Notes under the pieces: model-generated | The model's input: only the letters and a program-made list of their open reading frames with translations | Told to the model about the DNA's origin: nothing | Database searches by the model: none | Position numbers and translations under genes: made by a program | Shown: positions 1 through 44,047 of the stretch, piece by piece | Layout: the number at the start of each line of letters is the position of its first letter | How positions within the stretch are numbered: position 1 is the first letter of the stretch | Virus genome (UHGV): UHGV-0196292 | Direction: 5' to 3' (one strand) | DNA from: a virus | DNA length: 44,047 nt

Positions 1-5
1 ATAGT

Positions 6-34
6 TTGCAGACACCAACATAATAGGGTACTAT
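6..34 (+). promoter_or_regulatory. sigma70-like promoter TTGCAG-N17-TACTAT with AATAG-N4-CTATT palindrome over the -10
   Basis: Hexamers at 6-11 and 29-34 with 17-nt spacer; 18-mer ATAATAGGGTACTATTCA (20-37) is identical to 34377-34394. Confidence 0.5.
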
Positions 35-69
35 TCATTACATCGAAACGAGAGATGAGGAATTTAAAG

Positions 70-282
70 ATGAAAGAGTTAATTATCGCGGTATTGACGA
101 CATTGGCAGTTTCACTGGTAATTGCCGCGGGTGTACGTAGCTTAGATAAACATGGGTGCGAGAACTACGGAGATATCACAGGCAGAGAGGTAATGTATAG
201 TTACGCAACTTGTTATGTAAAAACTGATAGAGGTTTTATCCCTCGTGAAGAACTTAATTTTAGAGCAGCGACACATAAATAA
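70..282 (+). CDS. small membrane-anchored or secreted protein (accessory/moron gene)
   Basis: ORF-track ORF 55-282; internal ATG at 70 has better GAGGA spacing; N-terminal hydrophobic helix (LIIAVLTTLAVSLVIAAG), Cys-containing C-terminal part; opposite strand to flanking operons. Confidence 0.45.
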   Translation: MKELIIAVLTTLAVSLVIAAGVRSLDKHGCENYGDITGREVMYSYATCYVKTDRGFIPREELNFRAATHK

Positions 283-287
283 AACTA

Positions 288-307
288 AGGCCCCGTTTGG
301 GGCCTTC
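288..307. terminator. bidirectional rho-independent terminator hairpin
   Basis: AAGGCCCC-gttt-GGGGCCTT stem-loop with T-rich flank on the minus strand, between convergent genes. Confidence 0.6.
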
Positions 308-309
308 TA

Positions 310-771
310 TCATTCTGGCTTAGTAACCTTCGCCGCTTTGCTTACCGCCTCTACGCCGCCGGCATCGGTAACTTTAACGAAGTATTCGCCAACCGCGTTA
401 ACCGTCAGAGACAAAGCCTCTTCTGGTGCGTTTACAACTTCCTTCCCGTCTTTGTACCAGGTCAGCGCATATGGAGCTTTACCGGCCTTAACTTCGACAG
501 TGATAGTTGCGCTGCCGTCTGCCAGTTCAGCGTCTTTCGGTTGCACAGAGAAATACACGTCTCCAGCGTCCGCCAGATACGGAATTTCGTAAAGCATACC
601 CGCCGCGGGGAGCGCAATACCGGTTTTATCCGCAAACGGCATATCGTCTACTGAGGTACCCAGTACACTTTCGTCCTCAATAAACGCCACGTTCTCGCCA
701 GAGCCAGACACGCGAGCATACTGGACTACGCGACGCGACGGTACATCAGTTACTTTGAAAAAGCCCATCAT
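310..771 (-). CDS. Ig-like domain structural protein (capsid decoration or fibre candidate)
   Basis: Beta-rich sequence with Ig/Big-like signature (ATITVEVKAGKAPYALTWYKDGKEV); directly downstream of head morphogenesis gene. Confidence 0.45.
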   Translation of the reverse strand: MMGFFKVTDVPSRRVVQYARVSGSGENVAFIEDESVLGTSVDDMPFADKTGIALPAAGMLYEIPYLADAGDVYFSVQPKDAELADGSATITVEVKAGKAPYALTWYKDGKEVVNAPEEALSLTVNAVGEYFVKVTDAGGVEAVSKAAKVTKPE

Positions 772-1847
772 TATTCCCCTTTCAGATAATCAGCAACACG
801 TTTATCGAGTTCCGCCATCTGCTTAAGCGTGAGCGGATTCCCGAAACCATCTACAGATATTACGCGAAACTCTTCCGGTGATATACCGCTGTTGCGGAAA
901 ATCTTACCGCGGGTCGGCCCGAGTGCTTCATCCTGAAACCATGCCGGTTGTTGTTTAAGGAACTCGTAATAGGTGGTGTCTGCGCTTACCTGAGTACCAC
1001 CTTCTGCACCCTTAGCTGCGCGTTTCGCGCCTTTATCGAGGAAGTCGAACTCGGAACTGATTACCGGGGCCGTGCACGACCGACAATTCGGATGGGCGGG
1101 GGGCATCGGCCCCTTACCAATTTCCCACGTCATTCCGTCTCTGGCCCTGCAAATCGTACTGGTACGGCTGTCAAGCGTTGACACCCATTCGTACTTCTCG
1201 ATGATGTCGTCGTTCTGGCGGTACGTCTCGTTGCGGGCTTCATTGGACACGTGAGACAGCGCGGTGCGGATTACTGTAGCGGCGTTGCGTTCAGAGATGT
1301 CCGCCAGTCCGCCAGCGCCTACGACATTCTTAACAATCTGCCGTGTGGTTTGGCCTTGAACAAAACCCATCTTAACACCGGTTACAAGGCGCGCTACCTC
1401 CGTTTCCCCCCAACCTGACATCAGCTTGGTGAAGTCGACTGGTTTGTCGCTTAACGATAAGGGTTGAAACTCGGCAGCGGCCCAAACCTGTTCGGCGGTA
1501 GGCGTAACAAATTCCGCGTCTACGTTGGCCGTCAGTGTCTTTACGTTCCACTCAGCCTCGTACGCTGCCAGTTCTTTGAGGTCTTCTGTCAGCTTTGTCT
1601 GCCAGTCGTCCGTAAGCCCAGCCAGTGCTTCTTCCAGGTCGCGTAACAGTTTATTCAGTCGCGCTGTGCTGCGACCGTCGTCACCGAACAACAGCACCTG
1701 CCGTTTGATTTCGTCCCGCATTTCCTGAAGGAACGGTGCGAGTTCTTTCACTTCACCGGATGCGGTGCGTTGCAGCCATATCTGATGGCTGATTAGGGAT
1801 GTAAGTAAGCTCATAGATAAACCCTGTGGCGCTAAAGTTAATAGCAT
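771..1847 (-). CDS. head morphogenesis protein, MuF / SPP1 gp7-like
   Basis: Conserved MuF-type core (WVSTLDSRTSTICRARDGMTWEI...PPAHPNCRSC); position after portal gene; ~85 aa C-terminal extension. Confidence 0.7.
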   Translation of the reverse strand: MLLTLAPQGLSMSLLTSLISHQIWLQRTASGEVKELAPFLQEMRDEIKRQVLLFGDDGRSTARLNKLLRDLEEALAGLTDDWQTKLTEDLKELAAYEAEWNVKTLTANVDAEFVTPTAEQVWAAAEFQPLSLSDKPVDFTKLMSGWGETEVARLVTGVKMGFVQGQTTRQIVKNVVGAGGLADISERNAATVIRTALSHVSNEARNETYRQNDDIIEKYEWVSTLDSRTSTICRARDGMTWEIGKGPMPPAHPNCRSCTAPVISSEFDFLDKGAKRAAKGAEGGTQVSADTTYYEFLKQQPAWFQDEALGPTRGKIFRNSGISPEEFRVISVDGFGNPLTLKQMAELDKRVADYLKGE

Positions 1848-1883
1848 ACTATAAGAAAGCCCCTTTCGGGGCTATATGCGGAC

Positions 1884-3365
1884 TTACTGCTGAGCGGCGT
1901 CTTGTTGCTGCGCCGACTGCGGAATCTCTCCTGCCACCTGAGCAACAGCACCTAACGGTAGGGGTGCGTCCTCAATCGCAGTCTTAATCTCCTCGTCAGT
2001 CCAGTCAGTAACCCCCGCCTTACGCAATGCCGCGTAGTAAGCAGTAGCGGGTAGCAGGCCGGCGTTAATATCCGCCATCCACTGCGCTCGTTCGGGCGCG
2101 GTCATCGGTTGCAGGAAGAACTCCATATTCAGCTTGAACTCAATCTCTGTGCCTTCACGCAGCCCCAGCATCGCCGCTACCCAGCGCAATGCATCTGTAT
2201 AAGCCATGCTTACATTACGTGCGATTGTCGCCATAACAGACGTGTCGGCACCGCGTTGCAGGCGTGCCGATTCAGCGGTGATTTGCTGGGTAGGGGTGAT
2301 AAGCTGTGCGCCAATCTGGATGGCCTGATTCTCTTTATCCAGCATGTTCTGCTTGGCGAGGTTGTTCTCCCCCGCCTGAACCAAGAACGCATTGCCACCG
2401 TAGCCGATGTTGTGACCTGAACGCGACCCCATGCGCACGCCGTGGGGGTTGGCTTCTTTCCACTGTTCCATGCTCATGTTCTCGCCGGGAGCAATGAACA
2501 GAGTGGGCTGGCCTACAACGAAACTGGACTCCTCATTGTCTGCGCTGTTGCGGAAATGTCCGATATTAAGCTCAGCCAACGGCAGCAAAGGCGCATCGTC
2601 AATCGTAGCGTCGTTGTTGCTCGCCCCGATAAACGTGAACGGGATTTTGCCGCGCAACTGTTCGCCGAGTTCCGGGAATATCTCGATTACTTCATCCTGT
2701 GCGCCACCTTCGGCGTCGAAGCGGTAAATACGCTGGCGGTAGCGGCCATCAATCAAATCGAGAACGCGGTATTGTTCACCGAACTTTGTTTCGAACTCTG
2801 CGCCAGGTTCTGAGTATTCCCACACCTCACGCAGCACGACCATAGTCACACGGTTCACTGAACCTACGCGTGTCAGTCGCCAGTTGATGATGTTCTCTGC
2901 GGTATAGAATGCGATGACCGGGTTTAATAACCCTGCGTTCTGTTCGGCTGCCGTTGCAGCAGCAGTCTCCGGGGCGTCAACCAGCAACCCGCCACGGCCC
3001 ACCGAGTCAATCTCCATCAGCGTGTCCTGCGCGTGCTGCCACAGCCCGACACCGGAACCGTCTGCATTGCGTAACAGGTACTCCAGTTCAGGCGGGATAA
3101 TCTGCTCGGGGTCTTTGCGCATGACACTGCCGACCATCCCGGCCAGAGTACGTTTAGTGAAGTTGTAGCAAATAGCGCCGTTCTCATATTCTTCCTGGCG
3201 CCGGGCTGCGTAGGTCTCGTCCGGCTCGTTCTTACCAACGTTGCGCAGATAGCGAATAAGGTCGCCTTCCAGTGCGTGGCGTACTTTCTGCCATTTATTG
3301 AAGTGATGCAGCCATTCCCGGTGTTTTGTCTTAACACCCTGATTCTGACCGTTCATAGTTAACAT
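1884..3365 (-). CDS. portal protein
   Basis: 493 aa ORF between terminase large subunit and MuF-like gene (canonical order), acidic C-terminus. Confidence 0.7.
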   Translation of the reverse strand: MLTMNGQNQGVKTKHREWLHHFNKWQKVRHALEGDLIRYLRNVGKNEPDETYAARRQEEYENGAICYNFTKRTLAGMVGSVMRKDPEQIIPPELEYLLRNADGSGVGLWQHAQDTLMEIDSVGRGGLLVDAPETAAATAAEQNAGLLNPVIAFYTAENIINWRLTRVGSVNRVTMVVLREVWEYSEPGAEFETKFGEQYRVLDLIDGRYRQRIYRFDAEGGAQDEVIEIFPELGEQLRGKIPFTFIGASNNDATIDDAPLLPLAELNIGHFRNSADNEESSFVVGQPTLFIAPGENMSMEQWKEANPHGVRMGSRSGHNIGYGGNAFLVQAGENNLAKQNMLDKENQAIQIGAQLITPTQQITAESARLQRGADTSVMATIARNVSMAYTDALRWVAAMLGLREGTEIEFKLNMEFFLQPMTAPERAQWMADINAGLLPATAYYAALRKAGVTDWTDEEIKTAIEDAPLPLGAVAQVAGEIPQSAQQQDAAQQ

Positions 3366-3377
3366 TGAATAATCCTC

Positions 3378-4649
3378 TTAAAGTGCGAAAGTCACCGGGA
3401 CGTTAATAACTGGTTTGCGAATCGGCATTTCATATGCAATTGGGTATGTGGTCCCATCATTCTGGTGGTCCACGCCGCCAGATTTATCCGGTTCGCCATT
3501 CTTATCGTAGGCTTGCTGCTCCAGGCATCGCGCCGTAACTGGGCAAGCCCGTTCATTAATCATGACCATACCAGATTCAAGCGCCTTATTCATCGCAGAT
3601 ACGCGGTCTTTAACCGGTGGGTTTGTCGATTTAGCGCGTACTTCGAACCCGGCCTGCTGTAGCTGGGCGATGTCTGAGGTACTGGCGTTGTTGCTTTTAC
3701 GGTTTTTGCCGCTGGCGTCCGGGTACATAACGATATAGTGGCCCTTACTTTTCCATCGCTCGGTTATAGCCCGCACTACATCTGGTGTATCGAACATATC
3801 AACCAACTCGGCAACAGCATGCCATACCTTACCACGTTGCACGTAAACTGTGCTCGCCATGTGACCTACGTTAAAGTCCTGTCCGATATACAGAGTCTCG
3901 CCAGGCTTGATTGTTTCGCGGCTGCTGTTTTTCCTGCGGTCGTAGGCGTAGTAGACCGTTCCAGCCGTGAGGTTTACGAACTTACCGTCAATGTAGGCAT
4001 CAATCAATTGACTGGGGTATGTGTCACGCAATGACTGCACATAATCTTCTGGCAGGAACGGGTTCGACAGGGTGGATGCCTGGATCATCTCATAGCCAGG
4101 ATTCTTGTTAACAACCCAGCGGTCATGTACGAAACGGAATCCTTCCGGCGTGGTGAACACGGAAACGGTATTGGCAGGTTTCGGTGTAATAGGTTTATAT
4201 GTCCGTGGTAACTGGCGGTTACGGGCAATGACTTTGTTCCACGCGTGCTCGGCGTGTTTCATGGTCAGGGTGTCCAACTCGTCGATTTTTGCACGAAACG
4301 ATTCGTAGCCAACGATTCGCGCTGGATTATCAAGTGTACGCAGAACAAAATCCCCAAATTGCCTTGAAGACGTATAGATTATGTTGTCAGACTTGTTGTA
4401 TTTGTACCGGACACCCCAGTCCATCAGCTTCTCTTCCATACGAGGTGCAAGGATAAGCCGTACCAGGTCGTAAGTAGGCTCGTACATGGCGATGACAGAA
4501 TCGCTGCCGCCTTCCATGCTGTCCAGTAGCGCGGAGTTACACATAACTTCGGATTTACCCGTACCGAAGCCAGCTACGAATGCCGGGAACTTGCAATGCA
4601 TACCCAGAAAATCGCCTTGAGGTTCCGTTGCCGTGATATTAACGTTCAC
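3378..4649 (-). CDS. terminase large subunit
   Basis: N-terminal P-loop (VAGFGTGKS), C-terminal acidic nuclease-type residues (IGQDFN, MYPDASG); 423 aa. Confidence 0.85.
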   Translation of the reverse strand: MNVNITATEPQGDFLGMHCKFPAFVAGFGTGKSEVMCNSALLDSMEGGSDSVIAMYEPTYDLVRLILAPRMEEKLMDWGVRYKYNKSDNIIYTSSRQFGDFVLRTLDNPARIVGYESFRAKIDELDTLTMKHAEHAWNKVIARNRQLPRTYKPITPKPANTVSVFTTPEGFRFVHDRWVVNKNPGYEMIQASTLSNPFLPEDYVQSLRDTYPSQLIDAYIDGKFVNLTAGTVYYAYDRRKNSSRETIKPGETLYIGQDFNVGHMASTVYVQRGKVWHAVAELVDMFDTPDVVRAITERWKSKGHYIVMYPDASGKNRKSNNASTSDIAQLQQAGFEVRAKSTNPPVKDRVSAMNKALESGMVMINERACPVTARCLEQQAYDKNGEPDKSGGVDHQNDGTTYPIAYEMPIRKPVINVPVTFAL

Positions 4650-5187
4650 CGGACACCACCTTAATTGTTACTTCACTGATTGGCTCGTCGCGTACTTCTT
4701 CGGTGGCAACAGTTTTATTCAGTCCCAGCTTCGCAGCGGCAAACGTAGCTGAGATACCCGCCGCCCCTGTCTCGGTGAAATATGCCTCTTCCAGTGCCTG
4801 TGCTGTCTCCCAAGCTTCGGCAAATGCAGGAATCTCACGCAGCCACAGTTTGATAATCGGGATAGTGACGCCAATATGCAGGGCGAAGCGGGCCAGTGAC
4901 GGGGGCTTATCCTGAATCAGTGGGCGTTCATCCCCCTTAGACGTAGGCACAAGTTCCCACGACGTGCGGTCGAAGAAACGAATCAATTCGTCGCAATAGT
5001 CCGGGTCCCACAACGCGGCGGAATTACGGGATGATTGATAAAGGCTCTGTTTACCGCGCGGCCGTCTACGGCGACGGTTTGCGCTAACAGCTTCTTCATG
5101 TGCAGCTTGCACCACCTCAGGCGATGGCTGCTTAAGTTTCAGCTTCATAGAATCCCCTTGCATATGCGTCTGACCATCAGAGCGCAC
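4639..5187 (-). CDS. terminase small subunit (putative)
   Basis: Basic, Arg-rich N-terminal region immediately upstream of and overlapping the TerL start; true start probably an internal Met. Confidence 0.45.
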   Translation of the reverse strand: MRSDGQTHMQGDSMKLKLKQPSPEVVQAAHEEAVSANRRRRRPRGKQSLYQSSRNSAALWDPDYCDELIRFFDRTSWELVPTSKGDERPLIQDKPPSLARFALHIGVTIPIIKLWLREIPAFAEAWETAQALEEAYFTETGAAGISATFAAAKLGLNKTVATEEVRDEPISEVTIKVVSGER

Positions 5188-5249
5188 CAGACGCGCCCTA
5201 CGCGTCTAAAGGGATTATATAAGGGGATTGGGCGGGATGTACAGAAAAG

Positions 5250-5272
5250 CCCTCCGTAGAGGGCTTATATCA
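5250..5272 (-). terminator. rho-independent terminator
   Basis: AAAGCCCTC-cgta-GAGGGCTT hairpin followed by T-run on the minus strand; a TATAAT-containing late promoter candidate lies just downstream (5188-5240). Confidence 0.5.
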
Positions 5273-5367
5273 GTTATATAGGCCGTGTCGCGGTGCTCTT
5301 TTACCATCGCCACCGTAGTGGTCGTTAGCTACAGCGATAGCCCATGCGTTATGGATGATTAGCAGTC

Positions 5368-5550
5368 TCATTTGAAAAACCACAACAGGATGCCTGCCAC
5401 TCCCGATACCCCCATGCCTAAAAACATAGGCCACCACAGATGGCGGGGAAGACTGTTAAACAAAGTCGGTTGTTTTATCAGCACAACGAGAAAGGCCAGC
5501 CAAAACACCAGGTCGCCAGCGGCATTGGCAGCCTTCAAAATATCAATCAT
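5368..5550 (-). CDS. small two-transmembrane-helix protein
   Basis: 60 aa with two hydrophobic segments (LVFWLAFLVVLI; MFLGMGVSGVAGILLWFF). Confidence 0.4.
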   Translation of the reverse strand: MIDILKAANAAGDLVFWLAFLVVLIKQPTLFNSLPRHLWWPMFLGMGVSGVAGILLWFFK

Positions 5551-5783
5551 CCCCCACGCTCCTCTTTAGCAATACGTTGCTCTGTTTTAGTCACACCCCG
5601 GCGCGTGAATAACACCGGGCTTGTCTTAACGTGCGTCATCAGACGGTTGTTGTAAATTACATGGCGCTCGCAGTTCACGTCTTTGCTGTACTTGGCAATC
5701 GTCATTTCGTTGATGCCGGTTTGTCGGCATGTCTCCGCCATCGTGCCGAATTCTTTAATCAGGTTCGGAATGCTGGTAATCAT
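5547..5783 (-). CDS. putative HTH DNA-binding protein
   Basis: HTH-like stretch (ETCRQTGINEMTIAKY); start overlaps previous stop. Confidence 0.35.
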   Translation of the reverse strand: MITSIPNLIKEFGTMAETCRQTGINEMTIAKYSKDVNCERHVIYNNRLMTHVKTSPVLFTRRGVTKTEQRIAKEERGG

Positions 5784-5977
5784 TTACCCTCCGGGTTTAC
5801 GTCTAAATCGTAACGTTCCCGCAATTCGGCGTACTTATCCATGTAATCAAGTAACATCCGATACGCGTCTAACTGGAACTCTTCGTTCAGTGTCCTGCCA
5901 AGCCAGAACTCTGGATTACCTTTAGAAGCCAGACGGTCTATCTGTTGGTGCAACGTCTCTTTACATACTCTACTCAT
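5780..5977 (-). CDS. hypothetical protein
   Basis: 65 aa ORF in operon context with overlapping stop/start. Confidence 0.35.
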   Translation of the reverse strand: MSRVCKETLHQQIDRLASKGNPEFWLGRTLNEEFQLDAYRMLLDYMDKYAELRERYDLDVNPEGK

Positions 5978-6146
5978 TTCTTAAACCCTCTCGTTGTCCA
6001 CATCGCATTTGGGTATTTATTATCGCGGTCCTGCACTACGGCGATCATGTTTCCACGTTGCACCAGGCAGAAGTGCCGCTGTTGCTCGCCGTTGTAGCGA
6101 CGCCAGATTGCTTCTTCGATTGCTGCGTTAATGCCACTGAACATAA

Positions 6147-6383
6147 TCAATCCTCAATACTTAATAGCACGTACCCCGGTAGGTAAGCCCCTACGTCAGC
6201 AACATGAATAACGCGGCGGTAAACGATACGGCCTGTGTATTCACCGTTTTCGTATTCTCTCAGGCACAGAGTGTCGTCTTCCTTAAAGTCGCGGTCGTTT
6301 AATCGAAGTTCCGCCAGCTTAATGCCCGCCAGAACAGGCGCAAAATGCTCAGGTAATATCTTTAGCTCATGGAACATAATCAC
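6147..6383 (-). CDS. ASCH/PUA-like domain protein
   Basis: GxKxxExR-type signature (AGIKLAELR) typical of ASCH-fold proteins. Confidence 0.45.
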   Translation of the reverse strand: MIMFHELKILPEHFAPVLAGIKLAELRLNDRDFKEDDTLCLREYENGEYTGRIVYRRVIHVADVGAYLPGYVLLSIED

Positions 6384-6646
6384 CCCACTATCTCATCACC
6401 GAGCCACGCCGTTTCTCGTATATCGTCGACCACACAAGCGGCGTGCTCCCGGCTAATTGCAAAAATGTAGAAGCTGAACTTCTTCCCGTCGGCGTCGATG
6501 TGGTTAACCGAGTAGGGTTTCCACAGGATGCCATCGATAATCACCGGTTTAGGCGACTCCATACGCTTCGCCGCACTTAATGCACGTGGCACGATGTAGC
6601 CCGCCAACCACATGTAGGTAGTAGTCATGCGCACAAGGCTTTTCAC
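6380..6646 (-). CDS. hypothetical protein
   Basis: 88 aa ORF; probable start at an internal Met because of overlap with upstream ORF. Confidence 0.3.
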   Translation of the reverse strand: MKSLVRMTTTYMWLAGYIVPRALSAAKRMESPKPVIIDGILWKPYSVNHIDADGKKFSFYIFAISREHAACVVDDIRETAWLGDEIVG

Positions 6647-6797
6647 CCTCTTTCAACTTATCAAGCAACAACTTAAACGCCTCCAGTTGAAACTCACCGT
6701 TAATTGTCAGTCGCCAACCTGGCGTCTGTTTCTCAGACTCAAGCACCAGAATACGGCGCTCAAGTGATGCAATTGTGATTTTAGGCATTGGTATCAC
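6549..6797 (-). CDS. hypothetical protein with C-terminal CxxC pair
   Basis: 82 aa ORF; C..H..CIKCG motif. Confidence 0.35.
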   Translation of the reverse strand: MIPMPKITIASLERRILVLESEKQTPGWRLTINGEFQLEAFKLLLDKLKEGEKPCAHDYYLHVVGGLHRATCIKCGEAYGVA

Positions 6798-6966
6798 CTT
6801 TGTTCAGGTTGAAGCGGTTAATCAGTTCACGGCGTGTCTCGTAAAGCGACTCGACCATTTGCTCTGCTACCGCGATTTTAGTATTCAGGACGTGCATCAC
6901 GTGGCTGATGTCTACGCCGCCGTTAACGGCCTCCACCATCATCTTTTCGTATTCACGGTCAGTCAT
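6781..6966 (-). CDS. hypothetical protein
   Basis: 61 aa ORF, operon context. Confidence 0.3.
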   Translation of the reverse strand: MTDREYEKMMVEAVNGGVDISHVMHVLNTKIAVAEQMVESLYETRRELINRFNLNKGDTNA

Positions 6967-7127
6967 TCTTTACGCTCTCCCCACATGCGATTGAGATACT
7001 TGTTCTTGTCCGGCCCCGGGAAACTGTTGCGTTTCATCAGTTCCTCGCGTGTCGGGAACGGGGTGTGGCTAACTTTACGGCCTACTCGTAATGGCCGGCT
7101 TGCTGGGCCTTGTTCGCTCATTTCTTA

Positions 7128-7331
7128 TCACCTGTAATATGTTGCTTCTAATTCTTCCAGTGCCTGAGCACTATACCCGTGGGCGCATTCGCAATCCCAG
7201 CAGTCCTCAGAGTAGTTATAGACTTTAAGTTGACCGTGCTCCCATCTAAGAGTTGCTGAATAGGGGAAATCCCCTATAAACCACACCGCTACAAATTGGC
7301 CCTCCGACGGCATCTCATAGCTAACAATCAT
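7128..7331 (-). CDS. hypothetical protein
   Basis: 67 aa ORF with CWDCEC motif. Confidence 0.3.
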   Translation of the reverse strand: MIVSYEMPSEGQFVAVWFIGDFPYSATLRWEHGQLKVYNYSEDCWDCECAHGYSAQALEELEATYYR

Positions 7332-7473
7332 TTCTTCTCCTCTGCATAAGCTGCTTTAAGTGCCTTCATCGCTGCGGACCAGAACGCGTCAGCAGGAATA
7401 TTGCTGCTCAGGTTATAAACGGCTATACGTGCCATCAGTTGCGCATCTTCGAATGCTTCGATATCTGTGATTT

Positions 7474-7671
7474 TCATTCGTATCCCTCAAACTTACGTAA
7501 ATCGCCTTTAGTGATATATTTACGGCGGGCCAATATCGTGTCCACGTCATAATCCATTAGTGCGCCTGTTTCACATCCATCCGGCGTCATACTTGGCCCG
7601 TAAACAGAAAGACCCATCTCGTTAAGGTACTCCATAAACTGCTCTACCGTTTTCTTCTGGTAACGCTTCAT
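7474..7671 (-). CDS. hypothetical protein
   Basis: 65 aa ORF at head of minus-strand operon. Confidence 0.3.
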   Translation of the reverse strand: MKRYQKKTVEQFMEYLNEMGLSVYGPSMTPDGCETGALMDYDVDTILARRKYITKGDLRKFEGYE

Positions 7672-7704
7672 CTTCTCTACTCCGTTCTCGTTGTCGATGG
7701 AGTA

Positions 7705-7733
7705 AATATAGTAGGGTCGATGGTAATAGTCAA
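7705..7733 (-). promoter_or_regulatory. sigma70-like promoter (TTGACT-N17-TATATT; TACTAT-class -10)
   Basis: Minus-strand hexamers at 7728-7733 and 7705-7710 with 17-nt spacer, just downstream of a terminator. Confidence 0.45.
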
Positions 7734-7756
7734 CTAGTCATTACAGAAAATAGATA

Positions 7757-7790
7757 AAAAAAATCCCGGCTGGGTCAGGGCCGGGATAAA
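7757..7790 (-). terminator. rho-independent terminator after lysis cassette
   Basis: CCCGGC...GCCGGG hairpin followed by a long T-run on the minus strand. Confidence 0.6.
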
Positions 7791-7851
7791 ACTGGAGAGT
7801 AGAGGGATGGAACAGGAGGTGATTTAAGTATCGTCGGATTAGTCTTAGGTG

Positions 7852-8391
7852 TCAACCTTTCACCGCGCGCCCGATAGCCTCAGCCTCTTGCCACGGTTTA
7901 CCGTCGAACAGCGCCAGACGCCCCGCGGTACGGCGACGCAGACCGAGTAATGGTTTGCCGTTCTGGTTGATGAACAGCGCCAGCTTAGCCCGCAGCGTCG
8001 CAATATCACCGGAGCGCAGCGCCTTACCAGTTCCGGTAGTAGTGGCAATCACACCAGCACCTGCGTTGTACACCAGGTCGCACACAGCGTCGAACTGTGC
8101 CTGTGTCAGGGAGTGGTGCGCTGCTGCGTCAACCGCAGCGACGGCCTTAGCCATGTCGCGGTTCAGTAACAGGAGGCCTTGTCCGGGAGTGATGGTCTTA
8201 CCTGGGGTTACGTCGGGTCCGTAGTGACCGTAACCTATCGTCAGGTACTTCTCGTTTGGTGTAGCACGATACGCAGTTCCACGGAACCCCTCAAACGCAG
8301 CACAGAAATGCAATCCATTATCTGAAATGTTTCGAGACACGCTTATGTCCTCCGTATGACAGCCACGCCTGACGAATCTGACGCAGCGCAA
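7852..8391 (-). CDS. endolysin, lysozyme-like (GH24-type)
   Basis: Catalytic-region signature FEGFRGTAYRA...YLTIGYGH; adjacent to holin-like genes; real start probably downstream of 8391. Confidence 0.75.
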   Translation of the reverse strand: MRCVRFVRRGCHTEDISVSRNISDNGLHFCAAFEGFRGTAYRATPNEKYLTIGYGHYGPDVTPGKTITPGQGLLLLNRDMAKAVAAVDAAAHHSLTQAQFDAVCDLVYNAGAGVIATTTGTGKALRSGDIATLRAKLALFINQNGKPLLGLRRRTAGRLALFDGKPWQEAEAIGRAVKG

Positions 8392-8590
8392 CCAATGTGA
8401 TTAATGTCTCAGGCAGCGTGGGTGACATGCTGCCCTGTAACAGGTGGATACATCCGGCGGCGCAGACGATAGCAGTCAGGATATAGAGCACCCGACCAAA
8501 TAGCCCGTCGTCCACGCTGGGATGATACACATTAAACAGCGATGTGCCTCCGATTGCCAGCATACCGCCGAACCAGAATAACTCATTCAT
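8318..8590 (-). CDS. holin/antiholin-like membrane protein
   Basis: Start set to internal Met (MNELFWFGGMLAIGG...) whose ATG overlaps upstream stop (ATGAATGA); two hydrophobic helices. Confidence 0.45.
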   Translation of the reverse strand: MNELFWFGGMLAIGGTSLFNVYHPSVDDGLFGRVLYILTAIVCAAGCIHLLQGSMSPTLPETLITLVALRQIRQAWLSYGGHKRVSKHFR

Positions 8591-8891
8591 CTGGGCCTCC
8601 TCGACGTGCGATGTATTCTCCAGCGACGATACCGGAGAGACGGGAATAGATAGGCATCCAGAGAACCGCGATGATGAAGCCCAGACCTGCGATTTCACGG
8701 TCGCCCGTGATACCGAACCATTGAGCCGCAAGAGGCGCACCAAATACGGCGCAGGTGAAGCCAGTTGCGATAAAGCAGAAGCCGTCGATAGGGCCAGAAA
8801 TAACGGACTTATGTTGTCGTAGTCCGATTACCCCTCCGGCTAGCGCGGCGGCGAGAAGCCAGCCTGTCACTGTTTCAGTAAATTTATCCAA
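8583..8891 (-). CDS. holin-like membrane protein
   Basis: 102 aa with three hydrophobic segments and charged C-terminus, upstream of endolysin. Confidence 0.5.
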   Translation of the reverse strand: MDKFTETVTGWLLAAALAGGVIGLRQHKSVISGPIDGFCFIATGFTCAVFGAPLAAQWFGITGDREIAGLGFIIAVLWMPIYSRLSGIVAGEYIARRGGPDE

Positions 8892-8966
8892 GATGAATCC
8901 TCCAGGTGCGTATTAAGTATGCAGTAACTGGAGGATACCACGGGTAGGAATTATCTTAATAACGGT

Positions 8967-9260
8967 TTATTTGTGTCTCCAGATGTATTGTCGTCTCTGT
9001 GGTTTCGTCGGAATATCTTCATATCCCAGCGATTTCCAGTAATTAAATAACCGGTTAGCGATATCTGCGCGTTCCTGTGTTTTGAACTCACCGAGATTCA
9101 CGGCCTTCCCGTTCTGGAATCCACAGGCACGGACCGCTTTGCGTCTGGCCGGAATCTCAGGGAACAGCGCGTTACCCCGACGCTTGTATATCTGTGTTTT
9201 AGCTCTCGGTGACAGCGGCGCAAGGCCGCTTCGTTTCAGGATGTCAGTTGCGAGGCTCAT
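8967..9260 (-). CDS. AP2-like DNA-binding domain protein
   Basis: GKAVNLGEFKTQERADIANRLFNYW resembles the AP2 DNA-binding domain; no nuclease domain attached. Confidence 0.4.
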   Translation of the reverse strand: MSLATDILKRSGLAPLSPRAKTQIYKRRGNALFPEIPARRKAVRACGFQNGKAVNLGEFKTQERADIANRLFNYWKSLGYEDIPTKPQRRQYIWRHK

Positions 9261-9595
9261 AGGTCGAGAATCTCACGTGCTAATTCATCCGTCTTCCAGT
9301 CGCACGGGCTATCTATTACCCGTTTAGCAAGCCTACGTAACTTAAGCTCAAGTTTTACGTAATCCGGGAACTGTTCTTTGTATTTCTGTAACTCGGCGTT
9401 AACTTCTGCCAGTCTTGACACAAGCCCTTCTATCTCCATGTCCGTAGTTGTTATGTAGTCCTGGAAACTGTCATCCAGTTCCTTGTAGTCTTCGTAACTC
9501 ACCCAATCACCTTCGTCACTCTTCACTAGCTCGTGATACGGGTGGTACGGGTTAGCGCCCACATCTTTAAACTCATATCTCTGTACCATAATCAC
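9257..9595 (-). CDS. hypothetical acidic protein
   Basis: 112 aa ORF, overlapping stop/start with neighbours. Confidence 0.35.
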   Translation of the reverse strand: MIMVQRYEFKDVGANPYHPYHELVKSDEGDWVSYEDYKELDDSFQDYITTTDMEIEGLVSRLAEVNAELQKYKEQFPDYVKLELKLRRLAKRVIDSPCDWKTDELAREILDL

Positions 9596-9795
9596 TTCTC
9601 CTGTTTACCAAGTCGCTTGGGTGAGCAGATAGCGCGTACCTCTGAATCGTTAGGCTTGTCACCCTGAAACAGGAAGTGCGCGTTCTCTGCGGCGCGTGCC
9701 GCTGACTGGCACGCCTCCATAGAGTAAAACGTTTCTGCTGCCGTCAGTTGCATCTGGCCTGCGGACAATACCCAGATAAATAAGATGCTGGTCAT
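9592..9795 (-). CDS. small secreted protein (signal-peptide-like N-terminus)
   Basis: N-terminal hydrophobic stretch MTSILFIWVLSAGQMQLTAA then polar region. Confidence 0.35.
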   Translation of the reverse strand: MTSILFIWVLSAGQMQLTAAETFYSMEACQSAARAAENAHFLFQGDKPNDSEVRAICSPKRLGKQEK

Positions 9796-10331
9796 TTATT
9801 TAGCCCACATTTCTTGCACATCATCGAAGCCCCTTTATTGTAAAAGCGCCATTCGTGTTCACACTCTGGCTTGACTACACGGTAGCGGGTAATGTCACCA
9901 CGCCATCCGCGATGGTCCCAGCGCAACTCCCCCGCTACTCCAGGTTCGCATGCACTGGTCCCGTCACGCATCCTGATTTGTACAATAGTATCTTTCGGCA
10001 CCGGGCACTCACCACCTTCCCACTTAACCCACGGCTCCGCGACCTGAGTATCTTCTTTACGGCAACCGGATTGCTCCGTGGCGTACCCACCTTTGCGGAT
10101 AAGTTTGTACGCCTCCGCGTCACCCGTAGCTTTAACCAACGCGATATGCAACTCCTTAATCTGCGCCGACGCATCACGTAACTGATTCTTAAGTGACTGC
10201 ACCTCGTGCGCCAGGTCTTCGCACTGTTGCTTGTACGGGTTACTATTTACCTGCTGCCGTAACTGGTCAATCAGGTACTCGAATACTTCGTTTTTGTTAC
10301 TCATAGTACGTACCCAACCTTTTCTCCGCAT
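9792..10331 (-). CDS. hypothetical protein with coiled coil and C-terminal zinc ribbon
   Basis: CEHEW...CKKCG pair; probable start at internal Met (MSNKNEVF). Confidence 0.4.
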   Translation of the reverse strand: MRRKGWVRTMSNKNEVFEYLIDQLRQQVNSNPYKQQCEDLAHEVQSLKNQLRDASAQIKELHIALVKATGDAEAYKLIRKGGYATEQSGCRKEDTQVAEPWVKWEGGECPVPKDTIVQIRMRDGTSACEPGVAGELRWDHRGWRGDITRYRVVKPECEHEWRFYNKGASMMCKKCGLNK

Positions 10332-10612
10332 TTACTACATGTATACTGCCTGTCGGTCGTATGCTCTGCAAAGTCGACAATCACCCGATGCTCGCATTCT
10401 TCCACTTCCGGGGGTTCCGGAATCTCCATCGACATCCAGTGTGTCGCGTCTTTTACAACAAACTGGCATTCGTCGTCGGAGAAACCTTTTTGACTCCGAG
10501 AATACGCAGCCCCATGCACTACACCGTATGTCGGGGAGTACACCCATAAATCATAATCGTACTCTTCGGGTAATTGCTCGGAGCATTTAACCCACGCACC
10601 ATTAGTGTCCAT
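10301..10612 (-). CDS. DUF551-like phage protein
   Basis: N-terminal WVKCSEQLPE signature of DUF551-type proteins. Confidence 0.5.
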   Translation of the reverse strand: MDTNGAWVKCSEQLPEEYDYDLWVYSPTYGVVHGAAYSRSQKGFSDDECQFVVKDATHWMSMEIPEPPEVEECEHRVIVDFAEHTTDRQYTCSKCGEKVGYVL

Positions 10613-10644
10613 CTTCTGTCTCTCCTCTCGTTTGTGTAAATGAA

Positions 10645-10673
10645 TAGTAGCCTATTCTATCTTAGTGTGCAAG
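10645..10673 (-). promoter_or_regulatory. sigma70-like promoter TTGCAC-N17-TACTAT with GAATAG-N4-CTATTC palindrome
   Basis: Minus-strand hexamers at 10668-10673 and 10645-10650; perfect inverted repeat 10642-10657. Confidence 0.5.
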
Positions 10674-10677
10674 TAAA

Positions 10678-10851
10678 TTTATTGGTGTGTTATGGAGTCG
10701 AGGAATGCCAGTAACTCCTTCTCCGCTTCTACTTCCCTTTCTTCAAGCGACCAGGTAGCGGATCCCTCTGTTGCCGTTGCTAAATCTGTTTTCACATCAA
10801 TCATCGTGTCGATCAACGCGATTAGTTGTTCAGCCTGTTCTTTAGTAATCA
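10678..10851 (-). CDS. small helical acidic protein (57 aa, below ORF-track cutoff)
   Basis: Hand translation MITKEQAEQLIALIDTMIDVKTDLATATEG...; preferred over antisense track ORF 10692-10913. Confidence 0.35.
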
Positions 10852-10924
10852 TTGTTGCATATCCTGCAATAGTCGCTTCTATTGTTGCGTTTGGTGAAAT
10901 AGAACAAAAATGAGAAAAATGATA

Positions 10925-10948
10925 CGCTGCTGTGTAGCAGCGTAAGAC
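10925..10948 (-). terminator. hairpin terminator/attenuator on minus strand
   Basis: Perfect 8-bp stem ACGCTGCT-acac-AGCAGCGT followed by T-rich tract (atcatttttctcattttt) on minus strand. Confidence 0.5.
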
Positions 10949-11010
10949 ACAAAGACAAATAGTAACCTATTGACCTGTTACACCAGCGACGGCGGCTCGG
11001 GTAACGGCAT

Positions 11011-11184
11011 CTAGTGAGAAAACACTTCCTGCGCGTGTTCCCCGTAGTCAGCACGGAAATCACACCAAGTTACCCCATCCCACTCGTACACATTGTTCTG
11101 TACCACACCGCCCATACTACTGACGACCAAAACTGGTTTGCCTAGCTCTGGCATCCTCTCACTACACTTAATCCACTCACTCAT
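11011..11184 (-). CDS. DUF551-like protein (57 aa, below ORF-track cutoff)
   Basis: Hand translation MSEWIKCSERMPELGKPVLVV... carries the DUF551 signature. Confidence 0.45.
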   Translation of the reverse strand: MSEWIKCSERMPELGKPVLVVSSMGGVVQNNVYEWDGVTWCDFRADYGEHAQEVFSH

Positions 11185-11187
11185 AAA

Positions 11188-11331
11188 TCACCTCGTATTC
11201 ATCACAGTTTGCACACCAGCTTTCCACGCCCGCCACGCGAGACGCGTCTTAACGTTCAGGTACTCTTTCTTCGAACCCTTGTTAACCGGCAGACCCTCGA
11301 CGACGGCCCACCGTTCGAATGCTTCTCTCAT
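11188..11331 (-). CDS. hypothetical small protein (47 aa)
   Basis: Hand-translated minus-strand ORF with GAGGA RBS, tightly packed between neighbours. Confidence 0.3.
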   Translation of the reverse strand: MREAFERWAVVEGLPVNKGSKKEYLNVKTRLAWRAWKAGVQTVMNTR

Positions 11332-11334
11332 AAC

Positions 11335-11556
11335 TTAGTCCTCGCTTAACGCCTGAGTCGCGACCAGGATGATAGCGGATAAACACTGTGCGCAAGGCTC
11401 TTGCCTGAATCCGTTTTCTACGGCAATTAAGGCGTGTTGAGCATCCTGGAACAACCATTCACCGTACGATGGAGAAGCCCCGCACCACGTTTCTATTTTA
11501 TTCGTCGGTAATTTAACCCCGTCCCGATGGTCTACCTTGATTATGTGTTTTCTCAT
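11335..11556 (-). CDS. hypothetical protein
   Basis: 73 aa ORF in operon. Confidence 0.35.
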   Translation of the reverse strand: MRKHIIKVDHRDGVKLPTNKIETWCGASPSYGEWLFQDAQHALIAVENGFRQEPCAQCLSAIILVATQALSED

Positions 11557-11834
11557 ACCAACCCCATCTTCTCTTTAACGTGCACCCAAAACTCACCGCA
11601 GTACCAGCACCACATAAGATTAGGTGTCTCGCGAACCCAACCGTAATCCCCGCGGGCGCGAATCGGGATAATGCCTTTAGTGAAATAATAACCTGTCCGC
11701 AGAAACTCAGGGTCGCGCGTCGCGGTGCGCCACATGTTATAAAACTGCGCCAGCCCGGCACCCCGACGCATGACCCGTACCTTATGAAGGGTGTCAGAGA
11801 CTTTTTCCAGTTCAGCGTTATTCATTAACGGCAA
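11553..11834 (-). CDS. hypothetical protein
   Basis: 93 aa ORF with CWYCGEF motif. Confidence 0.35.
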   Translation of the reverse strand: MPLMNNAELEKVSDTLHKVRVMRRGAGLAQFYNMWRTATRDPEFLRTGYYFTKGIIPIRARGDYGWVRETPNLMWCWYCGEFWVHVKEKMGLV

Positions 11835-12028
11835 CCTCCCTCAGAGTCGTCGGCACGAGCATCATGATTCGATGCCGTTCGTAGCGCACGTAAAACTTTT
11901 AGCAGGTCCTTCCATACCCCGGAAGAAATAGTTGGGCCGTCGAATAAAATAACTTCGTATCTGTTTACCTGGAAATGCACTTTCTCCAGTCTATGATGTT
12001 TCAGTTCTTCAAATAATTCTTCCATCAC
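11825..12028 (-). CDS. hypothetical protein
   Basis: 67 aa ORF. Confidence 0.3.
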   Translation of the reverse strand: MMEELFEELKHHRLEKVHFQVNRYEVILFDGPTISSGVWKDLLKVLRALRTASNHDARADDSEGGCR

Positions 12029-12216
12029 TTCACCCCTTTGAATTTAAAATTGTTGCCGATGAGACACATATCCTGTGCGTATAAAACGGTGAGATACGAC
12101 CCCGTTAAAGATTCAGCAAAATAGATATTATTTTCTTTATGAAATGCGAATATGACCGCAAGCTCCCCAGTCCCCGTAATTCTCACCAACTGACCCTTCT
12201 TAAACATAACTCTCAC
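12025..12216 (-). CDS. hypothetical protein (first gene of minus-strand early operon)
   Basis: 63 aa ORF directly downstream of promoter 12242-12270. Confidence 0.35.
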   Translation of the reverse strand: MRVMFKKGQLVRITGTGELAVIFAFHKENNIYFAESLTGSYLTVLYAQDMCLIGNNFKFKGVK

Positions 12217-12241
12217 TCCTCTGTCTCGTTCCGATAAGTGA

Positions 12242-12270
12242 ATAGTATCCTATTATGCTGGGGCGTGCAA
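12242..12270 (-). promoter_or_regulatory. sigma70-like promoter TTGCAC-N17-TACTAT with GAATAG-N4-CTATT palindrome
   Basis: Minus-strand hexamers at 12265-12270 and 12242-12247. Confidence 0.5.
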
Positions 12271-12644
12271 GAGAATAGTTACGTTGCCGTTGTGATTCTT
12301 TCGTTTCTTAAAAGAGTACGCAACGCAGTGGGTGGGCGTTAGCCCACCCCAGCGGAGTGAAGTACTCTCCGCCTTGCTCACGGCAACTGTAGAAACTTTT
12401 AATTATCAGTGACTTAAGAGGTATGATGCCGATGAGAATAGAGCTTACCCAGGGCAACCGGAGATACAAGGAAGGAAAGTTACGGTAATTCTTATGTTCA
12501 GTAATCTGCCGCTTAACACTTCGCTTGCGCTTTGGCGCCGCTGCGTTTCAAGCGGGTATTACAAGGTGAACAGGAATCAAAGTAACTAAGATATAGAAGC
12601 ACCTTAAACGAAGATTTTCATAATGTCAATATGTGCGATTATGT

Positions 12645-12673
12645 TTGATTTCCCATTATTCGCAATGTATACT
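12645..12673 (+). promoter_or_regulatory. sigma70-like promoter TTGATT-N17-TATACT for plus-strand replication block
   Basis: Hexamers at 12645-12650 and 12668-12673. Confidence 0.45.
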
Positions 12674-12705
12674 TGGTTCCTATAACTGATAATGAGGGTT
12701 TGAGA

Positions 12706-12876
12706 ATGACACAGAATGAGGTAGCTGAGCGTATCGGGGTTACTCGTCGCACACTTAATAACTGGTTAAAGAGTGGGAAGTTCCCGGATTGTTGTATCCG
12801 TATTATGGGTCGCCGTCAGCCAGGTACGTTCGACCCGGAGAAAGTGGAAGCGTGGATTAAGGAGAACGTGAAATGA
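12706..12876 (+). CDS. AlpA/excisionase-like HTH transcriptional regulator
   Basis: ATG at 12706 with GAGGG RBS (track start 12673 is TTG); VAERIGVTRRTLNNWLKSGKFP HTH pattern. Confidence 0.5.
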   Translation: MTQNEVAERIGVTRRTLNNWLKSGKFPDCCIRIMGRRQPGTFDPEKVEAWIKENVK

Positions 12877-13106
12877 CCGAATTTCAGTCGCGCGTATTTA
12901 CGGCGGTCGTTTCGTTAACACGTAAAAAAGGGTCATGCAGTGTTATCGACTTGCGCCGTAGTTATTTTAAGTACTATAGTTCAGCCATTATTGAAGGGTC
13001 GTTGAAAGTGCTGGTTAAATCGGGTGTCGTGAAAAACGTTGGCGGGAAATATAACGCTGTTGCTGAAGTTCGCGGAATGACCGCTACTTTAGAAGACCTG
13101 GAATAA
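12873..13106 (+). CDS. hypothetical protein
   Basis: 77 aa ORF, overlapping start/stop. Confidence 0.4.
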   Translation: MTEFQSRVFTAVVSLTRKKGSCSVIDLRRSYFKYYSSAIIEGSLKVLVKSGVVKNVGGKYNAVAEVRGMTATLEDLE

Positions 13107-13165
13107 AAGAAAGCCCCGACGCGGTGAACGCCGAGGCCAAATTACTTGCTGAAGGAATATACAAC

Positions 13166-15433
13166 ATGTCCGATGTAATTTTATCCTACTCGTGGTCTCG
13201 TCGCAACGCGCGGGCGGAGAAAAAGGATATAAACGTCAAAACCACACACACGGCAACACTGGACGACCTGAAAGAGCTAATTAAGCCGCTTGATGCTATT
13301 CGTGATGGAATTAACCCGAAGACCGCGCCTGGCTACATCACCGCCGCGTGTGACTCGACGCACAGCACCGTAAAAGACCCGGAAACCGGCGACTTTAAGC
13401 AGGCGCGTAAAGGCTTCTTCTATCGTTGCGACGCGTCTGTAAGCAAATCGTCACTGGCGTATCTGGATTTCGACAGCGCAACGCCGGAAGAGTATCAGGA
13501 AGCGGTGCGCCGGGTTAAGCGCAGTCGTCGCGCGATGTGCCTCTACACCACGGCATCCCATACCGATGAGTCACCGCGCTTTCGCGTCGTCATGCCGCTG
13601 GGTCGCCCTGTCGAAGGGGGTGACATCATCCGCGTACGTCACGGGTTGCTGGAACACTTCTTCAAAGGCATGGGCGCTGACCGCAGCGGGTTCACTCTGT
13701 CGCAGCCGATGTATCTGCCTCCGGTCGGCGCTACCGTTATCTGGTCGCGCCGTAACGACCTGATTGACCCGGACGAGTTGCTTGAAGGCATCCCCGACGT
13801 TGACGTTAGCAGCGCATCCGACTACCAGATACCGGAAGAACTGCGCACCGCGTTTACTGATGCGTTTGAAGCACTGGCATTCGAGTACGGCGGCATCATG
13901 ACACCCCGCGGTCTGAAAATGCCAGCTACGCCGGAACACGCAGAAAACTACAGCGACCCGACGCCGCGTCCGGATGACTTCCTGCTGTGTTTCCCGCGTG
14001 AAGGGTACGAAGCGCCGAACGTAACCATGATTCATGACACCGACATTACGGCGACCGAAGGCATGCCACCGAAAGAGGTGTGGAAGTATGCGTGCGATGC
14101 GACAGGGCTGCCGTTCAGTGAAGTTGCAGAGGCCATCGGATGGGGTGCACGTGAATCTGTTTCATGCAGCCTGGACGACCTGGAAGACGACGAGGATCCA
14201 GAGGAGGACGAGTTACCGGAACCGGTAAAGGCGGATTTCGTCGTTGAGGGGTACATGCCGTCGGATTGCATCTGGGATATCGTCGGGGAATCTGGCACGT
14301 ACAAATCGTTCTATACGCTGGGGATGATGTACCTCAGCGCCGCCGGATACCGGTTTGCGGGAGCCGATACGCAGCGTTGCCACCATTTCTATATCGACGG
14401 CGAGGGTGGTGCAGCTACGCGCACACGTATCGATGCACTCGCGGCTAAATACGGCGAGGAAGGTAAAGATTATGTACATGTCATTGACATGGGTGAAGTC
14501 GGCAAGCTGAAAAACCTGATTAAGTTGATGCGTGAAACTGCTGGCGACGAGCCAATTGGCATGGTTGCGTTCGACACCCTTAACCAGACGCTGGCCCTGA
14601 CGATTGATAAGTTTGACGAGAACAGTTCATCAACGGCAATCGGCATGGGTAAAGTCATCGCCATCCTGAAAGAAGTGCGTGACGCGACTAAAGCTGCGGT
14701 AGGCGTTGTCCACCATACGCCGAAGGGTGGAAAGAAAGCCCGCGGCAGCGGGGCGCTGTATGCGGGCGTCGACGTGGAACTGACAATTGAACGCGCAACC
14801 GACCGCCAGATAAACGTATATCACTCTAAATTTAAGCACGGGCCGCAACAGAAGACGGTCGGCATGGTGCTTGAGTCTGTACAGTTCCGTGAAGCGCCGC
14901 CGCCGAAAGAGTATCGCGCCGTTGAGTTCCTCGGTAGCACGGAGGAATACGGCACAATAGTAAACCTCGACCTGCCGGAGCCGCACAAGGCGCTTGTGCT
15001 GATGCCGTGGGGCTTCGAGCCGTTCAAGACTGACGAGGAGAAAGAGCGGGAAGAAGGTCTGACAAAGGAAGGTAAAGAAAACGTACGTAAAACCGTAGAG
15101 AACGCCGTCAACAGTTCGGAGGCCACGATACTGGCAGCGTTTGAACTGGCAGAAGGAACCTACAGCGGCAACGAAGGTATCACGGTAGCCGCAGCGAATA
15201 AGCTCGCACAGTCCGACCCTAACGCAAAGGCGTTCAACTCTAAAGAAGCCATAGAACGCGGGAAGATTAAGAAAATGGTTGAGGCCGGGTATCTTGTTCC
15301 GGGTACTGACGAAAACAATCAGATAATCCCTGGCCGTTACAGGCTGAACACCCGGATAACGGATAACAAGATTCCGAAGACAATATACGAACCGAATGAA
15401 ATGTTAACAGTGACAGAGGAGGATTTGGAATGA
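13166..15433 (+). CDS. DNA primase-polymerase / RecA-like helicase fusion
   Basis: N-terminal prim-pol-like region; central Walker A (GESGTYKS) of RepA/DnaB-like ATPase; ATG at 13166 preferred over GTG at 13124. Confidence 0.7.
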   Translation: MSDVILSYSWSRRNARAEKKDINVKTTHTATLDDLKELIKPLDAIRDGINPKTAPGYITAACDSTHSTVKDPETGDFKQARKGFFYRCDASVSKSSLAYLDFDSATPEEYQEAVRRVKRSRRAMCLYTTASHTDESPRFRVVMPLGRPVEGGDIIRVRHGLLEHFFKGMGADRSGFTLSQPMYLPPVGATVIWSRRNDLIDPDELLEGIPDVDVSSASDYQIPEELRTAFTDAFEALAFEYGGIMTPRGLKMPATPEHAENYSDPTPRPDDFLLCFPREGYEAPNVTMIHDTDITATEGMPPKEVWKYACDATGLPFSEVAEAIGWGARESVSCSLDDLEDDEDPEEDELPEPVKADFVVEGYMPSDCIWDIVGESGTYKSFYTLGMMYLSAAGYRFAGADTQRCHHFYIDGEGGAATRTRIDALAAKYGEEGKDYVHVIDMGEVGKLKNLIKLMRETAGDEPIGMVAFDTLNQTLALTIDKFDENSSSTAIGMGKVIAILKEVRDATKAAVGVVHHTPKGGKKARGSGALYAGVDVELTIERATDRQINVYHSKFKHGPQQKTVGMVLESVQFREAPPPKEYRAVEFLGSTEEYGTIVNLDLPEPHKALVLMPWGFEPFKTDEEKEREEGLTKEGKENVRKTVENAVNSSEATILAAFELAEGTYSGNEGITVAAANKLAQSDPNAKAFNSKEAIERGKIKKMVEAGYLVPGTDENNQIIPGRYRLNTRITDNKIPKTIYEPNEMLTVTEEDLE

Positions 15434-15627
15434 GCGGTAAATTTAAAGAAGTAAGCGACGAACTGAAAGGTAATAAATACACCAACCACAGAGGTGAAAT
15501 AGTAGAAGTTCTTAACGTAGTTCCTTATGGGCGTGGCTACCATGTTGTGTTCAGCTACACGGAGGCTTACAGCGTGTACTGCGGGTTAGGTAAGTTTCGC
15601 AAAAGATACCCGATAAAGGTGCAATAA
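15430..15627 (+). CDS. hypothetical protein
   Basis: 65 aa ORF; start overlaps primase stop within GAGGAGG. Confidence 0.4.
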   Translation: MSGKFKEVSDELKGNKYTNHRGEIVEVLNVVPYGRGYHVVFSYTEAYSVYCGLGKFRKRYPIKVQ

Positions 15628-15632
15628 AAAGA

Positions 15633-15652
15633 AAGGGGCGTTAAGCCCCTTC
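15633..15652 (-). terminator. terminator hairpin for the XRE gene
   Basis: AAGGGGC-gttaa-GCCCCTT with T-run on the minus strand. Confidence 0.5.
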
Positions 15653-15856
15653 ACCGAACGCCAGCCACTTGGCGTCTACTTGCAGCACTTCCGCCAGTTT
15701 AAACAGCGTTGCCGGTCGGACGTCCTGAGTTACCCCGAGTGCCAGTTGGTTAATCGCGCCCTGAGAAACACCAGCCAGAACAGCCAGACGGCGCTGGGAG
15801 AGGCCTAGCTCTTTACGGCGTTGTTCTACACGGATGCCTAGTTCAGATGGTTGCAT
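15641..15856 (-). CDS. XRE-family HTH regulator (Cro/CI-type)
   Basis: HTH motif QRRLAVLAGVSQGAINQLALG; lone minus-strand gene inside plus-strand block with own promoter and terminator. Confidence 0.7.
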   Translation of the reverse strand: MQPSELGIRVEQRRKELGLSQRRLAVLAGVSQGAINQLALGVTQDVRPATLFKLAEVLQVDAKWLAFGEGA

Positions 15857-15887
15857 GTCAATTACTCCTTAGTCAGTTGATATGTGA

Positions 15888-15916
15888 ATAGTACCATATT
15901 AATTATTTTAGAAAAG
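15888..15916 (-). promoter_or_regulatory. promoter of XRE gene (TG-extended TACTAT -10, weak -35) overlapped by palindrome
   Basis: Minus-strand TGGTACTAT (15888-15896); GAATAG..ATATT palindrome 15887-15901. Confidence 0.4.
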
Positions 15917-15920
15917 CCCA

Positions 15921-15949
15921 TTGACAACATGAATAGTTCGCTATTATAG
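15921..15949 (+). promoter_or_regulatory. divergent sigma70-like promoter (TTGACA-N17-TTATAG) overlapped by GAATAG-N4-CTATT palindrome
   Basis: Consensus -35 at 15921-15926; palindrome 15932-15946. Confidence 0.5.
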
Positions 15950-15981
15950 TTAGCCTATACCAAACGAGAGGAGAGAAACAA

Positions 15982-16131
15982 ATGACCAATAACCGCAAAG
16001 CAAAGATTCTGTTAGGCCTTGATATTGCATTTGGAACTAAAGAAACCGCACGCTATCGCGTAAGCAACAATCGTGTTGGCTTCTTCGACAAAGCGACGGG
16101 CCGGTTAGTTAAAACCGTTAAATACAAATAA
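15982..16131 (+). CDS. small basic protein (49 aa), first gene after the switch region
   Basis: Strong RBS GAGAGGAGAG; hand translation MTNNRKAKILLGLDIAFGTKE...; below ORF-track cutoff. Confidence 0.4.
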   Translation: MTNNRKAKILLGLDIAFGTKETARYRVSNNRVGFFDKATGRLVKTVKYK

Positions 16132-16146
16132 ACAGGAGAACAAATA

Positions 16147-16608
16147 ATGTTAGACCAATTCTTAAAATTACTGGAACGTTTCGTAGTTGCCCATGAACTG
16201 ATTGCTGCGAACAGTGTGAAACAGGTTGTCGTTGCTGAAACTGCAACAATCGGGCCTACTGTTGCAACAAAAGAAATCCCGGTTGAAGGAGAAGACGTCG
16301 TCGACACTAAACCTGCAGAAGAAGAGAAGCCGAAACGCAAGCCGCGTAAAGGTAAAGTAGAGGAACCTGCGCCAGAGCCGGAAGAAGAGAAAGAAGAGGT
16401 CGATTACCAGTCCATTCGCGACCAGATTCAGGCTATCGACGACGCGATTAACGAGGGTCCTAGTGATGCCGCGTGCGATGATTCCGATGAACTGCTGGAA
16501 GAGTTCACCGGTAAGAAGATGAAGATTGCCGCGATTAAAGACGAAGACCTTGCGGAGTACCTGGAACGCCTGACGGCAATCAAGAACAAGTATTTCGAAG
16601 AAGAATAA
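16147..16608 (+). CDS. highly acidic protein
   Basis: 153 aa with long Glu/Asp-rich tracts (EEPAPEPEEEKEE; DDSDELLEEF). Confidence 0.5.
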   Translation: MLDQFLKLLERFVVAHELIAANSVKQVVVAETATIGPTVATKEIPVEGEDVVDTKPAEEEKPKRKPRKGKVEEPAPEPEEEKEEVDYQSIRDQIQAIDDAINEGPSDAACDDSDELLEEFTGKKMKIAAIKDEDLAEYLERLTAIKNKYFEEE

Positions 16609-16651
16609 TTATCCCGCGGCCTTCGGGCCGCTTTAACTGAGGGTCGGAATT

Positions 16652-16855
16652 ATGGCTATTTTAGCTAAGAAAAGTGGGCTTATGATTTCAGGGCGAGTCA
16701 TAGAAGAAACAGATAACTTTGTATGCTTCCACGCGGTAGATAATAAACGCCCTACGTATGTACAAAAGTCGGATAAAACACAAAAAGTTTTCGACGGTGA
16801 TTTTTCTATGGATGACGTTTTCTCGTGGATTAATTCTGTGAGGGTAAAGAAATGA
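16652..16855 (+). CDS. hypothetical protein
   Basis: 67 aa ORF in operon. Confidence 0.4.
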   Translation: MAILAKKSGLMISGRVIEETDNFVCFHAVDNKRPTYVQKSDKTQKVFDGDFSMDDVFSWINSVRVKK

Positions 16856-17124
16856 TTTACCAACTCTACCGCGCCGTAGACAGGCGGGATAACACAGAGG
16901 CGTTGTGGCTGTTGCGTGCGCCGTCCGGTGCGCACCAGATGGAAGAGATGGCGTACTTAGGCAAAGTGCCGCACCCTAAAGATATAGGCCGTCACGTGTC
17001 GCAGATTAAGCGCACGACTTTCGCCAAGCCTGACTTTTATGTCTTCGAGTCGATGTACGGGTGGGCTATGCATTGTGACCATAAGACACGACATTTAATT
17101 GACCAGTGGGGGAACAGGGTATGA
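16852..17124 (+). CDS. hypothetical protein
   Basis: 90 aa ORF, overlapping start/stop. Confidence 0.4.
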   Translation: MIYQLYRAVDRRDNTEALWLLRAPSGAHQMEEMAYLGKVPHPKDIGRHVSQIKRTTFAKPDFYVFESMYGWAMHCDHKTRHLIDQWGNRV

Positions 17125-17378
17125 ATTGGGTTAGCGTAAACGAAGCATTACCGGAGTCAAAAGATGATTCTGTTTTAGTTTGCTCAGTAGACGGTAGTAA
17201 ATGCGACGATAATGGGTTCCCGGAAGGTGGAATTGATTTTGTGCACATACAGGACTATTTCGACGACATTACTGCGGGGCTGGATGAAAACGGAAATCAG
17301 TTATATACGAAACAGTATATCGAGATGGGTATAACACACTGGATGTATTTACCAGAACTACCGGAGGAGGCTAAATAA
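17106..17378 (+). CDS. DUF551-like phage protein
   Basis: WVSVNEALPE signature near N-terminus. Confidence 0.5.
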   Translation: MGEQGMNWVSVNEALPESKDDSVLVCSVDGSKCDDNGFPEGGIDFVHIQDYFDDITAGLDENGNQLYTKQYIEMGITHWMYLPELPEEAK

Positions 17379-18652
17379 TGATTCTAAAAGAACGCGGCGG
17401 CAATAACGATGTGCACGCCCTGCTGTCGCCGTCAGGTGCTAAGAAGTGGCTGACGTGCAGTGCATCACTGGCCTGTGAAAGAGATATCCCTAACACATCG
17501 GGTAAAGCCGCCGTATTAGGCACAGCCATGCACACCATAGCTGAGATGCATCTAAACCAGTACATCAAAGGCACTGCGTTGCCGTTAGAACGTGAAGTCG
17601 GTGCTTACGTGCTGGATGAGGGTAAAGGTCAGATTAAGGCGCTAATCAGTCCGATGAAAGGTGCGGTACTAATTACGGCGGACATGATTGAGCAGGTGCG
17701 CAAGTACACCGACTACTGCAAAGCGATTATCGATGTAGCGACTTACGCCAAGCTGGAAATGCGTGTCAATCTTACTGAGGTATTGCATCCGGGTTATGGA
17801 GGCGTTGAGACGTTCGGAACCGCCGACCTTGTTGCCGTTCTTGAAAAGGCGAACACAGACGAACATATCCTCAATGTTACCGACCTGAAAACCGGGCGGC
17901 ATCGTGTCGAAGCGAAAGAAAACAAGCAGCTTATGCTTTACGCTCTCGGTGTTTATCGCCGGCTCAAGAGACGTTATAACATCACCATGGTTCGTCTGGT
18001 CATCTTCCAGCCGTACGCGGGTGGCGCGTCGGAGTGGGACATCTCAGTTGAAGGTCTGGAGCTGTTCGCTAAGTTTGCGCAGAAACGCGCACTGTTAGCC
18101 CTCGATGCTTATTCCCGCGGCAAGAAGAACCTGAAGGCATCGGATTTCAAGCCGTCAGTAGATGGTTGTCAGTGGTGCCGGTTCTCTGAACAGTGCGCCG
18201 CGCGTACAAAAACAGTTAACGCGGTACTGGCAGAAGAACTGGAGGACGACTTTGCACTGGAACTGACGCCAGAGCAACTAGTAGCTGAATACGAGAAGCT
18301 GCCGCTGTTGCGCCAGCACATCGACAAGGTTGAAAAAGCGATGGCTGCCGCGTTGCATTCCGGTAAGAAAGTGCCGGGGTACAAGCTGGTTGAAGGTCGT
18401 CCTGGTAATCGTGCGTGGAAGGATGAAGACGCAGTAAATAAATTCAGAGAAAACCATGTAAACGGCTACTTATTAGATAAACTAGTGCCAGTTACCCCAA
18501 CAGAAGCAGAAAAAACCATAGGTAAAATTGACCCAGAACTGTGGGAAGAATTGGCTAAACTCGTGACACGTAAGCCAGGCGCACCATGTGTCGCAACGGC
18601 AGACGACAAACGCCCTGAGTGGAATCAGGTAACAGAGGAGGATTTAGAATGA
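17378..18652 (+). CDS. Cas4-like PD-(D/E)XK exonuclease (DUF2800-type)
   Basis: N-terminal Cys plus C-terminal C-x2-C-x5-C (CQWCRFSEQC) Fe-S pattern; DLK catalytic-type motif; sits with SSB-like and PolA genes. Confidence 0.7.
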   Translation: MILKERGGNNDVHALLSPSGAKKWLTCSASLACERDIPNTSGKAAVLGTAMHTIAEMHLNQYIKGTALPLEREVGAYVLDEGKGQIKALISPMKGAVLITADMIEQVRKYTDYCKAIIDVATYAKLEMRVNLTEVLHPGYGGVETFGTADLVAVLEKANTDEHILNVTDLKTGRHRVEAKENKQLMLYALGVYRRLKRRYNITMVRLVIFQPYAGGASEWDISVEGLELFAKFAQKRALLALDAYSRGKKNLKASDFKPSVDGCQWCRFSEQCAARTKTVNAVLAEELEDDFALELTPEQLVAEYEKLPLLRQHIDKVEKAMAAALHSGKKVPGYKLVEGRPGNRAWKDEDAVNKFRENHVNGYLLDKLVPVTPTEAEKTIGKIDPELWEELAKLVTRKPGAPCVATADDKRPEWNQVTEEDLE

Positions 18653-18900
18653 TTCGTAAAATGTTCAGGGTGCTTGGTGGGTTTGTGGCGTGTATTGTTT
18701 TCTGGGTTCTTATGCTGCCCCTAACGCTACCGACATTTATCTTAATGTGCCTTACGGTATGTGTAGCGCAAACTCGCGACATCGAAGCCATCCTGCGTGA
18801 TAAATCGTGGAAGACACAGGCGCTTCGATTCATAAACAACATGAAATGGCCCAACAAGTATATTGAGATAGTTGAGAAAATAACTGGCTGGAAGGGTTGA
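18649..18900 (+). CDS. small membrane protein
   Basis: Start at MIRKMF (overlaps nuclease stop); two hydrophobic helices. Confidence 0.4.
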   Translation: MIRKMFRVLGGFVACIVFWVLMLPLTLPTFILMCLTVCVAQTRDIEAILRDKSWKTQALRFINNMKWPNKYIEIVEKITGWKG

Positions 18901-18925
18901 CACCTGAATAGTTAGCTACTATATT
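18897..18925 (+). promoter_or_regulatory. internal sigma70-like promoter TTGACA-N17-TATATT with GAATAG palindrome-like element
   Basis: Consensus -35 at 18897-18902; GAATAGttagCTACTAT 18906-18922. Confidence 0.45.
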
Positions 18926-18984
18926 TCTAATCACTGGCCGGGCAGCCTCCCGGAGTAAGCGAAACTTAAAAGCGAGAAATCAAG

Positions 18985-19611
18985 ATGGGTATTAAACTGA
19001 ATCTGCGTAAAGTAAACACTGCATGGGTTAACGTATTCGAACGCGAAAAAGACCGTGAAAACGATGATGGCTCAATCACTAAAGGCCAGTACAGCGCGAC
19101 TATCATCCTGCCGTCTGACCACGCGCAAATCGACGCGCTCTACGACACAGTTTATGCTGTAGTTGAAGAAGCATTGGGTGCCGCTGCTGCCGAGAAGTGG
19201 ATGAAATCCAACTACGGAGAAGGTAAGCACATGGATAAATGTGCGATTAAGGACATTGCCGAGCGTGACAATCCGTTTGAAGACTTCCCGGAAGGCTTCT
19301 ACTTCAAAGCTAAGGCACAGAAACAGCCACTGATTGTAACCTCTAAAAAAGGTGAGACTCAGGTAGAACAGGACTTCAACGTAGACGGCGAACAGATTGA
19401 AGGTGAACAGGTTTACAGCGGCTGCGTTGCTAACGTAAGCGTCGAAATCTGGTTCAGCCAGAAATACAAAGTCCTCGGTGTTAACCTGCTGGCGATTAAA
19501 TATGTTGGCGAAGGTAAAGCGTTCGGTGGTTCTAAAGTCGCCGCAAGTGTAGACGACCTGGAAGACGACGATGAAGATGAAGCACCGCGACGCGAACGTC
19601 GCCGTCGCTAA
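18985..19611 (+). CDS. ssDNA-binding protein (DUF2815-like)
   Basis: Position between Cas4-like nuclease and PolA; acidic DDLEDDDEDE tract followed by basic RRERRRR tail. Confidence 0.55.
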   Translation: MGIKLNLRKVNTAWVNVFEREKDRENDDGSITKGQYSATIILPSDHAQIDALYDTVYAVVEEALGAAAAEKWMKSNYGEGKHMDKCAIKDIAERDNPFEDFPEGFYFKAKAQKQPLIVTSKKGETQVEQDFNVDGEQIEGEQVYSGCVANVSVEIWFSQKYKVLGVNLLAIKYVGEGKAFGGSKVAASVDDLEDDDEDEAPRRERRRR

Positions 19612-19630
19612 TATCTGAATCAATTTAACT

Positions 19631-19654
19631 AAGGCCCTTCATTGGGCCTTTTTA
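19631..19654 (+). terminator. rho-independent terminator
   Basis: AAGGCCC-ttcatt-GGGCCTT followed by TTTT. Confidence 0.65.
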
Positions 19655-19670
19655 CTAAGGGTCAAAAATA

Positions 19671-21842
19671 ATGAGTTACCTGTTCTTAGACTTTGAAACA
19701 TTCTCCGAGGCCGATTTAAAGAAAGTTGGCTCCTACGCTTACGCCGAACACCCAACCACCGAAGTGCTCATCTGTACCTATGCTTTTGACGACGAGCCTG
19801 TACAGGTATGGGATTGCACCGACGGCAGCGACATGCCGGGAGATTTGCACCGCGCGTTACGCCGTCTGGTTAAGCCAAACAGCCGCATCAAGATGGTGTG
19901 GCACAACGGCTCAATGTTCGATCGTCTTGTCATGAAGCACTGCTGGGGTTTTGATATTCCGGTAAGCAACACCATTGATACGATGATTTGGGCGTTTCGT
20001 CACGCGCTGCCGGGTTCACTTGATGCGTTGTGCGAAGTGCTGGGCGTATCTGCGGACAACGCGAAAGACAAACGCGGCAAGGCTCTGATTCAGCGTTTTT
20101 CTAAACCGACGCCGAAGAACTACAAAATACGTCGCTACACCGCCGAAACACACCCGGACGAGTGGGCGATATTCATCAAGTACGCCGTGAGCGACATCAC
20201 CGCGATGCGTGAAGTCTTCCATAAGCTGCCGCGTTGGGGTAACTCCGAGTTCGAGGACCGGGTGCTTGAGCTGGACCAGTTAATCAATGACCGAGGGTTT
20301 AAGGTTGACGTAGCGCTGGCAGAAGCCGCAATTGAAGCCGTGGAGAAACACAAAGCGCAGTTACAGGAAGAAGCCCAGCGCAAATACGGCGGCTCTCTTA
20401 CTGGTAAAGACTTCCTTCCGATTCTGCGCGAACTTGCGCCCGCGCACCGCATCCACAATGCGCAGAAGTCAACGCTTCATGACCTGCTGGCAGACGATGA
20501 TTTACCGGACGATGCGCGTACTATTATCGAAATGCGGCTCGGGGCCGCGTCCACCGCATCAACGAAATATAACCCACTGCTGTTGGGCCGCTCTTCGGAC
20601 GACCGACGCCGCGGTTGTATCCAGTACGGCGGGGCAAAGCGTACGTTACGGTTTGCGGGTAAAGGCTTCCAGCCGCAGAACCTCGCACGCGGGTACTATC
20701 ATGATGATGAACTGGATAAAGGTATTTCCGCGCTACTTAAAGGCCGTGCGCATCGCCGTTTTGATGTAGCCAAACTAACGGCATCGACGGTGCGTAGCTG
20801 CATCATACCGGAAGCCGGGCATAAGTTTGTCGTTGCCGATTACTCTAACGTTGAAGGCCGTGGTTTGGCGTGGCTGGCTGGGGAAGACGATTTAATCGAA
20901 GTATTTGTAAACGGGGTTGATGTGTATAAGAAACTCGCATCAACGGTGTTCAACGTTGCCTATGAGGATGTAACAAAGGACCAAAGACAAATAGCCAAAG
21001 CAATGGTTCTGGGCCTCGGCTACGCGGGAGGTGTCGGTGCTTTCGTCACGTTTGCTAAAAACTTAGGTCTTGATTTGAACGATATGGCCCGCACTTTAGA
21101 CGGAACTTTCCCGGACCATATTTGGGCTGCTACCGCACGCGGTTACGAGTGGGCGCGTATTCAGGAAGCCAAGCGACCACCACGTCCTGGTGAAAAGGAT
21201 GACAGGCCATCGTATATTCTTGATAAGAAAGTGTGGCGTACCTGCGACGCTTTAAAACGCATGTACCGAGAAGCTAATCCTGCAATAGTCAAATTCTGGC
21301 GGGATATTGAAGACGCGGCCATGGCGGCTATCCGCAACCCAGGTAAAGAGTTCACCGCAGGGCCACGCGGCGTTAAGTTTTCGCGTAACGTAGAGACAGA
21401 CAACAACGGCAACAAAGTCGCCGGTTGGTGGTTGCGCATGACGTTGCCGTCGGGCCGCGTCATGTCTTACCCGGGCGTCGGGTTGAGCGTGTCGAAAGAG
21501 ACAGACGAAGACGGGAAGGTGTCTACTAACGTGCGCATCAAGTACCAGGGTGAAAATCAGCTAACCCGTCAGTGGGGGTTCCAGTACACCTACTCCGGTA
21601 AACTGGTGGAAAACTGCACTCAGGCGTTGTGCCGTGATTTGCTGGCCAACGCGCTGCTGAACGTTGAGGCAAACGGCTACCCGATTGTGCTTCACGTACA
21701 CGATGAGATTATCTGCGAGACACCAGATTTACCGGAATACAATGTAGCAGAGCTTGAGCGGTTGATGTGCGAATTACCGGAATGGGCAGAAGGCTTCCCT
21801 CTTGTAGCGGAAGGTGCGGAGATGAAGCGTTATGCTAAGTAA
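19671..21842 (+). CDS. family A DNA polymerase with 3'-5' exonuclease domain
   Basis: Exo I (LDFETFS), motif A (DYSNVEGR), motif B (KDQRQIAKAMVLGLGYAGG), motif C (HVHDE). Confidence 0.9.
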   Translation: MSYLFLDFETFSEADLKKVGSYAYAEHPTTEVLICTYAFDDEPVQVWDCTDGSDMPGDLHRALRRLVKPNSRIKMVWHNGSMFDRLVMKHCWGFDIPVSNTIDTMIWAFRHALPGSLDALCEVLGVSADNAKDKRGKALIQRFSKPTPKNYKIRRYTAETHPDEWAIFIKYAVSDITAMREVFHKLPRWGNSEFEDRVLELDQLINDRGFKVDVALAEAAIEAVEKHKAQLQEEAQRKYGGSLTGKDFLPILRELAPAHRIHNAQKSTLHDLLADDDLPDDARTIIEMRLGAASTASTKYNPLLLGRSSDDRRRGCIQYGGAKRTLRFAGKGFQPQNLARGYYHDDELDKGISALLKGRAHRRFDVAKLTASTVRSCIIPEAGHKFVVADYSNVEGRGLAWLAGEDDLIEVFVNGVDVYKKLASTVFNVAYEDVTKDQRQIAKAMVLGLGYAGGVGAFVTFAKNLGLDLNDMARTLDGTFPDHIWAATARGYEWARIQEAKRPPRPGEKDDRPSYILDKKVWRTCDALKRMYREANPAIVKFWRDIEDAAMAAIRNPGKEFTAGPRGVKFSRNVETDNNGNKVAGWWLRMTLPSGRVMSYPGVGLSVSKETDEDGKVSTNVRIKYQGENQLTRQWGFQYTYSGKLVENCTQALCRDLLANALLNVEANGYPIVLHVHDEIICETPDLPEYNVAELERLMCELPEWAEGFPLVAEGAEMKRYAK

Positions 21843-21963
21843 ACTGATTATTGCGGTACTGGCGGGATTCGCCGCCGTTGTCTATTGTCACGAGGGTCAA
21901 TACGGCATGATTGTCGCCGTACTGGGCATGTTCATCGCAATTTATCTGTGGGTGCTGGAATGA
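21832..21963 (+). CDS. micro-protein, two-TM (43 aa)
   Basis: Hand translation MLSKLIIAVLAGFAAVVYCHEGQYGMIVAVLGMFIAIYLWVLE; start overlaps PolA 3' end. Confidence 0.35.
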   Translation: MLSKLIIAVLAGFAAVVYCHEGQYGMIVAVLGMFIAIYLWVLE

Positions 21964-22049
21964 AAATTTACTGGTTACACGAAGAAGACCGCCGAATCTG
22001 CCCGCGCTGTGGCATTGAGCATACAAAACGAGAGGGGTGCGTATTATGA
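21960..22049 (+). CDS. micro-protein with CxxC zinc-ribbon-like motif (29 aa)
   Basis: Hand translation MKIYWLHEEDRRICPRCGIEHTKREGCVL; ATGA overlap with preceding ORF. Confidence 0.3.
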   Translation: MKIYWLHEEDRRICPRCGIEHTKREGCVL

Positions 22050-22198
22050 CAATGTTTGCATTTTGGACGATAGTAACCCTGCTCGCACTGTTACTCGGTG
22101 CAGGAATAGCCGCGATGTTCTGTTACGGTCTGTTCTTTAAGTTTGTCGGTATTGCGGTTCTCGGAGGGGCGTTTATAACCTGGACTCTGCGGTCATGA
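22046..22198 (+). CDS. micro-protein, two-TM (50 aa)
   Basis: Hand translation MTMFAFWTIVTLLALLLGAGIAAMFCYGLFFKFVGIAVLGGAFITWTLRS; ATGA overlaps on both sides. Confidence 0.35.
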   Translation: MTMFAFWTIVTLLALLLGAGIAAMFCYGLFFKFVGIAVLGGAFITWTLRS

Positions 22199-22506
22199 CT
22201 AAAGAGGGCCGCGTACAGAAATACGCAAAAGAGCGATTCGAGGCCATTGGTGGCCTCATTCGTAAACTTTCCTACGAGGGGCGCTCCGGCGCTCCCGACC
22301 TGCTGGTAATTCTCCCCGGGGGCATCGTCTGGTTCGTCGAGGTGAAGAAAGACGAAAACACGAAGCCAGACCCGCACCAGCTACGTGAGCACGAGCGGAT
22401 GCGCAAACGCGGTGCAAATGTTTTTGTCGTTGGGTCGTTTAAACAGGTTGACGACCTAATAGCGAACTATTATAGTTATCCGTACACCAACAATATAAGG
22501 AATTGA
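22195..22506 (+). CDS. VRR-NUC domain nuclease
   Basis: Core GAPDLLVILPGGIVWFVEVKKDEN...LREHE (PD-(D/E)XK-type) in ~100 aa. Confidence 0.7.
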   Translation: MTKEGRVQKYAKERFEAIGGLIRKLSYEGRSGAPDLLVILPGGIVWFVEVKKDENTKPDPHQLREHERMRKRGANVFVVGSFKQVDDLIANYYSYPYTNNIRN

Positions 22507-22509
22507 GAA

Positions 22510-22701
22510 ATGAAATACGAATATGGCTGCAAACCAGCACGTGACATCGTACCGGGCGACATGATTTTCAACGTTAAGACCCGCCAGCCTGTTGCCGTTG
22601 ATACGGTGTTCGTAGAGTCTAACGGTAAACTGGTAATCGAAGATGTAACCGGTAACGTTACGGCGTTCGGACGTAAAGAGTTGGTGCTGGTGGCCAAATG
22701 A
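22510..22701 (+). CDS. hypothetical small beta-rich protein
   Basis: 63 aa ORF between VRR-NUC and methyltransferase genes. Confidence 0.35.
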   Translation: MKYEYGCKPARDIVPGDMIFNVKTRQPVAVDTVFVESNGKLVIEDVTGNVTAFGRKELVLVAK

Positions 22702-23642
22702 ACTATTACAACGAATGGGATAAAGGCGCAGCCGCGTGGCTGCGTGAATTAATAAAACAGGGCCACATACCTTTTGGAGTTGTAGATGAAAGAAGCATTA
22801 CCGAAGTTAAGCCAGAAGACCTTGACGGGTTCACCCAGTGTCATTTTTTCGCTGGCATCGGCGGCTGGCCTCTCGCGCTCAGACTTGCGGGAGTTTCGGA
22901 AGATACGCCTCTCTGGACGGGAAGCCCGCCTTGCCAACCGTTTAGCGCGGCAGGAAAACAACTCGGACAGTTCGACCCGAGACACCTCGCGCCAGTCTTC
23001 CTCGACCTCATCAGCGAGTGCCACCCTCCAGTCCTCTTTGGGGAACAGGTTGCGCCAGCAATTGCAAAATCGTGGATGTGCGATTTACAAACTCACCTGG
23101 AAGGAGAAGACTACGCCGTCGGGTTTGCCGTACTCCCAGCTTGTAGCGTCGGCGCTCCGCACAAAAGAGAACGACTCTTCTTTGGTGCGTACCAACTGGC
23201 CTGCACCGACAGCGAACGATTACAAAGGGAGCGGAGAGACTGTTATCCGCAAGGACGGGAAGGACAGAACATTCGACAGGCTGGACTACTCAACGGAACA
23301 GGGGCTAAAACTGACGAATTGGCCCACCCCTCGCAGTTCGGATGGGGAAAAGAACGTGAGAACACTAGAGGGGGCGCTATCGGAGATTCAGAGGAAGGGT
23401 GGGCCTCAAGACGTGGCACAAGCGGCGGCGATAACACAACTAATTCGCATCACGGCTTCTGGTCAGATGCTGACTGGCTCGGATGCCGGGATGGAAAGTT
23501 CCGGCCAGTTGAACCCGACACATTCCCGCTGGCTAATGGGATACCCGCCAGAGTGGGACGATTGCGCGGTTACGGCAATGCCATCGTCCCGCAAGTAGCC
23601 GCCGAATTTATAAAGGCGTTTATGGGGGCCGTAAATGAGTAA
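22698..23642 (+). CDS. DNA (cytosine-5) methyltransferase, apparently frame-disrupted
   Basis: Frame 0: motif I FAGIGGW, IV PPCQPFSAAGK, VI FGEQV, VIII GAPHKRERLFFGAY, X GYGNAIVP; motif IX (RWLMGYPPEW) and WPxPTA-type TRD repeats only in +1 frame (track ORF 22786-23598). Confidence 0.6.
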   Translation: MNYYNEWDKGAAAWLRELIKQGHIPFGVVDERSITEVKPEDLDGFTQCHFFAGIGGWPLALRLAGVSEDTPLWTGSPPCQPFSAAGKQLGQFDPRHLAPVFLDLISECHPPVLFGEQVAPAIAKSWMCDLQTHLEGEDYAVGFAVLPACSVGAPHKRERLFFGAYQLACTDSERLQRERRDCYPQGREGQNIRQAGLLNGTGAKTDELAHPSQFGWGKERENTRGGAIGDSEEGWASRRGTSGGDNTTNSHHGFWSDADWLGCRDGKFRPVEPDTFPLANGIPARVGRLRGYGNAIVPQVAAEFIKAFMGAVNE

Positions 23643-25059
23643 GTTTCAAAGGCGCGAATACCAGAAGCTCATGACTTCGTTCATGCTGCAACATCCGCGC
23701 TGTAATATTTGGGCGAGCATGGGCGCCGGGAAGACCGGCAGCGTACTGTGGACATTAAACCGACTGTTCCGCAACGGCCAACTTAATGATGACGACCGCG
23801 TGTTAATACTCGCCCCGCTGCGCGTTGCGTCCGGCACATGGCCCGCAGAACAAGAGAAATGGCAATTCCCATGCCTGAATGTCGTCGATGCTACCGGTTC
23901 AGAGAAGCGCCGCATCACGGCGCTGGAGTCAGACGCCAATGTGATTTGCATCAACTACGAGGTCATAGACTGGCTTATTGACTATTACGGCGTGGATGAC
24001 TGGCCATTTACTGTAATAGTCAACGATGAAAGCACGAAATTGAAATCATATCGTAGCCGTTCCGGGGGGAGCAAGCGGGCTAAGGCACTTAGTAAAGTAG
24101 CATTCAGAAATGTTAAGAGGTTGATAAACCTTACTGGTACGCCATCGCCAAACGGCCTCAAGGATTTGTGGGGCCAGAACTGGTTTATAGACGCTGGCGA
24201 GCGACTTGGTTCTTCGTACACGGCATTCACCGACCGCTGGTTTAACTCGGTACAGAAGGGCAAATCAGCTATGGCGCGCGAGTACCACGCCCGCCCTGGC
24301 GCAGATAACGAGATTCACCAGAAGATGAAGGATATTAGTCTCACTATTGACGCTGCCGAGTGGTTCGGCTGTGAAGCGCCGATTATCGTTCCTGTTGAAA
24401 TCGACCTGCCGAAGAAAGCACGTCAGGCGTACATTGATATGGAGGAGAAGTTATTCGCGGAACTGGAGAGCGGGGAAGTTGAAGCGGCTAATGCAGCAGC
24501 GAAGACGTCGAAGTGTTTGCAGATTGCCTCTGGTGCCGTGTATGTATCGGGGCCAGACGGTGAAGCAACCAAAGACTGGGAGAAAGTGCACGACACGAAA
24601 CTGGATGCGCTCGAGTCGATTGTTGAGGAGTTACAGGGCGCTCCGTTACTGGTGGCCTATCAGTTTAAGCACGAACTGGAACGTATCCTTAAGCGTTTCC
24701 CACAAGCTCAGGCGTTTGCCAAAGGTGCGAAGGGCAATAAGCAGATGGAGGCGTGGAACCGTGGCGAAATACCTATGCTCCTGATACACCCCGCCTCCGC
24801 AGGCCACGGGCTGTCGCTACAACACGGCGGGCACCACATGGCCTTTATGAGTCAGGGGTGGAACCTGGAACATTATCTGCAGGTTATCGAGCGTATAGGC
24901 CCAGTAAGGCAGATGCAATCTGGGTATAAACGGTCTGTATTCATTTATCAAATAATAGCCCGAGATACTCTTGATGAAGTTGTTGCCGCGCGTACCGACG
25001 AGAAAAGGTCCGTACAGGACGAACTACTTAATTATATGAAGCGCAGAGGTAAGAAATGA
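23635..25059 (+). CDS. SNF2-family helicase
   Basis: P-loop (GAGKTG), DExx-like (VIVNDEST), LTGTPSPN motif and C-terminal helicase region. Confidence 0.8.
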   Translation: MSKFQRREYQKLMTSFMLQHPRCNIWASMGAGKTGSVLWTLNRLFRNGQLNDDDRVLILAPLRVASGTWPAEQEKWQFPCLNVVDATGSEKRRITALESDANVICINYEVIDWLIDYYGVDDWPFTVIVNDESTKLKSYRSRSGGSKRAKALSKVAFRNVKRLINLTGTPSPNGLKDLWGQNWFIDAGERLGSSYTAFTDRWFNSVQKGKSAMAREYHARPGADNEIHQKMKDISLTIDAAEWFGCEAPIIVPVEIDLPKKARQAYIDMEEKLFAELESGEVEAANAAAKTSKCLQIASGAVYVSGPDGEATKDWEKVHDTKLDALESIVEELQGAPLLVAYQFKHELERILKRFPQAQAFAKGAKGNKQMEAWNRGEIPMLLIHPASAGHGLSLQHGGHHMAFMSQGWNLEHYLQVIERIGPVRQMQSGYKRSVFIYQIIARDTLDEVVAARTDEKRSVQDELLNYMKRRGKK

Positions 25060-25193
25060 ACATCATAGCCCCGATTCCGGCATTGCAAAAACGTATCAAA
25101 GAACTTGAGGAGGAGGTTCTACGGCTACGGCAGCAAAGAGACGCCGCTAATGCGCAACTGGCGTTTGTACTGGAGAAGTTATCAGAAGAGTAG
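25056..25193 (+). CDS. small coiled-coil protein (45 aa)
   Basis: Hand translation MNIIAPIPALQKRIKELEEEVLRLRQQRDAANAQLAFVLEKLSEE; ATGA overlap with SNF2 stop. Confidence 0.35.
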   Translation: MNIIAPIPALQKRIKELEEEVLRLRQQRDAANAQLAFVLEKLSEE

Positions 25194-25195
25194 AG

Positions 25196-25228
25196 AAAAG
25201 GCCCCGTTATGGGGCCTTAGTTTTATGA
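25196..25228. terminator. bidirectional terminator between convergent replication and tail blocks
   Basis: AAGGCCCC-gttat-GGGGCCTT with T-runs on both strands. Confidence 0.65.
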
Positions 25229-25231
25229 TGG

Positions 25232-27217
25232 TTATCTAAGCCATTGGCTTGGTTTTTGTTTCAGTATATGTATCGCCCCTTGCCCAGAAGCTGCGGATTG
25301 CGCAGTTGATAACGTCACGATGTAGGTATTCCCTACTGTTCTTGGTTGAGTAAGGTTAAATTGGAAAGGGGAGCCAGTGCAGGTGATGTATTCAATCCCT
25401 GAGTCAGAAGTAACCTGAAATTCTGTTGATACCACACTACCGGAAGAAATAGATACATGAATCGCTATCTCACCCCCCGTATATACAAAAGGTATGCTTG
25501 GCGTATTTGAAAAATCCTTAAAGTTAAGCATTGCCGTTGAACTAATGACCTCTTTGCCAACGTCATTAGTTAGCTGAGCAGGTTTAACGTAATCATAAGG
25601 GTTGAGAACGTAATAGTTTACGAAATTTACAAAACTTGAAGACGCCTTTGAAGAACTATGCCATGTTTTTTTATTGTCTATACGGTATATGGATCGGATG
25701 TTGAGAAACTCACTTGCCGTTGCTCTTTGCAGTATACCAGTCCCTATGCCAAAATGGATATTACCGACGTCAAATACGTGGTCCTCGACATTTCCTGTAG
25801 TTGATAATATCGCAATATCAGGCTCTGCACTATCTTCAAGCGCTTCACTGCATTTTTCGAAGTACATAGAACCAACAGACCAACTAACAGCGTTAACAGT
25901 AGCTAAACCAGCGCCTGCTGTGGTTTCAGCTATTAATGTTCCTATTCTCGATGCCAGTCCTTGCCCGAGAGTGACACCGGCGCCTATGAGCTGTGGGGTT
26001 AAAGATGATGAATACGGGTCATACCCATAGGACAAAGATTTTGATGTGTTATACGCAGCGACGACACCAAATTCAACACCATTAACGTTTACATCTCCGG
26101 TTTCACCGGAGAAACCATGTGCCAAAGATACACCTCTTGCACAATCAATCGCCATATATTGGTTTACTTTATGATACCAACTCCCAAGAAGTACAATTCC
26201 AACTTCTGTGGCATTATAAGCATATATAATGTCTGTGACAGATTCTGCAACTACACCAAAACCATAAAAACCGTAAGGCGCAACATTGTTAGCATCAATA
26301 TTTAATGTGCCAACGTGCCTAATTCCACGAACTTGTTGTTCAGGCAATGAAAGGTCTGGGGATGTTCCTACTGGTTTTTTGCTGGCGCGAACTACAGCCT
26401 TTCCGCCCCATGAGTAGCCACTCATCGCTTTAATAGTTGCGCCGTTTGTCTCCATCACTAAATATGACGGGATAACAACTTCATCGCTAACAAAATAAGT
26501 AGCACCAGCAGTGAGTCGTAAAAATCCAGTCGCTATTGCCTTGTTAATGGCGTCAAGGCAGTCATGCGTACTGTTATTTACAACCGCCCCGAAATTCTCG
26601 GGTGTATTCTCGTCAAACCCATTCAGTTTACCTACGTTAGACCAAGCGGAATCAGGGGCCGAGCCGTAGGAGAACGGCAATACGCCAGTATATCTGTACC
26701 AAAAGCCGTCGGCGTCGCCCACAACGTCGTATTTAGTACCTACAGACCCGCTGTCGGAAAACTTACCAACTTTTTTGTATAAGGATAAGTTGCCGTTGTC
26801 GGGTAGTGAGTACCCGCGCCATGATTGCAAGTCGATGCGTAAATCTGGGTCTGTCTGCGGTTTCCAGTCAGCGTTTCCTACCGGGTTAAAGCCCGCTGGA
26901 ACGGTAACAGGTAGTGCACCCGCATACGAGTACCACGTTTTACTCACAGGGTCATAAACCACTTTGTCGCGGTCGGCTGTTGTCAGCGTGCCACCGGTGG
27001 AAAAGTCCCACGATACAGGAGAAAAGCCAGCATCACGTAACACGGCCGGGAGTGTCTTCTGCGTCTGTCCGGTAACAGGGTTGGTCGCGTAGTCAATATC
27101 AGCATCGCCAGCGACACCGCCGGATTTACCGGTGATAACCTCGGCTTCAAAAATCTGGTGTTTCTTGGCGGTTTGTAAATCCGCCAGGCTTAAAACGTCA
27201 CCGCATCCGCTTGACAT
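25232..27217 (-). CDS. tail fibre / tailspike (receptor-binding protein)
   Basis: 661 aa, last gene of tail operon; Gly/Ser/Thr-rich beta-type sequence; distal part markedly AT-rich. Confidence 0.7.
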   Translation of the reverse strand: MSSGCGDVLSLADLQTAKKHQIFEAEVITGKSGGVAGDADIDYATNPVTGQTQKTLPAVLRDAGFSPVSWDFSTGGTLTTADRDKVVYDPVSKTWYSYAGALPVTVPAGFNPVGNADWKPQTDPDLRIDLQSWRGYSLPDNGNLSLYKKVGKFSDSGSVGTKYDVVGDADGFWYRYTGVLPFSYGSAPDSAWSNVGKLNGFDENTPENFGAVVNNSTHDCLDAINKAIATGFLRLTAGATYFVSDEVVIPSYLVMETNGATIKAMSGYSWGGKAVVRASKKPVGTSPDLSLPEQQVRGIRHVGTLNIDANNVAPYGFYGFGVVAESVTDIIYAYNATEVGIVLLGSWYHKVNQYMAIDCARGVSLAHGFSGETGDVNVNGVEFGVVAAYNTSKSLSYGYDPYSSSLTPQLIGAGVTLGQGLASRIGTLIAETTAGAGLATVNAVSWSVGSMYFEKCSEALEDSAEPDIAILSTTGNVEDHVFDVGNIHFGIGTGILQRATASEFLNIRSIYRIDNKKTWHSSSKASSSFVNFVNYYVLNPYDYVKPAQLTNDVGKEVISSTAMLNFKDFSNTPSIPFVYTGGEIAIHVSISSGSVVSTEFQVTSDSGIEYITCTGSPFQFNLTQPRTVGNTYIVTLSTAQSAASGQGAIHILKQKPSQWLR

Positions 27218-27229
27218 ATAGAGTCCTCT

Positions 27230-29812
27230 TTAACTAAAACCGTTGCTGAATCCGCCGGAGAAACCGCTACCGAAAGGCGCGACGCCGTCGTATTTATAGA
27301 AATCTGCTTCGTAGTTAATCCCGGTAATCTTAACCGTTCTGTCGTCTCCGGGGTCAACTGTAGAAACAAGAATCATCTGAGCATTATGCCTTGCTTCGTT
27401 GCCGAATGAAAACTCAGTTTTTAGTGCGCTATTCCCTGTGTATATCGCCTCCTGCGGCGCAGAGAGCATAACCACTTCACGGTCGTGGCTTCCAGGCACA
27501 ACGGCAACACTTTGAACTCCACCGTCTCGCTTCTTAAGAATAAGTGAGTGGTCGTCTCCGGGGGTAAATGTAATAGGTTGTGATAGCGTCAGCGCAAGCC
27601 CATTAACGGCAACAACATAGCCATCTTGCGGGGCCATACGCGAACCTTTTACCACACTTACCGCACGCCCAGGCATTGCAAAAATCCCTTCTTCTGTCGC
27701 TGTGAATGATACCGTTACCTTCTTCAACAGGTGTTTCTGGTAGCGGCGGTACGCAGCCCAGTACGCCTGTTGATAATTACGGATACCTTTAGAGTCGTAC
27801 GTTTCAGTATTAACGCCACCTTCTGCGGGGATGCTGATTGTCTCTTTGACGTTTGTATTCGGGTCGATGTACGAAAACTTGAGACTATCGTATACCTGGG
27901 CGTCATTAAACGTGCGCGTCCATTTCTCAGTAGCTGGGGTCTTGCTGCGATGGGTAAACACCATCTCAGGGCCGATGCGAGGGCGCTCGAAGTCCAGAAG
28001 AATATCGGCGCCTCTGCGGTATGGGGTGCAGAAAATTGCTTCCGCTATCGTAGTTACTATGTCCTGCATAGTGGTTTTATAGTCATCAAACGTATAGCAA
28101 AACTCTCCTGCGGATGTGCTGCCGAAATAGCTTTCAATTTCGTTCTGCACGGCCAGCAGTTTATCCATATTTGCCGTTGTCAGGTTCAGTGCGCCAACTT
28201 CCGGGTCTCTGGCGAGGCGAATGAGGGACTGGGTGGCCTTCGTGTTCGGCGTGCGAACTGTGTCGAAAACTCCGTTACCGAGGTACTTAAATACCATCTC
28301 CGTCACCACCATGCGCAACTGAGGTTGTTTAACCTCCGCCGCTCGTGGCGTCTGTTTACGCGCGGAATGCACTGTCGTTCGGTTACCGTAGTGCGGGGTT
28401 CGGTCGACTAATTGCCCGTAAAGATTTATATAGGCCACTTCATCGACTACTGTACCCTCAAAATCAAGGTCCAGATTGGTGACACGACGCGCTCTCACTC
28501 TTACACGTGATACGGACGGCAGGTCCGCATATATAGTAACCCCAGTATAATCGGCAGACCTTCCGGAAACTGTCCCTTGTTTAGTGTAAACAGGGCCGTA
28601 AGCGCTCCCTGTTTCATCTAAAAGCTGATACTGCAGCTCTACGGTCACTGCAGCCCTGGATTTATTGTCCCCATTGTCTTTGTACATACCATTCGTAGCG
28701 CCAATGTTGGCCACGATTCTTTCTACTGCAATTCTGTTTATAGCAACCCAATCGGTGAGGCTGGCCGAGGTGGTATCTAGCGGGCCTATAGTTGACTCTG
28801 GTTCATTAGATTGTATTTTATAGCCGCCCACAGGCAACTTCTGCCATTGAGATAGTGCCGGTGTGGCATCTACCCTAATCTCCGTCTCGCTTACAGAAAT
28901 GCATGTGTAATTCCCATCAAGAATGGCGTCCGTTGCTGGGTTTGGGCTGCCGGATACCCAGCAATGTATACCGATGAATTTAACGGCCATACCCACTTTG
29001 ATAAAGTCACTAAACCCGGCGTCCCCAGTTGGGTCGGTTACTGTGCCAGTTGTTCCCTCCAGTTTCGCAATAGATAGTTCTCTCGTTACAGGCGACGCAA
29101 GGTCGTTAGGTGCTTTCAGCACCACACCGTCCACTTCATTGGACGCAACAGTGATGTAAAGCCCTTGTGTAATGGGGCTTCCGACCATTAATTGTGGGGC
29201 GTTTGTGTTGTTCGGAGAGGTGTACGGAGCGTACACCGCCACAGACGTGCCGGTTATATCCCGGACCTTAGTATCGCCGTCGGTGATGTCTTCTGCTTTA
29301 ACGTCAAGATACCCGCGCCCCGCATCATAATAACCGTACTCGATGATGCGACCAGCGTCATCGAAGACTTTATATGTAGTCATAAGGTTATTAGGTATTG
29401 TCTGCACCCTGCCGCAGATGTCATAAGTTCGCTCGTAAGGGCGAGCCTTGTTATTTCGGTCTGTCAGACTGTTGTTCGGTGAGTCCGCTTGCTGGTTAGC
29501 AAGATTGTTAGACGCGCCCTTCGTTGACGGTGTGAGTAATTTAGCTAGCGGTTTAAGGATGATGCTGAACACTTTCATCACACCCTTGATAGCACCGCCA
29601 CCAGCACCTTCCAGGATGTGGAAAACCGCATCCTGTTTTAACGCGTCGAAATTTTCTGTTACGTCGTTATCCTCCCCTATCTCTTCGAGGAAAACGCGAA
29701 ACGGCACACCGTCAGGGATATGGTTTACGACGAAATTAAGCGGCGAGTCGTTATGCCGTTTTTGTGTGAATGTCCCGTCTTCGTTACGGGTGTAGTGGAT
29801 GACTATCGCCAA
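27230..29812 (-). CDS. tail tip / central fibre protein (lambda J-like)
   Basis: 860 aa ORF downstream of K/L/M-like genes; Gly-rich C-terminus. Confidence 0.55.
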   Translation of the reverse strand: MAIVIHYTRNEDGTFTQKRHNDSPLNFVVNHIPDGVPFRVFLEEIGEDNDVTENFDALKQDAVFHILEGAGGGAIKGVMKVFSIILKPLAKLLTPSTKGASNNLANQQADSPNNSLTDRNNKARPYERTYDICGRVQTIPNNLMTTYKVFDDAGRIIEYGYYDAGRGYLDVKAEDITDGDTKVRDITGTSVAVYAPYTSPNNTNAPQLMVGSPITQGLYITVASNEVDGVVLKAPNDLASPVTRELSIAKLEGTTGTVTDPTGDAGFSDFIKVGMAVKFIGIHCWVSGSPNPATDAILDGNYTCISVSETEIRVDATPALSQWQKLPVGGYKIQSNEPESTIGPLDTTSASLTDWVAINRIAVERIVANIGATNGMYKDNGDNKSRAAVTVELQYQLLDETGSAYGPVYTKQGTVSGRSADYTGVTIYADLPSVSRVRVRARRVTNLDLDFEGTVVDEVAYINLYGQLVDRTPHYGNRTTVHSARKQTPRAAEVKQPQLRMVVTEMVFKYLGNGVFDTVRTPNTKATQSLIRLARDPEVGALNLTTANMDKLLAVQNEIESYFGSTSAGEFCYTFDDYKTTMQDIVTTIAEAIFCTPYRRGADILLDFERPRIGPEMVFTHRSKTPATEKWTRTFNDAQVYDSLKFSYIDPNTNVKETISIPAEGGVNTETYDSKGIRNYQQAYWAAYRRYQKHLLKKVTVSFTATEEGIFAMPGRAVSVVKGSRMAPQDGYVVAVNGLALTLSQPITFTPGDDHSLILKKRDGGVQSVAVVPGSHDREVVMLSAPQEAIYTGNSALKTEFSFGNEARHNAQMILVSTVDPGDDRTVKITGINYEADFYKYDGVAPFGSGFSGGFSNGFS

Positions 29813-30321
29813 AATTCAATCTCCGGGTATGTGTCGCGCAAATCGTCAAGACGGTCAAGGCGCACTTGTCTGGACGCTAACTCGCAGTGGCTTACCATCC
29901 CATCATAATACACGCCCGCGTGCCACACTACACGCCCTCTGTGATAAGTGCCCAGCAACACGGCGTCGTAATTCTGCGGACTGGCAGCGCGTTCCAGGCC
30001 TTTCGGGTCAGAGTGCCCTGCGTCAAACGCCGCGTCTATAGCCGTCGGGGAGGTTACGTCGAAAGTCGGGGTAGATAGGCCAACATCGCCGCGCACCCTG
30101 CGCACGTGATGCCAACAATTGTAACGACGGAAGTCATAAGGGGTGCCCGTATAATCGGTGATACTCATGACAAGAGTACCCCACGCAACAGCGGTATTTC
30201 TTCCGGTGTCATCAGGATTCCGGTCTGCCGTTGGTTGAGCATAGGCGTTCCGGTCTCTGCGGTGAACACGCCTTTCTCTTGTGTCAACGTCTGCAACTCG
30301 TATACCACTGGGCCGTCGCAC
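29803..30321 (-). CDS. tail assembly protein, NlpC/P60-like (lambda K-like)
   Basis: Cys/His-containing motif (YNCWHHV) and position in tail-tip cluster; start probably internal. Confidence 0.5.
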   Translation of the reverse strand: MRRPSGIRVADVDTRERRVHRRDRNAYAQPTADRNPDDTGRNTAVAWGTLVMSITDYTGTPYDFRRYNCWHHVRRVRGDVGLSTPTFDVTSPTAIDAAFDAGHSDPKGLERAASPQNYDAVLLGTYHRGRVVWHAGVYYDGMVSHCELASRQVRLDRLDDLRDTYPEIEFWR

Positions 30322-30695
30322 GGGTACGACAGGTCTGTGCTTACGTAGCGCCGGAATATGAATTTAGGTAACTCTGTATTGCTATACGGGATGCGGTCCA
30401 TCTCTTCATCGAGAATGTTAAGAACATCCGGCAGCGAGAATGATGCTGTTTGGTCCATGTCATTATTGTTTGCGGCATTCTTAGCGTCCATAGGGGTAGC
30501 TTCGAACGTAACGGTTTCGCCAGTCTCAAGCGTAGCGGTAAGATCAGACGTACCGCGCACAAGCAACCACCGCTTTGAAAGAAGCGGGTGTGTTATTTCA
30601 AGAGTAATGTAATCCAGTTCGCCGTCTGGGTTTGATGCCAGTTTACGACGATAGGCGGCTTCTACTGATTCCTGGCTCATTGCATTGGGTCCCAA
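30165..30695 (-). CDS. minor tail protein (lambda L-like, putative)
   Basis: Position between M-like and K-like ORFs. Confidence 0.4.
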   Translation of the reverse strand: MGPNAMSQESVEAAYRRKLASNPDGELDYITLEITHPLLSKRWLLVRGTSDLTATLETGETVTFEATPMDAKNAANNNDMDQTASFSLPDVLNILDEEMDRIPYSNTELPKFIFRRYVSTDLSYPCDGPVVYELQTLTQEKGVFTAETGTPMLNQRQTGILMTPEEIPLLRGVLLS

Positions 30696-31171
30696 ATACG
30701 TGGAAACGTTGATTGCGCGGTTCCGTATGCTTTAAGGAATCCGCCTAAGCAATCCCCATAACAGCCGAACAAATCCGGTAGATTCTTAGTAAGGCATGTA
30801 TCTTCCTGAATAGCTGTTCTCTCTGCCGTGGCGGTGAACGTGATCACCCAGTTCTTGCCGTCGTCGGTGCTGTCACTAATAGTCGATGTGATGAGTACCT
30901 GGTGGTCCTCGATGCCCATACCTGTATCATGCGGCATGATAAACGAGGACGCCCCGCCGTCGATGTTGTTCAGGAAGCTATAAAACGCCTGGCGCCCGAG
31001 AGAAGACACGACAAGCGTAACGCTAATCGGCACTGGCTCAAAGTATGTGTCTCGCCCCTGGCGAGGTAAGCCGCCCTGAACCTCGGTGCGCCAGATATTA
31101 CTCCCCCTGGTCTGAGAGTACCCCTTCGACACTATTGGTCGAAGGGACATAGGGAATCTCAAATCGCTCAT
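30677..31171 (-). CDS. minor tail protein (lambda M-like / distal tail, putative)
   Basis: Immediately downstream of tape measure gene. Confidence 0.4.
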   Translation of the reverse strand: MSDLRFPMSLRPIVSKGYSQTRGSNIWRTEVQGGLPRQGRDTYFEPVPISVTLVVSSLGRQAFYSFLNNIDGGASSFIMPHDTGMGIEDHQVLITSTISDSTDDGKNWVITFTATAERTAIQEDTCLTKNLPDLFGCYGDCLGGFLKAYGTAQSTFPRIWDPMQ

Positions 31172-31174
31172 TAA

Positions 31175-33499
31175 TTAATACCCCGGCTGACCGCGGGTAG
31201 CGCGGCGAGCTTTAGAAATCGGTGAGTTGTTATCCTGTAACTGCGACGCTACTGTTTCACTGATTATAATACGTAAACGCCCTTCGTCATCACGTTCTGT
31301 TACGGCAGAGTCCACACGGCCGGTGGTATTGTTGACGATTGTCACGCTGTCGCCACCTGACGGGCTGCCGTTTTGGCCCATAATTTCTTTCATCTGCTGC
31401 GCGGTGCGCACACGCGATGCGCCAGCGGGCATGATAACCTCCGGCTTACCGCGTTCAGCGATGGTAGACATCTGGCCTGCCGATAGCTGCCCACCCTGTT
31501 CACGCGCCGAGCGGATTTTGGCGATATTAGCCAGCCCCGCGGCAACGGCAGTAGCCGCGGCAACCGGTGCCAGGAATGGGCCGACGACCGGTATCGCCGC
31601 AGTAGACTTATATGCTTCGATAGCTGACGTGTATGTTGCGATAGTGGCCTGGGCAATAGCAAACGCTTTATAAGCGGCGGACGCCTCGCCAAATGCTGTT
31701 TTAGCATTAGATGCCATGTCACCAAAGGCGTCCCCGGTGGCTTTGGCACGCTTCATTGAATACTGCTCATCCAGGGCTAGGAGCGCCATCTGGTACTGCT
31801 CAGCGTTAATTATGCCGTCGGCCATGTATTTTGAGATGATATTCGCTTTTTGAGACTGTTGTATTTCCAACAACTCAAGCTCAGCGGCATTCTGGCCCAT
31901 AATCTGGGCCATGAAGTCGTCTCCTTTCTGCTGCTTTTCCTGCTGCTCTTTTCTTTTCTTATCCAGTTCTTCCTGTCTGGCCTGCTCGGCTGTGAGCATA
32001 ATTTGAGTTTTGGCGTTTTCGTACTGCTGCTGGCTTATTGTTCCGGCGCGGTTGAACTCTTCAAGTTTCGCCAGTTTCTGCTCTTCTGCCGCTGTGATAC
32101 GTGAAATTTCGTCTCCGGTTGTTCGGTCGACAGTAGCGAGGAAATCTTCCGCCGCTTTTTTCTGTCGTTCAGCTGCGGTTTCTTCGCGTTTGGCTTGTGC
32201 CGCCAGACGTTTCTCGTTCGATTTAGCCTCTCGGTCTGCCTTCGCTTTTTCGGTCGCGTCGATGCGAGCGATGTCTTGCCGTGCTTCCGTGTCACGGGCC
32301 GCGTTATACGCGGCTATCTGTTCTTTGGTGACCGCTTCACGTTTAGCGAACGCCTGTTTATCAAGTTCAGCTTGCGCCCGGATGCGCTCACGGTCGCTTA
32401 ATATGGCGATTTGCTGATTCTTGACGATAGCTTCGTTCTGTTCCTGGAATCTCTGCGTTGTTGAGTTGACGTTACGACCAAGATTCTTTTGGGCCTCCGC
32501 CGCCGCGTTTGCCGACTTCTCCGCGTTCTCCAGTGCCGTGGCATTCTTGTTGGCGTTGTCCGTCAGGCGGATAAGTTCCGGGTTCAACTGTTTTGTGTTA
32601 CCGAGCCAGTCGGTAAACACATCGGCGATGCGACGGGCATTCTCAGCGGTTGGTTCTTTGTTAAACGCACTCTGTGCCGCTATCATCTCCAGCGCCTGGT
32701 CACGGTTAACCCCGAACTTACTGCTAAGCTCCGCGATATTCTGCGCCAGCATGTTGACGCCTACGATATTACCCTCGTAAGTGCCTCCGAGTTTTTCTAA
32801 CGTGTCGCCTACATCAGCACCCTTAGATACCAGCGCGTCGTACTGGCTAATAGCTGATGCAGTGGAGGCTTTCCATGTTTCCCACGATTCGGCATCTTCA
32901 CGAACAGCTTTAGCGGTTTGCTGCGCGATAAGGTCTGCGTTAGCCTTAGCCAGAGCAAGCTGAGTCTCCGCCGCTTCTCTGCTGATTTGGGTTAGCTGAA
33001 TAAGGCCGTCTGTCAGTTCTAGGGAGCCAGATGCCGTTTGCTGGAAGGTGTCTTTTAACTGTTTCTGGGCTGCTTCCAGGTCTTTTGAACTCCCCTCAGC
33101 CTCCGTTAGCGATTTGTACAGGACACCGCCAACAGCCGACGCTAGCGCGATTACAGCCCCAAGCACCGCACCACCAGGGCCGAAGGCACCTGCAAGCTGT
33201 GAACCTTGTTGCCCGATTGCTACGAATGCAGACGTGCCGGACTGCAATTGGACAACCATGTCCTGTACCTGGAAGCCAACCTGCCCGGCGGCGTTACGGA
33301 ACTTAGCGAAACCGTCAGAGGCCGCTTTAGAGGTAGCTGTGTTAACTTTATTAACATCTGGGGTCAGCTTGTTTACTGCGGTATCCGCACGGTCTGCAGA
33401 CGACGCCATAGCGTCAAGCTGTTTGGCGGCTACGTCAGCACCTTCTGTTTTTACTCTGGCAATTAGGGAAGCCGTATCAGCCATCTTCTCTGCCCTCAA
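31175..33499 (-). CDS. tail tape measure protein
   Basis: 774 aa, Ala/Gln/Glu-rich coiled coil with Gly-rich hydrophobic segments; follows chaperone pair. Confidence 0.85.
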   Translation of the reverse strand: MRAEKMADTASLIARVKTEGADVAAKQLDAMASSADRADTAVNKLTPDVNKVNTATSKAASDGFAKFRNAAGQVGFQVQDMVVQLQSGTSAFVAIGQQGSQLAGAFGPGGAVLGAVIALASAVGGVLYKSLTEAEGSSKDLEAAQKQLKDTFQQTASGSLELTDGLIQLTQISREAAETQLALAKANADLIAQQTAKAVREDAESWETWKASTASAISQYDALVSKGADVGDTLEKLGGTYEGNIVGVNMLAQNIAELSSKFGVNRDQALEMIAAQSAFNKEPTAENARRIADVFTDWLGNTKQLNPELIRLTDNANKNATALENAEKSANAAAEAQKNLGRNVNSTTQRFQEQNEAIVKNQQIAILSDRERIRAQAELDKQAFAKREAVTKEQIAAYNAARDTEARQDIARIDATEKAKADREAKSNEKRLAAQAKREETAAERQKKAAEDFLATVDRTTGDEISRITAAEEQKLAKLEEFNRAGTISQQQYENAKTQIMLTAEQARQEELDKKRKEQQEKQQKGDDFMAQIMGQNAAELELLEIQQSQKANIISKYMADGIINAEQYQMALLALDEQYSMKRAKATGDAFGDMASNAKTAFGEASAAYKAFAIAQATIATYTSAIEAYKSTAAIPVVGPFLAPVAAATAVAAGLANIAKIRSAREQGGQLSAGQMSTIAERGKPEVIMPAGASRVRTAQQMKEIMGQNGSPSGGDSVTIVNNTTGRVDSAVTERDDEGRLRIIISETVASQLQDNNSPISKARRATRGQPGY

Positions 33500-33749
33500 A
33501 TATTCCGTCTAAGCCCATGATAACCTCGGCTTCGAACAAACTTATGCCGTAACCGGCGACATCACGAAACGCTACCAAATCTTGCCATTTGAGCGCATCG
33601 CGCGGGATTATAACGATAGTATCATCTGTTTCGCGCTGTAGGAATTTAATGGCACGGTATTTCTCGAACACGTCGATAAGAGAAACGGGGCATTCCGGCC
33701 CCGTCGTTTCTTTCATCTGCGGTTCTTTAATCACGCCCATTGCAATCAA
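33477..33749 (-). CDS. tail assembly chaperone T-segment (expressed as G-T fusion by -1 frameshift)
   Basis: In -1 frame relative to upstream G-like ORF; frame open upstream to 33863; track start is TTG. Confidence 0.55.
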   Translation of the reverse strand: MIAMGVIKEPQMKETTGPECPVSLIDVFEKYRAIKFLQRETDDTIVIIPRDALKWQDLVAFRDVAGYGISLFEAEVIMGLDGIFEGREDG

Positions 33750-33838
33750 AGCCGCCTGGTGGCCCGCCGCGATGTCGTCGAATTGCTTACGTTTGTGACG
33801 GTCAACAAAACACCATTGCGCAAATTCATACAGCGCTT

Positions 33839-34255
33839 TTACTTTTCCGAGAGTTTCTCGCGGCTATCGGTGTGGTGCTTAACTACGGCTTCTGCCAACC
33901 CACTATACTGGTCAAACAGGTTAGCCAGCGCCTCTTTGCTGAACGGTTCGTCGAATGACCAACCGGTGACGATTTCCACGGCGAGCTGCTTGTTCAGGTC
34001 CATCACCCGCCAGCCCTTCTCATCGTTATAGCGCGCCCAGTTATTCAGCGCCTCGCACTCTTTATCTAATGGCGCAAGTTCTTCCGTAAGGCGTCGAATT
34101 GCCGTTGTGTAGGCGCGGCCCGCACGAACACCAGCGTCACAATCGGGGCCGATAACCTGCAACCATTCACCGGAATCTTTACCACTCGGCAGAAGGATAG
34201 GCATTTTAGTGCCTACAGCATGGCGGTCAGCAAAATAAAAATCAGAAAGTTTCAT
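33839..34255 (-). CDS. tail assembly chaperone (lambda G-like)
   Basis: 138 aa acidic ORF immediately upstream of T-segment and tape measure. Confidence 0.55.
   Translation of the reverse strand: MKLSDFYFADRHAVGTKMPILLPSGKDSGEWLQVIGPDCDAGVRAGRAYTTAIRRLTEELAPLDKECEALNNWARYNDEKGWRVMDLNKQLAVEIVTGWSFDEPFSKEALANLFDQYSGLAEAVVKHHTDSREKLSEK
33842..33848 (-). other. putative -1 programmed frameshift slippery site (mRNA GGAAAAG)
   Basis: GAA-AAG codons just before the G-like stop; lambda G/GT uses GGGAAAG. Confidence 0.4.
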
Positions 34256-34362
34256 TCTTTAATCCTTTGGTTAAGAGGTTACCGGTTAAGATTAACGCGC
34301 CAGACGGGAACCACCCGCTTTTCGTGTGCGACACTAGGCGCAAACTTATTCTAGCACACTAC

Positions 34363-34391
34363 TTGCACACCCCAATATAATAGGGTACTAT
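34363..34391 (+). promoter_or_regulatory. sigma70-like promoter TTGCAC-N17-TACTAT with AATAG-N4-CTATT palindrome
   Basis: Hexamers at 34363-34368 and 34386-34391; 18-mer identical to 20-37. Confidence 0.55.
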
Positions 34392-34416
34392 TCACCTGTA
34401 ACTTACTGAGGAAATA

Positions 34417-34746
34417 ATGATGCGTAAATTAGTATTAGCTCTGGGGTTTATGTCTTTTGCTGCTTTTGGGTCCCCGTGTGAACAGGTATTTAGTGAATCG
34501 GTTCTTATGACTTCTGGTGTGCTTGAGAAAGCCGACCCTACTATTGTAAAGGCATTTAAGGACTCTACCGTTCGCGAGTGTGAGGCCGCCGTAGAGGTTG
34601 GTAAATCTGGCCTACCTCCGCAAGCCGTAACATACTCGGTAATACGTTCGGTAGAGAAAAACGGAGACGCGTTTTACAGCCTACTGACCGCCACTCGTCT
34701 GCAAATGGTAATGACTGGGTGGGCGATAGGCGCGGAAAGTAAATAG
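34417..34746 (+). CDS. small secreted protein (cleavable signal peptide)
   Basis: N-terminus MMRKLVLALGFMSFAAFGSP is signal-peptide-like; RBS GAGGAA. Confidence 0.5.
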   Translation: MMRKLVLALGFMSFAAFGSPCEQVFSESVLMTSGVLEKADPTIVKAFKDSTVRECEAAVEVGKSGLPPQAVTYSVIRSVEKNGDAFYSLLTATRLQMVMTGWAIGAESK

Positions 34747-34811
34747 TCGCCTTTATTTAAAGGAATGCACTGTGGTTAAATAGGACAAATCCTAAACACG
34801 AGGAAGTAAGC

Positions 34812-35942
34812 ATGGCCCGGAAGAAAATAACCGACGAACAGTTACAGGAAGAATTGAACGCCGGAATGAAGAATATCGATATAGCCCGTAAATACGGCAT
34901 CTCAGACCGCGTTATTCGTATCCGTAAAGCGAAGCTGGCTAAGAAAGGCGTGGGCCACGGGCGCGACGTTAGCCACCTTGTCCCGGACGGCTACAAGATT
35001 AAAGGGACGTCGTCTCTGGTAGACGAGTTCGGCAACACTAAGTTGCAATGGGTTAAGACAGACACCGACGCTGAACGTCAGGTCGAGTTGATGAAAGCCG
35101 TGATTGAAGGCATGAAGTCAGAGATTACGCCAGTTGCGCCGGCTAAAGCGACTCGAGCCAAACGCGACGACAAGCTACTCAATCTTTACACGGTATCTGA
35201 TTTCCATCTCGGTATGCTTGCCTGGGCCGACGAGAGCGGCGACGACTGGGATATAAAGATTGCGGAAGACCTGTTCTCTCGTTGGTTCGACGCGGCGTTT
35301 CAGAAAGCACCGGATGCAGGAACAGGAGTTATTAACCTGCTGGGTGATTTCGCGCACTTCGATAGCCTGGATGCCGTTACCCCTGAGTCGCGCCATGTGT
35401 TAGACGCAGACACTCGCTACCAGAAACTTGTCCGCTACATGATTCGTATGGTCCGCCGTGTTGTTGATATGGCGCTGGTTAAACATAAAACCGTCCGCTT
35501 GCTTATCGTGCAAGGGAACCACGACCCTGTAGGGTCTGTATGGCTGGCGGAAATGTTCACGACTTTATACTCAAACGACAGCCGAGTGATTGTTGACACG
35601 TCGCCGGATGTTTACAAGATGGTGCAGCACGGCAAAACGACGCTGTTCTTCCATCACGGGCATAAAGCACGCTTCGACGCTATCGAACCGGTTATGATTG
35701 CCAAGTTCCGCAAAGCGTTCGGGGAGAGTGTCTATAGCTACGCCCACGTAGGCCACCTGCACCACCAGAAGATTGTAGAAAGCCGTAACATGATTGTTGA
35801 GCAACACCGCACCTTAGCGGCTAAAGACGCATACGCCTCCCGCGGCGGATGGATGTCAGGCCGCAGTGCAAATGTGATTACTTATAGCGCCGAATATGGC
35901 GAGGTCGCACGTTTAACCATTTCTCCGGAGATGCTGGGATGA
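34812..35942 (+). CDS. HTH-fused calcineurin-like metallophosphoesterase
   Basis: N-terminal HTH (DIARKYGISDRVIRIRKAKL); metallophosphatase motifs SDFHLG, GDFAHFD, GNHD, FHHGH, GHLHH. Confidence 0.7.
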   Translation: MARKKITDEQLQEELNAGMKNIDIARKYGISDRVIRIRKAKLAKKGVGHGRDVSHLVPDGYKIKGTSSLVDEFGNTKLQWVKTDTDAERQVELMKAVIEGMKSEITPVAPAKATRAKRDDKLLNLYTVSDFHLGMLAWADESGDDWDIKIAEDLFSRWFDAAFQKAPDAGTGVINLLGDFAHFDSLDAVTPESRHVLDADTRYQKLVRYMIRMVRRVVDMALVKHKTVRLLIVQGNHDPVGSVWLAEMFTTLYSNDSRVIVDTSPDVYKMVQHGKTTLFFHHGHKARFDAIEPVMIAKFRKAFGESVYSYAHVGHLHHQKIVESRNMIVEQHRTLAAKDAYASRGGWMSGRSANVITYSAEYGEVARLTISPEMLG

Positions 35943-36424
35943 AAGATATTGTAATTTTCGATTTAGATGGGACATTGGCGGATGGTACACATCGTTTACA
36001 CCTGCTGCCGAAAGATAACTACAACGAAACATGGGCGTGGAAGCCATTTAACATGGCGTGCAAAGATGATGAGCCAATTAGAGATAATATCGAACTATGT
36101 AACGCCCTTAATCGGCGATACGCCGTTATTATTTTAACCGGTCGCAGTGATGACGCAGAAAAAGAAACCAGAATGTGGTTGCAGCGCCACCGCGTCGAAT
36201 TTTATCAGCTAATCATGCGCAGCAAACACGACAACAGAAAAGACATCGTAATTAAAGAAGAGGTGTTGCGCGCTATCGGGCTGGAAAGAATCTTGTGTGC
36301 GTTCGATGATTCTCCGGCGGTAATTAAGCACTTCCGTGCCCTCGGCCTAACAACACACGCAGTCACCGAATATGACTGCAACGGGACCTCTACACACGTA
36401 AAACCACACGGGAGCGATAAATAA
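35939..36424 (+). CDS. HAD-family phosphatase (polynucleotide kinase 3'-phosphatase-like)
   Basis: HAD motif I FDLDGTL, then TGRSDD and FDDSP motifs; length and pattern resemble T4 PNK phosphatase domain. Confidence 0.6.
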   Translation: MKDIVIFDLDGTLADGTHRLHLLPKDNYNETWAWKPFNMACKDDEPIRDNIELCNALNRRYAVIILTGRSDDAEKETRMWLQRHRVEFYQLIMRSKHDNRKDIVIKEEVLRAIGLERILCAFDDSPAVIKHFRALGLTTHAVTEYDCNGTSTHVKPHGSDK

Positions 36425-36978
36425 TGGCTAAGGTAATTATTCTTAATGGCCCGGCGGGTTGTGGGAAAGACACACTCGCTATGGCGCTGGTAGAAATGGG
36501 CTTTGCGAAGGGAACCGCCAGTTTCAAGAATCCAATGTTCAATATTGCTTTGGCAGCGTTGGGCCCGGATGCTTACCGCGAATTTCTCGACGGCTACGAC
36601 GACCGGGCGCGGAAAGAAAGGCCAGAGGGTTTCCTTAATGGGCTGTCTCGCCGCCAGTTCATGATTGCCATTTCTGAGCAATTCATTAAACCAGTATTCG
36701 GCGATGATTATTTCGGTAAGTATCTTGCAGGAAACTTGCCCGACGGCGACGAAGTTTTTGTAGTGTCCGACGGTGGGTTCGCCAGCGAAGTAGCCCCTAT
36801 CGTCGCCGCAGGTCATGATGTAAGAATCGTTCGCTTGCACCGAGACGGCTATACGTTTGACGGGGATAGCCGCGGTTACCTGTACGATGTTGGTGGTGAT
36901 GAAGATTATGATGTATACATCATACCCGGTGACGTTAAATCTAACGTTATAGACATTGCTCTAAAATTAGGCTTGTAA
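36424..36978 (+). CDS. P-loop nucleotide kinase (dNMP kinase / polynucleotide kinase-like)
   Basis: Walker A GPAGCGKDT (xGKDT as in T4 dNMP kinase); ATGG overlap with preceding gene. Confidence 0.6.
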   Translation: MAKVIILNGPAGCGKDTLAMALVEMGFAKGTASFKNPMFNIALAALGPDAYREFLDGYDDRARKERPEGFLNGLSRRQFMIAISEQFIKPVFGDDYFGKYLAGNLPDGDEVFVVSDGGFASEVAPIVAAGHDVRIVRLHRDGYTFDGDSRGYLYDVGGDEDYDVYIIPGDVKSNVIDIALKLGL

Positions 36979-36980
36979 GA

Positions 36981-37012
36981 AAAAGGCCCCGGAAGGGGCC
37001 TTAGTTTTATGC
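36981..37012. terminator. bidirectional terminator between accessory cassette and major tail gene
   Basis: AAAAAGGCCCCGG-aa-GGGGCCTT with T-runs on both strands. Confidence 0.6.
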
Positions 37013-38179
37013 GTAGGTGATACGTTGAATTACGATGGACGACTGGTACTGATTGCCTGTGGACTGCCCTTCTATACTTTGGGTAATTGATTCCGGGCCA
37101 GATATTTCTGGTGTGACCGCCGTGAGTTCTGCACGTTTCAAACTGAAAGACATAGCCCCGTTTACCCCGGCCAGAATAGAGTTAATCTCTACCTGCTGTT
37201 CGTTGATAAACTTCTGAATCATCGCCATGTCGTACAGCTTACCGGAGATAGAGAAGGTGTTAGCTGCGCGGCCGCGTTCCACGAACGCAACGCTACTGTT
37301 GCCGAGTTCGAACTGTGCGGACGCGCTGTTATCGTTGGTGATGGTCAGGCTATCACAACGCAACGGCGTAGAACCGTCGAACACAGAAACGTCAACCGAG
37401 GAGAACGGCTCATCACCAAACGTAACAGAGGAGAAATCAGAACCAGACGGCGGCTCAGTGAGAATCTCCTGGGTCCGCCCGATAAACGGGAAGCTGCCGG
37501 TTACCATCGCATTAACAGCCTGCTCGACAGTGAAACCAGAAACTTCCACACCTTTGGTCAGCGTGTACGCGTCAGTCCCGCCACATTGGCCTTTGTACCA
37601 GGTGAGAATAGAGAACGTCTTACACTGGCTACCGGTTTCCAGTTTGTCGCCGGTCTTAGCCGCGGTAGTGGCTGTCTCTGTGGTCAGAGTATGTTGGATA
37701 CCAGCCCCGGTTACTACCAGTGCCGTTACCGCAGTGACGATAAACGGTTTAGCGTTATCACCCGTTAAGTCAGTAAAAGCAATCAGGTCGCCTACTTCCA
37801 CACCGTCAGTAATAAAGCTGCCATCAGCACGGGTGAACGTCTTGCCCGCCGGTGCGACGGTAATCGACAGACTGGACAGGGAGACACCGGATTGCCACGT
37901 AGAGCCTAAAGCCCCGGCTAACCAGTCATCCTGGCTTTTCGAACTAAGCTCGATAGCATATTCTCCGCTAACCTGCTTGTTACCGGTGCGGATGGATGTA
38001 GTTTCGCGGCTGCCGTCCAGTTCGTTGGAGGTCAGCGTGTCGCGGGTAATAGCAGGAACACCGCCTGTGTTGCGCAACGGCGACCATACCGGGTTAGTTG
38101 GTGTTACGCCCGGGGTGACTTCCGCCACATAGAATTGCGCGGTAGTCGCGCCCTTAAAAGGAGTTGTAGCCATATTCAC
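37007..38179 (-). CDS. major tail protein
   Basis: 390 aa Thr/Ser/Gly-rich beta-type protein after tail terminator-like gene, upstream of chaperone/tape measure module. Confidence 0.6.
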   Translation of the reverse strand: MNMATTPFKGATTAQFYVAEVTPGVTPTNPVWSPLRNTGGVPAITRDTLTSNELDGSRETTSIRTGNKQVSGEYAIELSSKSQDDWLAGALGSTWQSGVSLSSLSITVAPAGKTFTRADGSFITDGVEVGDLIAFTDLTGDNAKPFIVTAVTALVVTGAGIQHTLTTETATTAAKTGDKLETGSQCKTFSILTWYKGQCGGTDAYTLTKGVEVSGFTVEQAVNAMVTGSFPFIGRTQEILTEPPSGSDFSSVTFGDEPFSSVDVSVFDGSTPLRCDSLTITNDNSASAQFELGNSSVAFVERGRAANTFSISGKLYDMAMIQKFINEQQVEINSILAGVNGAMSFSLKRAELTAVTPEISGPESITQSIEGQSTGNQYQSSIVIQRITYA

Positions 38180-38589
38180 AGCCTCTTGGTGAATGCAATA
38201 AAGTTAATTGACAATGGTCGTTTGGCCCATCCGTTTTCTACAATCAGCGGCCCCAGGCTAACCGATTGAACCTCGGCGCAGATGTCGTTACGTGAAAATG
38301 ACTTACCTGCTTTAAACGCCGTGTTGAGTAAGTCTGCCATTTTATTGATTGGCGCGCTACCTTTCACCGATGCGTAGTTAATGTCGACCTGATAAACACC
38401 TGAGCGTTGCTCGGTGAAGAATAGGTCAGCCTGTTCCGTATCCGCAAGTAGCATGTAACTTGCCAGATACGGTGTATCGGTAGAAGTCGGCGCGTCAATG
38501 TTTTCAAGCGCAACCTTGATGCCGTTGGCGGCTCCGAAGGCTACCAGCGGCACATCAAACGCTTTGGTTAAGTCCTCAAAGTAGCCCAT
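38176..38589 (-). CDS. tail terminator / tail completion protein (putative)
   Basis: 137 aa ORF immediately upstream of major tail gene. Confidence 0.4.
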   Translation of the reverse strand: MGYFEDLTKAFDVPLVAFGAANGIKVALENIDAPTSTDTPYLASYMLLADTEQADLFFTEQRSGVYQVDINYASVKGSAPINKMADLLNTAFKAGKSFSRNDICAEVQSVSLGPLIVENGWAKRPLSINFIAFTKRL

Positions 38590-38984
38590 TATTTCACCTT
38601 GTTGGCTTCTTCATTAATGAGTTGCTGGAAGCGGGACACGTTAGTCCTAACCATCCCGGCTGGGGCCTGTTGCGACCAGCCATACTCCAGCCGTTGAGCA
38701 TACGGCAGATTGTTTGTCAGCGTGAACTCGCGCCAGTCGGTGGCTTTCAGCACGAAACTTGTAGCGTTTCCGGTTGCCGTGTTTCCTGATTTATCCGTAG
38801 CGTCTGTAGTTCCGATAGCAGGAATACCGCCGGACGCCATCCAGTTCATACGAAAGCGGCCCGTATCTACCGGACTCGCCTTTATGATAGCGGAAAACAG
38901 CTTGATAGACACCTGACGCATAACCTTCTCAGGGTTCTTCTTCGCCTTTTCTACGAACTTAGAGACATCAAGCGCGAAACTCAT
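38589..38984 (-). CDS. head-tail joining protein (putative)
   Basis: 131 aa ORF in connector gene cluster. Confidence 0.4.
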   Translation of the reverse strand: MSFALDVSKFVEKAKKNPEKVMRQVSIKLFSAIIKASPVDTGRFRMNWMASGGIPAIGTTDATDKSGNTATGNATSFVLKATDWREFTLTNNLPYAQRLEYGWSQQAPAGMVRTNVSRFQQLINEEANKVK

Positions 38985-39394
38985 TTTCTCACCTGAATAA
39001 AATACGCCACGACATCATCGTTAACCATCTTCTTCTCGATAGCTACGACAGACCATTGCTCGCCGCCGAATTGCACCTTGTCTTCCATTTTCGGGACGAC
39101 GCTGTAATCGGATTTAACAATCATGTCACCCGCCTGAATCGTCGTACCGTTCACCACTCCGGCGTTTACCGGAACCGGAACCGCCTTCAACGGCAACACT
39201 TCATCCGCTGACCATACGTACTCACCGAGAACTTCATCCCATACTTTCGAGCCCGCGCGAACCAGAGATACCGTGCTACCGAATTTGGTTAGCAGGCGTG
39301 TACCCACGCCTTGCATACGCTTACTAAAGGCGGTGCTCATTACGCAGCCTCCAGTCTTGAAATAACCAGTAATGCGGATGGTGCCGTGCCCCAT
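38981..39394 (-). CDS. head closure / head-tail adaptor protein (putative)
   Basis: Position in connector cluster; probable start at internal Met (MSTAFSKRMQ). Confidence 0.4.
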   Translation of the reverse strand: MGHGTIRITGYFKTGGCVMSTAFSKRMQGVGTRLLTKFGSTVSLVRAGSKVWDEVLGEYVWSADEVLPLKAVPVPVNAGVVNGTTIQAGDMIVKSDYSVVPKMEDKVQFGGEQWSVVAIEKKMVNDDVVAYFIQVRK

Positions 39395-39954
39395 GCGGTT
39401 ACGGTAGCCGCTTGTGGGTATACACCACCGAAGTCACTCCCGGCGCTATCCCGCATAATCTGAACGGCAAACGTCTGGCCTGCTGTTGCGTTAATAACGA
39501 CGCGGGATTCAATCGGAATTGTTACATCGGCGTTTACCAGTTTTGTAGCTGCAGGCGAACCGTACTGAGCGCCGTTTACCAGAATGCGTGATAACAAAAT
39601 AGACGTGCCGCTTGCCCCAGTGCGCCCGGCCTGTAACTTGATGCGAACGGCGTAGTTACCTGCAGTGTTGAACGTAACCAGCCCCGCAGCATTAATCATT
39701 ACAGGGTCAGATGAGCCCCCCTGAGCAGAGCCAAAAGTTAACTGCAACGCCGTGTCCACTGCGGTAGGCGCTTGTGCCGCGGTCGACGCGGCGCGGAGAA
39801 CTTCAACCTCTTTAACACCGGGAGTGGCGTAAATAGGTGAGTCCGCCATCTGCGTCATTACCTCGCGTAGCTTCGCGGGTGTAATAGCTCCGGTGGTGTT
39901 ATCCGGAAGATTCGCACCGATAAGGGTAAACATCTCTGTTTTAGTCTTCGCCAT
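39340..39954 (-). CDS. structural protein (putative)
   Basis: 204 aa Ala/Thr/Gly-rich ORF in morphogenesis operon. Confidence 0.35.
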   Translation of the reverse strand: MAKTKTEMFTLIGANLPDNTTGAITPAKLREVMTQMADSPIYATPGVKEVEVLRAASTAAQAPTAVDTALQLTFGSAQGGSSDPVMINAAGLVTFNTAGNYAVRIKLQAGRTGASGTSILLSRILVNGAQYGSPAATKLVNADVTIPIESRVVINATAGQTFAVQIMRDSAGSDFGGVYPQAATVTAWGTAPSALLVISRLEAA

Positions 39955-39956
39955 TT

Positions 39957-40469
39957 CTAGCCCCGGTACACGTTAAACGAGAAGCCATTGTTAAGACCAC
40001 CGCACAGCAACGGGCGCAAGGCGTCATCGGCTGCGGTGATTGATGTAGTAGCGCCAGAGCTGCCGTTGTTGAAGTAGGTCACGGTCACTGCACCTTCTAC
40101 GCGCTCGGTCTGCACAGAGCGACCGTCTGAGTTAGCTCGTACCTCGGTACCCGCACCATACGTGGCGGACGCGATTACCTGCGCAAGAATTACCTGCTTC
40201 GGAATGGCATTGTTCGCTACAGGGAACCCGTTTAGCGTTACGCCAGTGCGCGGGTACGCAAGAGACTGTTCGGCGGATACACGGCGACCGCACATCTGCG
40301 GTTCCGCAAGCCCGGCATAAGTAGCGCCGTTGCGCAAGGCCACCTCTGCTGCGGTATCGTCTTCCGGCAGCTCAAGGCCATAATTAGCCGCTAACGCGCG
40401 GGCGTCAGCCAGGCTAACGTAACTGTCAGCGCCGGGTACTATTGACCCATCTTCCACGATTAGCGGCAT
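39957..40469 (-). CDS. head-tail connector protein (putative)
   Basis: 170 aa ORF, operon position. Confidence 0.4.
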   Translation of the reverse strand: MPLIVEDGSIVPGADSYVSLADARALAANYGLELPEDDTAAEVALRNGATYAGLAEPQMCGRRVSAEQSLAYPRTGVTLNGFPVANNAIPKQVILAQVIASATYGAGTEVRANSDGRSVQTERVEGAVTVTYFNNGSSGATTSITAADDALRPLLCGGLNNGFSFNVYRG

Positions 40470-40472
40470 AAA

Positions 40473-40652
40473 TTATTCCTCTGACTTACGGCGACGACGC
40501 TTAGTGCCACCGCCGTTGTTGTGCGCTTCTTCGTTGTCCGGTTGCGTCGCAACCAGTTCATCCGCTTCTACAACACCGCGAACTGGCATCGCCTGACCGT
40601 CAACAATATCAACGTGGGTGTACTTTTCGCGGATTACGTAATTATCTGCCAT
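40473..40652 (-). CDS. small protein with basic C-terminus (59 aa)
   Basis: Hand translation MADNYVIREKYTHVDIVDGQAMPVRG...TKRRRRKSEE; below ORF-track cutoff. Confidence 0.3.
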   Translation of the reverse strand: MADNYVIREKYTHVDIVDGQAMPVRGVVEADELVATQPDNEEAHNNGGGTKRRRRKSEE

Positions 40653-40688
40653 GACATTTCCTTATTACGGCCCCGAAGGGCCGTTGTA

Positions 40689-41030
40689 TTAAGACACAGT
40701 TGCTACGGTGCTGCTGGAGATAATATTACCATACACATCGTGAACAACCACTTTATACGTGCCGGAATCGGCGGTAGTGGTTGACGCCTTCGCATAGGTA
40801 GCTGCGGTAGCCCCGGCGATGGCGTTGTTGTTCTTGAACCACTGGTAAGAATACGGCTCCAGACCGCCCGTTACGGTTACGGTCAGTGTCATGGTTTCAC
40901 CTGCGGTAACGGAGGTAGTAGCCGCCAGCGCGGAAGAGAAAGACGCTGGCGAGATATTTGCCATATCGATTTTAGCACCCACGGTATCGGCGGACACACC
41001 GGTAATACGACGTTTAATTACATCAACCAT
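40689..41030 (-). CDS. Ig-like domain protein (capsid decoration candidate)
   Basis: Ig/Big-like signature (TLTVTVTGGLEPYSYQWFKNNNAIAGAT) downstream of major capsid gene. Confidence 0.5.
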   Translation of the reverse strand: MVDVIKRRITGVSADTVGAKIDMANISPASFSSALAATTSVTAGETMTLTVTVTGGLEPYSYQWFKNNNAIAGATAATYAKASTTTADSGTYKVVVHDVYGNIISSSTVATVS

Positions 41031-41042
41031 TTTTAAGCTCCT

Positions 41043-41342
41043 TTAGCTTACGGTTCCTGCGTTTTTAAGCGCAGTCAACAGATTTGCTACGGTAGTGCGC
41101 AGCGCGGTAACATCAGTTCGGAGTTTGTTGTACTCCGCTACAAGAGCATCGAACTCGGTCTTAGTTGGAGCATCAGCGGACTGCACCCCCGCACCAGCGG
41201 TAATGGCCTCAGGCGCTGCTACAGTAGCTGACTTTTTAACGCCACCAATTACGCTGGTAGTAGCAGGCGTCACTGGGATATCAAAGTCGCCGAAATCGAC
41301 ATTCTGAAGGCTGCGCGGCAAGCCTTTTCCGGTCTTAGCCAT
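41043..41342 (-). CDS. hypothetical structural protein
   Basis: 99 aa ORF between major capsid and Ig-like genes. Confidence 0.35.
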   Translation of the reverse strand: MAKTGKGLPRSLQNVDFGDFDIPVTPATTSVIGGVKKSATVAAPEAITAGAGVQSADAPTKTEFDALVAEYNKLRTDVTALRTTVANLLTALKNAGTVS

Positions 41343-41354
41343 AATTTACCTCTT

Positions 41355-41385
41355 AGTAAATGAAAAGAGGGACCGAAGTCCCTCT
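41355..41385 (-). terminator. terminator/attenuator downstream of major capsid gene
   Basis: 8-bp stem AGAGGGAC-cgaa-GTCCCTCT followed by T-rich tract on minus strand. Confidence 0.5.
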
Positions 41386-41401
41386 CGATTATATCTTAAC
41401 C

Positions 41402-42451
41402 TTAAGCCCCGACACCAGTTACCAGGAAGGCAATCGGTACGTGCTTACGGTCAACCACACGGTTCCAGTTGGAGGCGTTCGCCAGGTCCTGCCAGGAGGC
41501 AGAACGTGCGGCAGTCTCGGTTCCGTTGCCGGTGATTACCGCGCTGGTGAAGCTGTAGCCCAGTGGGTGCAGCAACCAGGTCTTACGGGTCCACAGGGTT
41601 TCGACGCCGCCGCCGTTACCACGGGATGCTTCGCGCTCATATTCCAGCGGGTTAGACGGGGAACCTTCACCGTAACCGATAGCACCGTTGCCGAAGATGA
41701 TGGAGATGAACTTACGGCTGCCGCCAGTACCAACTACAGTCATGCTGTCATCAACAATCACACGGTAGCCCTGGTAGGTGGCGAACAAGGTGTCGTTGTC
41801 CGCATCTTTGATGTAGTCAATAAGCTGCTGCTTACGTGCCTGCGCATAAACGAAGCTGTGCATAGCAATAGCGCCCAGCACTTCACCGCCGTTGCCCATC
41901 AGCGCATCGCCCATAGTCTGGGTAGCGTCGATGAACGCGCCGGGATCGAAGCCCAGAGTAGCGGACACGTCGATTACCATGTCGTTCTGCTCGTGGTATT
42001 CGTCGGTAGCGGCTACGTTGTCGTTGTACAGACCGAGCGCGGTAGCAATCAGACGGCGTTGTGCCTGTCGCTGCCAGAAGTTATCCAGACGGGCCGCTAC
42101 GGATCTCAGAGGGTCTTGGCGGGTAAGTTCAACAGTCAGGTCAGCCTGACCGAAACCTTCGTTCAGGTACGCAACGCGGGCCATCATCTCACCAGTCTGC
42201 ACATTACGCGGGGTTGCGATATCCTGATACACATCGTTCGAGTAGTTCGGCTCGATAGACGTATCAATCGCTTTCCAGAAAGGGATGTTGGCGATGTTAG
42301 ATGGACCGCGGGCAATCTCGGCAGCGTATGGAGTCTGGGTAAGGATACCGGACTGGAAGAACGCAGTTTTTTCCACCGGGTCTTCTGTCATGTAAGACAG
42401 AATTACCGATTCTTTACCAGTTACGATATCGCCAATAGTAGTAATTGCCAT
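41402..42451 (-). CDS. major capsid protein
   Basis: 349 aa ORF downstream of scaffold-like gene, followed by strong terminator; the long antisense ORF 41360-43015 is rejected. Confidence 0.75.
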   Translation of the reverse strand: MAITTIGDIVTGKESVILSYMTEDPVEKTAFFQSGILTQTPYAAEIARGPSNIANIPFWKAIDTSIEPNYSNDVYQDIATPRNVQTGEMMARVAYLNEGFGQADLTVELTRQDPLRSVAARLDNFWQRQAQRRLIATALGLYNDNVAATDEYHEQNDMVIDVSATLGFDPGAFIDATQTMGDALMGNGGEVLGAIAMHSFVYAQARKQQLIDYIKDADNDTLFATYQGYRVIVDDSMTVVGTGGSRKFISIIFGNGAIGYGEGSPSNPLEYEREASRGNGGGVETLWTRKTWLLHPLGYSFTSAVITGNGTETAARSASWQDLANASNWNRVVDRKHVPIAFLVTGVGA

Positions 42452-43209
42452 TATTTTTTCCTCAGGGCTTTAAGTTGCCGTTCAAATTCGGCAGGGTTCG
42501 ATTCGTACAGAGCGATACGCTCCGCTTCACTCATGTCTTTAAACGCTGGTGCGGCCCCGCCGCCTTTGCTACCGGAAGCCCCGCCGCCGGAAGCTGCATT
42601 TGCTTTAATCAAATGCGAAAACGCTTTGTGTTCACGCAGATATTTGCGGAACTGTTCCGGGTCAGTCGTGATTACGTTGCCGTCTGCACCAACAAACTTA
42701 GTAACCACATCATCGCCTTCGAACTCAGTCTTAACGAACGGTGCAAGAATGTCCACTGCTTCCGGGGTGATGAAGTCACCCGCGAAAGAGCCTAACACTG
42801 CCTTACGTTCGCTGCCGAGGATGCGCTCTGCCATTTTAGAGATGCGGCCGTCTTTCTCGGCTAACACCGGGTCATACTGGCTACGAATCGTTTTTTCGAA
42901 CTCGTCCATCTTACCAGCAGCTTTTAACGCCTCCTGGTGTGCGCGCTGCCGTTCTTCTTCGGCCTCTTTTGCTTTACGGGCGGCTTCTTTCTTCTCCGCC
43001 AGCAATGCTTCCTGATTGGCCTTAAGCCCGGCTACTTCTTTCTCAATAAGCGCCTGAACTTCTTCGGCAGTGAACATTTTCAGCGCGTCACCGCCACCAG
43101 CTTTATCTTCTGCCCCAGCTTCTTCCTGGAACGGATAACGTAAAAAACGATTCATAGTCAGTATGTCCCCTGGACGTTGGAACCCGGGCCACCCGGATTT
43201 ACATGTCAA
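42451..43209 (-). CDS. scaffolding protein (putative)
   Basis: Acidic, Ala/Lys/Glu-rich coiled-coil protein immediately upstream of capsid gene; start probably internal (MNRFL). Confidence 0.55.
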   Translation of the reverse strand: MTCKSGWPGFQRPGDILTMNRFLRYPFQEEAGAEDKAGGGDALKMFTAEEVQALIEKEVAGLKANQEALLAEKKEAARKAKEAEEERQRAHQEALKAAGKMDEFEKTIRSQYDPVLAEKDGRISKMAERILGSERKAVLGSFAGDFITPEAVDILAPFVKTEFEGDDVVTKFVGADGNVITTDPEQFRKYLREHKAFSHLIKANAASGGGASGSKGGGAAPAFKDMSEAERIALYESNPAEFERQLKALRKK

Positions 43210-43237
43210 GAATAAATTATTCCAACATGCAAGGCAA

Positions 43238-43501
43238 CTATTCCAGAATATTCCTCACGTAATCCTGCAACATGAACACTTTCAGCCTCAGTTGCCGTAC
43301 ACATTCGGCGTTCTGAACGTCGATAGCTAAATCCTCGTCCGCGTCTCTACTTGGCTGCGCCAGTTTGCAAGGCGGCTGCATCATCGTCGTATCCGGGGAT
43401 GGAATTGGCGTTTGCGACGGCGCGGGACTTGAGCAGGACGCGAGCATCGTCGAAAGTGCACACGCTGCGACCAGGCGTTTTAATATACTTAACGACTTCA
43501 C
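43238..43501 (-). CDS. o-spanin (Rz1-like lipoprotein), overlapped with Rz-like gene
   Basis: Signal peptide with lipobox (MLASC), Pro-rich mature region; ORF begins inside the Rz-like ORF in another frame. Confidence 0.6.
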   Translation of the reverse strand: MKSLSILKRLVAACALSTMLASCSSPAPSQTPIPSPDTTMMQPPCKLAQPSRDADEDLAIDVQNAECVRQLRLKVFMLQDYVRNILE

Positions 43502-43733
43502 GGGTAATCACCTCTGATTTCGTCTTACCTTCGTTGTCAGCGGCTGCGGCCTTTGATTCGTCCTGCTGCTGCCGTTGTGCTTTCTTCGCTAACTCAGTCT
43601 GTGCTTTCTGTTGTTGCTGAGAAACGAGATTCGCCCGACCTTCGTTCCAGCCGCTGCGGTATTGAAAGTAGCCGTGTGCGTATAACAGGATGATGAAACA
43701 TGCCCCCGCTACGACAGTTGCTTTAAGATTCAT
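43347..43733 (-). CDS. i-spanin (Rz-like)
   Basis: N-terminal transmembrane helix, Gln/Ala/Lys-rich coiled coil, overlapping lipoprotein ORF. Confidence 0.6.
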   Translation of the reverse strand: MNLKATVVAGACFIILLYAHGYFQYRSGWNEGRANLVSQQQQKAQTELAKKAQRQQQDESKAAAADNEGKTKSEVITREVVKYIKTPGRSVCTFDDARVLLKSRAVANANSIPGYDDDAAALQTGAAK

Positions 43734-43744
43734 GTTTCTCCTTT

Positions 43745-43780
43745 CTAGATAAGTAAAGCCCCGCCGTAAAGCGGGGCGCT
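43745..43780 (-). terminator. hairpin terminator upstream of spanin genes
   Basis: AGCCCCGC-cgtaaa-GCGGGGC hairpin with T-rich flank on minus strand. Confidence 0.45.
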
Positions 43781-44047
43781 AGTCCTTATCATTTAAACAT
43801 AGAAACGGCGTAATCTCAGTAAACCAGTTACTTTTTACACAAGCAATAGAGTATGGCCCTTCCGAACGCGTCAGCGTAACTACACTCAGGACTTACGTCC
43901 CGCTCCGTTACCTGCCCGCGCCGCGGTCGCTTGTTCATACTTCACAAGCTCAGGTGGAGCTTAGCACATTTTCAGTGAAAAGTCAACTATTCGAATAGTT
44001 TATTCCAACATTTACAATTCGGTGGAATAACTGGAATAGGTAAATAA

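Follow-up and report, generated by a model that had tools for sequence, protein, structure and literature searches.

Lambdoid morons are said, in work attributed to Juhala et al. and Hendrix et al. in 2000, to be promoter-gene-terminator units lying between conserved genes; classical morons are expressed from a repressed prophage. A report from the 1990s on MB78 reportedly described a promoter that lacks a -35 element and interacts with a phage factor. MB78 is a relative of the phage analysed here, and its promoter may be relevant.

In T4-type phages, PeSL cassettes combine a sigma-70-like promoter with a stem-loop terminator (Arbiol et al. 2010, PMC2839356; Comeau et al. 2014, PMC4122927). 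Closer to the present case, Kagunavirus genome papers already list a repeated motif as "phage RNA polymerase promoters": the paper on fBC-Eco01 gives a PHIRE consensus, tgAATAGTa-ccTATTat-T, that occurs seven times, twice in identical form (PMC9825357), and seven PHIRE promoters were reported for Golestan (PMC7203180).

Here we analysed a stretch of 44,047 nucleotides (UHGV-0196292, hereafter the window), which is the complete genome of a Kagunavirus (Guernseyvirinae) siphophage. The phage is virulent, the window containing neither an integrase nor a CI-type repressor, and its family consists of E. coli and Salmonella phages. An earlier, sequence-only reading of this DNA had noticed an 18-mer at two positions and taken it for a duplicated promoter cassette serving two small exported proteins. 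Its observation is confirmed, while its interpretation is supported in part: the 18-mer pair is an ordinary, previously noticed promoter feature of the phage family and not a switch reserved for two exported proteins.

Results

The 18-mer, ATAATAGGGTACTATTCA, is present exactly at 20-37 and at 34377-34394, both on the plus strand, as had been reported. Four further copies with one or two mismatches lie on the minus strand (10641, 12239, 15885 and 15930), and six matches at up to three mismatches were observed in the window against 0.03 expected from shuffles; more degenerate copies are found at 18905 (minus), 22456 (plus) and 10956 (minus). The core of the 18-mer is a 14-bp palindrome, AATAG-N4-CTATT, with seven exact and six one-mismatch sites in the window (0.78 expected). 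A de novo search returned it as the most over-represented palindrome of the window and of 9 of the 10 Guernseyvirinae genomes compared; the genomes with the motif on top include NTEC3, M01, K1ind1, SZH-1 and EC3-1 and the Jerseyviruses AG11, skrot and buks. The exact 18-mer was specific when scanned against IMG/VR: every matching contig is of Guernseyvirinae size and has one to three copies. A degenerate 14-base scan gave mostly chance single matches. Scanning the window for Rfam families and tRNAs returned no matches.

The surroundings of the two exact copies also agree with the first description. Each copy lies upstream of a plus-strand gene, the ATG at 70 being 32 nt past copy 1 and the ATGs at 34417 and 34420 being 22 and 25 nt past copy 2. 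Both products have hydrophobic N-termini, as read directly from their sequences, and both genes run opposite to the flanking minus-strand structural genes. These encode a Hoc-like protein (310-771) and an Rz spanin (43347-43733) around the gene at 70-282, and a tail assembly chaperone (33839-34255) and the tail tube (37007-38179) around the gene at 34420. Three points go beyond that description: the two copies are members of a larger family, at least nine promoter-associated sites in all, their likeness reaches upstream to a common -35 element, and copy 2 heads a four-gene operon (34420-36978) and not one small gene.

The promoter-associated sites fall into three classes. In class A (TTGCAC-N17-TACTAT) the -10 element lies within the right arm of the palindrome, and both exact copies of the 18-mer belong here. 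The first, P1 (6-37, plus strand), has its -35 TTGCAG at 6-11, the palindrome AATAGGGTACTATT at 22-35 and its -10 TACTAT at 29-34; the second, P6 (34363-34394, plus strand), has TTGCAC at 34363-34368, the palindrome at 34379-34392 and TACTAT at 34386-34391. At both, the hexamers are 17 bp apart and are followed by a Shine-Dalgarno sequence and the ATG. Two class A promoters are on the minus strand: P2 (10641-10672, with TTGCAC at 10672-10667 and the palindrome at 10643-10656) heads a minus-strand block that begins at 10612 with a gene for a DUF551 protein, and P3 (12239-12270, with TTGCAC at 12270-12265 and the palindrome at 12241-12254) heads a minus-strand block of small genes beginning at 12207. 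The class A-like P4 (15885-15902, minus strand), which combines a one-mismatch palindrome (AATATGGTACTATT) and the -10 TACTAT with a poor -35, is 29 nt upstream of a Cro-like regulator gene.

Class B promoters (TTGACA-N17/18-TATAGT) carry the palindrome in the spacer and are found upstream of replication genes. P5 (15921-15950, plus strand; TTGACA-N18-TATAGT, spacer palindrome at 15932-15945) stands at the head of the block of plus-strand replication genes that begins at 16147. Two others on the plus strand precede the genes for a ssDNA-binding protein and DNA polymerase (18897-18925; TTGACA-N17-TATATT, one-mismatch palindrome at 18907-18920) and for a methyltransferase and a helicase (22448-22476; TTGACG-N17-TATAGT, palindrome at 22458-22471). 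In class C the palindrome overlaps the -35 element. The promoter at 7705-7738 (minus strand; TTGACT-N17-TATATT, one-mismatch palindrome ACTAGTTGACTATT) follows a terminator and lies ahead of a block of small, terminase, portal and head genes. A candidate member at 43958-44000 (minus strand), upstream of the spanin/scaffold/capsid block, has TTGACT at 43986-43981, N17 and TAAGCT, a weak -10 (3/6), within AATAGTTGACTTTT, and overlaps a 16-bp perfect palindrome, AACTATTCGAATAGTT (43985-44000). Outside these classes, an exact orphan palindrome, AATAGTAACCTATT (10958-10971), lies beside a terminator (10923-10944) and has no in-register -35. Between the portal and head-morphogenesis genes, a degenerate palindrome (1840-1873) abuts a terminator; the place resembles an empty cassette slot, and relatives carry cargo there.

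Judged against the sigma-70 consensus, class B sites score 10-11 of 12. In an independent consensus scan, all three of them, and also the class C site, came out among the window's best promoters. The depositors of the AG11 genome annotated the orthologues of the class B and C sites at 18897, 22448 and 7705 as RpoD promoters. Class A hexamers are weak by this measure (3-4/6 plus 4/6) and were missed by the consensus scan. The class A promoters at 6-34 and 34363-34391 have hexamer spacing within 16-18 bp and, in the -10, A as the second and T as the sixth base, scoring 7-8 of 12. Their hexamers being weak, class A promoters might need activation instead of repression. We also considered an upstream TATAAT or CATAAT as the class A -10 and rejected it, there being no conserved -35 at 16-18 bp, while TTGCAC lies 17 bp from TACTAT in 28 of 28 instances.

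We compared instances with fixed hexamer geometry across nine genomes, 28 of class A and 27 of class B (55 altogether). The arms of the palindrome approach the full 2.0 bits in both classes, the exceptions being two right-arm positions in class B (1.5 and 1.8 bits). The centre drops to 0.4-0.6 bits in class B and reads NNTA in class A, where the TA is the start of the -10. In class B the left arm is kept although sigma-70 does not read the spacer in which it lies, and where promoters are orthologous between Kagunavirus and Jerseyvirus, the arms persist with the centre fully swapped (for example TTAG to TACT; CGAA to AACA). The element has the features of a Cro/CI-type operator: a palindrome of about 14 bp, repeated, with conserved arms and a variable centre, overlapping core promoter elements. 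Because the arms are conserved while the centre drifts, the pattern points to a dimeric DNA-binding protein.

From these comparisons, our preferred reading, to which we give a probability of roughly 0.6, is that Kagunavirus and Jerseyvirus phages reuse, throughout their genomes, a promoter-operator module with the 18-mer as its core, both its promoter use and its operator function being predicted. Host RNA polymerase would read the class A, B and C promoters, and a dimeric phage helix-turn-helix (HTH) protein would bind the palindrome and so time or limit their use. At class A and class B sites, the protein would most likely act by repression, occluding the -10 or the spacer.

The strongest competitor, which we consider improbable, is that these are plain sigma-70 promoters served by no dedicated regulator, the palindrome being a by-product of A+T-rich, -10-like hexamers on the two strands or of common descent or gene conversion among promoter copies. 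The arms do look like -10 hexamers (TACTAT, TATTAT), neither candidate HTH protein (see below) covaries cleanly with the site, and class A copies have 32-33 bp in common, the spacer ACCCCAAT included, which fits recent copying. The reverse strand at 34377 also reads GTTACA-N17-TATATT, a sequence on which the same explanation can draw, but relatives with other cargo do not conserve its -35 (GTTACA). Also against this explanation are the left arm of class B, maintained in 27 instances from two genera while the adjoining and central bases vary, the replacement of the centre alone between orthologous promoters of the two genera, and orphan copies, such as that at 10958-10971, that have no in-register hexamers. 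Two side observations belong here. Class A conservation could partly reflect recent copying or gene conversion and not selection, and the reverse-strand hexamers at 34377 make a candidate bidirectional promoter toward the tail operon.

If the promoter-operator reading holds, the best candidate for the putative palindrome binder is the 71-aa product of an XRE/Cro-type HTH gene (15641-15856, minus strand), which matches Pfam HTH_3 (6.6e-13) and has phage 434 Cro as its best PDB match (3.6e-7); relatives annotate the orthologue as a repressor or Cro. The gene adjoins the sites at 15887-15900 and 15932-15945, a layout of the autoregulatory type, and its divergent promoter region contains one or two sites in all nine genomes. 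Between Kagunavirus and Jerseyvirus the Cro-like protein retains about 51% identity and its recognition helix is changed, with the core palindrome unchanged. A second candidate is a 56-aa HTH_17 (excisionase/MerR-like) protein (12706-12876, plus strand), 86-88% conserved between the two genera; in EC3-1 it has 71% identity and a changed helix, and the palindrome is kept. Covariation with the site across Jerseyvirus, EC3-1 and vB_STM-ZS is ambiguous for both proteins. In the K1B4 RNA-seq data, which give gene-level time classes, the HTH_17 orthologue is in the early class. This time course, the sole one for a Kagunavirus and both coarse and unsynchronised, places the Cro-like gene in the 'middle' class and, in the latest-peaking class, the slot gene behind the P6-type promoter, the methyltransferases and DNA polymerase. 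These classes do not look like early shut-off and count against the preferred reading.

A more ambitious version of the model, which we hold to be doubtful, would have one dimeric phage regulator use the one 14-bp palindrome in three registers (-10, spacer and -35), repressing early and middle promoters and boosting late ones as a genome-wide temporal switch. Because the same site is part of the portable cassette promoter, a newly acquired gene would then be wired into the temporal programme automatically.

The portable character of the cassette is seen at P1. The gene behind it (70-282, plus strand) encodes a 70-aa protein (phrog_26710) that begins MKELIIAVLTTLAVSLVIAAG, an N-terminal transmembrane anchor or signal, followed by a C-terminal part of about 50 aa with two Cys. 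The promoter at 6-37 and a bidirectional intrinsic terminator, AAGGCCCCGTTTGGGGCCTT (287-306), enclose this non-core gene in a layout like that of morons and PeSL cassettes. The terminator belongs to a conserved family with sister copies at 25198-25218 and 36983-37002, the latter (AAGGCCCCGGAAGGGGCCTT, likewise bidirectional) closing the P6 operon. The whole P1 cassette of promoter, leader, gene and terminator is intact in L128 at another locus, between Mu-F-like and portal genes, and homology between L128 and the window ends just upstream of the -35 and just past the terminator. The L128 homologue thus carries the same 18-mer, a check that the sequence-only reading had proposed. In M01 only the promoter and leader are shared, with divergence from the ATG; the cassette is absent from K1ind1, and NTEC3, SZH-1, skrot and L129 have other cargo. 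Presence, absence or replacement in close relatives, with break-points at regulatory motifs, is the behaviour of a mobile cassette.

P6 precedes an operon whose first gene (34420-34746, plus strand) encodes a 108-aa protein (phrog_14165) of a family restricted to Guernseyvirinae. An in-frame ATG is also present at 34417, and relatives have only the ATG corresponding to 34420. At its N-terminus, MRKLVLALGFMSFAAFG and then SPCE make up a Sec-type signal peptide, and two of its Cys are invariant. It is predicted to be all-helical (AF2 model, pLDDT 77), and a Foldseek search of the model against the PDB gave nothing below E=1. It is an orphan family, an HMM search of 1.84 billion representatives yielding 11 proteins. 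Three plus-strand genes follow in the operon, for a metallophosphoesterase/DNA-repair exonuclease (34812-35942), a polynucleotide-kinase-type HAD phosphatase (35939-36424) and a P-loop NTPase/dNMP-kinase-like protein (36424-36978). Across the window and eight Kagunavirus and Jerseyvirus relatives, the first slot holds an Imm_superinfect gene in four of nine and the gene for the 108-aa protein in five, never both; K1ind1 gp22, from this slot, matches Imm_superinfect (PF14373) with an E-value of 2e-13. In the more distant vB_STM-ZS the same slot holds a gene for a signal-peptide protein, gp37, in which no homology to the 108-aa protein was detectable. The two exact copies of the 18-mer thus sit at two gene-exchange hot spots. 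Since the module is shared across the genome and the cargo is swappable, they would be paralogues of a general early/middle promoter. Together with the conserved AAGGCCCC...GGGGCCTT terminator, the module brackets interchangeable accessory genes.

The breadth of the cargo bears on the original proposal that the cassette had been duplicated specifically for envelope-targeted accessory proteins, of the kind that act in superinfection exclusion or receptor masking. We consider this unlikely. It draws on the hydrophobic N-termini of both window products, on the slot behind 34377 with its Imm_superinfect or secreted 108-aa proteins and, in vB_STM-ZS, another signal-peptide protein, and on a hydrophobic N-terminus downstream of 37 of the 66 exact 18-mer occurrences in relatives. 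The first downstream ORFs at these 66 occurrences, however, fall into about 20 families, and a hydrophobic N-terminus characterises 5 of them; the other 15 or so, a methyltransferase and an HNH endonuclease among them, are not envelope-targeted. The same module heads cytoplasmic early-gene blocks leftward (10641, 12239) and the Cro-like regulator gene (15885), replication-gene promoters carry the same palindrome, and the copy 2 operon itself includes DNA-repair and nucleotide enzymes. A promoter dedicated to exported proteins, or a cassette specific to the envelope, is contradicted by this distribution. What survives of the duplicated cassette is the mobility of P1 and the position of both copies at the head of accessory loci; the module is shared with genes whose products are not exported. 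The proposed exclusion role fares similarly: the Imm_superinfect alternates behind 34377 speak for it, but neither the 70-aa nor the 108-aa protein had a match in Pfam, PHROG functions, PADLOC or NCBIfam, Imm_superinfect and the superinfection-exclusion and defence families included, and the predicted fold of the latter is without a PDB relative.

The published view that the motif marks promoters of a phage-encoded RNA polymerase is highly improbable and we reject it: it goes back to PHIRE, which picked the motif in fBC-Eco01 and seven promoters in Golestan but detects repeated motifs only, the sites have sigma-70 hexamers at canonical spacing, and no RNA polymerase gene is present among the window ORFs of at least 300 aa (which encode head, tail and replication proteins, bar a spurious antisense frame at 41360-43015) or annotated in relatives.

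Discussion

The motif itself had been listed before, and the novelty of the promoter-operator reading is modest. Phages of Kagunavirus and Jerseyvirus are often isolated with therapy or food safety in view. Reading the repeated "phage promoter" as a host-polymerase promoter with an embedded putative operator would correct a recurring annotation error, names two candidate regulators (the 71-aa XRE and the 56-aa HTH_17 proteins) and offers a simple rule for finding transcription units in several hundred sequenced genomes. The promoter-terminator pair also marks accessory slots of gene exchange, and the slot shared by Imm and the 108-aa secreted protein is a sensible first target in the search for new exclusion functions.

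T4 Imm (PF14373), a small envelope protein, resembles the window proteins in this respect, and many relatives have a member of its family in the same slot, downstream of the same promoter. Neither window protein is similar to it in sequence, and prediction makes the 108-aa protein helical and secreted, whereas Imm is an inner-membrane protein with two transmembrane segments.

The closest parallel for the putative operator is phage 434. Its operators and the sites described here are palindromes of 14 bp, conserved in the arms and variable in the centre, that occur several times over sigma-70 elements, and the window, like 434 with its 71-aa Cro, has a small XRE-type HTH gene beside a site-bearing divergent promoter region. 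The phage differs from the lambdoid phages in being virulent, with no integrase or CI-type repressor, and its sites are spread over at least nine promoters, whereas lambdoid sites are clustered at OR and OL. The arm AATAG is unrelated to the ACAA of the 434 operators, the palindrome takes three registers relative to the hexamers, and the operators are putative.

As a gene cassette, the unit at 6-306 resembles a moron: it is self-contained, lies between two head-related genes of the opposite strand, and close relatives may have it, lack it or have a different one. Unlike classical morons it belongs to a virulent phage and uses the phage's general promoter type. PeSL cassettes share with it a repeated conserved promoter and a stem-loop terminator that bracket non-essential ORFan genes, and in both systems, where close relatives differ by a swap, an insertion or a deletion, the break falls at the motifs. 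The present group, however, consists of siphoviruses with genomes of about 44 kb and a handful of cassettes. Their promoter and terminator stand at opposite ends of the cargo, whereas PeSL is one fused composite motif, and their cassette, unlike PeSL, has a putative palindromic operator embedded in it.

The 18-mer and its palindromic core

Over most of its length the window is ~90% identical to Escherichia phages NTEC3, K1H, SZH-1 and other Kagunavirus (Guernseyvirinae). Its ends join into one continuous intergenic region, and sites 43978 and 22 lie 91 bp apart across the junction, with equal spacing between the orthologous NTEC3 sites; we therefore take the window to be a complete virulent siphophage genome in circularly permuted form. 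The gene order is that of annotated relatives: packaging, head, lysis and small early genes (310-12216, minus strand), replication genes (12706-25059, plus, enclosing one minus-strand gene at 15641-15856), tail genes (25232-34255, minus), a four-gene block (34420-36978, plus), and tail-tube, head-tail, capsid, scaffold and spanin genes (37007-43733, minus). Three near-identical bidirectional terminators (AAGGCCCC-N4/5-GGGGCCTT; 287-306, 25198-25218, and 36983-37002) stand at every convergence of plus- and minus-strand blocks in the window, and this family also ends cassettes in relatives. A 551-aa open frame on the plus strand (41360-43015), antisense to capsid and scaffold genes, is annotated in none of the relatives compared and is probably a non-coding frame held open by codon bias.

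The sequence-only reading had described an 18-mer, ATAATAGGGTACTATTCA, ahead of two genes for exported proteins. We found it exactly at 20-37 and 34377-34394, the first copy followed 32 nt later by an ATG at 70, and the second, after 22 and 25 nt, by ATGs at 34417 and 34420. A hydrophobic segment opens both protein products and both genes run against the neighbouring structural genes, as that reading had stated. Its count of two copies was correct but incomplete: four more, with one or two mismatches, lie on the minus strand (10641, 12239, 15885, and 15930), making six in all against 0.03 expected, and weaker copies occur at 18905, 22456, and 10956.

The 18-mer includes the palindrome AATAG-N4-CTATT, present in the window in seven exact and six one-mismatch copies against 0.78 expected. 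When all 5+N+5 palindromes were counted without prior assumptions, it ranked first in the window, four other Kagunaviruses, EC3-1, and three Salmonella/E. coli Jerseyviruses; the same count on the more distant Guernseyvirinae member vB_STM-ZS, a Salmonella phage, found neither this palindrome nor a comparable repeat. In IMG/VR, only contigs of ~34-45 kb, or fragments of these, contain the exact 18-mer, with one to three copies on each. The repeat is real, far beyond chance, and a promoter element.

A probable dimeric site superimposed on promoters

The palindrome holds fixed registers relative to sigma-70-type hexamers. Class A promoters have TTGCAC (TTGCAG at site 1), 10 nt and the palindrome, with TACTAT 17 bp past the -35 and within the right arm; they lie at 6-34 and 34363-34391 on the plus strand and at 10672..10644 and 12270..12242 on the minus strand, and a version with a poor -35 is found at 15885-15902 (minus). 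Class B promoters, all on the plus strand (15921-15950, 18897-18925, and 22448-22476), have TTGACA or TTGACG, 4-5 nt and the palindrome, at whose last T begins TATAGT or TATATT; a consensus scan scores them at 10-11/12, which puts them near the top of the window's sigma-70 matches. In class C a one-mismatch palindrome overlaps the -35 TTGACT, at 7733..7705 (minus, 10/12) and, as a weaker candidate, at 43986..43958 (minus). Downstream of classes A and B come related leaders (AAACGAGAGGAG...) and then the start codon.

We assessed conservation in nine genomes, which yielded 28 instances of class A and 27 of class B. Both arms are near the full 2.0 bits, except for two right-arm positions of class B (1.5 and 1.8), while the centre (four bases) falls to 0.4-0.6 bits in class B and reads NNTA in class A, the TA being the start of the -10. 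The left arm of class B is invariant though it lies inside the spacer, where sigma-70 reads no base specifically, and between orthologous Kagunavirus and Jerseyvirus promoters the arms are kept and the centre is replaced. Invariant arms around a replaced centre are what one expects of a site bound sequence-specifically by a dimer; here such a site would be superimposed on the promoters. Because the sites lie upstream of the predicted starts, the element is DNA and not RNA. A perfect 16-bp palindrome, AACTATTCGAATAGTT (43985-44000), carries the operator half-sites in reversed order, tail to tail. It is found 91 bp upstream of P1, the class A promoter at 6-37, and is kept in the examined Kagunavirus genomes as well as Jerseyvirus skrot.

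Genes behind the promoters

On the minus strand, site 10641 heads a block that opens with a DUF551 protein and continues to the lysis genes, site 12239 a group of small genes, and site 15885 the single gene 15641-15856. On the plus strand, site 15921 precedes a "13.88 kDa" protein and an exonuclease block, site 18897 the ssDNA-binding protein and DNA polymerase genes, and site 22448 methyltransferase and helicase genes. Site 34363 (plus) drives four genes, for a 108-aa secreted protein, a metallophosphoesterase-type DNA repair exonuclease, a polynucleotide-kinase-type phosphatase and a P-loop NTPase, ended by the terminator at 36983-37002, and site 6 (plus) a single gene (70-282) ended by that at 287-306. 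Given this range of gene blocks, the 18-mer is the core of the phage's general early/middle promoter. The proposal of a device for two exported proteins is not borne out, as the promoters also head early, regulator and replication blocks.

The first gene behind P3, the class A promoter at 12239-12270, lies at 12025-12207 (minus). Across phages (the window, L001, L003, L004, L035, L039, L069, L070, and others) it keeps its N-terminus MFKKGQLV and C-terminus LIGNNFKFKGxK, and its ~40 middle residues are almost completely different; it looks like a diversifying small early protein. Between P3 and the gene for an HTH_17 protein is a 450-bp gap (12257-12705) with G+C-rich hairpins, e.g. gggtgggcgttagcccaccc, in which ORF, Rfam and tRNA scans gave no convincing ORF, Rfam match or tRNA; it may serve as an origin or encode an unknown RNA.

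Envelope proteins at one promoter slot

We took the first downstream ORF at all 66 exact 18-mer sites in the genomes and contigs compared and obtained ~20 families. A hydrophobic N-terminus is found in five of them (Imm, the 108-aa and 70-aa proteins, a 33-aa peptide, and a protein of 97 aa), which account for 37 of the 66 sites, mostly at the slot behind the promoter at 34363-34394 (P6). Because the other 15 families, including a 242-aa methyltransferase and an HNH endonuclease, are without one, the promoter is not specific to envelope proteins, contrary to what the sequence-only reading had suggested. One slot of the promoter does consistently have an envelope protein: in the window and eight Kagunavirus/Jerseyvirus relatives, the P6 slot holds a 108-109-aa secreted protein in five genomes and a 60-63-aa Imm_superinfect protein (PF14373, 2e-13) in four, at the same position behind the same promoter and never together. 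The vB_STM-ZS slot between tail assembly chaperone and tail tube (L126 26274-26636) holds another signal-peptide protein, with no detectable relatedness to the other occupants.

Members of the 108-aa family occur only in Guernseyvirinae (99 phage records in 22 clusters at 90% identity; 11 representatives among 1.84 billion proteins); their signal peptide is conserved and two of their cysteines are invariant. The family gave no Pfam, NCBIfam or PADLOC match, and its predicted helical fold (pLDDT 77) has no PDB relative. Judged only by its position, a superinfection-exclusion-type role is a reasonable guess.

The polymerase

In the fBC-Eco01 paper (PMC9825357), seven copies of the same motif, with consensus tgAATAGTa-ccTATTat-T and two of them identical, were assigned from PHIRE to "the phage-encoded RNA polymerase" as its promoters, and seven PHIRE promoters were reported for Golestan (PMC7203180). 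Examination of all ORFs of at least 300 aa found no RNA polymerase gene in the window: all are assigned (head morphogenesis, portal, terminase, helicase-primase, exonuclease, DNA polymerase, helicase, tailspike, tail, and tape-measure) except one spurious antisense frame (41360-43015), and no relative compared has an annotated RNA polymerase. Promoters of a phage-encoded RNA polymerase are for practical purposes ruled out in a genome without such a gene. In Jerseyvirus AG11, the class C site and two class B sites have orthologues that were labelled RpoD promoters by its depositors. Together, the missing phage polymerase and the AG11 annotation argue strongly for the host sigma-70 holoenzyme as the reader. 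The motif is already in the literature and is misattributed there.

Candidate regulators

That a phage HTH protein binds the palindrome is a tentative inference, and so is whether it would lower or raise promoter use. One candidate, a 71-aa XRE-type HTH protein (Pfam HTH_3, 6.6e-13), is the product of the gene at 15641-15856. Many depositors name it repressor or Cro, and the solved structure it matches best is that of phage 434 Cro, likewise 71 aa long. 434 Cro binds 14-bp operators. Two palindromes, centres 45 bp apart, lie in the 290-bp divergent region between the XRE gene and the replication block; Jerseyviruses share one copy there. We rank the XRE protein first because autoregulated Cro-like repressors are classically arranged in this way.

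The second candidate is the 56-aa HTH_17 protein (12706-12876), whose own promoter lacks the palindrome. Across Kagunavirus, Jerseyvirus, EC3-1 and vB_STM-ZS, no covariation of helix and site separates the two. Identity of the XRE protein is 93-99% among Kagunaviruses and ~51% between Kagunavirus and Jerseyvirus, with a changed recognition helix and the same core site; HTH_17 is 86-88% identical between these genera with an identical helix, and only 71% identical in EC3-1, where the helix is changed and the palindrome kept. vB_STM-ZS is without HTH_17 and the palindrome and has an XRE protein of 38% identity, whose gene is the first of the helicase operon. The 376-aa metallophosphoesterase/exonuclease (34812-35942, plus) might be a third DNA-binding candidate: its residues 1-45 give weak HTH-type matches (Pfam GerE, 0.011; phrog_836 'late transcriptional activator', 8.6e-4), and it is annotated as a winged-HTH protein in one relative.

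The only temporal transcriptome of a Kagunavirus covers vB_Eco_K1B4 in eight samples over 120 min (PMC12645636). Matched through that study's gene table, HTH_17 is one of four "early" genes, the XRE gene is in the "middle" class, and the latest-peaking class includes the P6-slot Imm gene, methyltransferases and DNA polymerase (PMC12645636). These classes, coarsely sampled, do not look like early shut-off, and we counted them against simple repression.

Exchangeable cassettes

The 70-282 gene is rare: EC3-1 has a 96%-identical homologue in the same slot, other close homologues are on a handful of Kagunavirus-size contigs, and Dhillonvirus-like and Acinetobacter T4-like phages have more remote homologues (32-57% over part of the length). 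A 76%-identical homologue is found at a different locus in two metagenomic contigs, L128 and L129, where it lies between Mu-F-like head-morphogenesis and portal genes, with TTTGCAGACACCAATATAATAGGGTACTATTCA and the same leader ahead and AAGGCCCCATAAGGGGCCTT behind. In the alignment, homology starts just upstream of the -35 and stops just after the terminator, and the flanks are unrelated. At this head-morphogenesis/portal locus, M01 has the same promoter and leader and, from the ATG onward, another gene. The slot used in the window holds a 67-aa acidic protein in NTEC3, a 33-aa lipoprotein-like peptide and another gene in SZH-1, a 179-aa HNH-like protein in Jerseyvirus skrot, a 76-aa protein in L129, and nothing in K1ind1.

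The portal/head-morphogenesis locus of the window (1840-1873) has only a degenerate palindrome (AATAGCATACTATA), directly beside a terminator; relatives have an opposite-strand cargo gene there, which in M01 encodes a 93-aa protein, in L128/L129 the homologue of the 70-aa protein, and in Jerseyviruses an amidase. By this comparison, 1840-1873 looks like an emptied cassette slot. We regard as established the full family of sites, its palindromic core and fixed registers, and its role as a boundary of exchangeable cassettes.

Regulatory logic and cassette behaviour both have close precedents: the XRE locus is laid out in the same way as that of an autoregulated Cro-like repressor, and the behaviour of the 6-306 cassette matches that of lambdoid phage morons.

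Follow-up and report, generated by a model that had tools for sequence, protein, structure and literature searches.

A repeated AATAG-N4-CTATT dyad on the predicted promoters of a Kagunavirus genome as the probable operator of a phage-encoded protein

The stretch of DNA analysed here (the window, 44,047 nucleotides) is a Kagunavirus genome (Guernseyvirinae), and the host is E. coli. Its open reading frames longer than 300 aa encode the helicase-primase, DNA polymerase, exonuclease, SNF2 helicase, terminase, portal, capsid, tail, tape measure and tailspike proteins. It also encodes two small helix-turn-helix proteins, a 71-aa XRE (HTH_3) protein and a 56-aa HTH_17 (excisionase/MerR-like) protein. 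The XRE gene borders a divergent intergenic region of 125 bp that holds two copies of a short dyad, AATAG-N4-CTATT, and further copies were found along the genome (Table 1).

We ranked all dyads with 5-mer arms and gaps of 0-10 over the whole window, and observed that AATAG-N4-CTATT was at the top, with 7 occurrences against 0.04 expected. In a scan of the whole window with shuffled-sequence controls, RAATAG-N4-CTATT gave 7 strand matches at 6 sites (0.16 expected), and AATAG-N4-CTATT with at most one mismatch was present at 13 sites (0.78 expected). The non-coding DNA, which is 7.2% of the window, held 6 of the 7 exact sites and, with up to one mismatch allowed, 10 of the 13; when the non-coding segments were shuffled, 0.006 and 0.144 sites, respectively, were expected. 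These counts are far above chance and bear out an earlier note on this DNA, which had claimed a many-copy family. The coordinates in that note were correct within 1-2 nt for the cores that begin at 22, 34379, 10643, 12241, 15887, 15932, 18907 and 10958, and an everted CTATTCGAATAG that it had put near 43986 was also located. Absent from its list were an exact dyad at 22458 and one-mismatch dyads at 7725, 43978 (core 43978-43991) and 1840-1853. The extended form of the dyad in this phage is TGAATAG-N4-CTATTAT, and at 10643 the dyad and its flanks make up a 16-bp palindrome, GAATAG-N4-CTATTC.

Table 1. Dyad sites, predicted promoters and candidate regulators in the window (-35, spacer length and -10 are given for each promoter)
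Position	Strand	Feature	Predicted promoter	Class	Predicted downstream unit
22..35	+	Exact dyad AATAGGGTACTATT over -10	TTGCAG 6-11, 17 nt, TACTAT 29-34	A	Gene 70-282
7725..7738	-	One-mismatch dyad ACTAG-TTGA-CTATT over -35	TTGACT 7733-7728, 17 nt, TATATT 7710-7705	C	Small-gene and packaging operon starting 7671
10643..10656	-	Exact dyad over -10	TTGCAC 10672-10667, 17 nt, TACTAT 10649-10644	A	Operon starting 10612
10958..10971	-	Exact dyad with TACTAT, without -35, between gene end 11011 and terminator			
12241..12254	-	Exact dyad over -10	TTGCAC 12270-12265, 17 nt, TACTAT 12247-12242	A	Leftward small-gene operon starting 12207
12645..12673	+	Sigma-70-like promoter without dyad	TTGATT, 17 nt, TATACT		HTH_17 and helicase-primase operon
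12706..12876	+	HTH_17 (excisionase/MerR-like) protein, 56 aa, alternative candidate binder			
15641..15856	-	XRE (HTH_3) protein, 71 aa, phage 434 Cro-like, candidate dyad binder			
15887..15900	-	One-mismatch dyad (AATAT/CTATT on minus strand) over -10	TACTAT 15893-15888		XRE gene
15932..15945	+	Exact dyad in spacer, divergent from XRE gene	TTGACA 15921-15926, 18 nt, TATAGT 15945-15950	B	15982 through exonuclease operon
18907..18920	+	One-mismatch dyad in spacer	TTGACA 18897-18902, 17 nt, TATATT 18920-18925	B	DUF2815 gene and DNA polymerase operon
22458..22471	+	Exact dyad in spacer, within 3' end of gene 22195-22506	TTGACG 22448-22453, 17 nt, TATAGT 22471-22476		22510 through SNF2-helicase operon
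34379..34392	+	Exact dyad over -10	TTGCAC 34363-34368, 17 nt, TACTAT 34386-34391	A	Accessory operon 34417-36978
43978..43998	-	One-mismatch dyad overlapping -35, adjoining everted CTATTCGAATAG (43987-43998)	TTGACT 43986-43981, 17 nt, TAAGCT 43963-43958		Spanin and head operon

The dyads overlapped the -10, the spacer or the -35 of predicted promoters, 25-59 nt upstream of start codons. At nine sites a TTGNNN hexamer, 17-18 nt and a TANNNT -10 were followed by a gene on the same strand. The dyad was seen in three registers on these sigma-70-like promoters, with its centre near -12.5, -18.5 or -33.5. In class A (TTGCAC-17-TACTAT) it covers the -10. In class B (TTGACA-N4-dyad) it lies within the spacer, and a TATAGT or TATATT -10 follows just downstream. 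The earlier note had placed a TACTAT -10 in the right arm of most sites, 17 nt from the -35. This was so for only four sites (22, 34379, 10643 and 12241, with TTGCAC or TTGCAG). An embedded -10 is a feature of only part of the family. At 15887 and 10958 TACTAT is present without a convincing -35; at 15932, 18907 and 22458 the dyad is in the spacer and the -10 overlaps the right arm by only one base; and at 7725 and 43978 the dyad is on the -35. Relative to transcription, the slightly asymmetric 18-mer is also oriented one way in class A and the other way in class B. Three registers and both orientations show that the dyad is a module of its own, distinct from the -35 and -10 hexamers. The class B and C promoters scored 9-11/12 against the sigma-70 consensus and those of class A only 7/12. 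As TTGCAC fits the consensus -35 at 3/6 positions, activity of the class A promoters is assumed here.

We compared orthologous sites in about 60 Kagunavirus and Jerseyvirus loci. In the dyad arms 0-2 variant sequences were seen per column, as against up to 9 in the N4 centre, and the linker between dyad and -35 differed not only in sequence but also in length. All Kagunavirus and Jerseyvirus loci carried 3-5 dyads per 10 kb, while the density was about zero in Cornellvirus and two further related clades. At the orthologous Cornellvirus promoter TTGCAC-18-TATAGT is kept, but the arms are degenerate and the dyad is lost. The half-sites have the form T-AATAG in Jerseyvirus (40/40), and Kagunavirus sites have one G flank. 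Close to the XRE gene the Jerseyvirus sites are imperfect (AATCG...CTATT and ATTAC...CTATT). At the 18907 site the CTATT arm is exact in three relatives, and the Jerseyvirus counterpart of the 7725 site reads AATAG-TTGA-CTAGT.

In its layout the element agrees with operators of the XRE/Cro type: the half-sites form an inverted repeat, they are centred about 9-10 bp from each other, and conservation is strong in the arms and weak in the centre. Nearly invariant arms, a variable centre and linker, and loss in Cornellvirus fit the operator of a dimeric DNA-binding protein and not a core promoter element. The suggestion of a dimeric-repressor operator in the earlier note thus gained support from the registers, the orientations, the near-invariant arms and the dyad-free Cornellvirus promoter. 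We put at roughly 0.55 the probability that the dyad is the operator of a dimeric phage-encoded protein, most likely the XRE protein, which would repress these promoters jointly.

The 71-aa XRE protein is our best candidate for the binder. It matched HTH_3 with an E value of 6.6e-13, and among solved structures 434 Cro is the closest, with the same length and an alignment over residues 6-68 (E 3.6e-7). It was found in all dyad-bearing loci that cover its place in the genome (Kagunavirus 33/33, Jerseyvirus 11/11), its helix-turn-helix is invariant among Kagunavirus proteins that are 78-100% identical overall, and two dyads adjoin its gene. The genus-specific flank of the dyad (T or G) also parallels the divergence of the helix-turn-helix. 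Against this, the recognition helix differs between the genera (SQGAINQ in Kagunavirus, SQSLITH in Jerseyvirus), and so do the base-contacting positions as aligned to 434 Cro (Q,G,N,Q and Q,S,T,H), yet the two genera have the same 10-bp arms. In addition, orthologues occur without the multi-copy dyad in Cornellvirus, where the helix is close to that of Jerseyvirus (TQSAISH; positions Q,S,S,H), and in a further clade (L111-L117). The proposal that the XRE protein controls these promoters is thus plausible, though not established.

The operator reading could be right and the binder be another phage protein, such as the HTH_17 protein, or a host factor; we consider this rather unlikely. In its favour, XRE orthologues are present in dyad-free clades. 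The HTH_17 protein, like the dyad, occurs in Kagunavirus and Jerseyvirus only, and its identity between the two genera is 86-89%, as against 51% for XRE. Together with a 63-aa orphan protein it tracks the clades of the dyad better than XRE does. However, in one dyad-bearing Kagunavirus contig (L030, which is the same as L102) the HTH_17 module is replaced and 6 exact dyads are kept, and within Kagunavirus the putative recognition helix takes several forms (TRRTLNNW, TRQTINNW, SPMTLNRW) while the arms stay the same. Small proteins of the HTH_17/excisionase type usually target direct repeats and not 14-bp dyads. The 63-aa orphan matches the distribution perfectly, but its SH3/KOW/Tudor-like barrel is not a known sequence-specific DNA-binding fold. 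As for a host factor, Cornellvirus and Jerseyvirus both infect Salmonella, yet Cornellvirus is without the sites, and we know of no E. coli regulator with the consensus AATAG-N4-CTATT.

We also evaluated readings in which the dyad is no operator at all. The copies could be no more than a family of sigma-70 promoters that was duplicated or passed on in the form of cassettes, with the symmetry a by-product of AT-rich -10-like words and RNA polymerase as the only protein that reads them. The class A -10 does include the right arm, CTATTAT contains the -10-like hexamer TATTAT, the class A sites share TTGCAC, ACCCCAACAT and the downstream leader AAACGAGAGGAG, and in Cornellvirus AATAG also adjoins -35 hexamers. 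We nevertheless regard this as unlikely: the left arm, in a part of the spacer not read by RNA polymerase, is invariant amid variable neighbouring bases; one and the same dyad is found in three registers and in either orientation; the arms stay mutual reverse complements across two genera; and the Cornellvirus promoter retains its hexamers and loses the symmetry. The main role of the cassettes could instead be to offer short stretches of homology at which mosaic gene modules recombine, since dyad sites flank highly mosaic small-gene blocks and are kept between genera whose flanking genes differ. This is improbable, as recombination linkers need neither dyad symmetry nor a variable centre and the sites follow promoters, not general module borders; a role in recombination would be a side effect at best. 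In the genome paper of the Kagunavirus fBC-Eco01, seven PHIRE-predicted 'phage RNA-polymerase' promoters were given the consensus tgAATAGTa-ccTATTat-T (PMC9825357). This is the same motif in the same genus, but a promoter for a phage-encoded or phage-modified RNA polymerase is the least probable reading. No such gene was found in the window, where all open reading frames longer than 300 aa have annotated homologues. The orientation and distance of the motif, which would be constant in promoters of a single-subunit RNA polymerase, vary with respect to downstream genes and predicted transcription starts, and sigma-70-type hexamers always accompany the motif. As these genomes lack a phage RNA polymerase, and from the evidence given here, we read the fBC-Eco01-type motif as an operator on host-type promoters. 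A search of the Guernseyvirinae literature returned genome reports, and no transcript-start, binding or expression data.

In the operator model, a dimeric sequence-specific phage protein would bind AATAG-N4-CTATT where it coincides with promoters of the host sigma-70 type, at about ten places in the genome. The bound dimer would cover the -10, the spacer or the -35, and would therefore exclude RNA polymerase and jointly lower these promoters. The predicted operators are exact at early, replication and accessory promoters, and have one mismatch at the regulator's own promoter and at two promoters facing packaging and head genes; the helicase-primase promoter has none. In lytic growth, early and middle transcription would then be shut off gradually in the manner of Cro, resembling the way in which lambda Cro turns down early promoters.

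434 Cro binds 14-bp operators in which the outer bases are conserved and the centre is variable. The likeness to the 434 Cro/cI system (14-bp ACAA-N6-TTGT at PR/PRM) lies in the 14-bp dyad, of which the outer arms are conserved and the centre varies, in the 71-aa HTH_3 candidate regulator with 434 Cro as its nearest solved relative, in sites that overlap sigma-70 promoters, and in a regulator gene at a divergent region with two sites. The differences are that this phage lacks both a cI-type repressor as partner and a triple array of operators, that its half-site sequence is different and the dyad a predicted operator, and that about ten dispersed promoters of a lytic phage stand in place of one clustered switch. 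Many scattered operators are known for the C1 repressor of phage P1, and 13-bp 'stoperators' for gp71 of mycobacteriophage L5; these sites are asymmetric, and those of L5 are orientation-dependent and often within transcribed regions. Here too one repressor would act through many short genome-wide sites on many transcription units, but the sites are dyads on the promoters themselves, and unlike the temperate P1 and L5 this phage has no recognisable lysogeny functions. Judged from sequence, the system, with one 14-base palindrome on nearly all predicted promoters, is most likely a switch of a familiar kind, unusually widespread for a strictly lytic phage. It is a long shot that a Cro-like master switch could do more than time the early shut-off and reversibly silence the whole genome (for example in a carrier or dormant state), or that an unrecognised factor reads the dyad, a thought raised by the XRE specificity residues, which do not track it. 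With such a master switch, nearly all promoters, including those in the packaging, head and possibly tail directions, would be under one Cro-like protein, in a phage genus that is treated as strictly lytic and is used for therapy.

Some of the sites have features of their own. The 15887 site is the promoter of the XRE gene itself and is without a good -35; owing to its mismatch a TG stands two bases in front of the -10, as in an extended -10. The promoter at 43978 faces its operon with the start codon 224 nt away. The 10958 dyad sits just upstream of a minus-strand terminator (10944-10923); it is kept in only a subset of Kagunaviruses and is absent from most relatives, and for this reason is doubtful as a promoter. 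The operon of the HTH_17 and helicase-primase genes, with a dyad-free promoter, is predicted to escape the dyad regulon. The 34379 dyad is also common to a possible leftward promoter, GTTACA-17-TATATT (34402-34374).

In a ranking of every dyad in the window with arms of 5 bases and a gap of 0-10, AATAG-N4-CTATT took first place (7 observed against 0.04 expected), and the remaining entries were terminator hairpins. Allowing up to one mismatch gave 13 sites (0.78 expected), and the form RAATAG-N4-CTATT gave 7 two-strand matches at 6 sites (0.16 expected). Non-coding DNA, which makes up 7.2% of the window, contained 6 of the 7 exact dyads and 10 of the 13 sites with up to one mismatch; in shuffled non-coding segments, the figures were 0.006 and 0.144. 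The motif scan with shuffles thus bore out the enrichment of a dyad family described in an earlier note made from the sequence alone. The coordinates in that note were correct to 1-2 nt, but its list had overlooked the exact dyad at 22458 and the one-mismatch dyads at 7725, 43978 and 1840 (sites are named by the start of the core). The last of these, AATAGCATACTATA at 1840-1853, overlaps the start region of gene 771-1847 and adjoins a hairpin at 1859-1876; it may be a chance match.

The genome showed ~90-92% identity to E. coli phages of Kagunavirus (BEU35, K1G, fFiEco03), a genus in the subfamily Guernseyvirinae, over ~70% of a 9-kb test stretch. The ends of the window fuse into a single intergenic region, and the window is therefore probably the whole genome. 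Our own gene map was consistent with the annotation of relatives.

Features of the window, with dyads named by core start and grouped by the promoter element that they cover (class A, -10; class B, spacer; class C, -35)
Feature	Position	Direction	Elements and remarks
Class A dyads	22, 34379, 10643, 12241		TTGCAC (or TTGCAG), 17 nt, TACTAT
Dyad of the XRE gene	15887		TACTAT, no real -35; promoter of the XRE gene itself
Class B dyads	15932, 18907, 22458		TTGACA (or TTGACG), 4-5 nt, dyad
Class C dyads	7725, 43978		one mismatch each; -35 hexamer TTGACT inside dyad
Exact dyad with TACTAT	10958-10971		between gene end and minus-strand terminator 10923-10944, immediately upstream of the latter
Shared-leader regions	36-70, 10613-10643, 12208-12241, 15951-15981		
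Dyad-free sigma-70-like promoter	12645-12673		TTGATT-17-TATACT; serves HTH_17 and helicase-primase operon
Dyad-free sigma-70-like promoter	5243-5214		upstream of small terminase gene
Small, lysis and packaging genes	310-12207	leftward	own gene map
Replication block	12706-25193	rightward	own gene map
Tail genes	25232-34255	leftward	own gene map
Accessory operon	34417-36978	rightward	own gene map
Accessory operon protein	34417-36978		109-aa unknown
Accessory operon protein	34417-36978		376-aa calcineurin-like phosphoesterase, phrog_704 'DNA repair exonuclease'
Accessory operon proteins	34417-36978		PNKP-type HAD phosphatase and P-loop kinase
Head and tail genes	37007-43733	leftward	own gene map

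We observed that the dyad occurs in three registers relative to sigma-70-like promoters. In class A, the right arm lies within the -10 and the left arm within the spacer. At 15887, a single mismatch (AATAT) makes a TG that precedes the -10 by 2 bases, like that of an extended -10. In class B, the final T of the right arm is also the first base of the -10 (TATAGT or TATATT), and the dyad is thus in the spacer. The earlier proposal of a TACTAT -10 embedded in the palindrome therefore held for class A and for 15887 (the latter without a real -35), but not for class B or for class C, where the dyad covers the -35. The extended dyad in Kagunavirus is slightly asymmetric (TGAATAG-N4-CTATTAT), and its orientation relative to transcription is opposite in class A and class B. 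The distance from the -10 to the start codon is only 25-35 nt at eight sites, and the dyad promoters look like compact promoter-operator-leader cassettes. A leader, AAACGAGAG(G/A)(A/T)GAG, is common to four of them, just 5' of the start codon. The dyad at 10958 was present in only 5 of the sampled Kagunaviruses, the others having CAATAGTTTGGGATTTT. We doubt that it is a promoter, since it is flanked by a gene end and a terminator and is missing from most relatives; it may have been gained recently, or be a remnant or a roadblock site.

We further compared loci from IMG/VR (54 around XRE homologues and 73 around exonuclease homologues), together with the whole genomes of Jerseyvirus SE2 and Cornellvirus FSL SP-031. 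Dyad density was 3-5 per 10 kb in every Kagunavirus and Jerseyvirus locus examined, and there were essentially no dyads in Cornellvirus and two more distant clades. A scan of IMG/VR with TGAATAG-N4-CTATTAT gave multi-copy matches only in Kagunavirus contigs, with single chance matches elsewhere. The dyad feature is real, conserved and confined to one clade. In orthologous alignments, the arms were nearly invariant: at site 22458 (45 loci, 27 distinct sequences), the ten arm columns had 0-2 variant sequences each, and the four centre columns had 3, 8, 9 and 5. The linker to the -35 was genus-dependent (GACC vs AAAT), and at site 15932 its length varied, giving a promoter spacer of 17 or 18 nt with the arms fixed. 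The class C dyads read ACTAG-TTGA-CTATT in Kagunavirus and AATAG-TTGA-CTAGT in Jerseyvirus. Cornellvirus has kept the orthologous promoter beside the XRE gene (TTGCAC-18-TATAGT), with ATTAGTTTAGTATT where the dyad would be, and the symmetry is gone.

These comparisons indicate that a dimeric protein, and not RNA polymerase, would read the dyad, because the arms are conserved, the centre is free, several registers are used and the symmetry is lost where the promoter survives. The same evidence supports the suggestion of a repressor operator. The motif itself is already published: in the genome paper of Kagunavirus fBC-Eco01 (PMC9825357), the consensus tgAATAGTa-ccTATTat-T is given for seven 'phage RNA-polymerase promoters' predicted with PHIRE. 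We found no phage RNA polymerase gene in the window, where all ORFs >300 aa have other assignments, and the variability of the dyad in register and orientation argues against a dedicated phage promoter. A symmetry arising from bidirectional -10 elements was ruled out, since the TA that a -10 requires is present on one strand only. A role as an RNA hairpin was also ruled out, as the arms are short and AT-rich and the predicted transcription starts are downstream of the dyads. A literature search on the Guernseyvirinae found no transcript or binding data.

As to the protein that might bind the dyad, XRE (a 71-aa HTH_3 protein) has phage 434 Cro as its closest solved structure (same length, E 3.6e-7, residues 6-68). 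434 Cro reads 14-bp operators in which the outer bases are conserved and the centre is variable. XRE was present in all dyad-bearing loci spanning its position, and in the Kagunavirus-type proteins (78-100% identical overall) the segment from the end of helix 1 through helix 3 was invariant. Against XRE as the binder, the two genera share all ten arm bases but differ in the recognition helix (SQGAINQ in Kagunavirus, SQSLITH in Jerseyvirus). Jerseyvirus half-sites read T-AATAG in 40/40 cases and Kagunavirus sites have one G flank, a genus difference that appears to parallel the divergence of the XRE helix-turn-helix. Also against XRE, dyads were absent from Cornellvirus, whose XRE helix (TQSAISH) is near the Jerseyvirus type, and from a further clade (L111-L117) in which the XRE orthologue is present. 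The idea that each XRE has a dyad of its own was not supported: a de novo search in Cornellvirus and two further clades with related exonucleases found no alternative multi-copy dyad, only terminator hairpins and GC-rich noise. From the sequences, XRE is a plausible dyad binder and the best candidate; provided that the site is an operator, we give it about even odds.

Close homologues of XRE and of HTH_17, a 56-aa protein, were all within Kagunavirus and Jerseyvirus (searches covered a phage collection, IMG/VR, one genome per species and a 5.8-billion-protein set), and HTH_17 was found solely in these two dyad-bearing genera. Its candidacy is weakened by a natural replacement in a Kagunavirus contig (L030, IMGVR_UViG_3300045988_014597) that has kept six exact dyads, and its putative recognition helix is variable within Kagunavirus. 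At 12556-13141 of this contig, the HTH_17 gene and a 77-aa gene upstream of the helicase-primase are both replaced, by a 149-aa ORF and a 47-aa ORF with two Cys pairs (CxxC). A 63-aa orphan protein (22510-22701) matched the clade distribution of the dyad perfectly; the structure predicted for it (pLDDT 92) is a barrel of the EF-P/eIF5A domain-I or Tudor-like kind and gives no hint of dyad binding.

From the observed sequence features, we infer promoter activity, repression and an order of occupancy. Early in infection, host RNA polymerase with sigma-70 would initiate at all dyad promoters, and the regulator would build up from its own weakly operated promoter, which resembles one of the extended -10 type. 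The exact operators (22, 10643, 12241, 15932, 22458 and 34379) would be filled first; that at 18907 is exact in relatives. The one-mismatch operators, at the regulator's own promoter and at those facing the packaging and head genes, would be filled later or less fully, and the operator-free promoters would keep firing. The net outcome would be a graded, Cro-like shut-off. The mode of working would resemble that of the 434/lambda Cro-operator pair, but dispersed over ~10 promoters. P1 C1 and L5 gp71 also have genome-wide regulons; in contrast, the sites here are symmetric, placed on promoters and found in a lytic phage.

Kagunaviruses and Jerseyviruses are often isolated for therapy and biocontrol. 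Should the dyad prove to be the operator of a single small repressor, ~10 promoters would form one regulon, the listing as 'phage polymerase promoters' in genome papers would need correction, and the cassettes, each a promoter with its operator and short leader, would make useful tunable parts for phage engineering. The system is of a familiar class; the gain would lie in understanding and engineering this therapeutic phage group rather than in a new principle.

We also noted other repeats. The stretch 43980-44047 joined to 1-21, between the divergent promoters of the head operon and gene 70-282, contains an everted CTATTCGAATAG together with GGAATA(A/G) repeats. The corresponding regions of Cornellvirus SP-031 (L005, near 25,400 and 26,560) have similar GGAATAA repeats, and repeats of this type may be sites of a second factor common to all three genera. 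A possible origin region lies at 13790-13830 of the same locus, downstream of its helicase-primase gene: two copies of the direct repeat GTGAATAGTTAT stand beside GGGGGAGA-type repeats, and the word TGAATAGT is present there outside any dyad. The four products of the accessory operon under dyad 34379 as a set resemble a nucleic-acid end-repair module, and the operon has no counterpart in Cornellvirus. One terminator hairpin, AAGGCCCC-N4-GGGGCCTT, closes three transcription units (287-306, 19631-19650 and 36983-37002) and was found again in SE2 and SP-031.

Follow-up and report, generated by a model that had tools for sequence, protein, structure and literature searches.

The XRE-type gene at 15641-15856 on the minus strand probably encodes an autoregulated repressor of the size of Cro, which would bind a short inverted repeat and turn down promoters dispersed over the whole phage genome. 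To this reading, which was derived from the sequence, a probability of about 60% is given. The window, i.e., the whole stretch of 44,047 nt that was analyzed, is the complete genome of a Kagunavirus, a virulent phage of E. coli. In the preliminary description, two palindromes over the divergent promoters of the XRE locus were taken as a local pair; instead, both are members of a set of dyads that extends over the genome.

Dyads over the promoters of the genome

The dyad has the consensus (G/T)AATAG-N4-CTATT(A/C) and a length of 14-16 bp. With at most one mismatch, 13 sites are present in the window compared to ∼1.1 expected, and the 15-mer pattern, allowing up to one mismatch, gave 19 strand-matches versus 0.54 expected. 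An unbiased palindrome scan of the window ranked AATAG-N4-CTATT at the top with 7 perfect copies, the next best palindrome having 3, and the same palindrome was also at the top in a scanned Jerseyvirus genome. All but one of the 13 sites are intergenic (12/13), in a genome with an intergenic share of ∼8% according to our ORF map. The intergenic promoter matches with the highest scores (15921, 18897, 22448, 7733 minus and 34402 minus) all carry a dyad. As 11 of the 12 transcription units have a dyad over the -35 element, the spacer or the -10 element, the XRE locus appears as one node of a global regulon.

The dyads are positioned in three registers relative to the promoter hexamers. At three or four strong TTGACA-type promoters the center lies at ∼-18.5. 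The promoter TTGACA-N17-TATATT (18897-18925), which precedes the SSB and DNA polymerase genes, has a predicted operator with one mismatch in its spacer (18906-18921), and TTGACG-N17-TATAGT (22448-22476), which precedes the methyltransferase and helicase genes, has a perfect one, likewise in the spacer (22457-22472). At five weak TTGCAC/TACTAT promoters, which include that of XRE itself and were predicted from position and conservation only, with 7/12 matches, the center lies at ∼-12.5. The predicted operator at 21-36, upstream of gene 55-282, has this register and contains the -10 of the plus-strand promoter TTGCAG-N17-TACTAT. Perfect predicted operators on minus-strand TTGCAC-N17-TACTAT promoters are located at 10642-10657, preceding the operon from 10612 to 7852 with small genes, holins and endolysin, and at 12240-12255, upstream of the operon from 12216 to 10679. 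The perfect predicted operator at 34378-34393 is common to two overlapping divergent promoters, TTGCAC-N17-TACTAT on the plus strand, which leads into genes 34417-36978, and GTTACA-N17-TATATT on the minus strand (34402-34374), which leads into the tail operon.

At both structural-gene promoters the dyad is centered at ∼-33.5, and each of these predicted operators has one mismatch. The terminase/portal/head operon is served by the minus-strand promoter TTGACT-N17-TATATT (7733-7705), the -35 TTGACT of which lies within the site at 7724-7739; Schulenburg and Jerseyvirus have orthologous sites, likewise with one mismatch. The site at 43977-43992 contains the -35 TTGACT of a minus-strand promoter with the -10 TAAGCT (43958-43963), which serves the scaffold/capsid/tail-tube operon; in Schulenburg its counterpart lies 91 bp from the counterpart of the site at 21. 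A further perfect dyad at 10957-10972 is found within a small-gene cluster and adjoins a terminator hairpin (10923-10944). The sole transcription unit without a dyad is the operon of HTH_17, p77, primase-helicase and p65, the promoter of which is TTGATT-N17-TATACT on the plus strand (12645-12673); the Jerseyvirus counterpart of this promoter is conserved and likewise without a dyad.

The three registers relative to -35 and -10 fit a site for an independent protein, not an element recognized by the polymerase. This contradicts the label under which the motif was published: in the Kagunavirus fBC-Eco01, PHIRE identified seven copies with the consensus tgAATAGTa-ccTATTat-T, which were labeled phage-RNA-polymerase promoters (PMC9825357). 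Apart from this label, the evidence makes it scarcely credible that the motif is a phage-specific promoter for a phage-encoded RNA polymerase or sigma factor. Neither in the window nor in the annotated relative was an ORF for such a protein found, the largest ORFs encoding tail, tape-measure, primase-helicase, DNA polymerase and tailspike proteins, and the motif is not an asymmetric and directional element but a dyad, symmetric and with a free N4 center, lying over sigma-70-like hexamers and not at a fixed distance from the start. In our best reading the motif, already known from Kagunavirus, is a repressor operator that was misread as a polymerase promoter, and the published label should be corrected. 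Beyond the PHIRE consensus, none of the papers found in a literature search and read deals with the XRE regulator or the dyad motif.

As the dyads lie directly on core promoter elements, a protein bound to them would exclude host RNA polymerase. An alternative is that XRE acts as a dual regulator, repressing the strong TTGACA promoters and switching on the weak TTGCAC/TACTAT and the structural promoters as an early-to-late timer. The poor hexamers of the weak promoters, which might need help, the dependence of the register on the promoter class, and the restriction-modification controller (C) proteins C.AhdI and C.BclI, which are among the closest folds to the XRE model, would fit such a timer. 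However, with centers at ∼-12.5 and ∼-33.5 the dyads lie over the -10 and -35 hexamers, and such centers are repressor positions, activators normally being located at or upstream of -41. Nothing indicates a polymerase contact surface either, and this dual action is considered unlikely. MerR-type activation from the spacer was rejected, the spacers being 17-18 bp long and the dyad being shifted towards the -10.

The XRE gene and its divergent control region

The XRE ORF (15641-15856, minus, 71 aa; Pfam HTH_3, 6.6e-13) is exactly as previously described and, also in line with that description, it is alone on its strand in the replication block, being the sole minus-strand gene between 12673 and 25059. 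The terminator claimed for it was identified as a hairpin at 15632-15652 with an 8-bp GC-rich stem, followed on the minus strand by the T-run CTTTTTATT. This intrinsic terminator, which overlaps the final codons of XRE, is opposed by the end of the primase operon. XRE is monocistronic, and a terminator of its own together with a predicted operator over its -10 gives the gene an autoregulatory layout.

The divergent control region (15860-15980) contains two predicted operators. O1 (15886-15901, GAATAGTACCATATTA) has one mismatch and is centered at ∼-12.5 of the XRE promoter, and O2 (15931-15946, GAATAGTTCGCTATTA) is a perfect dyad centered at ∼-18.5 of the rightward promoter. The two palindromes reported earlier are real, although they start one base before the positions given for them. 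Their distance is 45 bp from start to start, in agreement with the ∼45 bp claimed, and a dyad indeed overlaps each -10: O1 contains that of XRE, and O2, which fills the spacer of the rightward promoter, covers the first two bases of its -10. A third, middle operator was sought in the 29 bp between O1 and O2, but no dyad was found there.

The predicted core of the XRE promoter (15888-15896, minus) is an extended -10, TGG-TACTAT. Its hexamer TACTAT (15893 to 15888) is the sole plausible -10 of the gene and lies, preceded by TGG, inside the left dyad, and the mismatch of O1 (TAATAT for TAATAG on the XRE strand) gives the T of the extended -10 TG. No recognizable match to a -35 was found for this promoter, the sequence at 15911-15916 being CTTTTC. 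Read from the sequence, the start would be near 15881, and the RBS AAGGAG is located at 15865-15870. The facing promoter, which had been described as a consensus TTGACA promoter, is near-consensus with an 11/12 match: TTGACA (15921-15926), an 18-nt spacer and TATAGT (15945-15950) on the plus strand. It is one of the two top-scoring sites within 12000-19000 and serves the replication/recombination operon, including a 153-aa gene, DUF551 and a PD-(D/E)XK exonuclease. The predicted starts of these two divergent, back-to-back promoters are ∼76 bp apart. An Rfam search of the whole window matched no family.

The first ORF downstream of the rightward promoter encodes 49 aa (15982-16131, plus) and has a weak match to PHROG 1380, for which no function is assigned; a Pfam scan of this ORF gave no match and no HTH. 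It is present as proposed, but it was found in only 5 of 37 Kagunavirus loci, compared to 37/37 for both XRE and the 153-aa gene, and judged from the sequence it is accessory rather than a conserved XRE partner.

Among 35 distinct Kagunavirus sequences no variation occurs in the half-sites of O1 and O2, and the differences lie in their N4 centers and in the linker of 3-4 nt that leads to the -35; over 112 distinct dyad sites the N4 positions carry 0.07-0.43 bits. The rightward promoter is conserved in Kagunavirus and Jerseyvirus, and the same dyad recurs in Jerseyvirus with its operator core unchanged between the genera. The spacing of O1 and O2 is 43-45 bp in other Kagunaviruses and 55 bp in Jerseyvirus. 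Helical phasing of the two operators (45 versus 55 bp) was rejected as a constraint because the spacing within Kagunavirus is 43-45 bp.

In the repressor model, the weak extended -10 promoter would make XRE, a dimer of which would bind the 14-16 bp dyads on the core promoter elements and keep host RNA polymerase away. XRE would thereby lower the strong rightward replication promoter via the perfect operator O2, its own promoter through the imperfect operator O1, and some nine other promoters likewise. Negative autoregulation via the weaker site on its own promoter is plausible. As the operators of XRE itself and of both structural operons carry one mismatch, their promoters would be the last to be shut off, an affinity hierarchy that is based on single mismatches. 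The role would be akin to the turn-down by Cro in lambdoid lytic growth, here over 12 small transcription units, and is compatible with the earlier suggestion that XRE times early transcription. That one repressor should act on all units, the structural operons among them, is functionally odd in a virulent phage and weighs against the model.

The protein that binds the dyad

By sequence matches and by its predicted structure, XRE is a 434 Cro/cI-type HTH protein with a single domain. Among PDB sequences, XRE matches 434 Cro best (E 3.6e-7, over the full length), followed by the N-terminal domain (NTD) of 434 cI and P22 c2. The AlphaFold model has five helices (pLDDT 79), with 2cro and 1pra as top Foldseek matches. 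The HTH domain takes up all of the 71 aa, without a C-terminal oligomerization or RecA-cleavable domain, and the recognition helix is predicted as S31-Q-G-A-I-N-Q37. Homologous-protein searches with XRE returned close Kagunavirus relatives only (78-97% identity), hence no independent genomic contexts, and the HTH residues G29-G41 are unchanged in homologs down to 79% identity. Distant IMG/VR loci (L038-L061, 28-49% identity), which had been retrieved via the common word QRRKELGL, were rejected as unrelated CI-like repressors with other palindromes.

The 434 system is the closest in structure. The five-helix fold is common to 434 Cro, the 434 cI NTD and XRE, and 434 Cro also has 71 aa. The operators of 434 (ACAAG-N4-CTTGT) and P22 (TTAAG-N4-CTTAA) are 5-N4-5 dyads with an inner AG..CT, a geometry shared by the dyad described here, and the 14-bp operators of 434 likewise lie over back-to-back divergent promoters. 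When XRE was aligned with the textbook contacts of 434, the equivalents of Gln28 and Gln33 (Q32 and Q37) and the half-site adenines 1 and 4 were found to be kept; the half-site is ACAAG in 434 and AATAG here. In contrast to the three adjacent operators OR1-OR3 of 434, two are found here, 45 bp apart, plus about ten scattered over the genome, and a partner cI or cro gene, a C-terminal domain and a lysogeny module are lacking here.

XRE, as a dimer, is most likely the binder of the dyads, as judged from sequence comparison. A motif-only scan of viral contigs identified high-GC prophages of the Sphingomonad type (L069, L082, L105, L110-L119) with three AATAG-N4-CTATT operators between divergent cI-like and cro-like genes. 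In a reverse search starting from the N-terminal domains of the prophage CI proteins, 10 loci with a GC of 0.60-0.63 were obtained; in all 10, helix 3 is TQGAI(S/W)Q and at least one dyad (0-1 mismatch) lies within ∼100 nt upstream of cI. Between SQGAINQ of XRE and TQGAISQ of the prophage CI, the residues Q32, G33, A34, I35 and Q37 are invariant, at an identity of 33-41% over the HTH domain. This co-occurrence of recognition helix and operator in unrelated prophages supports XRE as the dyad binder. Unlike the phage studied here, these prophages carry canonical temperate switches: their CI has 219 aa including a C-terminal domain, a cro-like gene is oriented divergently, and, besides the three adjacent operators, there is a second operator pair elsewhere. 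Among six loci from a genome-contig scan, one is the same Sphingomonad prophage, a Parasphingorhabdus locus has a one-mismatch dyad 25 nt upstream, and four delta-proteobacterial/Binatia regulators with SQGAISR (Arg for Gln37) and without dyads are neutral. A phage group rich in ACTAATAGATAACTATTTA (L068, L083, L089 and L098) was set aside, as it has a longer fixed motif and no XRE homolog nearby.

The dyads may instead be bound by another factor, XRE then acting locally or on other sites. The leading candidate is the product of the HTH_17 gene (12706-12876, plus; 56 aa; Pfam HTH_17, 3.3e-7; PHROG 66 'excisionase and transcriptional regulator'), an excisionase-family HTH gene that contradicts the earlier statement that no excisionase partner is visible; otherwise a host regulator would be involved, although we are aware of no regulator of E. 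coli that has such a motif. The comparison between genera argues for HTH_17: its Kagunavirus and Jerseyvirus proteins have 89% identity, whereas the Jerseyvirus XRE ortholog is 51% identical and has the recognition helix SQSLITH, with three of the four predicted base-contact positions changed while the dyad is identical, which also counts against the repressor model. The same holds for the outgroup phage STP-1, which has retained a homolog of XRE (38% identity) but lacks both the dyads and an HTH_17 gene. The orthologous promoters of STP-1 hold degenerate relics of the dyad only, and no enriched alternative palindrome or shared motif matching its diverged XRE was found in that genome. Covariation of XRE alleles and operators offered no variation to compare, the HTH being invariant within Kagunavirus and the operator core constant between the genera.

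The promoter of the HTH_17 operon alone is free of dyads, as expected of a first-expressed regulator, and in published Kagunavirus RNA-seq the HTH_17 ortholog vB_Eco_K1B4_008 (183 bp) is 'early', as one of four early-peaking genes, and the XRE ortholog (004, 216 bp, next to the helicase) is 'middle', in a time course that was coarse and unsynchronized; this order, too, is against the repressor model. On the other side, HTH_17 is a 56-aa HTH protein of the excisionase/terminase-small-subunit type with no dimerization segment and no solved relative, and excisionase-type HTH proteins usually bind direct repeats, not 5-N4-5 dyads. HTH_17 moreover varies from 71 to 100% within Kagunavirus, where the dyad is constant, and the dyad geometry and the helix/operator co-occurrence in all ten prophage loci favor an XRE-type protein. 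Binding by a factor other than XRE is therefore considered rather unlikely.

Relation to lysogeny and to known regulatory circuits

The XRE locus had been described as a CI/Cro-type switch with autoregulation. The XRE fold and the dyads over divergent promoters were confirmed, but there is one regulator with two operators and an empty middle. Such a switch needs two antagonistic regulators sharing three adjacent operators and is thus not supported; a six-frame ORF scan of the window, in which XRE was the sole XRE-type ORF, found no second CI/Cro-type regulator. In our best reading, the XRE locus does not form a bistable switch between lysis and lysogeny. The lack of an integrase was confirmed: neither the annotation of Schulenburg nor Pfam/PHROG scans of the other large ORFs showed an integrase or recombinase. 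In the Schulenburg record and in a general scan of the ORFs, partition genes were not annotated either.

A bistable CI/Cro-like switch or a global silencer, under which the phage would persist without integration as a silent episome (carrier state, pseudolysogeny or hibernation), only the replication operon remaining active, is quite unlikely. It would account for the location of the XRE gene where cI would lie, with transcription leading away from the early promoter, for the stronger operator being on the early promoter and the weaker on that of XRE, and for the fact that the only dyad-free promoter is that of the primase-helicase operon. One repressor with a dozen dispersed operators also corresponds to the logic of P1 C1 and mycobacteriophage L5 gp71. 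Furthermore, the 44,086-bp circular 'plasmid' CP088689.1 of an E. coli blood isolate is a Kagunavirus genome. However, the genome is circularly permuted, so a circular assembly is expected anyway, and this record is the only one among 72,556 plasmid records, none of which is a Jerseyvirus. A second regulator, a middle operator, a cooperativity or cleavage domain and an integrase are all missing. Jerseyvirus relatives form clear plaques and gave no mitomycin-inducible lysogens (PMC8425127), and Kagunaviruses are described as strictly lytic. When the region was sought in 5,426 complete E. coli genomes, no copy was found. The non-integrative carrier state that had been suggested consequently has little support. 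It is similarly very doubtful that Kagunavirus and Jerseyvirus, which are treated as strictly virulent, carry a complete single-repressor silencing circuit, with XRE operators on all promoters but that of the replication operon, that maintains a quiet replicating episome in slow-growing hosts, as a form of hibernation or carrier state without an integrase; if true, this would explain both the conserved imm gene and the occasional phage genome recorded as a clinical-isolate 'plasmid'.

The repressor model was further compared with known circuits. In the 'stoperator' systems of P1 C1 and L5 gp71, one repressor acts on ten or more dispersed sites, many of them on promoters, and the 13 sites found here, 12 intergenic and distributed over 11/12 units, conform to this arrangement. 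P1 and L5 are, however, temperate and their operators asymmetric, whereas the sites here are symmetric and the phage is virulent by published tests, with clear plaques, no prophage copies and one anomalous 'plasmid' record. Like lambda Cro, XRE would be a small dimeric lytic-phase repressor on core promoters that lowers early transcription and the cI-side promoter. Lambda Cro is encoded by the first gene of the early operon, whereas the XRE gene is in the cI position; unlike in lambda Cro, the stronger site of XRE is on the early promoter, and XRE would act at 11 units where lambda Cro acts at two (PL and PR). C.AhdI and C.BclI are also small XRE proteins of close fold that autoregulate via paired dyads upstream of their own genes and serve as timing devices, but C-boxes are adjacent pairs mediating activation and then repression of one operon, with another motif and no genome-wide regulon.

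Kagunavirus and Jerseyvirus account for ∼470 of the phage genomes searched and include strains used in therapy, biocontrol and synthetic biology (CM001, BASEL Bas70-76). If the repressor model is true, a 71-aa protein and a 16-bp dyad govern 11 of 12 units, and the programme would be testable with one protein and a few reporters. XRE supplied in trans would then confer a cross-genus 'immunity' against these phages, resident prophage repressors with a matching recognition helix could block them, and the dyad with its promoters would form a compact set of repressible promoters. 'Repressor' labels in databases need not imply temperate behavior.

The XRE locus and its conservation in relatives

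The 3-kb region around the XRE gene was 91-93% identical to Kagunavirus (Guernseyvirinae) phages of Escherichia, among them K1G, K1H, Ivi and Schulenburg; Jerseyvirus phages of Salmonella matched more remotely. Palindromes of the form AATAG-N4-CTATT, here called dyads, were located at 43977 and 21, 91 bp apart across the window junction and at the same distance in Schulenburg (6184 and 6275). Since relatives have the two ends of the window joined, the window represents a whole, arbitrarily opened 44 kb genome.

The XRE ORF (15641-15856, minus strand, 71 aa) was as given in the preliminary description and matched HTH_3 (6.6e-13); database labels for the gene are 'transcriptional repressor', 'Cro' and 'DicA'. 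Its own terminator, which ends the XRE transcript, was recovered at 15632-15652 as a minus-strand hairpin and T-run, and no second XRE-type ORF was found in a profile search of all stop-to-stop segments in six frames. Both reported palindromes exist, but start one base earlier than reported: the left dyad O1, GAATAGTACCATATTA, spans 15886-15901 and the right dyad O2, GAATAGTTCGCTATTA, spans 15931-15946, 45 bp start to start. The consensus rightward promoter was also recovered as a sequence match (TTGACA-N18-TATAGT, 15921-15950, score 11/12) and its spacer is occupied by O2. On the XRE strand, O1 reads TAATATGGTACTATTC; the sole workable -10 of the XRE promoter is TACTAT (15893 to 15888), preceded by TGG as an extended -10, with CTTTTC at the -35 position. 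The single mismatch of O1 (TAATAT for TAATAG) provides the T of the extended -10 TG, which would explain why this imperfect half-site is invariant in relatives. The 49-aa first gene is present in only 5 of 37 Kagunavirus loci versus 37/37 for XRE and the next gene. The statement that no excisionase partner is visible needs correction, as an excisionase-family HTH gene (HTH_17, 56 aa) lies at 12706-12876. Apart from these corrections, the description of the locus stands.

A second rightward promoter match (TTGATA-N18-AATTAT, 15877-15906, 9/12) has O1 in its spacer, placed as the dyads are at the strong promoters, so that O1 might control a rightward promoter besides that of XRE; Jerseyvirus has not kept this match.

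The half-sites of O1 and O2 were invariant among 35 different Kagunavirus sequences of the intergenic region at XRE, and variation fell in the N4 centre and the 3-4 nt linker between dyad and -35. The N4 positions carried only 0.07-0.43 bits over 112 different sites collected from 38 Kagunavirus sequences; half-site information in this table is high by construction.

Dyads at predicted promoters throughout the genome

Allowing at most one mismatch, GAATAGNNNNCTATT gave 19 strand-matches in the window, compared with 0.54 expected. In an unbiased count of every 5-mer inverted repeat with gaps of 2-8, AATAG-N4-CTATT ranked first with seven perfect copies, and the runners-up (three copies) were terminator stems. 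Dyad sites with up to one mismatch numbered 13, versus ∼1.1 in shuffled sequences, and 12 of the 13 are intergenic, while intergenic DNA makes up ∼8% of the genome in our ORF map. The feature is real and well above chance.

Read in context, the sites showed three arrangements relative to promoters. At strong promoters (15921, 18897 and 22448, plus strand; 34402, minus strand), TTGAC(A/G) is followed by N3-4 and a dyad centered at about -18.5, the final two bases of which open the -10 (TATAGT or TATATT). At weak promoters (sites 21, 10642, 12240 and 34378, and that of XRE), TTGCA(C/G) is followed by N9 and TAATAGGnTACTATTC, with the -10 TACTAT within a dyad centered at about -12.5; the dyad at 34378 is common to two overlapping divergent promoters. 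In front of the two structural operons (7724-7739 and 43977-43992), the form is (G/T)A(A/C)TAG-TTGA-CT(A/T)TT, centered at about -33.5, with the -35 TTGACT within the dyad. In our transcription map, the predicted promoters of 11 of 12 units carry a dyad; the only dyad-free promoter (TTGATT-N17-TATACT, 12645-12673) is that of the genes for HTH_17, a 77-aa protein, the primase-helicase and a 65-aa protein. Promoter scans overall were not above chance, and all promoters given here are therefore predicted ones; those intergenic matches that score best fall together with dyads.

The complete genome of Jerseyvirus Kenya-K69 contained 10 dyad sites (1.2 expected) in the same promoter contexts. The structural-operon dyads each have exactly one mismatch, and this is so for the window, Schulenburg and Jerseyvirus alike; since making the dyad perfect would leave TTGACT intact, a weaker site seems to have been selected for. 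No dyads were found in the 41 kb of the outgroup Guernseyvirinae phage STP-1, which has only degenerate relics at orthologous promoters.

In the fBC-Eco01 genome paper, PHIRE found seven copies of tgAATAGTa-ccTATTat-T, which were named 'phage-RNA-polymerase promoters' (PMC9825357). This label was rejected and cannot be right, since a polymerase gene is lacking and the dyad is symmetric and occurs in three registers. Within the mainly open-access literature covered, the motif was neither linked to the XRE protein, nor recognized as an operator set over nearly all transcription units, nor noted as conserved across Kagunavirus and Jerseyvirus.

Two extra dyads (1839-1854, kept in Schulenburg, and 10957-10972) lie inside operons, off any obvious promoter, and adjoin terminator-like hairpins (1858-1873 and 10923-10944, respectively). 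The leaders after the dyads at 21, 10642, 12240 and 15931 share the block AAACGAGAG(G)AG directly before the start codon, also in Jerseyvirus, and this may be a common strong ribosome-binding leader. The 450-nt stretch (12256-12705) separating the 12216 operon from the HTH_17 gene has no convincing ORF; it contains sequence blocks kept between Kagunavirus and Jerseyvirus, and a conserved minus-strand promoter match (TTGACA 12629-12624, N17, TAAGGT 12606-12601) is directed into it. The minus-strand RNA predicted there (339 nt) is more stably folded than shuffled sequences (z = -3.9) and had no Rfam match. The stretch could be a non-coding RNA, or the replication origin adjoining the primase operon.

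Candidate proteins for binding the dyad

XRE is the obvious candidate for binding the dyad, with a probability of roughly 0.75, but not the sole one. Among proteins of solved structure, the best sequence matches to XRE were 434 Cro (E 3.6e-7, over the full length), the 434 cI DNA-binding domain and P22 c2; its AlphaFold model (pLDDT 79, five helices) has 2cro and 1pra as first fold matches. The operators of 434 and P22 are 5-N4-5 dyads with inner AG..CT, and the window dyad is alike in both. In the alignment with these solved relatives, the equivalents of 434 repressor Gln28 and Gln33 are kept (Q32 and Q37), whereas Gln29 is replaced by Gly; the contacted adenines at half-site positions 1 and 4 are kept (ACAA versus AATA) and positions 2-3 differ. 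This correspondence is no more than consistent with XRE binding.

Stronger evidence was obtained from independent loci. Viral contigs with two AATAG-N4-CTATT within 3-33 nt were mostly AT-rich chance matches, but also included four contigs of 64-67% GC. These have three operators between divergent 219-aa cI-like and 80-aa cro-like genes, and a second operator pair elsewhere. The recognition helix of their CIs is TQGAISQ, versus SQGAINQ in XRE, and their closest relative from an isolated phage is 434 cI. A reverse search with the N-terminal domains of these CIs gave 10 loci of 60-63% GC from about five lineages, one in Rhizorhabdus histidinilytica; all 10 combine a TQGAI(S/W)Q helix with at least one dyad (0-1 mismatch) within ∼100 nt upstream of cI. 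Helix and operator thus travel together in bona fide switches unrelated to the window phage.

Alternatively, HTH_17 or another factor binds the dyad, which is considered unlikely. Between Kagunavirus and Jerseyvirus, HTH_17 is 89% identical and XRE only 51% (Jerseyvirus helix 3 SQSLITH), with the dyad core unchanged; within Kagunavirus, however, HTH_17 varies from 71 to 100% identity while the dyad is also unchanged. STP-1 lacks both HTH_17 and dyads and has kept XRE, and HTH_17 is the first gene of the sole dyad-free operon. The one published Kagunavirus time course is coarse, as the phage share of reads increases only from 0.7 to 8.9% in 50 min. In it, the HTH gene with an early peak is 008 (183 bp), the HTH_17 ortholog by position and size, and the XRE ortholog 004 (216 bp, beside helicase) is classed as middle. 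Against this, HTH_17 is an excisionase-type domain of 56 aa without a dimerization segment or a solved relative.

In STP-1 (locus L063, 10126-10492), the XRE homolog is first in the primase-helicase operon, on which XRE converges in Kagunavirus and Jerseyvirus; the module is thus inverted between them. Four IMG/VR contigs of an unrelated phage group (L068, L083, L089 and L098; GC 0.47-0.49) contain 4-7 intergenic copies per 6-11 kb of ACTAATAGATAACTATTTA, a longer fixed motif containing the dyad half-sites; no XRE homolog was found near these copies.

A partial likeness to the lambda switch

The likeness of the locus to the CI/Cro-type switch proposed in the preliminary description is real but partial. 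The divergent promoters (predicted starts ∼76 bp apart), the operators at OR1-like and OR3-like positions and the transcription of XRE from the cI side resemble lambda/434. In contrast to these, the features that define a bistable switch were looked for and are missing: the locus has neither a second regulator nor a middle operator, XRE has no C-terminal domain, and no maintenance function was found in the annotated relative or the scanned ORFs. The lambda-switch reading, and the carrier-state reading that had been suggested with it, are mostly not supported.

The absence of an integrase was confirmed by the Schulenburg annotation. Likewise, no recombinase was among the Pfam and PHROG matches of the window's other large or unassigned ORFs, which were to a methyltransferase, kinases, a nuclease, a lysozyme and tail proteins. 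A non-integrative carrier state is very improbable: Jerseyviruses form clear plaques and mitomycin-inducible lysogens were not obtained (PMC8425127), Kagunaviruses are described as strictly lytic, and the region was present in 0 of 5,426 complete E. coli genomes and Jerseyvirus in 0 of 72,556 plasmid records. The one oddity is the circular 44,086-bp 'plasmid' pC16EC0033-2 of a Korean E. coli blood isolate (PLSDB CP088689.1, L120), a complete Kagunavirus genome with 88-91% identity to the window in both its replication and its structural module. The record could stem from contamination or from carriage that persisted through colony purification; since the genome is permuted, its assembly would be circular anyway.

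Judged from sequence, the system most likely employs a familiar type of part, a repressor of the 434 type with operator dyads, in an unusual way, as a one-protein, genome-wide regulon of a virulent phage. As each dyad covers part of a core promoter (-10, spacer or -35), a bound protein should keep RNA polymerase out. Dyads at the strong replication promoters are mostly perfect, and those at the promoter of XRE itself and at both structural operons have one mismatch. From this arrangement we infer the sign of regulation and the affinity order, and a Cro-like turn-down circuit would be the simplest reading. XRE would be produced from its weak, -35-less promoter and, as it accumulates, would throttle the strong and accessory operons first, with its level held by negative autoregulation; the structural operons would be least affected and the primase-helicase operon would stand outside the circuit.

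The leader of the structural operon (window 43734-43965) extends ∼200 nt from the predicted promoter (-10 43958-43963) to the first ATG at 43733. Within it, the coding strand has a GC-rich hairpin resembling a terminator (43758-43777), a hint that late genes may be controlled by antitermination or attenuation. The sole match to the XRE region in the 5,426 E. coli genomes was a CRISPR spacer of strain 2017.09.02CC (NZ_AP025214.2, 4038605-4038639), 97% identical over 35 nt to 15659-15693, inside the XRE gene.

Follow-up and report, generated by a model that had tools for sequence, protein, structure and literature searches.

Nested same-strand reading frames in a C5-cytosine methyltransferase interval of a K1G-like coliphage and its relatives

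The window considered here is the whole of a 44,047 nt stretch of viral DNA (UHGV-0196292), which is a K1G-like coliphage genome (Kagunavirus). An interval of 945 nt within it carries two overlapping reading frames on the same strand, referred to here as gene A (frame 0) and gene B (frame +1). The features of both are given in Table 1. An earlier note on this DNA took the interval for a single methyltransferase gene whose conserved motifs are split between two open reading frames, and the openness of both frames is borne out by the ORFs listed in the table. The nucleotide sequence of the interval shares 96% identity with Escherichia phages vB_Eco_K-01 and phiEc3/phiEc4, and 89 phage records match it. 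A protein identical to the frame 0 product is already on record, from a metagenomic Caudoviricetes assembly.

Table 1. Features of the interval, in positions of the window; regions I, II, IV and V are given in residues of A, with the entropy of the third position at conserved four-fold-degenerate A codons.
Feature	Position	Strand	Remark
Gene A (alpha-like chain), 314 aa	22698-23642	+	frame 0, from the ORF list; start ATG 22698
Predicted B start	GGAG 22776-22779, ATG 22786-22788	+	6-nt spacer
Frame +1 stop TAG	22783-22785	+	end of the spacer, directly before the B ATG
Gene B (beta-like chain), 270 aa	22786-23598	+	frame +1, wholly inside A
Motif I of A, FFAGIGGW	22845-22868	+	frame 0
Motif IV of A, SPPCQPFS	22923-22946	+	catalytic Cys
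Dual-coded zone II	23008-23192	+	A: motifs VI and VIII; B: SSASATLQSSLGNRLRQQL...IYKLTWKEKTTPSG...QLVASALRT
Motif VI of A, LFGEQV	23034-23051	+	inside dual-coded zone II
Motif VIII of A, GAPHKRERLFF	23151-23183	+	inside dual-coded zone II
B-only zone	23193-23450	+	two WPxP modules; in A a sequence-unconstrained, stop-free linker
WPxP module 1 of B (WPAPTANDYKG...)	23197-23310	+	frame +1
WPxP module 2 of B (WPTPRSSDG...)	23320-23433	+	frame +1
Dual-coded zone IV	23451-23585	+	A: FWSDADWLGCRDGKFRPVEPDTFPLANGIPARVGRLR; B: RITASGQMLTGSDAGMESSGQ then LNPTHSRWLMGYPPEWDDC
Motif-IX-like element of B, LNPTHSRWLMGYPPEWDDC	23509-23565	+	frame +1; contains RWLMGYPPEW
B tail AVTAMPSSRK	23566-23595	+	nearly the same bases as motif X of A
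Motif X of A, GYGNAIVPQ	23568-23594	+	
Region I	A residues 1-100		1.65 bits (32 loci); 1.74 bits (73 viral loci)
Region II	A residues 101-165		0.79 bits (32 loci); 1.13 bits (73 viral loci)
Region IV	A residues 252-296		0.53 bits (32 loci); 0.89 bits (73 viral loci)
Region V (past the B stop)	A residues 297-314		1.29 bits, one site (32 loci); 1.57 bits (73 viral loci)

Motifs I, IV, VI and VIII stand in order on chain A, as is characteristic of a C5-methyltransferase, and their assignment to frame 0 in the earlier note agrees with Pfam, with hhalign and with reading of the sequence. Residues 73-166 match PF00145 (Pfam, E 3.7e-16), residues 35-164 align with residues 2-170 of M.HhaI (hhalign, E 8e-11), and M.HhaI is also matched by A in phmmer. 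A is a full-length member of PHROG 363 (E 3.5e-86) and is colinear over its whole length with gp58 of N15 and with proteins of Erwinia phage Gungnir39 and Bordetella phage PHB09, at identities of 42-57% (E 1e-78 to 1e-135). The C-terminal part contains the conserved segment FWxxxDWLxCRDGKxRPVEPxxFPLxxGxxxRVGxLRxYGNAI, with a strongly conserved stretch of about 37 residues preceding motif X. No motif IX was aligned in A by either profile comparison (Pfam, or hhalign against M.HhaI), and motifs IX and X do not occur together on this chain after a variable region. It had been noted before that the 314-aa product would lack a recognisable motif IX, and this is so; nor does it have a conserved variable region. 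By these matches A is the catalytic core of the PF00145 family, but the gene is not that of a canonical single-chain enzyme.

Chain B begins with about 74 unconstrained residues; a conserved block and then two WPxP modules follow, and the C-terminus is motif-IX-like. The canonical order of motifs I-VIII, variable region with IX, and X is therefore spread over two frames, as had been proposed. A B-specific stretch, GSGETVIRKDGKDR, is encoded in frame +1. B belongs to PHROG 1008 (E 3e-35). Its translation matches 236 phage records by tblastn, including N15, BcepC6B, epsilon15 and phages of Rhodobacter, Burkholderia, Xanthomonas and Vibrio. The first protein search yielded 1526 homologues, and 19,497 cluster representatives match the B profile at E <= 1e-3. 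The tblastn, PHROG 1008 and profile matches put the frame +1 reading well outside what chance would produce.

The family of B is without a Pfam assignment among its 143 top representatives, two run-on fusions aside, and neither the profile nor the sequence of B matched any Pfam, NCBIfam or PDB sequence. Searches of solved structures with B, as a single sequence and as a profile, gave nothing meaningful. When the B profile was compared with M.HhaI by hhalign, the sole match was of B residues 240-258 to HhaI residues 272-290. This places motif IX in register, in a weak alignment (E 0.17 over 19 columns). AlphaFold2 modelling of B from a 38-sequence alignment had a mean pLDDT of 50 and was confident only at about residues 80-125, a helix and a beta-hairpin. 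The model of A from 40 close homologues had a mean pLDDT of 43 and showed residues 182-256, in the centre of the chain, as coil. With models this poor, structure lends no support. In some relatives the B frame continues into unrelated downstream genes, for example Dam or DUF2800.

Translation of B would begin at the ATG that follows the GGAG sequence in Table 1. In most other lineages the B ATG is formed by Asp36-Val37 of A (GAT GTN), and the codon usage of A is skewed at these positions. Asp36 is GAT in 26/27 loci, as against a GAT:GAC ratio of 96:133 at other Asp codons, and Arg32 is AGG in 13/32 loci (41%) compared with 9% at other Arg codons. Where Arg32-Ser33 is written AGG AGC, the sequence AGGAG stands 8 nt before the B ATG. 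The first B-frame ATG recurs in relatives at A codon 30 or 36. Among 73 viral loci it lies at A codon 30 (23 loci), 36 (21), 26 (12) or 28 (4), hence at codons 26-36 in 60/73, and an SD-like tetramer is found upstream of the B ATG in 43/73. The position of the start codon is not fixed across relatives, and N15, which has a frame +1 stop at A codon 63, must start B further downstream. Upstream, B is open as far as A codon 18-35 in 28/32 loci, where about 17 would be expected, and the median in the viral set is A codon 23. These patterns indicate that B has its own conserved internal start signal, consisting of a Shine-Dalgarno sequence and an ATG.

The spread of the layout was followed in two sets of loci, the first being 39 species-representative genome loci retrieved via B peptides and the second 80 IMG/VR viral loci retrieved via N-terminal peptides of A alone. 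The genome loci represent Pseudomonadota, Acidobacteriota, Planctomycetota, Bacteroidota and candidate phyla; in each of the 39, one frame holds a colinear A and frame +1 holds B. Almost all of these loci keep both ORFs open. In the viral set B was detected in frame +1 in 80/80 loci, with both ORFs uninterrupted. The same layout is found in N15, in epsilon15 and in Erwinia, Bordetella and Rhodobacter phages. The frame +1 protein is present even in phage C72C1, a divergent case in which A has a classical N-terminus and shares 29% identity with the A of the window. Across about 120 loci neither A nor B was ever found alone. Single-chain relatives with a B-like region in frame were sought among the 143 top representatives of the B family, and none of these (0/143) carries PF00145. 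The gene of K1G is 825 nt long compared with 945 nt here, and the length differences among relatives are multiples of three, so that both frames are preserved. The WPxP modules of B are shuffled among close relatives. This distribution indicates that the feature is real, ancient and widespread, the pair being of a known but rarely recognised kind.

Constraint on the two frames was assessed from the entropy of the third position at conserved four-fold-degenerate A codons in 32 diverse, codon-aligned genome and phage loci, and the test was replicated on the independent set of 73 viral loci (Table 1). In the relation of the two frames, position 3 of an A codon is position 2 in B, and position 1 in A is position 3 in B. 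Entropy is lower in region II than in region I (Mann-Whitney, p 2.5e-5 for the 32 loci; p 5e-4 for the viral set) and lower in region IV than in region I (p 1.5e-8 and p 1.6e-7, respectively). Sites at which one base accounts for at least 90% are absent from region I, and make up 7/16 of the sites in region II and 12/21 in region IV. In zone IV the first codon position of A, the third of B, is low too at 0.57 bits. Neither of the two is a passive shadow of the other frame.

In B, residues 1-75 are unconstrained, the most variable position there being the second of the B codon (the third of A). From about residue 78 there are columns in which positions 1 and 2 are conserved and position 3 is free (L81, G97, P111), and in the WPTP columns the third-position entropy of B is 1.6-1.9 bits. 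Among 15 distinct sequences of one WPxP module, the columns that vary at B positions 1, 2 and 3 number 16, 11 and 33 of 38. In this comparison the B peptide is nearly invariant and the A translation drifts freely. The possibility that frame +1 is a passive shadow of frame 0 was rejected, since substitutions in the central zone fall on position 3 of B and the A translation diverges.

A is nevertheless kept open through the B-only zone. It is free of stops there in 32/32 loci, as against 6.0 expected from synonymous shuffling of the B codons (summed log10 P = -33.7). Stops in the third frame number 0-10 at each locus. This suggests that A is translated through the B-only zone. Synonymous variability is thus lower where the other frame is conserved, and both ORFs are kept in divergent relatives, as is looked for in dual coding. 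The substitution patterns indicate that both frames are open, conserved and under purifying selection, and that constraint runs in the order A-only, dual, B-only, dual, A-only, an order that is kept across phyla.

These boundaries alter the earlier reading in part. The WPxP and motif-IX region is indeed read in frame +1, but conservation of that frame begins at about 23008, not near 23190, and overlaps motifs VI-VIII. Likewise motif X was correctly placed in frame 0, but the conserved part of frame 0 resumes at about 23451 rather than at 23568, and overlaps the motif-IX-like element. The earlier note also held that homologues colinear with the frame 0 product throughout would show the frame +1 matches to be coincidental. 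The homologues are colinear, at the E values given above, yet coincidence does not account for the frame +1 matches, since purifying selection acts on that frame in its own right.

M.EcoHK31I (E. coli, YGGCCR) is described as a heterodimeric C5-methyltransferase with a nested beta gene (Lee, Kam and Shaw 1995; Fung et al. 2006; PMC2836561; PMC3404938). In these accounts alpha has motifs I-VIII and X, beta has motif IX, and association of the two is required for activity; truncation of the beta N-terminus is tolerated, and internal Met codons can be used as starts (PMC2836561; PMC3404938). The beta ORF lies wholly within the alpha ORF on the same strand and in another frame, as B does in A, and its partly dispensable N-terminus is similar to the unconstrained first 74 or so residues and variable start of B. 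The likeness proposed here is one of architecture. The gene in the window differs in being an orphan in a lytic Kagunavirus-like phage, with relatives in prophages that have no adjacent restriction enzyme, and in the shuffled WPxP modules of B. The target-recognition domain of M.EcoHK31I is said to be in alpha, and the variable region of A is unconstrained here, so the division of labour may differ between the two systems. M.EcoHK31I was the only case that turned up in literature searches for nested ORFs in phage cytosine methylases.

M.AquI is described as a two-subunit C5-methyltransferase whose small subunit has motifs IX and X (PMC3404938). The resemblance lies in a natural split within or near the variable region, with two polypeptides that are reported to reconstitute activity. 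The small subunit of M.AquI is described as not nested, whereas in the window motif X stays on A. This position of motif X would force A to read through the coding region of B.

The two same-strand genes, one nested in frame +1 of the other, probably together encode a two-chain C5-cytosine methyltransferase of the M.EcoHK31I type. Single-chain enzymes have a small domain made up of the variable region and motif IX, and a large domain made up of motifs I-VIII and X (PMC3404938); on this division A would be the large domain and B the small one. A would supply the large catalytic, AdoMet-binding domain, with motifs I-VIII in its N-terminal and motif X in its C-terminal part. A linker of about 85 residues would join these parts; its sequence would be free to vary, and it would have to stay free of stops to keep motif X on the A polypeptide. 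B would initiate at its own ribosome-binding site and ATG (22786) and have a dispensable N-terminal tail. It would supply a conserved association block, a set of WPxP modules that varies, and the motif-IX-like element; in single-chain enzymes these parts form the small, DNA-recognising domain. Both chains would be made and would associate, and both would be needed for methylation.

Other explanations have been offered for the interval, among them paired sequencing errors, or a recently inactivated gene with leftover similarity in frame +1. Only the look of the single sequence speaks for either of these. The two-frame layout is present in every homologue examined, and this excludes both sequencing error and recent inactivation; the layout recurs in independent isolates and assemblies from many phyla. 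The length differences in multiples of three and the purifying selection on both frames argue against artefact or decay as well, and there is virtually no chance that either explains the locus. Programmed recoding, in which a +1 shift after motif VIII and a -1 shift after motif IX would produce a canonical single-chain enzyme, has in its favour that the conserved elements follow one another along the DNA as in such an enzyme, with VIII in frame 0, WPxP and IX in frame +1, and X in frame 0. Two metagenomic proteins (P0081 and P0087) also read from A into B through mid-gene frame switches, but they do so at different places, and both are without motifs VIII and X. The proposed +1 site TTCTTTGG (TTC TTT G) is not conserved, with relatives having TAC TGG, TGG TTT and others in its place, and the return site has no canonical slippery heptamer. 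A shift would bypass the very interval across which A is kept open in all 32 loci. In addition, conservation of B starts about 185 nt before the shift site and that of A about 115 nt before the return site, in both cases with a coding-type substitution pattern. B has a Shine-Dalgarno sequence and an ATG of its own, and M.EcoHK31I is described as acting as two polypeptides (PMC2836561). Neither a conserved slippery site nor a zero frame that is dispensable beyond it, which programmed frameshifting calls for, was found at this locus. Recoding, which the earlier note had also suggested, is therefore highly improbable.

It is also conceivable that B is a genuine overprinted gene and not a methyltransferase subunit, with for example a DNA-binding or anti-defence role, and that A is active alone, its conserved C-terminal segment acting as a minimal recognition element. 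The absence of a significant match of the B profile to Pfam families or solved methyltransferases is consistent with this, as are the conserved segment of about 37 residues that A itself has before motif X and the occasional continuation of the B frame into Dam and DUF2800 genes. Against it, A and B are never apart in the 120 or so loci, and the conserved parts of B sit where canonical enzymes encode the small domain. The C-terminus of B aligns, if weakly, with motif IX and in register, and the nested beta of M.EcoHK31I is described as required for activity (PMC2836561). A role for B outside the methyltransferase is therefore unlikely.

The variable region of A is unconstrained and the modules of B are exchangeable, which suggests that specificity lies in B. 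The WPxP modules would then set the target. The multispecific C5-methyltransferases of Bacillus phages SPR, phi3T, rho11s and H2 are orphan phage enzymes, each a single polypeptide with tandem, exchangeable recognition modules. The WPxP modules of B resemble these in being swapped among close relatives, and may likewise recognise targets, but the Bacillus phage enzymes are one polypeptide where the window has A and B. By extension, the target specificity of a very large family of 'orphan' Dcm-like enzymes in phages and prophages might sit in a nested, unannotated B and not in the methyltransferase that is annotated, with WPxP cassettes shuffled between phages to re-target methylation and the 'variable region' of A serving as a stop-free spacer. 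This broader proposal is tentative, and on the present comparisons it falls somewhat short of probable.

Annotation of these genes is seldom complete. Most genome records annotate just one of the two frames, and at least one copy, though intact, is recorded as a two-piece pseudogene. Because gene callers keep one frame, there are thousands of B-frame 'hypothetical proteins' in the databases, and A-frame methylases are listed there without their partner B. PHROG 363 and PHROG 1008, of which A and B are members, are both labelled 'DNA methyltransferase', but they are not linked in the PHROG resources as one overlapping pair. In K1G both overlapping ORFs are annotated, as ORF31 'C-specific methylase' and ORF30 'Mte8-like protein'. 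The meaning of 'Mte8' in this annotation was looked up and could not be traced. K1-specific coliphages are annotated with both overlapping ORFs.

The comparison shows, at the level of sequence, that selection maintains a nested arrangement known from M.EcoHK31I in phages and prophages across many bacterial phyla. A gene that looks frameshifted need not indicate a sequencing error or a pseudogene. If B is required, the annotated methylase expressed alone will fail or mislead, which would matter for phage engineering, restriction evasion and the interpretation of methylomes. Should specificity indeed lie in B, thousands of 'DNA cytosine methyltransferases' in the databases would be obligate heterodimers with an unannotated specificity subunit, and the overlap, at about 810 nt, would rank among the longest same-strand overlaps known from prokaryotic viruses and among the most widely conserved. 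The locus is a clean and quantifiable case of long same-strand dual coding, and suits the study of how sequence is shared and how modules are swapped while the other frame is spared.

All copies in E. coli genomes lie in prophages as orphans, without a restriction enzyme close by, and the plasmid matches belong to phage-plasmids or to prophages on megaplasmids. With blastn, only 23002-23189 and 23452-23585 are detected in remote copies from E. coli prophages, and these parts are the two dual-coded zones.

Among close Kagunavirus relatives, an alignment of the proteins encoded by gene B (the nested +1 frame gene) contains at least four types of WPxP module, for example ANDYKGSGETVIRKDGKDRTFDRLDY, CAQNGTVNGYTDWEKVIKRKEAGRQQNLQDV, RSADGEKNVRTLEGALSEIQRKGGPQD and AVSLITNDVNMRSTDGRTKPNKLG. 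These are combined differently among phages that are otherwise >90% identical. All of the indels are multiples of three in length, so that the reading frames of both B and gene A, the frame 0 gene for the C5-cytosine methyltransferase chain, are preserved.

In remote homologues from E. coli prophages, blastn matches are limited to 23002–23189 and 23452–23585 of the window, which coincide with the two dual-coded zones. Both the A and B ORFs are intact in one E. coli prophage copy (NZ_CP041110.1, 2564–3733; locus L132), a gene labelled by PGAP as two pseudogene fragments. This label is probably an annotation artefact arising from the unconserved central linker of A.

In some prophages the B frame continues without a stop into the downstream gene, as in P0246 and P0392 (Pantoea prophage) and P0276. 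Run-on into a downstream Dam gene (PF05869) generates an ORF of 497–498 aa; the other target is a DUF2800/PD-(D/E)XK gene. These ORFs may be either true fusions or the longest ORF picked by the gene caller. Two metagenomic proteins (P0081 and P0087) pass from frame A to frame B mid-gene, and a few MAG copies (L027, L010, and L035) have frame switches or a stop within the N-terminal part of A. Assembly indels or decay of the copies are the likely explanations for these cases. A 134 aa product annotated as 'cytosine methylase' is present in Dunaliella viridis virus SI2 (L047, 1410–1814). This is a deletion remnant without the catalytic core, which retains the C-terminal parts of both frames.

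At the N-terminus of A, YYNEWDKGAAAWL (22704–22742) matches residues 37–47 of M.HhaI, YSNEWDKYAQE, from the motif II region. This motif II-like sequence is positioned upstream of motif I, and its position suggests that motifs II and I may be in permuted order in this methylase family. The overlaps at the two ends of A suggest that A and its neighbours could be translationally coupled within a replication module.

Genes neighbouring A in the window
Feature	Coordinates	Relation to A
VRR-NUC/Holliday-junction-resolvase-like ORF	22195–22506	neighbour
63-aa ORF	22510–22701	stop overlaps start of A
Helicase gene	23635–25059	ATG at 23635 overlaps last codons of A by 8 nt

Follow-up and report, generated by a model that had tools for sequence, protein, structure and literature searches.

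We describe a phage tailspike gene that is very probably chimeric. It lies in the window, i.e., the whole stretch of 44,047 nt analysed here (virus genome UHGV-0196292), and joins an N-terminal anchor conserved in the phage genus to an exchanged, AT-rich beta-helix receptor-binding module, which was drawn from a shared pool and is probably specific for the O21 O-antigen. A sequence-only reading of the same DNA had proposed horizontal exchange of the receptor-binding region onto a conserved attachment domain. This is borne out, as the distal part is 93–100% identical at the nucleotide level to tailspikes on four other, unrelated phage backbones. At the level of sequence comparison, it is these near-identical copies in other genera that prove the exchange, for which composition alone is insufficient. 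Coordinates are collected in Table 1.

Table 1. Features of the tailspike locus (positions refer to the window).
Feature	Position	Strand	Remarks
Tailspike gene, 661 aa	25232..27217	-	ORF; directly downstream of J-like central tail protein gene
Genus-conserved N-terminal anchor, aa 1–127	26837..27217	-	80–88% nt identity to ~100 Kagunavirus records
Second small Tail_spike_N-like domain, aa 128–200	26617..26836	-	allele of the first domain of the module, confined to the lineage and of normal GC
AT-rich beta-helix depolymerase domain (predicted) and C-terminal domain, aa 201–661	25232..26616	-	exchanged receptor-binding part
Beta-helix core, aa 281–540	25597..26377	-	nearly identical across the backbones compared
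C-terminal domain, aa ~561–661	25235..25537	-	itself mosaic
J-like central tail protein gene (upstream neighbour, backbone arm)	27230..29812	-	phrog_469, phrog_31 (central tail fiber J)
Conserved 45-aa ORF	25056..25193	+	phrog_5915, E 2e-27; convergent with the tailspike gene
Bidirectional terminator hairpin between 45-aa ORF and tailspike gene	25198..25218	.	AAGGCCCCGTTATGGGGCCTT, then a T-run

Phage identity and gene locus

Over a 12-kb stretch around the gene, on which the genus was judged, 65–73% of the sequence aligns at 82–88% nucleotide identity to K1G, K1H, SZH-1, phiSD1, and others. The flanks are overall 80–88% identical to Kagunavirus genomes and show the same gene order. With nucleotide similarity plus synteny as the criterion of assignment, the window is, as far as its sequence tells, a Kagunavirus (Guernseyvirinae) siphophage. 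Because the flanks are of Kagunavirus type, a J-like central tail protein is encoded upstream, and the locus is the known one of the genus (PMC11990801), we regard the gene as the Kagunavirus tailspike. O-antigen dependence of Kagunavirus has been published as well (PMC11990801). PHROG tail spike families match aa 1–138, and an identical protein (P0001) carries the source name "tailspike". The gene product is a tailspike and not the tail fibre of the sequence-only reading, whose assignment of a receptor-binding/depolymerase region nevertheless agrees with the predicted fold.

Of 78 related loci, as many as 76 align with the J-like gene. On the opposite side, the 45-aa ORF yields 59 HSPs among relatives, the best 25 of these 59 at 92–97% identity, and its identity per bin is 0.89–0.94 compared to 0.68–0.87 for the 3' end of the helicase gene. 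The 180 nt downstream of the tailspike gene, which comprise this ORF and the terminator, are 92–97% identical among the best-matching loci and thus lie above the adjacent helicase gene. Since the anchor on one side and the small ORF with the terminator on the other are both conserved, they form two homology arms around a cassette. The terminator hairpin is the distal edge of this exchangeable cassette.

Junctions of the exchanged part

Searched separately, the two parts of the gene lead to different phages, as the sequence-only reading implied. With megablast, the first approximately 380 nt (26836–27217, aa 1–127) match about 100 Kagunavirus records at 80–88%, while 25232–26681 matches only the 150-kb myophages Phapecoctavirus vB_EcoM_UP17 and TSP7_1, at 93–94%; no record spans at least 80% of the tailspike gene. 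In local blastn comparisons, homology to UP17 covers 25232–26710 and sets in right with the stop codon, at its first base. Homology to Kagunavirus stops at 25225/6, just past the terminator hairpin, and restarts at 26832–26841. Breakpoint mapping against the relatives gives the same picture: none of 78 Guernseyvirinae loci aligns to 25226–26836, whereas 29–76 of them align on either side. Both junctions are in frame, with backbone on each side. At the distal junction, UP17 and the window each have a terminator hairpin with a T-run by the stop codon, and the similarity there is too short to count as microhomology.

All 75 IMG/VR Guernseyvirinae loci sampled lack the module, and the variable part of 71 Guernseyvirinae-type tailspikes falls into 48 distinct clusters. 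Non-colinearity with relatives, which was to be expected from an exchange, holds at the level of the genus but not within one phage lineage of approximately 95% identity, the only place where full-length colinear homologues were found.

Three boundaries can be distinguished within the gene: the end of anchor homology at aa 127 (26836/26837), the onset of high identity to the pool at aa ~181–200, and a GC3 change-point at aa ~210–235. The single junction that had been proposed near 26600 does not hold in this form, as the end of homology and the change in GC differ; the position itself is close to the best split in GC over all sites (26583).

Occurrence on other phage backbones

Among 5.8 billion proteins searched, the identical protein and ten other 661-aa relatives at 95–97% identity were found. 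These ten are located on separate contigs of Logan and ENA assemblies, several of which are about 44 kb in size. A contig of the same lineage, L007 (run SRR25448518), is 95% identical over 7.7 kb and provides an intact Kagunavirus context, the one such context, besides the window itself, that was compared.

On other anchors, the distal module occurs in Phapecoctavirus (688 aa), in a 45.6-kb siphophage (661 aa), in a protein family starting with "MANCNDY" (668 aa), in 815-aa proteins of E. coli and Salmonella chromosomes, in 650-aa proteins with a P22 head-binding domain, and in 810-aa proteins. T7-type anchors (PF03906) bear homologues at 41% amino acid identity. Among the loci with available DNA, L008 is an Akiravirus-like siphophage. 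In E. coli T43 the module resides in a P22-like prophage beside intS/argW and is linked to a Head_binding anchor, and in E. coli CE0021a it is found on a phiV10/TL-2011b-type anchor in a phiV10-like prophage.

In bins of 60 nt, the beta-helix core is 0.90–1.00 identical (mostly at least 0.95) to L007, UP17, TSP7_1, L008, and the T43 prophage. Expressed as nucleotide identity, the core reaches 97–100% in both Phapecoctavirus myophages, the Akiravirus-like siphophage, and the P22-like prophage, and in the phiV10-like prophage it does so from aa ~361. Outside the core, the points of entry and exit vary. Nucleotide identity to UP17 is 0.58–0.60 at aa 141–180, 0.85 at aa 181–200, at least 0.92 up to aa ~540, and 0.83–0.95 beyond. 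For the T43 allele, the entry point is aa ~241; the CE0021a allele reaches core identity only from nt ~1081 of the gene (aa ~361, window position 26137 and below) after 0.72–0.85 before, and both prophage alleles depart at aa ~580. As the sites of entry and exit differ from one partner to the next, the gene represents a fine-scale mosaic from the pool. Judged by these identities, exchange within this pool is ongoing and involves siphophages, myophages, and temperate podophages.

Pas et al. 2023 take at least 30% amino acid identity over at least 60% of the domain in another genus as the criterion for horizontal transfer. By this measure the module counts as a transferred subtype: Phapecoctavirus shares 93% over 100% of the receptor-binding domain, the Akiravirus-like, P22-like, and phiV10-like contexts share 82–88% and the T7-like TM1 shares 41–42% over 88%. 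No donor was found; taken over its full length, the module is at most 93–94% identical to that of another genus.

Base composition and codon usage

The contrast in composition described by the sequence-only reading is confirmed by computation. GC content is 42.6% in 25232–26600 and 38.3% in 26100–26300, compared to 52.9% in the proximal 26700–27217 and 51.1% in the whole window. The "distal two-thirds" correspond to aa ~201–661, i.e., 70% of the gene. Among all 1369-nt segments of the sequence (mean GC 0.5115, sd 0.028), the lowest one starts at 25215 with a GC of 0.422, and only 0.3% are as low as 25232–26600. Codon usage is strongly non-uniform, too: the tailspike gene has the lowest GC3 (0.402) of 38 long ORFs, for which the backbone mean is 0.557 (sd 0.046, minimum 0.445).

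For aa 201–661, the observed GC is 0.427 with a GC3 of 0.338, while the amino acids of this part combined with backbone codon usage let us expect 0.507. The difference of -0.080 lies approximately 7 sd outside the values for equally long backbone chunks (mean +0.001, sd 0.011, minimum -0.022). This gap is far beyond backbone variation, and hence the deficit is mainly synonymous, in the order of 8 of the 10 missing GC points. The maximum-likelihood change-point of GC3 falls after codon 226 (26539; support 26512–26587) and separates a proximal value of 0.553 from a distal one of 0.324; its log-likelihood ratio (LLR) of 16.1 was reached in none of 2000 permutations. It is placed at codon ~226 and not at ~200 because codons 202–226 are GC3-rich in every context compared, and it matches neither of the homology boundaries.

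In every context compared, the module itself retains a GC of 0.39–0.43 and a GC3 of 0.28–0.34. Relative to the local backbone, observed minus expected GC amounts to -0.080 in Kagunavirus, -0.066 and -0.057 in the two prophages, -0.036 in the Akiravirus-like siphophage (background GC 45%), and +0.02 in Phapecoctavirus (background GC 39%). Backbone GC3 is 0.30 in Phapecoctavirus and 0.57 in Kagunavirus. The codon usage of the module fits the myophage background of approximately 39% GC best, and only there is the module compositionally at home. This fit points to phages of that kind as the candidate reservoir.

Low GC is widespread among the relatives. In 70 of 71 Guernseyvirinae-type tailspikes the distal part has a lower GC than the flanks, by 4.9 points on average (sd 2.9), and the tailspike of the window ranks 12th of 71 with -7.6 points. 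Given that 70 of 71 receptor-binding parts show a deficit, low GC alone is not diagnostic, and a family-wide cause besides recent transfer could contribute to it.

Domain architecture and predicted fold

The anchor has a GC of 54% (0.541 observed, 0.560 expected), its codon usage is native, and it is encoded by 75 IMG/VR loci. The sole Pfam match of the protein, PF18668 (Tail_spike_N), covers aa 77–112; it is borderline, as its 25.0 bits just reach the cut-off of 25. Precomputed Tail_spike_N matches on homologues agree with it.

At the DNA level, the segment coding for aa 128–200 has a match only in L007 (95.8%), whereas at the protein level this domain is 67–68% identical in UP17, L008, and CE0021a. 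Its GC of 0.507 is close to the expected 0.519, GC3 is 0.56–0.60 compared to 0.20–0.52 in UP17, and the model gives a pLDDT of 86–90. No closer source of aa 128–180 was found among all loci compared. The segment is either an older, ameliorated acquisition or stems from an unsampled, GC-richer source.

An AlphaFold monomer model, based on a 24-sequence alignment, has a mean pLDDT of 74.7, with 85–98 over the beta-helix and approximately 76–90 in the two small domains on the N-terminal side; values for aa 1–63 and the linkers are low. The central fold is predicted to be a right-handed parallel beta-helix of the depolymerase type, so that structure prediction of the C-terminal region speaks for the depolymerase assumed there. 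Invariant Asp and Glu residues are seen in an alignment (D219, E246, D308, E325, and E372). The tailspike may be enzymatically active and trimeric. Searched against the PDB by sequence, the complete protein gave nothing at E≤1, and no beta-helix family of Pfam matches. The PHROGs reach the first ~270 aa only and leave the beta-helix and the C-terminal part without a family. The C-terminal domain is 83–95% identical to UP17 and L008 but only 42–65% to the alleles of T43 and CE0021a, both of which have an alternative C-terminal domain of ~80 aa.

Probable receptor

Among 5426 complete E. coli genomes, only two, T43 and CE0021a, carry the module. In the O-antigen cluster of T43, wzx and wzy are both annotated as "O21 family". 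The T43 wzy is found at 99.6–100% identity in 35 of the 5426 genomes, CE0021a being one of them; the chance of both carriers being O21 is approximately 4e-5. Since both module-bearing genomes belong to serogroup O21, specificity for the O21 O-antigen is suggested, and the target of the module, as derived from these genomes, is probably the E. coli O21 O-antigen. Criterion ii of Pas et al. for a serogroup asks for at least 90% identical host serogroups and at least two proteins, and the module reaches this with the minimum of n = 2 lysogens. We consider the O21 assignment as provisional, since the alleles of T43 and CE0021a depart from the window both where the helix begins and in the C-terminal domain.

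Pas et al. 2023 (PMC10408124) assigned 14 serogroups, and O21 is none of them. Homologues at 71% identity are present in Salmonella enterica chromosomes, and, according to the citation of Li et al. 2011 in PMC7685785, the O-antigens of E. coli O21 and Salmonella O38 are closely related. The Salmonella homologues and this relatedness are consistent with an O21 specificity. The literature on vB_EcoM_UP17 yielded neither a receptor nor a host serotype, and a review found in the literature on O21 and tailspikes does not mention O21 in its main text.

Proposed mechanism and alternative explanations

In our explanation, the anchor (aa 1–127) would fix the spike to the tail tip, and aa 128–661 would act as the exchangeable module, consisting of a small adaptor-like domain, a beta-helix glycan depolymerase, and the C-terminal domain. 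Recombination with an AT-rich module pool of unrelated E. coli and Salmonella phages would have brought in, or most recently homogenised, the beta-helix and the C-terminal part. The module would then stand out in composition because there was too little time to drift towards the backbone of 51% GC. Within the genus, the two backbone arms (the anchor, and the small ORF with the terminator) would permit replacement by homologous recombination, while entry from another genus would have required junctions that are short or illegitimate, including one located precisely at the stop codon. The module would define the host range, as it would bind and cleave a polysaccharide on the cell surface, most likely the O21 O-antigen of E. 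coli.

One might object that the AT-richness simply reflects the residues preferred in a beta-helix (Asn, Ser, Thr, Ile, and Lys with their AT-rich codons), in the absence of any transfer. Amino acid composition does contribute, as the expected GC of aa 201–661 (0.507) is below that of the backbone (0.527), and the deficit shared by 70 of 71 relatives would fit as well. This accounts for only approximately 2 of the 10 points; the remaining 8, from 0.507 down to 0.427 at a GC3 of 0.338, are synonymous. Moreover, a bias in amino acids is unable to produce DNA that is 97–100% identical in unrelated phages, which makes this explanation very improbable, and we rejected amino acid composition as the cause of the low GC. 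Even less credence is due to an assembly artefact, in which Kagunavirus and Phapecoctavirus reads of one metagenome were joined, although one source lists the identical protein under a MAG or third-party assembly and the distal junction sits exactly at the stop codon beside a terminator. The same architecture recurs in the ten further 661-aa proteins (95–97%) on independent contigs, which led us to reject an assembly chimera; L007 bears the chimera in its intact Kagunavirus context at 95% identity, the junctions are in frame with backbone on both sides, and aa 128–180 are unlike any Phapecoctavirus sequence.

It is also conceivable, though unlikely, that the module is a long-standing resident of the Kagunavirus lineage, from which the other genera took it, and that a family-wide force keeps it AT-rich. 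Examples of such a force are selection, acting on expression or on the structure of the mRNA, and a mutational bias where the region evolves fast. The family-wide AT bias of receptor-binding parts and the native composition of aa 128–200, which suggests long residence, would agree with this scenario, all the more as the direction of transfer is one that we infer. Against it stand the GC3 of the module (0.28–0.34), which equals that of the Phapecoctavirus backbone (0.30) and is far from the 0.57 of Kagunavirus, as well as the absence of the module from all 75 IMG/VR Guernseyvirinae loci. Whatever the direction, the exchange must be recent, since the core differs by 0–3% between genera with unrelated backbones. 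We therefore retain the exchange of an AT-rich module onto the Kagunavirus anchor as the preferred explanation.

A more far-reaching version of it, which we put forward tentatively and hold to be rather doubtful, assumes a previously unassigned subtype for E. coli O21 and Salmonella O38 with AT-rich Stephanstirmvirinae myophages as the reservoir. If so, the deficit in 70 of 71 tailspikes would record a mainly one-way flow from large, low-GC myophages to small siphophages and temperate podophages, and nested junctions, such as that of the GC-normal aa 128–200, would mark older acquisitions that were later overwritten distally.

Relation to known systems and implications

Exchange of receptor-binding domains across Kaguna-, Lederberg-, Uetake-, and Phapecoctaviruses, correlated with serogroup, was reported by Pas et al. 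2023 (PMC10408124). The mechanism is already well documented, and the present case is an ordinary one for the field. The known Kagunavirus tailspikes (the K1G/K1H endosialidase, Ro145clw for O145, and phiWAO78-1 for O78) share the anchor (80–88% nucleotide identity), the position downstream of the J-like tail protein gene, and the transition from anchor to module at about aa 127, and they likewise have a receptor-binding domain common to Lederberg- and Uetake-type prophages and Phapecoctavirus. They differ from our case in the type of module, which has no representative in the 75 IMG/VR loci and, among GenBank phages, only the two Phapecoctavirus records.

From aa ~181 to the stop codon, the tailspikes of UP17 (CAA7332709.1) and TSP7_1 (QPX71899.1) are 93% identical in amino acids and 93–94% in nucleotides. 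Their domain order is the same (Tail_spike_N-like, second small domain, beta-helix, C-terminal domain), whereas the anchor comprises 205 aa instead of 127, the second small domain is only ~55–68% identical, and the locus, which holds several spikes and fibres, belongs to a 150-kb myophage. The P22-like (Lederbergvirus) allele of T43 is 95–100% identical in nucleotides across aa ~241–540 (~26500–25600) and 95.9% over the megablast match 25470–26508; the phiV10/epsilon15-like (Uetakevirus) allele of CE0021a is 97–100% identical only from aa ~361 to ~540. Both differ from our tailspike in their anchors, Head_binding (PF09008) or phiV10-type, in the start of the helix, in the C-terminal ~80 aa, and in their temperate podophage context. 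Solved beta-helix depolymerases (CBA120 TSP1-4, Sf6, HK620, and Klebsiella Depo32) share 9–15% sequence identity with the tailspike. What is new is the module, for which PHROGs, Pfam, and the PDB offer no counterpart, together with its probable specificity for O21, the nested junctions, and the family-wide GC deficit measured here.

For genome scans, our data imply some caution, as a low distal GC is normal in this family and flags the class of event and not a particular recent transfer. The junctions at aa 127, at aa ~181–200, and at the stop codon with its terminator provide exact cut points for engineering the scaffold or moving the module. Should the O21 assignment hold, it would add one more serogroup to sequence-based host-range prediction and make the protein a candidate depolymerase for O21, and possibly for Salmonella O38, of use in typing or therapy.

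Base composition of the receptor-binding part and of other regions

The receptor-binding part has a lower GC content than its flanks in 70 out of 71 Guernseyvirinae-type tailspikes (loci L003-L085), with a mean difference of -4.9 points and a range of -12.3 to +2.0. This comparison spans 48 unrelated module types, and the low GC content of the receptor-binding part is a family-wide bias.

The window's two other lowest-GC stretches, at about 0.43-0.45 over 1 kb, are located at approximately 11900-13000 and 15800-16800; strand orientation and GC skew switch at the former. The AT skew amounts to -0.34 to -0.36 at 31500-33000 and is far weaker in the rest of the window. The ORF holding this skewed segment is probably the tape measure gene. 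Within the cytosine-C5 methylase gene lies a second long ORF of the same orientation, and in K1G a nested "Mte8-like" ORF is annotated at the equivalent place. Segment 23300-23420 of the methylase region was aligned in only 2 related loci.

Features of the window discussed in the text
Feature	Position	Strand	Remark
Cytosine-C5 methylase gene	22698-23642	+	
Second ORF in methylase gene	22786-23598	+	
45-aa ORF	25056-25193	+	phrog_5915
Bidirectional terminator hairpin	25198-25218		
J-like tail protein gene	27230-29812	-	
ORF with strong AT skew	31175-33499	-	774 aa

Variants of the tailspike module

The lineage-mate phage L007 is 95% identical overall, whereas in its tailspike gene (L007:4001-5986) identity falls to 0.73-0.93 at gene nt 541-840 (window 26377-26677). 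Within this patch L007 carries 'AMPSVTWTGKAVV' where the window has 'AMSGYSWGGKAVV', and the L007 variant recurs in the homologous proteins P0015 and P0016. The patch is short, lies in the helix and resembles a gene conversion. Homologues are also encoded on Salmonella enterica chromosomes (P0019 and P0020), namely 815-aa tailspikes with a phiV10-type anchor and 71% identity to the module. Their occurrence in Salmonella would fit the close relationship that has been reported between the O-antigens of E. coli O21 and Salmonella O38 (Li et al. 2011, as cited in PMC7685785).

A second hypervariable patch was found at 28760-29120, within the J-like tail protein gene. It is aligned by 1-3 of 78 related Guernseyvirinae loci, the flanks on both sides by 40-76, and sensitive blastn gave no match for it in the phage collection. 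At the tail tip, this patch may be a further determinant of host contact.

Potential sites of cassette exchange

A Tail_spike_N-like motif is doubled in tandem at tailspike aa ~94-200 (window 26617-26940), the two copies reading 'WYSYAGALPVTVPAGFNP..W' and 'FWYRYTGVLPFSYGSAPDS.W'. The corresponding sequence in T7-like phage TM1-type proteins (P0057, P0064) is '...VPAGSTPDSNWTNVGKL', which looks as if both repeats had been fused by deletion. The repeats may act as recombination sites in their own right. Downstream of the tailspike gene, the segment comprising the 45-aa ORF and the terminator (25047-25225) reaches 92-97% conservation among the related loci that match best, distinctly more than the adjoining helicase gene (0.68-0.87). 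When tailspike cassettes are exchanged between members of the genus, this segment could serve as the homology arm on the downstream side.
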